From NCBI GenBank assembly GCA_049509455.1, contig JBEKZX010000030.1, positions 1-18,473 of the forward strand: a stretch of DNA of 18,473 nucleotides. Reading direction: 5' to 3'. Below, piece by piece: positions 1-18,473 of the stretch. The stretch comes from Conexivisphaerales archaeon (GTDB taxonomy: Archaea; Thermoproteota; Nitrososphaeria; Conexivisphaerales; DTJL01). Both the position numbers and the translations under genes were made by a program. Position 1 is the first letter of the stretch. The number at the start of each line of letters is the position of its first letter. Under the pieces are notes generated by a model. The model ran no database searches, was not told where the DNA came from, and saw only the letters and a program-made list of their open reading frames with translations.

Positions 1-66
1 TCCTTGTGTGCGCGCTTGGTCGTATAGCTTCCTCAGTTTCTCTTCTTCCAGCGCGTAATCGGACAA
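1..66 (-). CDS. Possible 5' end of a gene running off the left edge (MSDYALEEEKLRKLYDQARTQG...)
   Basis: TTG at 66-64 opens a charged, helical-looking frame that stays open to base 1. Only 22 codons are visible and the TATA candidate (94-99) is weak. Confidence 0.25.
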   Translation of the reverse strand, partial: MSDYALEEEKLRKLYDQARTQG

Positions 67-278
67 CTTCGGAAATGAAGTCGTGGCGCTGTAGTTATGT
101 CTTTCTGATATGGGTCGCAGAATCGTTCAGGCACATCAAGGGTAGAATGGGATGATAGGGTGGTCGTAGATTCATGATATTCTTGGAAATCTGTCGCTGC
201 TGGAAAGAATCGCCACATCTTCAAGATTGTCATTCCCATATGTTCTCCAGTCAAGACTCGAGCTGTCGGCGGCGACAT

Positions 279-364
279 CCTCTTAATCTTGGTGATCAAG
301 AAGAAGGAGTATCGCTGCGCTGATGACGCCGTCGGCCTCGACCTTGTCTTCTAGACTTCGACGG
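279..364 (+). repeat. Direct repeat copy A (86 bp): relic of the ABC permease 3' end, its downstream spacer and the att-like core
   Basis: Ungapped hand alignment to 5141-5226 gives 76/86 identity. Includes a 25-bp exact run TCTTGGTGATCAAGAAGAAGGAGTA and a 19-bp exact run GACGCCGTCGGCCTCGACC. Confidence 0.93.
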
Positions 365-390
365 TGTCCCTGTCCTTGGGGTCCAGGGCC
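351..390 (+). repeat. att-like core copy 1 (40 bp, the last 13 codons plus stop of gene G)
   Basis: CTAGACTTCGACGGTGTCCCTGTCCTTGGGGTCCAGGGCC is identical 40/40 to 2625-2664. Confidence 0.95.
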
Positions 391-560
391 TTCTTCAGCT
401 GCTTTGTGACCCAGTCGGAGTTCTCTCTATTTCCTAGCTCCTTGGCTGCTTCGTCCCTGGACAGCTTGTCCGCCTTCTTCTGCTCTGCCTCGTAGAGCGT
501 GTGCATGTCCTTGTAGGCCACCCTCTTCCCCTTCGTGTCCTCCTCGACTACGGACGACAT
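351..560 (-). CDS. Small hypothetical protein (69 aa, called gene G here) whose 3' end is repeated through the window
   Basis: ATG at 560 with TTTAAG at -30..-25. Homologous fragments at 2625-2727 and 14614-14673 conserve this reading frame (…DWV..Q.K.ALDPKDRDTVEV*), which supports real coding function. Confidence 0.8.
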   Translation of the reverse strand: MSSVVEEDTKGKRVAYKDMHTLYEAEQKKADKLSRDEAAKELGNRENSDWVTKQLKKALDPKDRDTVEV

Positions 561-584
561 ATCAGTCTTTATCCGTGGTCCTCC

Positions 585-590
585 CTTAAA
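585..590 (-). promoter_or_regulatory. Archaeal TATA box (TTTAAG) of gene G
   Basis: Lies 25-30 nt upstream of the ATG at 560, the spacing expected for a leaderless archaeal transcript. Confidence 0.55.
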
Positions 591-894
591 GGTGCACCTA
601 TCTTCTCTATTGACAATTGGTCACATAACATGGCTAGCGTCTCAACATGGATGATCCTAATCCCGTCCTTCGTTGATAAGCACAGCCTCGCTTGGGCGAC
701 CCTGGTGACACCCGGTCGTCTCATGCTCGGTCGCCTTCCGTGCACCGCAGGTCAATTCCCTCGTAACTCAGGCGGCTATTAGGGAAGTAGGGTTGAGGGT
801 TTGCGCCCAACGGTGATCGGCTTTGACCCTGCCTCCCCTGGGCGGACCACAGGGACTCCGAGTGGCCTCTCCTGGCCGTAACGTTGGAAGATGG

Positions 895-1728
895 TTACCC
901 GACGCTGCTTCCGCCAGGGCTCGTGGGTCTGACGTAGCGGACAGGACGACCTAACAGGCCCTGGAGGAGCACGTAGTACACTATCAGGATAACCGCATAT
1001 GGTAGGAAGAGGTATAGCACCACAATCGATAACGTGCCACCGGCCACGACGAGATAGGTCAACGTGAAATCATAGAAGGCGTGCGTGAACATGGTGACGA
1101 ACATGTTTCCGGTGAGCTGATACATATACGAGAAGGCCAGCGCCCCAAAGGCGAACCTGCTGATGGCGGAGATGGATAGGAGCTCGACGATCCGGTACAG
1201 GCCCGTCGACGGGCTGAAGGAGGAGAGGTCCGTGGGGACGTGGACGAGCGAAAACACGGCCGCGGAAACCAGCAGCCCAGAAGTGACACCGAACCTCCTG
1301 CTGGTGCCGACCTGAACGAAGCCCCTGAAGATGTATTCTTCGGCGAAGGCGACCAGCGCGACGCTGAAGGCGACGGCCGCGAGAGGGAGACCGGGCGTGA
1401 CGGCGACGAAGGTCGACGACCAGCCGCCTCCGAGCCAGACTAACAGGACGATGCCGGCCATGAAGGCCACGAAGAGGGGCGAAGCGAGGAGGAGGTCCTT
1501 CTTCGTCAGGCCGAGGTCCCTCCACGCAATGCCCTCGGATTTCATCGCAATGGCCCCGAAGCAGATTATTACCACATAACCCATCATCTGCTGAATAACG
1601 CCGACGTAAGGGCCGAGGGCGTTCCATACCATCGTGAGCATTTTGGCGTCCCCGTTGAGGAGAAAGAGTAGAAGCGTAAGAGAAACCACAAAGAAGGCGC
1701 CTAGGGCGGCGCTGGGCTTCTTGGACAA
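895..1728 (-). CDS. CPBP (CAAX prenyl protease / Abi) family intramembrane glutamic metalloprotease
   Basis: Multiple TM segments and the family motifs EEYIFRG, FSLVH and HAFYD. TTG start. Confidence 0.9.
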   Translation of the reverse strand: MSKKPSAALGAFFVVSLTLLLFLLNGDAKMLTMVWNALGPYVGVIQQMMGYVVIICFGAIAMKSEGIAWRDLGLTKKDLLLASPLFVAFMAGIVLLVWLGGGWSSTFVAVTPGLPLAAVAFSVALVAFAEEYIFRGFVQVGTSRRFGVTSGLLVSAAVFSLVHVPTDLSSFSPSTGLYRIVELLSISAISRFAFGALAFSYMYQLTGNMFVTMFTHAFYDFTLTYLVVAGGTLSIVVLYLFLPYAVILIVYYVLLQGLLGRPVRYVRPTSPGGSSVG

Positions 1729-1993
1729 CCTGAAATGCGCATACGAAGTCCGGCCTGAGCTTAATTAAGTTTGGGAGAGATGACTCCGCAATCTTGCCGT
1801 TCCATGTCCGCCGTCACCCGTCGCCCCTCGGGTGATGACCGACTTGAACCGGGGCCACGGTTCATCACGGGAAATGGTGAGGAATGCTGCGGGATGGTGG
1901 GATGCCCCAGATGAAACGAAGAAGGGTGGCCAACTTCGACAGAGGAGATGAGCGTTCCAAAATGAACCGCGATTCAAAGGCTTCTCTCCCATG

Positions 1994-2001
1994 TTTATAT
2001 A
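1994..2001 (+). promoter_or_regulatory. TATA box TTTATATA
   Basis: Lies 24-31 nt upstream of the ATG at 2025. Confidence 0.65.
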
Positions 2002-2024
2002 GACAGGGAGACCAAATACATATT

Positions 2025-2540
2025 ATGCCATTCTGCCCCGCCTGCGGAAAGCCCGTGGACGCCAACGTCGTCTTCTGTCCCAGTTGCGGATACAACATGC
2101 AGTCGGTTGGGCAAGGCGTCCCCCTTCCTGGAGGCGCGCCGCCCATGTCCATGCCGATGACCAGGGTGAGGCCCACTGGCGTTACGATACTGGCGATCCT
2201 TCAGATGCTCGGAGGGGTCCTGGTCTTCCTCCTCGGGATAGCGGCCGTGTCTGTTGCCGGGATGACCTCCACCCTTTCGACCTATGGCTACGGCTACCTA
2301 GCCGGGGCCATCGGGGTAGTAGGAGGGGTCATCATGGTCATAGGTCTGATTGGGATTGTTTTCGGGTATGGCCTTTGGAAGGGCATGAGCTGGGCCTGGT
2401 GGGCGACCCTGATATTCTCGATACTGGGAGCATTGGGGAGTCTGGTGGCGCTCCCGAGCGGTATCGTCGGCCTTCTCATCGAGGCGGCCATCATATACTA
2501 TCTCACCCGACCCGGCGTCAGGCAATATTTCCGCAAGTGA
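2025..2540 (+). CDS. Zinc-ribbon domain membrane protein (N-terminal double CxxC, Pro-rich linker, about 4 TM helices)
   Basis: MPFCPACGKPVDANVVFCPSCG followed by hydrophobic helices. Start moved from the track's 1884 to 2025 because of the TATA spacing and the domain start. Confidence 0.85.
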   Translation: MPFCPACGKPVDANVVFCPSCGYNMQSVGQGVPLPGGAPPMSMPMTRVRPTGVTILAILQMLGGVLVFLLGIAAVSVAGMTSTLSTYGYGYLAGAIGVVGGVIMVIGLIGIVFGYGLWKGMSWAWWATLIFSILGALGSLVALPSGIVGLLIEAAIIYYLTRPGVRQYFRK

Positions 2541-2624
2541 GTGTATCAACAGCCGCCTATGGTGTGGTGATGCCGGAGTCAGTAGAGTAGATGAGACTCT
2601 CCAGTGGCGGCCTTGCTGTCTATG

Positions 2625-2727
2625 CTAGACTTCGACGGTGTCCCTGTCCTTGGGGTCCAGGGCCTACTTCGACTGTCTCCTGACCCAGTCGGAGCTCTCT
2701 CCGTTCTTCAGCTCCTTTGCGGCATCG
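2625..2727 (-). pseudogene. Truncated copy 2 of gene G 3' end (DAAKELKNGESSDWVRRQSK*ALDPKDRDTVEV*)
   Basis: 40/40 identity to 351-390, then 46/63 ungapped identity to 391-453. In-frame TAG at 2666-2664 replaces Lys. Confidence 0.9.
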
Positions 2728-2811
2728 GCAGTGAACGCCTCCTCTAGATGACTTCTCCATCGGGCTGGTCGAGCCATAGAGAGGATACACGTATATCGCT
2801 CAGCAGGTAAA

Positions 2812-3765
2812 ATGACATATGGCGTGCTGACCATAGAGGGCCTTTCCAAGGAGTTCGGGGCGACCAAGAAGGTCCCCGCCTTGAAGTCGGTGAACCTCGA
2901 GGTCAACAAGGGGGAGATCGTCGGTTTCGTGGGGCTCAACGGCGCAGGGAAGACCACCACCATAAGGATCGTGGCCGGAGTAATCCGGCCGACCTCCGGC
3001 TCCGTCCGCGTCGAAGGCCTGGACGCCTTCAACAACCACGAGAAGGCCGCAGAGCTCTTCTCCTGGGTCCCCGAGAACCCCATCTTCGACCTCGGCTCGA
3101 ACGCCAGGAACTGGCTCCTCTACGTGTCAAGGTTCGGGTCGAAGGAGGTATCCGCCTCCCAGGTGGACGAGGCGCTCTCCAAGGTGGGCCTTGGCGACAA
3201 GGGGCGCGTGAAGTTGAAGGCCTATTCCCTGGGGATGAAGAGGAGGCTGGCCCTCGCTCAGGCCTTCCTCGAGGAGCCTCAGCTCCTGCTCATGGATGAA
3301 GCCATGAACGGGCTTGACCCGGAGGGGATGCACTTCTTCAGGGAGACCGTGAGGGACTTCAGGAACAAGGGAGGAGCCGTCCTCCTTTCGTCCCACGTCC
3401 TGACGGAGATCTCGGGAGTCTCCGACAGGGTCTCCTTCATACATAGAGGGACGACCTTCGAAACGAAGACCCTCGACGACCTCAAGCAGGAGTTCCAGTC
3501 CTCTTACGGCGCCTCGGTGACCTTCGAAGTCCAGGGGCTCGCCGACGCTGACCTCCTTGAAATTGGGCGGCTCTCCGGCGAGAAGGTCTCCTACGACGGG
3601 AAGGCCCTCGAGCTGAAGAGCGCCGACGAGTCCGTGGTCTCGGGCGTCAACAGGTACCTTGTGAGCGCCGGCCGCACCGTCACAGGCATAAGGCGGGTGG
3701 ACTTCAACCTGGAGCAGCTCTTCCTGGACAAGGTGCGTGAAGCCGACAGGAGGATGGGAGCTTGA
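2812..3765 (+). CDS. ABC-2 type exporter ATP-binding subunit
   Basis: Walker A GLNGAGKTT, signature YSLGMKRR, Walker B LLLMDE and H-loop SSH. Confidence 0.95.
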   Translation: MTYGVLTIEGLSKEFGATKKVPALKSVNLEVNKGEIVGFVGLNGAGKTTTIRIVAGVIRPTSGSVRVEGLDAFNNHEKAAELFSWVPENPIFDLGSNARNWLLYVSRFGSKEVSASQVDEALSKVGLGDKGRVKLKAYSLGMKRRLALAQAFLEEPQLLLMDEAMNGLDPEGMHFFRETVRDFRNKGGAVLLSSHVLTEISGVSDRVSFIHRGTTFETKTLDDLKQEFQSSYGASVTFEVQGLADADLLEIGRLSGEKVSYDGKALELKSADESVVSGVNRYLVSAGRTVTGIRRVDFNLEQLFLDKVREADRRMGA

Positions 3766-5174
3766 ACAAGGCCCTCCTCGTCTTCACGACAGAGCTTGTC
3801 AGGCAGCTGAAGAGCTGGAAGGTCCTGGTCGTCGTCGCCCTCATGCTCGCCCTTCTGATCTCAATCACGGCCTCCTACTCGGTCTCCGTTCAGCAGACTT
3901 CGTTCAACCAAGTCCAGCCCATGGCCGTCGCCATCAACGACACCGGCTTCCTCGGTGTCAGGGCGTATGTAGTCGACGGGGTGGGCAACCCGGTCTCCGT
4001 CCATCTCACTGTAGAGAAGGACGAGATGCAGCAAACGCCTCCGTACCAGTCGACGCCCATAGCGAGCTTCGACCTCTACACGGGCTCCGACGGCTTCGGA
4101 TACGTCAGGACCAACCTGAGCTACTCCGAGCTCAATCCCCCATCTAACGGAAGCTTCCCCAGTTATGAAATCATGATAGTCCAGAGGTCGGGCAGCAGTA
4201 GCTCTTCGAGCTCCCTGGGAGGCGGCTTCCACTTCCCTGAAAACGTCTCGGTGGAGACCGCGTCCGTCGTCTCCCCCAGCAACTCTTCGATCCCCGGAAT
4301 AGTGGTGTGGGGCATGAACCAGGATGGCACTCCCCTGTCGGCCCAAGTGTATGTGGGCGGAGTCTACAGGGGCGACCTCTCCAACGGCACTTTCAAGGGA
4401 TTCTACGATGTCGACAGCGCCGAGGTGGAGATATCCTACGGCTCTGAGGCCAACGTGAGCGTCGGGATGGTCTACAGATCTCAGAACTATTACTCGCTTC
4501 CACCAGCCGACGTGCTCATGATGTCAGTGAGCCAGGGCTTCCTGTCCTTCTTCGTACCCATCGCGGCGATCATCGCGGGATACGACGCCCTCGCGAGGGA
4601 GAAGGTGACGGGGGCCATCGAGCTGGTCATTTCGAGGCCCGTGTCCAAGGGGAAGGTCTACTGGGGGAAGACGGGGGGCGCCCTGGCCGCCATGGGCGTC
4701 TACTTCCTGGCCGTGTCGGTCGTCTTCTACCTCTTCGCCCGCTACATCGGTATCAGCCTCACCCTGGGCGACCTCGCCCTCACGTTCGCGGGGACGCTCT
4801 TCCTTCTCTTCATCTTCATCTTCTTCGAGTCCATCACCGGGTTCTTCGGGAGGAGCACCACCGCCCCCATACTCTGGGGCGTCCTCCTCTGGGTGTTCTT
4901 CAGCATAGTCTTCGGCATACTTACGTCGCTTCCGCTCCTGCTCACGGGGGGCGCCGTCAACTCCGCCTACGGGCTGGCCTTCGAGAACCTCATAAGCCTC
5001 TGCAACCCGGTCAGGGTGGCCACGCTGATAATGGGCCTCTCCTTCTTCAACAGCTCGAGCTCTTTCACGTCTAGCACGTATGGCCTGACGCCCACCATGG
5101 TCGTAGCCAGCGCCGTCGTCTGGGTCGTCGCCGTCACAGCCCTCTTCGTCTTGGTGATCAAGAAGAAGGAGTAG
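3762..5174 (+). CDS. ABC-2 type exporter permease with a large extracellular Ser-rich loop
   Basis: 4-bp overlap (TTGA) with the ATPase gene. One N-terminal TM, a ~200-aa loop, then the family motif GYDALAREKVTGAIELVISRPVSK and about 5 further TMs. Confidence 0.9.
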   Translation: MNKALLVFTTELVRQLKSWKVLVVVALMLALLISITASYSVSVQQTSFNQVQPMAVAINDTGFLGVRAYVVDGVGNPVSVHLTVEKDEMQQTPPYQSTPIASFDLYTGSDGFGYVRTNLSYSELNPPSNGSFPSYEIMIVQRSGSSSSSSSLGGGFHFPENVSVETASVVSPSNSSIPGIVVWGMNQDGTPLSAQVYVGGVYRGDLSNGTFKGFYDVDSAEVEISYGSEANVSVGMVYRSQNYYSLPPADVLMMSVSQGFLSFFVPIAAIIAGYDALAREKVTGAIELVISRPVSKGKVYWGKTGGALAAMGVYFLAVSVVFYLFARYIGISLTLGDLALTFAGTLFLLFIFIFFESITGFFGRSTTAPILWGVLLWVFFSIVFGILTSLPLLLTGGAVNSAYGLAFENLISLCNPVRVATLIMGLSFFNSSSSFTSSTYGLTPTMVVASAVVWVVAVTALFVLVIKKKE

Positions 5175-5226
5175 CGCTGCTCTGACGACGCCGTCGGCCT
5201 CGACCATGGCTTCACGACTTCGAAGG
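5141..5226 (+). repeat. Direct repeat copy B (86 bp), ending in a degenerate att-like core at 5213-5226
   Basis: 76/86 to 279-364. The core CACGACTTCGAAGG matches CTAGACTTCGACGG at 11/14, in the same register as copy A. Confidence 0.9.
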
Positions 5227-5276
5227 ATTGTCCGCTCGAGAGCTCAGAGATATGTATCATTTCACCATAGGCGCAA
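5216..5276 (+). pseudogene. Probable N-terminal piece of the GNAT gene separated by the IS (DFEGLSARELRDMYHFTIGA)
   Basis: Directly abuts the IS right end. Joined to 6476 onward it gives a GNAT-like spacing from the alpha1 Asp to the LVA strand, but needs a 1-nt frame correction. Confidence 0.45.
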
Positions 5277-5450
5277 GTCAACTACCCACGCCTGAAGGGT
5301 GTGGGCTTGTAACTCCCAGTTGGGCTACAATGGGCTGGTTGGCAACAGCCCTAGCGGCGATGTTCCTCGCGCCTACGTAGTCGGCCATCTCCTTGTATCC
5401 ACACGAGATACATTCAAAGTCGTTCCTCGTTGGCCGATTCCTCTTATCGA
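5261..5450 (-). ncRNA. Predicted TnpB omega/reRNA (3' of tnpB plus right-end hairpin plus flank-derived guide); 5' limit approximate
   Basis: Established TnpB architecture, in which the RNA overlaps the 3' end of the ORF and the right end and the guide is the adjacent flank. Here the guide would begin TTGCGCCTATGGTGAA (5276 to 5261). The 5' boundary cannot be determined from sequence. Confidence 0.6.
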
Positions 5451-6475
5451 CCACATGGCACTCCGGGCATTCTATCGACGTATTCCTTGGATCGACGACG
5501 GACATGGGAACGCCTTCTCTCTTCGCCTTATATTCAATGAACTCCCTCAGTTGGCGGAACGCCCACTTCGAGTGCCTGTCTCGCTGGCCATGCCAAACCG
5601 TTACCCTGGAGCGAATCCCACCCAAATCCTCGATGGCGATCGCCCTAGTTGTGCCTTTGGCCTTCGAGACGATGGCTTTGGATATCACATGGTTCGTGTC
5701 TTGCTTGAACCGTCTTTCCCTTCCGCTCATCTTCTTCAGATGCCTCTTTGCAGACTTGGTTCCCGTCTGCTGAAGCGACGACCTCAATCTGTTGTATCGG
5801 CTCCGTACGGCTTCTACCTTCTTGCCGCTGAAGACCTGCCCATCGCTATCGGTGGCGATGTTCTCTATCCCGAGGTCGACACCGAGCATTCCTCTTGGTT
5901 CAAATTCATTCTCTTCGGGAGCGTCCACGACGGCGACAAGATAGAAGACGCCCTTCCTGTAGATGAGGTCGGCTTGGCCCCGAATCCTGTCGGCTCTCGC
6001 TCGCTGGTAGTCTCCTATTCGGGTGGAGAGTTTGATCCTTCCCTCAAGTGTAATGAGGGAGACCCTGTCGATCCCCTTCCACGAGAGGTTTCGCTGGTCG
6101 TACTGTATCGCCCCCAACTCCTTGAACGATGGTTTTACGCTCTTGTCTCGCTTGTACGCCTCTACGACCTTGCTTATGACTCGGATGGCAAACTGGGCGC
6201 TGAGATTGAACTGCTCTCTTATCTCCCTGTAGAATGATTTTTGGAGTTCGTATTTGTTTGCCACCTTCAGCTCGAATGCCTCCTCCGCTAAGGAGTTGGC
6301 GGCGGCGTTGTATTGCCTCATGGTCTTCAGCAGGAGTTCCCTCTCCCGGTCATTTGTTTCGAGGCGTATCAGGAGAGACTGAAGCATTGAAACTTCCTAT
6401 CAATAAATGCATATTTAGACTTTCTGCCGCGATTCCTCCCACGACTGAAGCCGTGGGCTTCCTCGCTTCTTTATG
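5277..6475 (-). mobile_element. IS200/IS605-family TnpB-only (IS1341-like, non-autonomous) element, 1199 bp
   Basis: Left-end hairpin CCCACGGCTTCAGTCGTGGG (6457-6438) preceded by GAAG, with TCAC 14 nt further out (6479-6476). Right-end hairpin CCCACACCCTTCAGGCGTGGG (5305-5285) preceded by CAAG and followed by TAGTTGAC (ends 5277). No tnpA inside and no target duplication. Confidence 0.88.
5278..6387 (-). CDS. tnpB: TnpB RNA-guided endonuclease
   Basis: RuvC-I GVDLGIENIA, RuvC-II IAIEDL, zinc finger CPEC...CISC and RuvC-III ADYVGARNI. 369 aa with all three catalytic acidic residues present. Confidence 0.95.
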   Translation of the reverse strand: MLQSLLIRLETNDRERELLLKTMRQYNAAANSLAEEAFELKVANKYELQKSFYREIREQFNLSAQFAIRVISKVVEAYKRDKSVKPSFKELGAIQYDQRNLSWKGIDRVSLITLEGRIKLSTRIGDYQRARADRIRGQADLIYRKGVFYLVAVVDAPEENEFEPRGMLGVDLGIENIATDSDGQVFSGKKVEAVRSRYNRLRSSLQQTGTKSAKRHLKKMSGRERRFKQDTNHVISKAIVSKAKGTTRAIAIEDLGGIRSRVTVWHGQRDRHSKWAFRQLREFIEYKAKREGVPMSVVDPRNTSIECPECHVVDKRNRPTRNDFECISCGYKEMADYVGARNIAARAVANQPIVAQLGVTSPHPSGVGS

Positions 6476-6868
6476 GTGATTTCAGACAGGATCGAATTTG
6501 ACCTTGCACTGTATCCCAGAACTTGCCTGGTCGCCTCTAACGGTAGAGGGTTAATGGGCTTCTCGCTGACGGAGGTCACTGGCTCATACGCTTCCATATT
6601 CTTGCTCGTCGTCAATCCGGAGCGCAGGAGGAGAGGTGTGGGGTCGGCGCTGGTTGCTGACACGCTCAATCGACTGGCGGACGAGGGAGTCGAGTACGTC
6701 GAACTCATGACCTCCCTGGAGAACGAATCGGCTCAATCCTTCTGGATGAGGCAGGGCTTCAAAGACGCGAAGATGAAGGTCCTCTCCAAAGTCTCAAGGC
6801 GACGCGATACTCGGCGGAAGACTCAGGCCTTCAAGCTAGAGGAAGAGGCGAAAGCCAAGGGAAGATAA
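6473..6868 (+). pseudogene. GNAT family N-acetyltransferase, probably 5'-truncated by the IS
   Basis: Motif A VVNPERRRRGVGSALV and motif B ENESAQSFWMRQGF. The usual N-terminal beta1/alpha1 is missing and the ATG (6473-6475) lies inside the predicted IS left end. Confidence 0.75.
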
Positions 6869-7115
6869 CGTAGATTTGGGTGCCAGCTGCTGGGCCTCCG
6901 TCTAACAGGTCTAGGGACCAGGATGGCAGCCCCACAAGGGCGAGAGCGACCGCCATGGCCAGCACGACCTTCCAGTTCGACGGTACCTACTTCGCTTCAT
7001 GAGATGATGCGAAGAGAACCTTTTTGAATGATTCGACCCCACCGGCGGAGGGTTTCAACCTTCCTCCTTCACTAGCTTCAGGAGGACCCGGTAGCCCTCC
7101 TTCTCTCCGCCACCG

Positions 7116-7121
7116 TTAATA
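7116..7121 (+). promoter_or_regulatory. TATA-like TTAATA
   Basis: Lies 24-29 nt upstream of the GTG at 7145. Confidence 0.45.
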
Positions 7122-7144
7122 GCTCCCTCCGGTCATGAAGGGTT

Positions 7145-7858
7145 GTGACCAAGCCGTCGGAGAGGAAGATCGTCGTAACAAGGAACGGCCCCTTCATAGT
7201 CTCAGGGAACGTCCCGCTCGCCATATGGAGCATCATCCCCGGCAGGGACGGGATTTCGTGGGAATGGAAGGAGGGGAGGTCGTTCGACACCGAAGACGAG
7301 TACGCCCTCTGCCGGTGCGGCGGCTCGAAAGAGGAGCCCTTCTGCGATGGCACCCACGCCAAGATCAAGTTCAACGGGAAGGAGACGGCCAGCCGGTTCC
7401 CCTTCGCTGACCAGGCGAGGATCTTCGATGGGCCGACACTGACCCTGAGCGACGCGGAGGAGCTCTGCGCCCTAGCCCGTTTCTGTGACGCGGAAGGGGG
7501 GATCTGGAGGCTGACCAAGAAGACCGACGACCCGAAGGCCCGCGACCTCGTCATCCGCGAGGCGAACTACTGCCCGGCGGGCCGGCTGGCCGTGCAGGAC
7601 AGGAGGACCGGGAAGGAGATCGAGGAGGCGCTCCCTCTCTCCATCGGCGTGATCGAGGACCCGGGGCTCAGCCTCAGCGGGCCCCTGTGGGTACGCGGTG
7701 GGATAAGGATCGAGTCCCATAATGGAAAGCCTTACGAGGTGCGGAACCGGGTGACGCTCTGCCGCTGCGGGGCCTCCATGAACAAGCCCCTTTGCGACCG
7801 CGCCCACGTGGACATCGAGTTCCGGGACGGGCTCGTCGAGTTCGAGGAAACTAAGTAG
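7145..7858 (+). CDS. CDGSH iron-sulfur domain protein (two CDGSH motifs flanking a divergent ferredoxin-like domain)
   Basis: LCRCGGSKEEPFCDGTH and LCRCGASMNKPLCDRAH, both keeping the 3Cys-1His ligands. Central ELCALARFC...CPAGRL. Confidence 0.9.
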   Translation: MTKPSERKIVVTRNGPFIVSGNVPLAIWSIIPGRDGISWEWKEGRSFDTEDEYALCRCGGSKEEPFCDGTHAKIKFNGKETASRFPFADQARIFDGPTLTLSDAEELCALARFCDAEGGIWRLTKKTDDPKARDLVIREANYCPAGRLAVQDRRTGKEIEEALPLSIGVIEDPGLSLSGPLWVRGGIRIESHNGKPYEVRNRVTLCRCGASMNKPLCDRAHVDIEFRDGLVEFEETK

Positions 7859-8065
7859 GATGAAAAGAGAAGGGCGTCCCTTCCACTTCCTCCTGTCCAG
7901 ATTTGCGCCCGGCCGATTCATCTCAGCTCCCTGGCAGCCTCGTCTCTGGACAGCTGGCCGCGTTCTACCGGTGAGCATGGTCAATGCTTTTCGGGGAAAA
8001 GGGAATGAGGACCTCTATCCGGCTCAGGACCGAGCCCCATAGGGGGGATGTACTTCAGTGCCTCT

Positions 8066-8431
8066 TTACTTCGAAGAGGCGAACTTATGCAACCGGTCGA
8101 CGCGCGTCCTGACCATCGAGCTTAACATCCCCTTGAGCTCACCGGGAGAGATGTCCTTGCCGCGCAACGCGGCGACCTGGTCCGCCAGCGACCTATCTCC
8201 CAGCATCCTGAACCAACTTTCAAAGTCTCCACGTTCGACGTGGAACTTGATGGAGGACGAGTCGACGCTTTCCACGACGGCGGCAAATTCGTCCAGGCTC
8301 CCTGAGGCAACACCGAGAGGTTGCCCGACTTCTCTGTAGAAACAGAATGCCTTGTCAGGCGTCACTGTTCTGAGTGCGTTGGTTGCCGCGTTTCTTCTAA
8401 CGTTCTTGTCAGTCACGCGCATCTCTGACAT
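8066..8431 (-). CDS. DUF5752-like protein
   Basis: Family-like pattern AFCFY...G..SLDEF...V...SI.FH..RGDFE.W.R..GD..LA. The real start may be the ATG at 8422. Confidence 0.75.
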   Translation of the reverse strand: MSEMRVTDKNVRRNAATNALRTVTPDKAFCFYREVGQPLGVASGSLDEFAAVVESVDSSSIKFHVERGDFESWFRMLGDRSLADQVAALRGKDISPGELKGMLSSMVRTRVDRLHKFASSK

Positions 8432-8559
8432 CCTCGCTCATTTAAGGGTGCGAAGGCAGGATGTGATGGGTCACGTATCTATTCTGGGACCCAAGGCCTA
8501 GGCGAACCCGAGGTCTGACGGGGTCCCCTAACGGATGGGCAGCAAAGCAGAAATCCGAC

Positions 8560-8976
8560 TTGCTGAATCATCGGATCGTGTTTTCCGTAGAAGAGGTCGC
8601 ATATCTGAAGACCCAACGCCTTGCGAGGGTTGCCACCGTGTCGCCGAAGGGCCAGCCTGAAGTCTCACCCGTGGCCTTTGAGTTTGACGGCGCGTATTTC
8701 TGGATCGGGAGCCACGACCAATCCTTCTTCTCCAAGAATCAGCGATACAGAAACATCACCAGAGGGAACGCGAAGGTCGCGCTTGTGATAGACGACCTGA
8801 AGTCGATAGACCCTTGGAGGCTGCGGGGAATCAAGGTACTGGGGACGGCGGAGAAGCTGGAGCATGATGGTATCTTCGGAAAGAGGAGCTACTTTCGTAT
8901 CTCCCCAAGGGTCTCCGTCAGCTGGGGAATAGAGAAGTCCAAGGACGGACGGCAGCGTTCACGGAAGGTCCACTGA
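8560..8976 (+). CDS. PPOX-class (pyridoxamine 5'-phosphate oxidase-like) F420-dependent oxidoreductase
   Basis: YLKTQRLARVATVSPKGQPEVSPVAFEFDG...RNI....KVALVIDD...PW..RGI...GTAE. The start is probably the GTG at 8578 (MFSVEEVAYL). Confidence 0.85.
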   Translation: MLNHRIVFSVEEVAYLKTQRLARVATVSPKGQPEVSPVAFEFDGAYFWIGSHDQSFFSKNQRYRNITRGNAKVALVIDDLKSIDPWRLRGIKVLGTAEKLEHDGIFGKRSYFRISPRVSVSWGIEKSKDGRQRSRKVH

Positions 8977-9084
8977 AGTCTTCGTTCTTGATTGGCGGTT
9001 GCCGCTGTCACATCTTGCGGCGGACCCCGGTGGCATCGTAGACGCCTGCAAGGCGGTCGGAATTGCGCATCAATCATGGTCATT

Positions 9085-9327
9085 CTACGAGCGTGTCCTA
9101 AGGAGATACAGGGCTATGGACACGATCGAGATGACTAAGAGAATGGGCGAAGTAGCGAAGTAGAAGCCGTCACTCCTGTAGACCCACAGGATTATGGGTG
9201 GCAGTTTCTCAACCGATGGAACGAACCTTGCAAGCAGAGGGACGGCGAGAAATATCACCCCGATCACTATGAGAATCAGCCCCGGAATCACAAAGGCTTG
9301 GTAGGGGTTGGTGTCGACCATGGTCAT
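9085..9327 (-). CDS. Small two-TM membrane protein (80 aa)
   Basis: Two hydrophobic helices separated by LPPIILWVYRSDGFYFATSP. Compact ORF filling the space between two clear genes. Confidence 0.7.
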   Translation of the reverse strand: MTMVDTNPYQAFVIPGLILIVIGVIFLAVPLLARFVPSVEKLPPIILWVYRSDGFYFATSPILLVISIVSIALYLLRTRS

Positions 9328-9579
9328 CAGCCTACTCTCCCGGTTCTCCTTCGTTCGAATCTCAGGTTGACCTTTAAGCTTTGATGATCCCCGGCACCTA
9401 TCTAAGAGACAGATTCATTCATCTTCGGCCATCAAACCTGACAGGGCCAGCCAAGGAGAGCTGCGACGCAGGCGTACGACCGGACGTTCCCAACGTCGAC
9501 CACGCCAAGGGCGGTCTGCAAATCCATATAACCTCAGATGCGCATCGGACAGAGACCGAAAGAAGGAGCCTGATCATCT

Positions 9580-10200
9580 GTGCGCCAGATGTTCTTCAAG
9601 CAGATCAAGAAGGCCGGAGACAACTTCTCCTACGTTGTGGCGGATGAGTTGACCAAGGAGGCGGCCGTGATCGACCCGAGCCGGAACGGCAAGGAGATAG
9701 CTCACCTTCTGACCGAGGGCGGCTTGAAACTGAAGTATGTCCTGCTCACGCATCATCACCCCGATCATCTTGGCGACAGCTACGAGCTCAGGTCGGCCGC
9801 AGGCGGCCTGCTGGTCGCCCACGGCGCTAGCGACGTCAAGAAGGACCTGGCGGTCGTCGACGGAGATGTGCTCAGCGTGGGATCGATTCGCCTTAAAGTG
9901 ATTCACACACCGGGCCACACGCCTGACAGCATCTGCATCCTTGCCGACGGGAAACTCATGACCGGGGACACCCTCTTCGTAGGGGAGTGTGGGAGGACGG
10001 ATCTGCCGGGAGGAGACCCCTCAGAGATGTATGACAGCCTGTTTCACAAGATAGCACGGTTGGATGACAAGACGGAAGTGTATCCTGGTCACGACTATGG
10101 CCCTACACCATCCTCCACACTTGGGGAGGAGATGAAAACCAACTACACACTGAAGGAACGCACCCTCGAGGAGTTCGTCAAGTTCATGGCCGAACCATAG
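9580..10200 (+). CDS. MBL-fold metallo-hydrolase (glyoxalase II / ETHE1-like)
   Basis: THHHPDHLGD (HxHxDH), HTPGHTPDS, GDTLF and PGHDYG. The start may be the ATG at 9589. Confidence 0.93.
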   Translation: MRQMFFKQIKKAGDNFSYVVADELTKEAAVIDPSRNGKEIAHLLTEGGLKLKYVLLTHHHPDHLGDSYELRSAAGGLLVAHGASDVKKDLAVVDGDVLSVGSIRLKVIHTPGHTPDSICILADGKLMTGDTLFVGECGRTDLPGGDPSEMYDSLFHKIARLDDKTEVYPGHDYGPTPSSTLGEEMKTNYTLKERTLEEFVKFMAEP

Positions 10201-10310
10201 GCCGCATCTGGCGCTCGGGACGTCATACCATTGCGGACATTGTTGAATGTCGTCCCGCGTCTGTCTTTTGCCCGTTGCGTGTTGATATGACATGTTCTGG
10301 GAGATAGCGC

Positions 10311-10697
10311 CTACCGACGAAGAGCCTTGGACAGGATTCCTTTGCCTAAATCCATAGCTTCGAGCTTCTCCCTAAGAGGATTGAGGATGGCTTCTGGTGT
10401 GACTGGCCCACCCTCCCATTCGAATTCGATGAAGCCGGATACGTAGGATGCGGGCAAGACGACTGGAGGATTCCCAACCAATCCAATGATCGTGGCCCTT
10501 ATGCTTGCCGTCAGCTTCTTGGGGTCGGCGTTCCTATGAGCCTTGACGGTCAACCTGAAGCCCGATTTCGTTTTGCCCAAGAAATCCATTGACCCTCCCG
10601 AGACGAAATCCTTTCCCAGTGTCTTCGAGGCTTTCTCTTCGATAGTAAGCCTAATCCAGAGACCATCTTTAGACAGGAAGGAAGCTTCTGCACTCAT
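10311..10697 (-). CDS. Hypothetical protein (128 aa)
   Basis: ATG preceded by GAGAGG, TTAAAA about 35-40 nt upstream, and natural amino-acid composition. No recognised motif. Confidence 0.65.
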   Translation of the reverse strand: MSAEASFLSKDGLWIRLTIEEKASKTLGKDFVSGGSMDFLGKTKSGFRLTVKAHRNADPKKLTASIRATIIGLVGNPPVVLPASYVSGFIEFEWEGGPVTPEAILNPLREKLEAMDLGKGILSKALRR

Positions 10698-10999
10698 CCT
10701 CTCGGAACCTTTAGACGAGTCGCCTCTTCACGGTTTTAACGGTTTCCTTCTTGTACCCGCGCGAAGATAGGGCCTGATTGGAACGGGTGCCAGCGGGCGT
10801 CCTGGCCGTTAAGCTCAGCCGGACGCTCAGCAAGAACAACGGCGCATAGCAAGTTAGTGAAATGGTAAACTACACTCAAGGGGTCGGCCAGCCCGTCAGT
10901 GAACATCTCAATTGTCAGCCGCCTGTAGACCACCCTGACCTTGACACATGGTAGGCTTCTGGCGACTTGCGGCAGGCCATTTATGAGGAATATAATGGG

Positions 11000-11197
11000 C
11001 TACGACATCACGGCGACCATCCGGTAGTTCTCTTCCATGAACTTCACATATAGCTCCGCTTGGTCGATCGTGCCAACGGGCTCGCTCCTGTCTCCCTCCT
11101 GAACCCATACAAGCCCTTTGCAGTCCTCGTAGAGCAAGGAGTAGATGTAGCTGACTTTCTGCAGTCGCTCGTTAAGTCTCTCCAGGGTCTCGCTCAT
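11000..11197 (-). CDS. Small hypothetical protein (65 aa, MSETLERLNERLQKV...)
   Basis: TTTATA at 11229-11224 sits 27-32 nt upstream of the ATG at 11197, which is preferred over the track's TTG at 11206. Confidence 0.6.
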   Translation of the reverse strand: MSETLERLNERLQKVSYIYSLLYEDCKGLVWVQEGDRSEPVGTIDQAELYVKFMEENYRMVAVMS

Positions 11198-11333
11198 CGC
11201 CTTCAATAATCGGGGGTTCCACGTATAAACCGCTAGGACCGCCGGTCGTTACTTCGGCTGATGTCGAACGAGGAAATCTAGAGGGTATTCTCGAGCCGAA
11301 GTTACCCGCCGGATTCCGAAGGGATCGACGCAG

Positions 11334-13280
11334 TCAGGCGCCTAGTCCCATCTTCTTCAACAATGCCGTATACCTCGGGTCTGACCGGATGGGGTCGAAA
11401 CGGGGTTCGACCTTTAGATCCTGGAGCCCCTCCGACCTCTCCCTATAGGCTACCTCCAACCACTCAAAGGCTGCATCTATCTCACCCAGGCACATATGCG
11501 CAGCCGCCATCTCCGAGGGGGATATGTAGTGCTCGCCCCTGATTGATTCGGCTTCCTTCAATGTCCTCCGCGCGTCCTGCTCCCTCCCGAGGAATGCATA
11601 CAACCGTGCCCACTCTCCTTTCGCCGCGACGACATCACCGAATAGTTCTTTGAGCCGAGGAACGAGAGCTGTCGCCTCCTTGACCATGGATGCTTGAATG
11701 TACTCCTCTACCAGATTGAAGTATGCGGCTATGAAATCAGGCTCCATCTCGAGCGCCTTCTTATGCGCCTCAATCGCCCGGTCGTACTCCCGCCTATAGT
11801 GGTAGACGACCCCCATGCAGGTGATTACCATCGGTGAGAGCGGGTCGAGCTCGTGCGCTCTCCTGATTTCGATCAGAGATTCGTCGAGCCTGCCCAGAGC
11901 TGAAAGGAGGATGGAGTACCAGTGGTGGGCGGTCGCGTAGCTCGGGTTGAGCTCGATTGCCCTTCTGAACTCCATCTCTGCCCTTGACCATTCCCACCTG
12001 TCCATCAGGATGGCCCCGAAAGCCGTGTGAGCCTCGCCTAGCTCATCGTCTATCTTCAGAGCCTTGGCCACGTTTTGCTCCGCTTTCGGGAGGCCCTCAG
12101 CCAAGCCCATGTATTCAAAGCTTACGAGCCCGATGCAGGCGTCGGCGATCCCGACGTAAGCAAGGGCATAGAGGGGATCCTTTTCGATGGCGTGTTCGAA
12201 GTACTGGATCGCCTTCTTCAATCCCTCTTCGCTCCTTTCGTTCCAGTAGTACCTTCCTTTCAGATACAGCGTGTGGGCTTCCATGTCTTTCGTCGGTTCC
12301 TTCTGTATCTTCTCCCTGTCTCCTGTCAGAAGCCGAACTCTGAGCGCCTCGGCGACCTTCTCGGCGATCTCGCTCTGGATCGCGAAGATGTCGTCAAGTT
12401 CCCTGTCGTAGTTCTGGGCCCAGATGTGCCCGTCGTTCCGGGCGTCGATGAGCTGGACGCTTATCCTCACCTTGTTCCCGGCCTTCCTGACGCTCCCCTC
12501 CAGCACCGTCCCCACGGACAGCTCGCGCCCGATATCCAAGACCTTCTTGGGGGCCTTCTTGTATTGCATCACGCTGGTCCTCGCGATGACCGTGAGCTCC
12601 CTGACGCCCGCCAGCGTCATGATGAGCTCCTCAGTCATGCCGTCGGCGAAGTACTCGTCGTTGGGGTCGGGGCTCATGTTCTGGAGAGGCAGCACGGCGA
12701 TCCTCCGCGTGTCAAGCTCGACCTCCTCCTTCGTCGAGCTGGCCTCCCAGGGCATCACAATCCTGTAGACGTCGATAGGCGTCTTGACGTTCTTCAGCGT
12801 CCTCTGCTCCAACTTCTCCAAGGGGAGCTCCATCTTGTTCCTGACCTGGTCGTAGATCTGCTCAGATATGCAGACGCCGCTGGGGGCCGCGAGCGGCCCG
12901 ATGCGAGAGGAAATGTTGACCGCGTCGCCGAGGATGTCCCCCTCTCTCTCCACCACGTCGCCCAGGTGGACCCCGACGCGGAGCTCCAGCCTCTTCCCCT
13001 CCGGGAGGGAGACGTTCCTCGCGTGCATCTCCTCCTGGATATCGACCGAACAGCGAACCGCGTCGAGGGCGCTCTGGAACTCGACCAGGAAGGCGTCCCC
13101 CATCGTCTTGATCTCCTTGCCGTTGAACCTCGGGAAGATGGAGCGCAGGATCCGCCGGTTCTCCTCCAGGGAGGCGAGCGCGTGGTCCTCGTTCGCCTGG
13201 GCGAGGGCCGTGTAGCCGACGATGTCGGTGAACATGATCGCGGCAAGCCTCCGTTCTCCCTGTAACAACGGAAGGACCAT
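11334..13280 (-). CDS. Class III adenylate/guanylate cyclase - TolB-like - TPR protein
   Basis: Cyclase motifs AAIMFTDIVGYT, KTMGDAFLVEF and GDILGDAVNISSRI. TolB-like IAVLPLQNMSPDPNDEYFADGMTEELI. C-terminal TPR repeats. TTTTAT at -27..-22. Confidence 0.93.
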   Translation of the reverse strand: MVLPLLQGERRLAAIMFTDIVGYTALAQANEDHALASLEENRRILRSIFPRFNGKEIKTMGDAFLVEFQSALDAVRCSVDIQEEMHARNVSLPEGKRLELRVGVHLGDVVEREGDILGDAVNISSRIGPLAAPSGVCISEQIYDQVRNKMELPLEKLEQRTLKNVKTPIDVYRIVMPWEASSTKEEVELDTRRIAVLPLQNMSPDPNDEYFADGMTEELIMTLAGVRELTVIARTSVMQYKKAPKKVLDIGRELSVGTVLEGSVRKAGNKVRISVQLIDARNDGHIWAQNYDRELDDIFAIQSEIAEKVAEALRVRLLTGDREKIQKEPTKDMEAHTLYLKGRYYWNERSEEGLKKAIQYFEHAIEKDPLYALAYVGIADACIGLVSFEYMGLAEGLPKAEQNVAKALKIDDELGEAHTAFGAILMDRWEWSRAEMEFRRAIELNPSYATAHHWYSILLSALGRLDESLIEIRRAHELDPLSPMVITCMGVVYHYRREYDRAIEAHKKALEMEPDFIAAYFNLVEEYIQASMVKEATALVPRLKELFGDVVAAKGEWARLYAFLGREQDARRTLKEAESIRGEHYISPSEMAAAHMCLGEIDAAFEWLEVAYRERSEGLQDLKVEPRFDPIRSDPRYTALLKKMGLGA

Positions 13281-13349
13281 GAATGAATAGAGGTGAGTCG
13301 CATAAAACCGTTATGGGCAGAACTCGGCCAGACGCAGAGGCCGGCCTGG

Positions 13350-14150
13350 CTACATCTCTCCCCCGCGACGAACCGTCCAGAAGTCGTCAGATAGATTGCG
13401 ATCCCCTAGGTATTCGTAGGGGATCGTGAAGTACCCGCTCATCCCCCATTTCGGCCCCCAAGAATTCCTGACGATGAACCTTTGCTGGGAATCATCGTAG
13501 CCGACCCCGACCACGGCATGCCCGCCCACCACCTTTTCCCCGGGCTGAGGCATCGGCACGACTCCTGTGTCTGCTACCGGCTGTGATTCGAAGCTCTGGT
13601 AGGCCGTGAAGCCGAACACGAAGGGGTATCCCTCGGCCAGGCACGCTCGCATGTCGTCGGTGATGAGGATGCGGTGATACGACGTAATCTCGTGCCTCTG
13701 CGCCTCCTTGTAGGAGGCTGCGCTGGGCTTGACGCGGAACTTGGAGATGATGTACGGCCAGGTGCTCTCCAAGCACACGCCCTGCTTCGCCAGCGTCTTC
13801 ATGCCGTCACGAAGCGTCGCCCCGGAATCCGAGTTCACCGTGTTTTCGATGGCCCGTTCATCGTAGTAGATGAAAAGCCTGCTGAGATACACCAGCGGAA
13901 GCCCGTCCTTCAGTTCAAGGAACTCCAGATCCCCGGCGAGGGCGTTGGCGGAGCAGCTTCCAAGCTGCCCCTGGTTCGCAACCGGCGGACATGCGGGTCT
14001 CAAATCGACCTTCGGAGGAAGCTTTGGCGGCGCTACCCTGATCGCGCTGTAAAGGAAATCACGTTGATCCGGGATGTCTGGCACCCATCCGTAGCGGCCC
14101 TTGACTGAGTTCGGTCTGCTCAATTGGGATTCAAACCATCCAATTATCAT
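13350..14150 (-). CDS. Papain-like cysteine peptidase (family C1), no evident signal peptide
   Basis: NQGQLGSCSANA (oxyanion Gln and catalytic Cys), GGHAVVGVGYDD (His) and VRNSWG (Asn). Exact start uncertain. Confidence 0.93.
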   Translation of the reverse strand: MIIGWFESQLSRPNSVKGRYGWVPDIPDQRDFLYSAIRVAPPKLPPKVDLRPACPPVANQGQLGSCSANALAGDLEFLELKDGLPLVYLSRLFIYYDERAIENTVNSDSGATLRDGMKTLAKQGVCLESTWPYIISKFRVKPSAASYKEAQRHEITSYHRILITDDMRACLAEGYPFVFGFTAYQSFESQPVADTGVVPMPQPGEKVVGGHAVVGVGYDDSQQRFIVRNSWGPKWGMSGYFTIPYEYLGDRNLSDDFWTVRRGGEM

Positions 14151-14393
14151 AAGGAAGCTGCTTTCTTATGTACTCTTCCTAACCGATTATCAAGGATGGC
14201 CTAGGTATCATATATTATTAGAGAAAAGTGCAGTCGAATCATCAAGGGTTCACGTGTGAGACTTACTTCTCCTTTTCCTCGGTTTCCGCGGGCGGAAAGG
14301 CCCTTCCCAACCCGTGCAGGGGGTCTTCATGAGCGAGCACGTCGACCGGGACGCGCTCCTCCTGAGTACTCTATGGCCACCTTCGGCTCTGGG

Positions 14394-14510
14394 CTATGGT
14401 AGGGCCACTTGTTGTGGGTTCGCACTCGGGGCGGTGACGAGCTTGACCTTGATTTTCGCGTACTGCCAGAAGATCAAGTCCCTGACCGTCTTGACAGCCG
14501 ATGGTGGCAC
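14394..14510 (-). pseudogene. Relic 5' end of a probable HNH endonuclease gene (GTG-PPSAVKTVRDLIFWQYAKI, then unrelated sequence and a stop)
   Basis: From memory, the first 20 codons (14510-14451) resemble the N-terminus of a prokaryotic HNH nuclease family (..VKT.RDLI.(W/Y)QYAKII). No HNH motif remains, so this is unverified. Confidence 0.45.
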
Positions 14511-14613
14511 GGTTACAATGAACGCAGGACCATGGCATAAGGGTCACATATGTGGGCGGACAATCGTTCCTTAGGTGGCCTGGACAACTATAGGTGTGTT
14601 CAGGCGCTAGATA

Positions 14614-14676
14614 CTAGACTTCTACGGTGTTTCTGTCGTTGGGGTCCAGGACCTTCTTCAGCAGCTTCGTGACCTA
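14614..14676 (-). pseudogene. Truncated copy 3 of gene G 3' end (*VTKLLKKVLDPNDRNTVEV*)
   Basis: 53/60 ungapped identity to 351-410. The next codon is TAG in place of TGG (Trp) and homology stops there. Confidence 0.9.
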
Positions 14677-14709
14677 GGAGAGTCTTCTACTCTCCCGGCC
14701 ACCCTGTCG

Positions 14710-16131
14710 TCAAGTCGGCGGAGATCGAGGGTCCCGGTGACGCCTGAGAGACCGGATGATCGCATGGGCGCCCCTGAGGGAGTTCGCCAGGAACCTGCTC
14801 CTCTTCTCGAGAGCTCCGGCCAGAATCGCCTCTTCAGACACCAACTCCGCCTTCAAATCGTGGATGTCGACCTTCGGCGAGAAGAAGACATAGAGGGGTA
14901 CTCCGAGCGCGATCACGGCGGTCCCTATGAGCTTGTCCACGGAGGAGATGGAGTAGAGCAGGTAAAGGCAGATGGCCACCCCAAGGACGGGCACCACGTT
15001 CTGCCCGTGCAGCCCTCCCTCCCCCTTTTTCTTCAATCGGAAGAACGCCAGGCAGACGAGGAGGAAGGAGAAGGCCAGGTTGAAGACCGAGAACGAAATC
15101 AGGCTAGCCAGCTGCGTGTATGTTGAGAGGACCAGGGCGATGACCGCCTGGACTATCAGCGCCACGTACGGCGTCTTGAACTTGGGATGTATCCTGGCGA
15201 ACGACCTTGGAAAGAGGCCGTCCACGGCCATGGCGTAGGAAAGCCTTGCCGTCCCCAGTATGCCCGATTCGTCTGAGCCGGAGACGGAGACCAGCGCCCC
15301 CAAGCTCATGATTCCGCCGCCAAACCGCCCCAACAGGACGGAGCCGACGACGACCAATGGAACGGAGGTCGCAGCAAGCCGGCCCCAGTTCAAGGTCCCG
15401 AAGATGACGAAGTTGGTGGAGAGGTAGAATGCCATGACTATCGCCATGCCCGTGATTATCGCCTTGGGGACCGTGGCCTTAGGGTCCTTCACTTCCGCCG
15501 ATGGCAGGGTGCCCAGCTCGAATCCGACATAGGCCCAGAAGATGAGCACCAGGGCGGAGCCGAAGTTGCCCAGCCCTAGGGGAGCTAGAGGCGCGTAGTT
15601 TGAGAGGCGGCCCGGGTTGTATGCGAACGAAACTAGGCCGGCGACCACCAACAGGACGAGCGGCGACAGCTTGGCGACCGTGAGGACGTCGTTCACCCTC
15701 CCGGCTGCCTTTACGCCGACGATGTTCACCAGGGTCAGCCCGAAGAGGAAGAGCGCCTTGACGAGGAGCGATTCGGTGAAGTCGAGGTGGACGAAGTATC
15801 CCAAGTAGTTGGCAAACGTCAACGCGAAGACGGGAAGCGCGAGGACCTCGGCGATCCACATGCTCCATCCCGCCAGAAAGCCGAAGAAGTCGTTGAAGGC
15901 GGTCGAGACGTAGGCGAAGGAGCCGCCTTCCTTGGGCACGTAGTAGCTGGAGTAGGCGAAGACTAGGGCCAGCACCGTGGCCATGATGCCGGCGATCACC
16001 CAGACCACGATCGAAAAGGGGCCCACCAGGCCGGCGGTTATAGCCGACGCGATGTAGATGTCGCTGCCCACTATGGCTCCTACCACTATGTTCGTCAGGT
16101 CGAAGTAGGAGAGGTCACGCCTGAGCTCCAC
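14710..16131 (-). CDS. APC superfamily amino acid permease
   Basis: About 12 TM helices, VGAIVGSDIY (TM1 unwound motif), PKEGGSFAYV, FWAYVGFE and ARLSYAMAVDGLFP..F..IHPKFKTP. GTG start. Confidence 0.93.
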   Translation of the reverse strand: MELRRDLSYFDLTNIVVGAIVGSDIYIASAITAGLVGPFSIVVWVIAGIMATVLALVFAYSSYYVPKEGGSFAYVSTAFNDFFGFLAGWSMWIAEVLALPVFALTFANYLGYFVHLDFTESLLVKALFLFGLTLVNIVGVKAAGRVNDVLTVAKLSPLVLLVVAGLVSFAYNPGRLSNYAPLAPLGLGNFGSALVLIFWAYVGFELGTLPSAEVKDPKATVPKAIITGMAIVMAFYLSTNFVIFGTLNWGRLAATSVPLVVVGSVLLGRFGGGIMSLGALVSVSGSDESGILGTARLSYAMAVDGLFPRSFARIHPKFKTPYVALIVQAVIALVLSTYTQLASLISFSVFNLAFSFLLVCLAFFRLKKKGEGGLHGQNVVPVLGVAICLYLLYSISSVDKLIGTAVIALGVPLYVFFSPKVDIHDLKAELVSEEAILAGALEKRSRFLANSLRGAHAIIRSLRRHRDPRSPPT

Positions 16132-16208
16132 GATCGCACACGCTCACCTTGACGGGATTCGACGCTATTAGCCTTGCATCTCCCTCGACAGAGGCTGTAG
16201 GCCGCTCA

Positions 16209-16273
16209 TTCTGCACCGCCTGCGGGAAACCCTTAAGGCTAGGGCGAAGTTTTGCGGATCCTCGGGACGTCCA
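16209..16273 (+). pseudogene. Decayed zinc-ribbon fragment (FCTACGKPLRL[G]AKFCGS[S]GRP)
   Basis: The double CxxC pattern is recoverable with one 1-nt insertion, and the fourth Cys reads TCG instead of TGC. 16207-16232 matches 2029-2054 of the intact zinc-ribbon gene at 23/26. No start codon. Confidence 0.6.
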
Positions 16274-16332
16274 TCTCCTGAAGCTGCTCTGGAGCGAGCC
16301 GATGATGCCGAATCCGCTCTATTGACGACCCG

Positions 16333-16692
16333 TCAGTCGTACATGTCTTTCAATTTGATGTCTTCTCTCATCTTCGAGACCGTTTCCTGAGCTGCCTCTT
16401 CCTTCATGCTCTCGACTATGAAGTTGGCAACCTCCTCAGGGTACCTGTAGAAAAGCTTCTCCACGCCCGACCATAGGACGCCCGAAGATTCCGAGTCGAC
16501 CCCCCTCCCGCCGGTGAGCAGCGTCCTGAGCATGTCGCTCATCCCTTGGGCGATGAGGAGGCCGAAGTAGCCGTCGTCGTCCAGCTCCTCGCCCATGAGC
16601 TCGTCCGCGACGGCCCTAAACGCCTTCACGAGCTTCGCGTCCCTCTCCGGGAGCTTGAATTCGAACCGCGTTCCTTCCGATTCCTCGCCCAT
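16333..16692 (-). CDS. Hypothetical protein (119 aa); N-terminus loosely ribbon-helix-helix-like
   Basis: ATG with upstream GAGTGTGA and acidic helical composition. RFEFKLPERDAKLVKAFR resembles a strand-helix start; this is weak. Confidence 0.7.
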   Translation of the reverse strand: MGEESEGTRFEFKLPERDAKLVKAFRAVADELMGEELDDDGYFGLLIAQGMSDMLRTLLTGGRGVDSESSGVLWSGVEKLFYRYPEEVANFIVESMKEEAAQETVSKMREDIKLKDMYD

Positions 16693-16813
16693 ATCACACT
16701 CATAATCTAAGTGACCCTCCGTTCCATTTCTATGTTTCGGGAGGACCCATGTTTCAAGGGCACGATCTCAATCAGTGCCGCTCGTCATGGACCGTTCGGG
16801 GCCTGCCTGCTAG

Positions 16814-16827
16814 CTAGACTTCGACGG
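16814..16827 (+). repeat. att-like core copy 5 (CTAGACTTCGACGG, 14/14)
   Basis: Exact 14-mer that begins at the same base (the gene G stop codon) as the other copies, is intergenic and has the same orientation. Confidence 0.7.
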
Positions 16828-16980
16828 CTCGAACGTCCCTGGATTGCAAGCCGAGCTGATTGGAGCGGCTCGCGGGATCGGTGGTGGGTTACCATGGTCG
16901 CCATTCGTAGCTCACCATCGGCTACAACTTCCGACTTCGTACAACCTGTGAGTCGATAAAGAAACGACTACGAGAGACGC

Positions 16981-17745
16981 TTAGTAGATAGTCCATCCAC
17001 CATCGGCCACGACGCACGAACCATTCAGGTAACTCGAATCGTCAGAGGCAAGAAACAAAGCGAGTTTTGCTATCTCCTTCGGCTCGGCCATCCTAGGTAT
17101 CAATGCCGCGGTCTTGTTGAGGATGTCCATGCCGAGGGGGCTCGGCTCTTTGCTGCCCACCCCGATGGCCGTCTGAACGGCGCCCAGAACCATCGCATTG
17201 CACCTTATCCCCTTGGCTCCATAGGATGCCGCGATGCTCTTTGTGAGCCCGATGAGACCATGTTTTGAAACCGTGTAGGCGGCTCCAGCCTTGCCTCCGA
17301 AGACCCCAGCCACGGACGCTGTGTTTAGTATGATACCGTTCCCTTGCTTGAGCATGATTGGGATAACCCGCCTGCTTGCCCAGAACGGCGCATTCAGGTT
17401 GATGTTCAGCACGCCTTCCCAAAGCTCATCGGATGTCTCTGCGACGGGTTTCACGCCATCCATTATTCCGGCGTTGTTGCAGAGTATGTCGATTTTGCCA
17501 TAGGCGCTGAACGAATCTTCCACCATCCTTTCCACCTCAGACTCGAGGGAAAGGTCGAGTACCATTCCGGTGGCTTTCCCTCCGCTCGTGCCGATTTCCG
17601 ACACTACCTGGTTCACCCTCTCCGGGATGACATCGACGACGACGACCTTGCAACCACGTTCGGCAAACAACTTCGCCATCTCCCTTCCGACCCCCGATCC
17701 AGCACCGGTAATCAGCCCGACCCTGTCTTCTAGACCAGACCCCAT
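16981..17745 (-). CDS. SDR family NAD(P)-dependent oxidoreductase
   Basis: TGAGSGVG, NNAGI, TAS and YTVSK (YxxxK). Start moved to the ATG at 17745 (MGSGLEDRVGLITG) from the track's 17868. Confidence 0.95.
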   Translation of the reverse strand: MGSGLEDRVGLITGAGSGVGREMAKLFAERGCKVVVVDVIPERVNQVVSEIGTSGGKATGMVLDLSLESEVERMVEDSFSAYGKIDILCNNAGIMDGVKPVAETSDELWEGVLNINLNAPFWASRRVIPIMLKQGNGIILNTASVAGVFGGKAGAAYTVSKHGLIGLTKSIAASYGAKGIRCNAMVLGAVQTAIGVGSKEPSPLGMDILNKTAALIPRMAEPKEIAKLALFLASDDSSYLNGSCVVADGGWTIY

Positions 17746-18084
17746 TCCTGCTACAGAGTTCCAAATGCCCCTTTTCAGATAAAAGCTTTCTCGAAGCTGC
17801 AGCGGGGATAGTTCCCCGATGGTGGCGCTGACTCTCAGATGCCGAAAGTGCACCTTCCGCGATGTCAATCAGAGCCGACAGGCCGTCATTTATGAGAACG
17901 GGTTGACGGATGCCGTCCATGGCGACGCATATCAATCAAAGAGATAGACCCTACAGAAAGATGAATTATTCCCTTTCGCGCCCTCGAAGCAAGCGAAGTT
18001 GCCAAACCTTATGCACGTGAAAGGGGGCAGAGTAACTGTATGAGCGGAAACCTCCTTGCTGATGCTACTGTCTATACTCTTTAC

Positions 18085-18183
18085 TTGAAACCATGCAAGC
18101 GATGCAACCATGCGCGGAAGCAACACTCCGGCGACATGCGTTGCGAGGTCGAAGGATGCAAATGTCCGAAGTTCATGGGATAG
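18085..18183 (+). CDS. Cys/His-rich microprotein, 32 aa (MKPCKRCNHARKQHSGDMRCEVEGCKCPKFMG), putative zinc finger
   Basis: Pattern CxxCxHx4Hx5Cx4CxC in a TTG-started frame. It is below the ORF-track size cutoff. Confidence 0.6.
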   Translation: MKPCKRCNHARKQHSGDMRCEVEGCKCPKFMG

Positions 18184-18309
18184 GTAGCTATGTTGTCGTG
18201 AGTCTTCTCCCCGCCACCCCCCACGGGGGCGGCGCCGGTGGAGGAACTCGTCCGGCGCGTCTTGACGGCAAGGTGAGACCTTTCTCGACTGCGAGCCAGT
18301 GAGCTAGTA

Positions 18310-18316
18310 TTTATAA
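18310..18316 (+). promoter_or_regulatory. TATA box TTTATAA
   Basis: Consensus-like box 37-43 nt upstream of the ATG at 18353. Confidence 0.55.
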
Positions 18317-18352
18317 GATGGACCAGCAGAATCAAGAACGGTAGAGATATAG

Positions 18353-18473
18353 ATGAATCTAACTCTTCCTAGCCTTAGCAGCCTGACTTTGACGGGCCTG
18401 CTCCTGACCATCATCGGCCTGGTGATCCTGTGGATAGTCGTTTCAATACCGGCGTGGTTGGCGGGCAAGGCGA
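18353..18473 (+). CDS. Membrane protein, partial (runs off the right edge)
   Basis: MNLTLPSLSSLTLTGLLLTIIGLVILWIVVSIPAWLAGKA..., open to the window end, with a strong TATA box upstream. Confidence 0.7.
   Translation, partial: MNLTLPSLSSLTLTGLLLTIIGLVILWIVVSIPAWLAGKA

Follow-up and report, generated by a model that had tools for sequence, protein, structure and literature searches.

A tiny orphan gene, here called G, marks the joints of an 85-kb variable region, and this gives a clear and testable example of the reorganisation of accessory genes in an uncultured soil archaeon. We observe an array of G copies and remnants that all point the same way, purifying selection on the gene, a synteny in which block order is shuffled while orientation is preserved, an enrichment of breaks at the remnants, hybrid or mosaic G genes, and remnants that come from complete copies. 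We give roughly even chances to the explanation that G units act as dispersed direct repeats between which homologous recombination pops cargo out and in, while surplus copies decay. The window, i.e. the whole stretch of 18,473 nucleotides that was analysed, is an entire contig of a Nitrososphaerota (Conexivisphaerales-type) MAG and belongs to a peat/soil archaeon.

Gene G and its promoter

The sole intact copy of G found in this genome lies at 351..560 on the minus strand and, by ORF and translation, encodes a protein of 69 aa with zero matches in Pfam and NCBIfam. The dN/dS of 0.07-0.3, calculated against intact copies from 7 other genomes or contigs, and the conserved promoter together show that G is a genuine orphan gene with a promoter of its own and that purifying selection acts on it. 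With 38 clusters among 1.8 billion representatives its family is very small, and G is singled out for functional study as a gene that is conserved, selected and confined to one genus. Two helices are predicted for the protein by AlphaFold2, with a mean pLDDT of 71.

The promoter region (561..633, minus strand) bounds the conserved G unit on the right. It contains a TATA-like element, CCTTTAAGGGAG, at 581-592 (+ strand coordinates) and a palindrome, TTGACAATTGGTCA, at 610-623. The region is conserved together with the gene in the copies of G004, G002 and G003, and outside it the sequence is unrelated. A complete unit, i.e. palindrome, TATA box and 69-codon ORF, measures about 285 bp. The palindrome (TGAC-N5-GTCA) occurs 16 times genome-wide; in G004 it is found at three G promoters.

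Copies, remnants and cargo in the window

The core CTAGACTTCGACGG is exact at 351, 2625 and 16814, has one mismatch at 14614 and three at 5213, and is always on the + strand. With up to three mismatches the window holds 8 matches versus 2.26 expected, a number reached by none of 200 shuffles. This search confirmed the five copies that the sequence-only reading had placed at these positions, on one strand and each between called ORFs; the unit sizes derived from them (2274, 2588, 9401 and 2200 bp) are also arithmetically correct. Within the window the intact gene is the most downstream copy.

The fragments translate to C-terminal pieces of G with in-frame stops. The remnant at 2625..2727 (minus) covers G positions 1-103, counted from the stop codon, and has an in-frame TAG. 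It is 83% identical overall, its first 41 nt being exactly those of 351-391 and the remainder about 73% identical, which is the pattern expected of gene conversion. At 14614..14677 (minus) positions 1-64 are retained at 87.5% identity (53/60); the block downstream of this remnant, 14450-14544, is also found in G001, where it comes after an intact G, and in G004, after a remnant of 22 nt. The remnant is descended from a formerly complete G. The one at 16814..16827 (minus) consists of 14 exact bases followed by scrambled sequence, and its ortholog in G004 retains 118 nt of G. A sixth, internal fragment that had been missed before lies at 7925..7966 (minus, G positions 86-128), in the gap that separates the CDGSH gene from the next one; it is on the same strand as the others and divides the 9.4-kb unit.

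At 5213..5233 (minus) about 20 nt of the 3' end are fused to the permease-end spacer 5141-5212, and 5141-5233 forms a direct repeat with 279-369 (87-88% identity). The stretch 279..350 (plus) comprises the final 10 codons of an ABC-2 permease gene and a spacer, paralogous to 5141-5212 within an 86-nt direct repeat of 88% identity; its frame 1 reads LLILVIKKKE..., to be compared with the end of the intact permease, LFVLVIKKKE and stop. Since the 86-bp repeat holds the permease end plus spacer on the + strand, 279-350 is the relic of a second permease gene formerly convergent with G.

The first cargo block (895..2540) carries genes on both strands, namely a CPBP/Rce1-like protease (895-1728, minus) and a membrane zinc-ribbon protein (1884-2540, plus), with Pfam matches to PF02517 and PF13240 and a weak one to DUF7144. 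The second (2812..5174, plus) consists of an ABC ATPase (2812-3765) and an ABC-2 permease (3762-5174), matching PF00005 and PF12679; segment 2730-5195 is 85% identical to G004 487090-489556, where there is no G remnant on either side. A TnpB gene (IS200/IS605 OrfB, Cas12f-like; 5278..6387, minus; PF07282, PF01385) abuts the remnant at 5213. By tblastn and blastn this gene with its flanks is single copy in this genome and unlinked to other G copies, and an IS200/IS605-TnpB element was for that reason rejected as the repeated unit. The 519-bp block termed 'Cassette A' (16296..16813, minus) has one ORF (16333-16692, 119 aa) without a family match. It is 92% identical to G004 530293-530812, which lies between two G remnants, and in one metagenome contig it is found on the opposite side of a 3.2-kb block. 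Cargo units often comprise several genes on different strands; two, of 519-575 bp, carry one ORF each.

The island in a congeneric genome

G004 is a long-read genome of the same genus, with an array-bearing contig of 576 kb and an island of 85 kb. It holds about 20 G copies and remnants (12 found by protein search; 18 at the DNA level and 2 further short pieces by eye), all on one strand and within 482-568 kb of that contig, and its intact G, at 567453, is the most upstream copy of the array. The intra-island repeat pairs are direct in 61 of 61 cases and inverted in none. In the genome studied here G-like pieces occur on about 10 contigs and are always co-oriented within a contig. The G004 island and this genome-wide mapping bear out a clustered, co-oriented array in a variable region, as opposed to random genome-wide paralog debris.

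The modules read from the window do recur in the congener, with changed order, the same orientation and block ends enriched at G remnants. Six contigs of this genome (C65, C70, C77, C122, C25 and C67) are mosaics in which blocks of the G004 island appear in scrambled order; the successive blocks of C70, for example, correspond to 513, 501, 516, 537, 556, 509, 534 and 502 kb of G004. Of the 26 blocks that are 100 nt or longer, 24 have kept their orientation relative to G. A G remnant is present within 35 nt of 13 of the 39 block ends in one or both genomes, versus 2-4% of the sequence. This is a 5- to 10-fold enrichment (P about 1e-5 per genome) in a comparison of two genomes, where many remnants are shared by descent and the events are therefore few. 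The only k-mers enriched at block ends are those of the G 3' end. A G remnant is lacking at several block ends, and the C70 joint at 9054-9227 falls in another, 176-nt direct repeat, so that G is not the sole repeat used.

Origin of the remnants and crossover points

The copies had been taken for att scars, born as partial 3' ends. This claim did not survive: complete G genes are found at orthologous positions elsewhere, and the truncation points of orthologous remnants vary between lineages. The remnants at 14614 of the window and at G004 556788 have an intact G as their counterpart in G001, as do those at G004 530272 and C67 12114 in L034 and that at G004 532905 in L044. G004 526990 and a piece in L034 retain different parts of one G copy, and so do G004 515809 and a piece in L036. 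Thus 5 of 5 testable remnants match a complete G, or other pieces of one copy, elsewhere, which argues that the remnants are eroded genes.

Crossover positions come from two cases only. The metagenome contig L044 has one mosaic G, flanked on the left as G004 copy 522503 is and on the right as copy 532905 is; relative to G004 this amounts to an indel of 10.4 kb between direct G copies, with the hybrid G in the short form. In L041 a downstream flank that belongs to the C77 copy (3773) is joined to the window's G, both its body and its upstream flank; the crossover lies inside a shared 41-mer (G positions 14-54), and the contig may be an assembly chimera at this 41-nt exact repeat. The 14-bp core does not appear to be a fixed crossover point, as the two hybrid genes switch within positions 14-54 or are mosaics. 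Position 13 was considered as a recurrent break and rejected: one copy proved to have a 24-nt microhomology deletion, the other a substitution patch. Of the two options that the sequence-only reading offered, G travelling with the modules fits better, and an intact G beyond the window fits less well.

Search for recombinases and recombination sites

No tyrosine or serine recombinase (PF00589, PF00239) and no Cas1 was found in or beside the 85-kb array on the 576-kb contig of G004, and no integrase was seen in the gene content around the array. The PF00589 search of this genome (G000) and G004 gave no match inside the island. The nearest match in G004 is about 83 kb off, and the one tyrosine recombinase match in this genome is on an unrelated contig, C100. 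A nearby recombinase, which the earlier reading had proposed to map, is thus missing from the relative's array, be it an integrase, a resolvase or Cas1. The Cas1 family PF01867 had no match in G000 or G004. Casposon insertion, which duplicates a target of 14-15 bp at the 3' end of a gene, was dismissed, there being no Cas1-type casposase (PF01867) and the island repeats being all direct, not terminal inverted.

An attC-like hairpin was absent from ssDNA folds of three copies on both strands, and the structures were not shared. The fold z-scores of G 3' ends lay between -1.3 and +1.3 in 5 of 6 cases, and one reached -3.1. An integron or CALIN was set aside for lack of an attC hairpin and of IntI. 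The sites are co-oriented; the units are often multi-gene with mixed strands, and two hold one ORF. Tandem att-type integration found no support either, as the elements have no integrase and the partial copies were not born partial. An upstream intact target is present in G004, whereas the window has its intact G as the most downstream copy instead.

Proposed mechanism and alternative explanations

If G units serve as direct repeats, the region would be a lineage-specific flexible genomic island built from cargo genes and complete G units, all in one direction. Recombination between two units would delete the intervening DNA or free a circle bearing one hybrid G. Freed DNA, or that of another strain, could re-enter at any G copy with its orientation unchanged, and G copies may convert one another; block order would end up shuffled and block orientation kept. 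One or two functional copies would suffice. The surplus would be eroded by small and large deletions, mostly of the promoter and 5' part, and silent 3' stumps starting at the stop codon would remain. Selection against an expressed truncated protein as the cause of this 5' loss bias is our guess. The process would presumably be RadA-type homologous recombination, with circles as putative intermediates.

Even so, in over 10 copies the homology to G starts precisely with the stop codon, also in those whose first 40-77 nt show 95-100% identity. This edge looks more precise than homologous recombination plus decay requires, and the recombination reading therefore needs old flank divergence and later gene conversion as an extra assumption. 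In the G004 remnants the 3' end is retained in 8-11 and the 5' end in 1, a bias for which recombination alone gives no account. The spread of G to about 20 units with unrelated cargo is likewise beyond recombination between existing copies. The sharp boundary and the favoured 3' fragments would suit a site-specific, integron-like or att-type process, in which the G 3' end is the site of a recombinase encoded elsewhere and small G-end circles were integrated serially. We regard this as rather unlikely, even though the strict co-orientation, the intact G that stands most upstream in the G004 array, the small blocks of about 520-575 bp with one ORF between G pieces, and two orthologous pairs that share the left flank and positions 1-13 and differ after about position 14 are all in its favour. 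Thaumarchaeal integrated elements do target the 3'-distal parts of protein genes and form tandem arrays (Krupovic et al. 2019, PMC6563490), and in the same genus there is also a second short site, very abundant and co-oriented, so that site-specific activity of some kind may exist there. Neither the window nor most G flanks contain this short site, however. The lack of a PF00589, PF00239 or Cas1 gene in or beside the array, the missing hairpin signal, the lineage-specific truncation of once complete genes, the crossovers that seem not to fall in one place, the resolution of the position-13 break into two different changes, and the window's intact G at the wrong end relative to its neighbours also speak against a site. 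A bolder version, to which we assign a smaller chance still, is that the G 3' end is the site of an undescribed, integron-like gene-capture system of Nitrososphaerota with an integrase acting in trans. Each insertion would restore the expressed gene in which the site sits, and there may be a link with GGGCTTGGACCTGCGA, the second short site that is co-oriented across the genus. A site-specific process would make the island a new kind of archaeal gene-capture platform.

G pieces could also be passive debris, left by an old tandem-duplicated family that decayed in place and merely surviving in the joints of an otherwise unstable region. Segmental duplication with flanks is indeed seen, as permease end, spacer and G recur at 279-369, 5141-5233 and G004 557964-558018. 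Joints also fall in other direct repeats, many block ends are without G, and with non-coding DNA near saturation between both genomes sharp gene-end homology edges are to be expected. We nevertheless hold this to be improbable: block order is scrambled rather than thinned, with orientation kept, the L044 indel is bounded by two G copies and has a hybrid gene, block ends are enriched 5- to 10-fold at G remnants, and the cargo blocks are mutually unrelated and not a product of tandem duplication. A TnpB-driven process, where a guide RNA from the G end would direct cuts at other G ends and seed rearrangements, seems highly improbable. The 3' end of tnpB (5278-6387) and the right end of the element do lie about 45 nt from the remnant at 5213-5233, and the region folds well as RNA (z = -2.2). 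However, tnpB is single copy with no tnpB-like sequence beside other G copies in this genome, its block has no counterpart in the comparison of the window with 96 kb of G004, an ωRNA family search gave no match, and from the diverged flanking remnant (11/14 in the core) a poor match to other copies is expected.

Comparison with known systems

The G array resembles flexible (additive) genomic islands and tandem integration hotspots at the 3' ends of tRNA or protein genes, thaumarchaeal integrated elements included, in as much as co-oriented partial 3' copies separate accessory blocks, the content varies between close relatives, and in G004 an intact gene is upstream of the array. In contrast to hotspots there is no integrase-bearing element here, transport and metabolic genes of an ordinary kind fill the blocks of 0.5-10 kb, the partial copies are whole genes that have eroded and are not attP-derived, and the target is a multi-copy orphan gene.

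CALINs are clusters of attC sites without an integrase, IntI being absent by definition. The G island shares with them, with sedentary chromosomal integrons and with archaeal integrons (Ghaly et al. 2022, PMC9668308) a long co-oriented array whose units are reordered in relatives with orientation kept, and some of its units carry a single small ORF. Unlike integrons, it has no IntI, attI or attC hairpin; a protein-coding gene that has a promoter of its own serves as the repeat, many units consist of several genes on both strands, and crossovers appear to occur at no fixed point. If plain homologous recombination is at work, such integron-like behaviour, i.e. order shuffled and orientation kept, arises without a dedicated site or enzyme, which would be a useful caution for many of the 'non-attC cassette arrays' now reported.

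Dispersed direct repeats such as rRNA operons, IS copies and paralogous genes give rise to pop-out and pop-in rearrangements by homologous recombination. The indel bounded by two copies that leaves a hybrid, the gene-conversion mosaics and the preserved orientation are all familiar from such repeats. What differs from the usual case is that one tiny orphan gene provides about 20 repeats in 85 kb, in a single direction.

Gene G and its copies in the window

On sequence grounds gene G (351-560, minus strand, 69 residues) is a real gene. The dN/dS ratio is 0.07-0.3 for intact copies from seven other genomes and contigs, and a TATA-like box and the palindrome TTGACAATTGGTCA are conserved 5' of the ORF in all intact copies compared; beyond the palindrome on one side and beyond the stop codon on the other, the sequences of intact copies are unrelated. 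The family is restricted to the genus, being found in all four congeners vs none of 36 other relatives, and it is small, with 38 clusters, many of which are fragments, in a set of 1.8 billion representatives. The protein matches no Pfam or NCBIfam family, the ESM Atlas gave no clue to its function, and its AlphaFold2 model consists of two helices only.

The metagenome-assembled genome G000 comprises 2.05 Mb in 140 contigs, and the window is the whole of one of these, C65 (18,473 bp). The 14-mer at the G stop codon recurs there on one strand, at 2625, 14614 (1 mismatch), 16814 and 5213 (3 mismatches). Allowing up to 3 mismatches, 8 matches were observed vs 2.26 expected, and no shuffled sequence reached 8. 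Homology to G extends over 103 nt at 2625 and over 64 nt at 14614, both on the same strand as G, while the remnant at 5213 lies within an 86-93-nt repeat of 279-369. The co-oriented array of five copies claimed in the sequence-only reading was thus found in place, together with a sixth piece at 7925-7966 that resembles the middle of G. When translated, the copies yield C-terminal G peptides broken by stop codons. The opposite strand of the 86-nt repeat encodes the last ten codons of an ABC-2 permease, which means that the intact G once adjoined a convergent permease gene, as the 5213 copy still does.

The G promoter palindrome, TGAC-N5-GTCA (610-623), has just 16 occurrences in the G000 genome. 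A second copy of it in the window (16323-16335) is found at the left end of a 519-bp 'cassette A'; the 24-nt stretch around it is 75% identical to the G promoter and could be either a chance similarity or a promoter relic.

The array beyond the window

Judged from the genome sequences, the array is real and extends beyond the window. Genome-wide mapping placed G pieces on about ten G000 contigs, each internally co-oriented. The long-read genome G004 (ten contigs), which belongs to the same genus as G000, carries every G copy or remnant within 482-568 kb of one 576-kb contig and on a single strand: 18 pieces were detected by DNA search and two short ones were spotted by eye. Two are intact: 522503 and, most upstream of all, 567453. 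All 61 repeat pairs inside this island are direct and none is inverted. Other congeners and one metagenomic relative have a single G without nearby fragments.

The nearest relative of the terminal intact G of G004 is a copy on G000 contig C77 (3773-3982; dS 0.13), which is intact except for a single in-frame TGA; this may reflect a recent inactivation or a sequencing error.

Remnants as eroded genes

The sequence-only reading took the 3'-end copies for att scars or for an integron-like cassette array. Tandem arrays are known among thaumarchaeal integrated elements, 14 of 68 of which use 3'-distal parts of protein genes (PMC6563490), and archaea have integrons (PMC9668308). Homology does start exactly at the G stop codon in more than 10 copies, and 3' ends outlast 5' ends (8-11 remnants vs 1 in G004). 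The att-scar interpretation nevertheless fails at orthologous positions, where eroded whole genes are seen. The 64-nt piece at 14614 in the window and a piece of about 22 nt at G004 556788 have the same downstream neighbour as an intact G of the congener G001. Likewise, the remnants at G004 530272 and at 12114 of G000 contig C67 (positions up to 34, counted from the stop codon) correspond to an intact G in the metagenome contig L034, and L034 shows that G004 530272 lost its first 12 nt through a 24-nt deletion between GTCCC repeats. The copy at G004 532905 lacks its first 27 nt and has an intact counterpart in another metagenome contig, L044, and in two further cases separate lineages retain different parts of one G copy. 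Where a copy is truncated thus varies by lineage and is not dictated by an incoming element. A promoter remnant on the right-hand side of a truncated copy, which would point to internal deletion, was seen at G004 530813 only.

A fixed crossover at core position 13/14, suggested by four orthologous pairs, was considered and dropped. One of the copies, G004 530272, is explained by its deletion and another, at 816 on C98, by a 13-nt substitution patch; L044 and a third metagenome contig, L041, switch elsewhere.

Shuffled blocks and signs of recombination between copies

The G000 contigs C65, C70, C77, C122, C25 and C67 are mosaics of blocks of the G004 island, at 76-95% identity and in scrambled order, and 24 of the 26 blocks that measure 100 nt or more face the same way relative to G in both genomes. 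The two exceptions are a distant 68% match and window 1-207. The latter opens the contig and matches G004 510412-510618 in inverted orientation at 87% identity. It had been proposed that module boundaries coincide with the core, and this is borne out in part: of the 39 internal ends, 13 have a G remnant no more than 35 nt away in one genome or both, vs 2-4% of the sequence (P ~1e-5 for each genome), but some ends lack a G piece, and the ABC block of G004 has none at either end. Word enrichment at block ends was confined to words from the G 3' end, with no other motif found there.

There are also signs that G copies have recombined with each other. In L044, one mosaic G has on its left the sequence that flanks G004 copy 522503 and on its right the sequence that flanks copy 532905; compared with L044, G004 has 10.4 kb of extra DNA bounded by two direct G copies. 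In L041, the first 13 nt of the C77 copy, together with its downstream flank, are fused to the rest of the window G and the CPBP gene upstream of it, the switch falling inside a 41-nt stretch that is identical in both parents. From its sequence this arrangement fits a pop-out deletion, although L041 may be an assembly chimera. The 2625 remnant is identical to G over 41 nt and then about 73% identical, a pattern as after gene conversion. On C70 a joint falls not in G but in another direct repeat, of 176 nt.

In the most economical reading, the island is flexible and the G units serve in it as dispersed direct repeats. Cargo blocks would be deleted, re-inserted and exchanged by homologous recombination between these units without a change of orientation; selection would maintain one or two G copies and the others would erode. 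We searched for dedicated machinery as well, and no tyrosine recombinase, serine recombinase or Cas1 was found in or beside the arrays of G000 or the island of G004. The sole tyrosine recombinase match in G000 is on an unrelated contig, C100, which is free of G pieces (its 28-nt match belongs to a membrane-protein gene). In G004, a 379-aa ORF lies divergent to the terminal G; it was considered as a hidden recombinase and rejected, since it matches no family and is missing from G000. The idea of an attC-like hairpin at the 3' end of G was discarded for want of a consistent fold or z-score, and neither a tRNA nor a known RNA that might be the true target occurs in the window or across 130 kb of related loci. 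A site-specific mechanism could still rely on an enzyme encoded elsewhere. We consider this unlikely, and keep it in view because the dispersed-repeat reading does not account for the origin of a G unit on each of the unrelated cargo blocks, for the preferential loss of the promoter-proximal half of G, or for the exact homology boundary at its stop codon. Fragments that keep the promoter may be selected against, which would favour the loss of that half.

Cargo genes and a second repeat

The cargo between copies comprises a CPBP protease with a zinc-ribbon membrane protein; an ABC pair; a TnpB gene (5278-6387); GNAT, CDGSH and PNPOx-like proteins with a metallo-beta-lactamase-fold protein; a cyclase-TPR protein with a C1 peptidase; an APC permease; and a 119-aa orphan with an SDR. 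The cyclase-TPR protein (11334-13280, 648 aa) has an adenylate/guanylate cyclase domain and C-terminal TPR repeats, and its gene adjoins that of the papain-family C1 peptidase (13350-14150), a pairing unusual for an archaeon. TnpB was ruled out as the repeated element, tnpB being single copy in G000. Some 45 nt separate the end of the gene from the G remnant at 5213-5233, and the minus strand of 5200-5400 has good predicted folding (z = -2.2) with no matching Rfam family. If the right end of the element lies near 5213-5233, the guide part of the TnpB ωRNA would derive from G. Immediately upstream of the terminal intact G of G004 (C3:567863-576458) there is a defence-type cluster, absent from G000, with a SNF2/ResIII helicase carrying a NOV_C domain and a DUF1156 anti-phage-associated methylase.

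A link between the G array and a genus-wide site, GGGCTTGGACCTGCGA, was rejected, as a profile search found the site absent from the window and from most G-bearing contigs. The site, a second repeat unrelated to G (consensus GACGT(G/A)GGCTTGGACCTGCGAA..ATGGGCTGAC), occurs at least 49 times in G000 with at most 1 mismatch, outside the window, on contigs C58, C69, C112, C3, C51, C93, C96 and others. On most contigs all copies point the same way; C96, where one copy out of four is reversed, is an exception. There are 61 copies in G004, 49 in G002 and 24 in G001; the fourth congener, G003, has one, no commoner than a control pattern. In G004 the copies form local arrays whose direction flips at about 104 kb on contig C2; one copy (547518) lies in the G island, and a weak copy is 6 nt from a G stop codon at 555333. 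This second repeat looks like a genus-wide junction site or a small repeat element.
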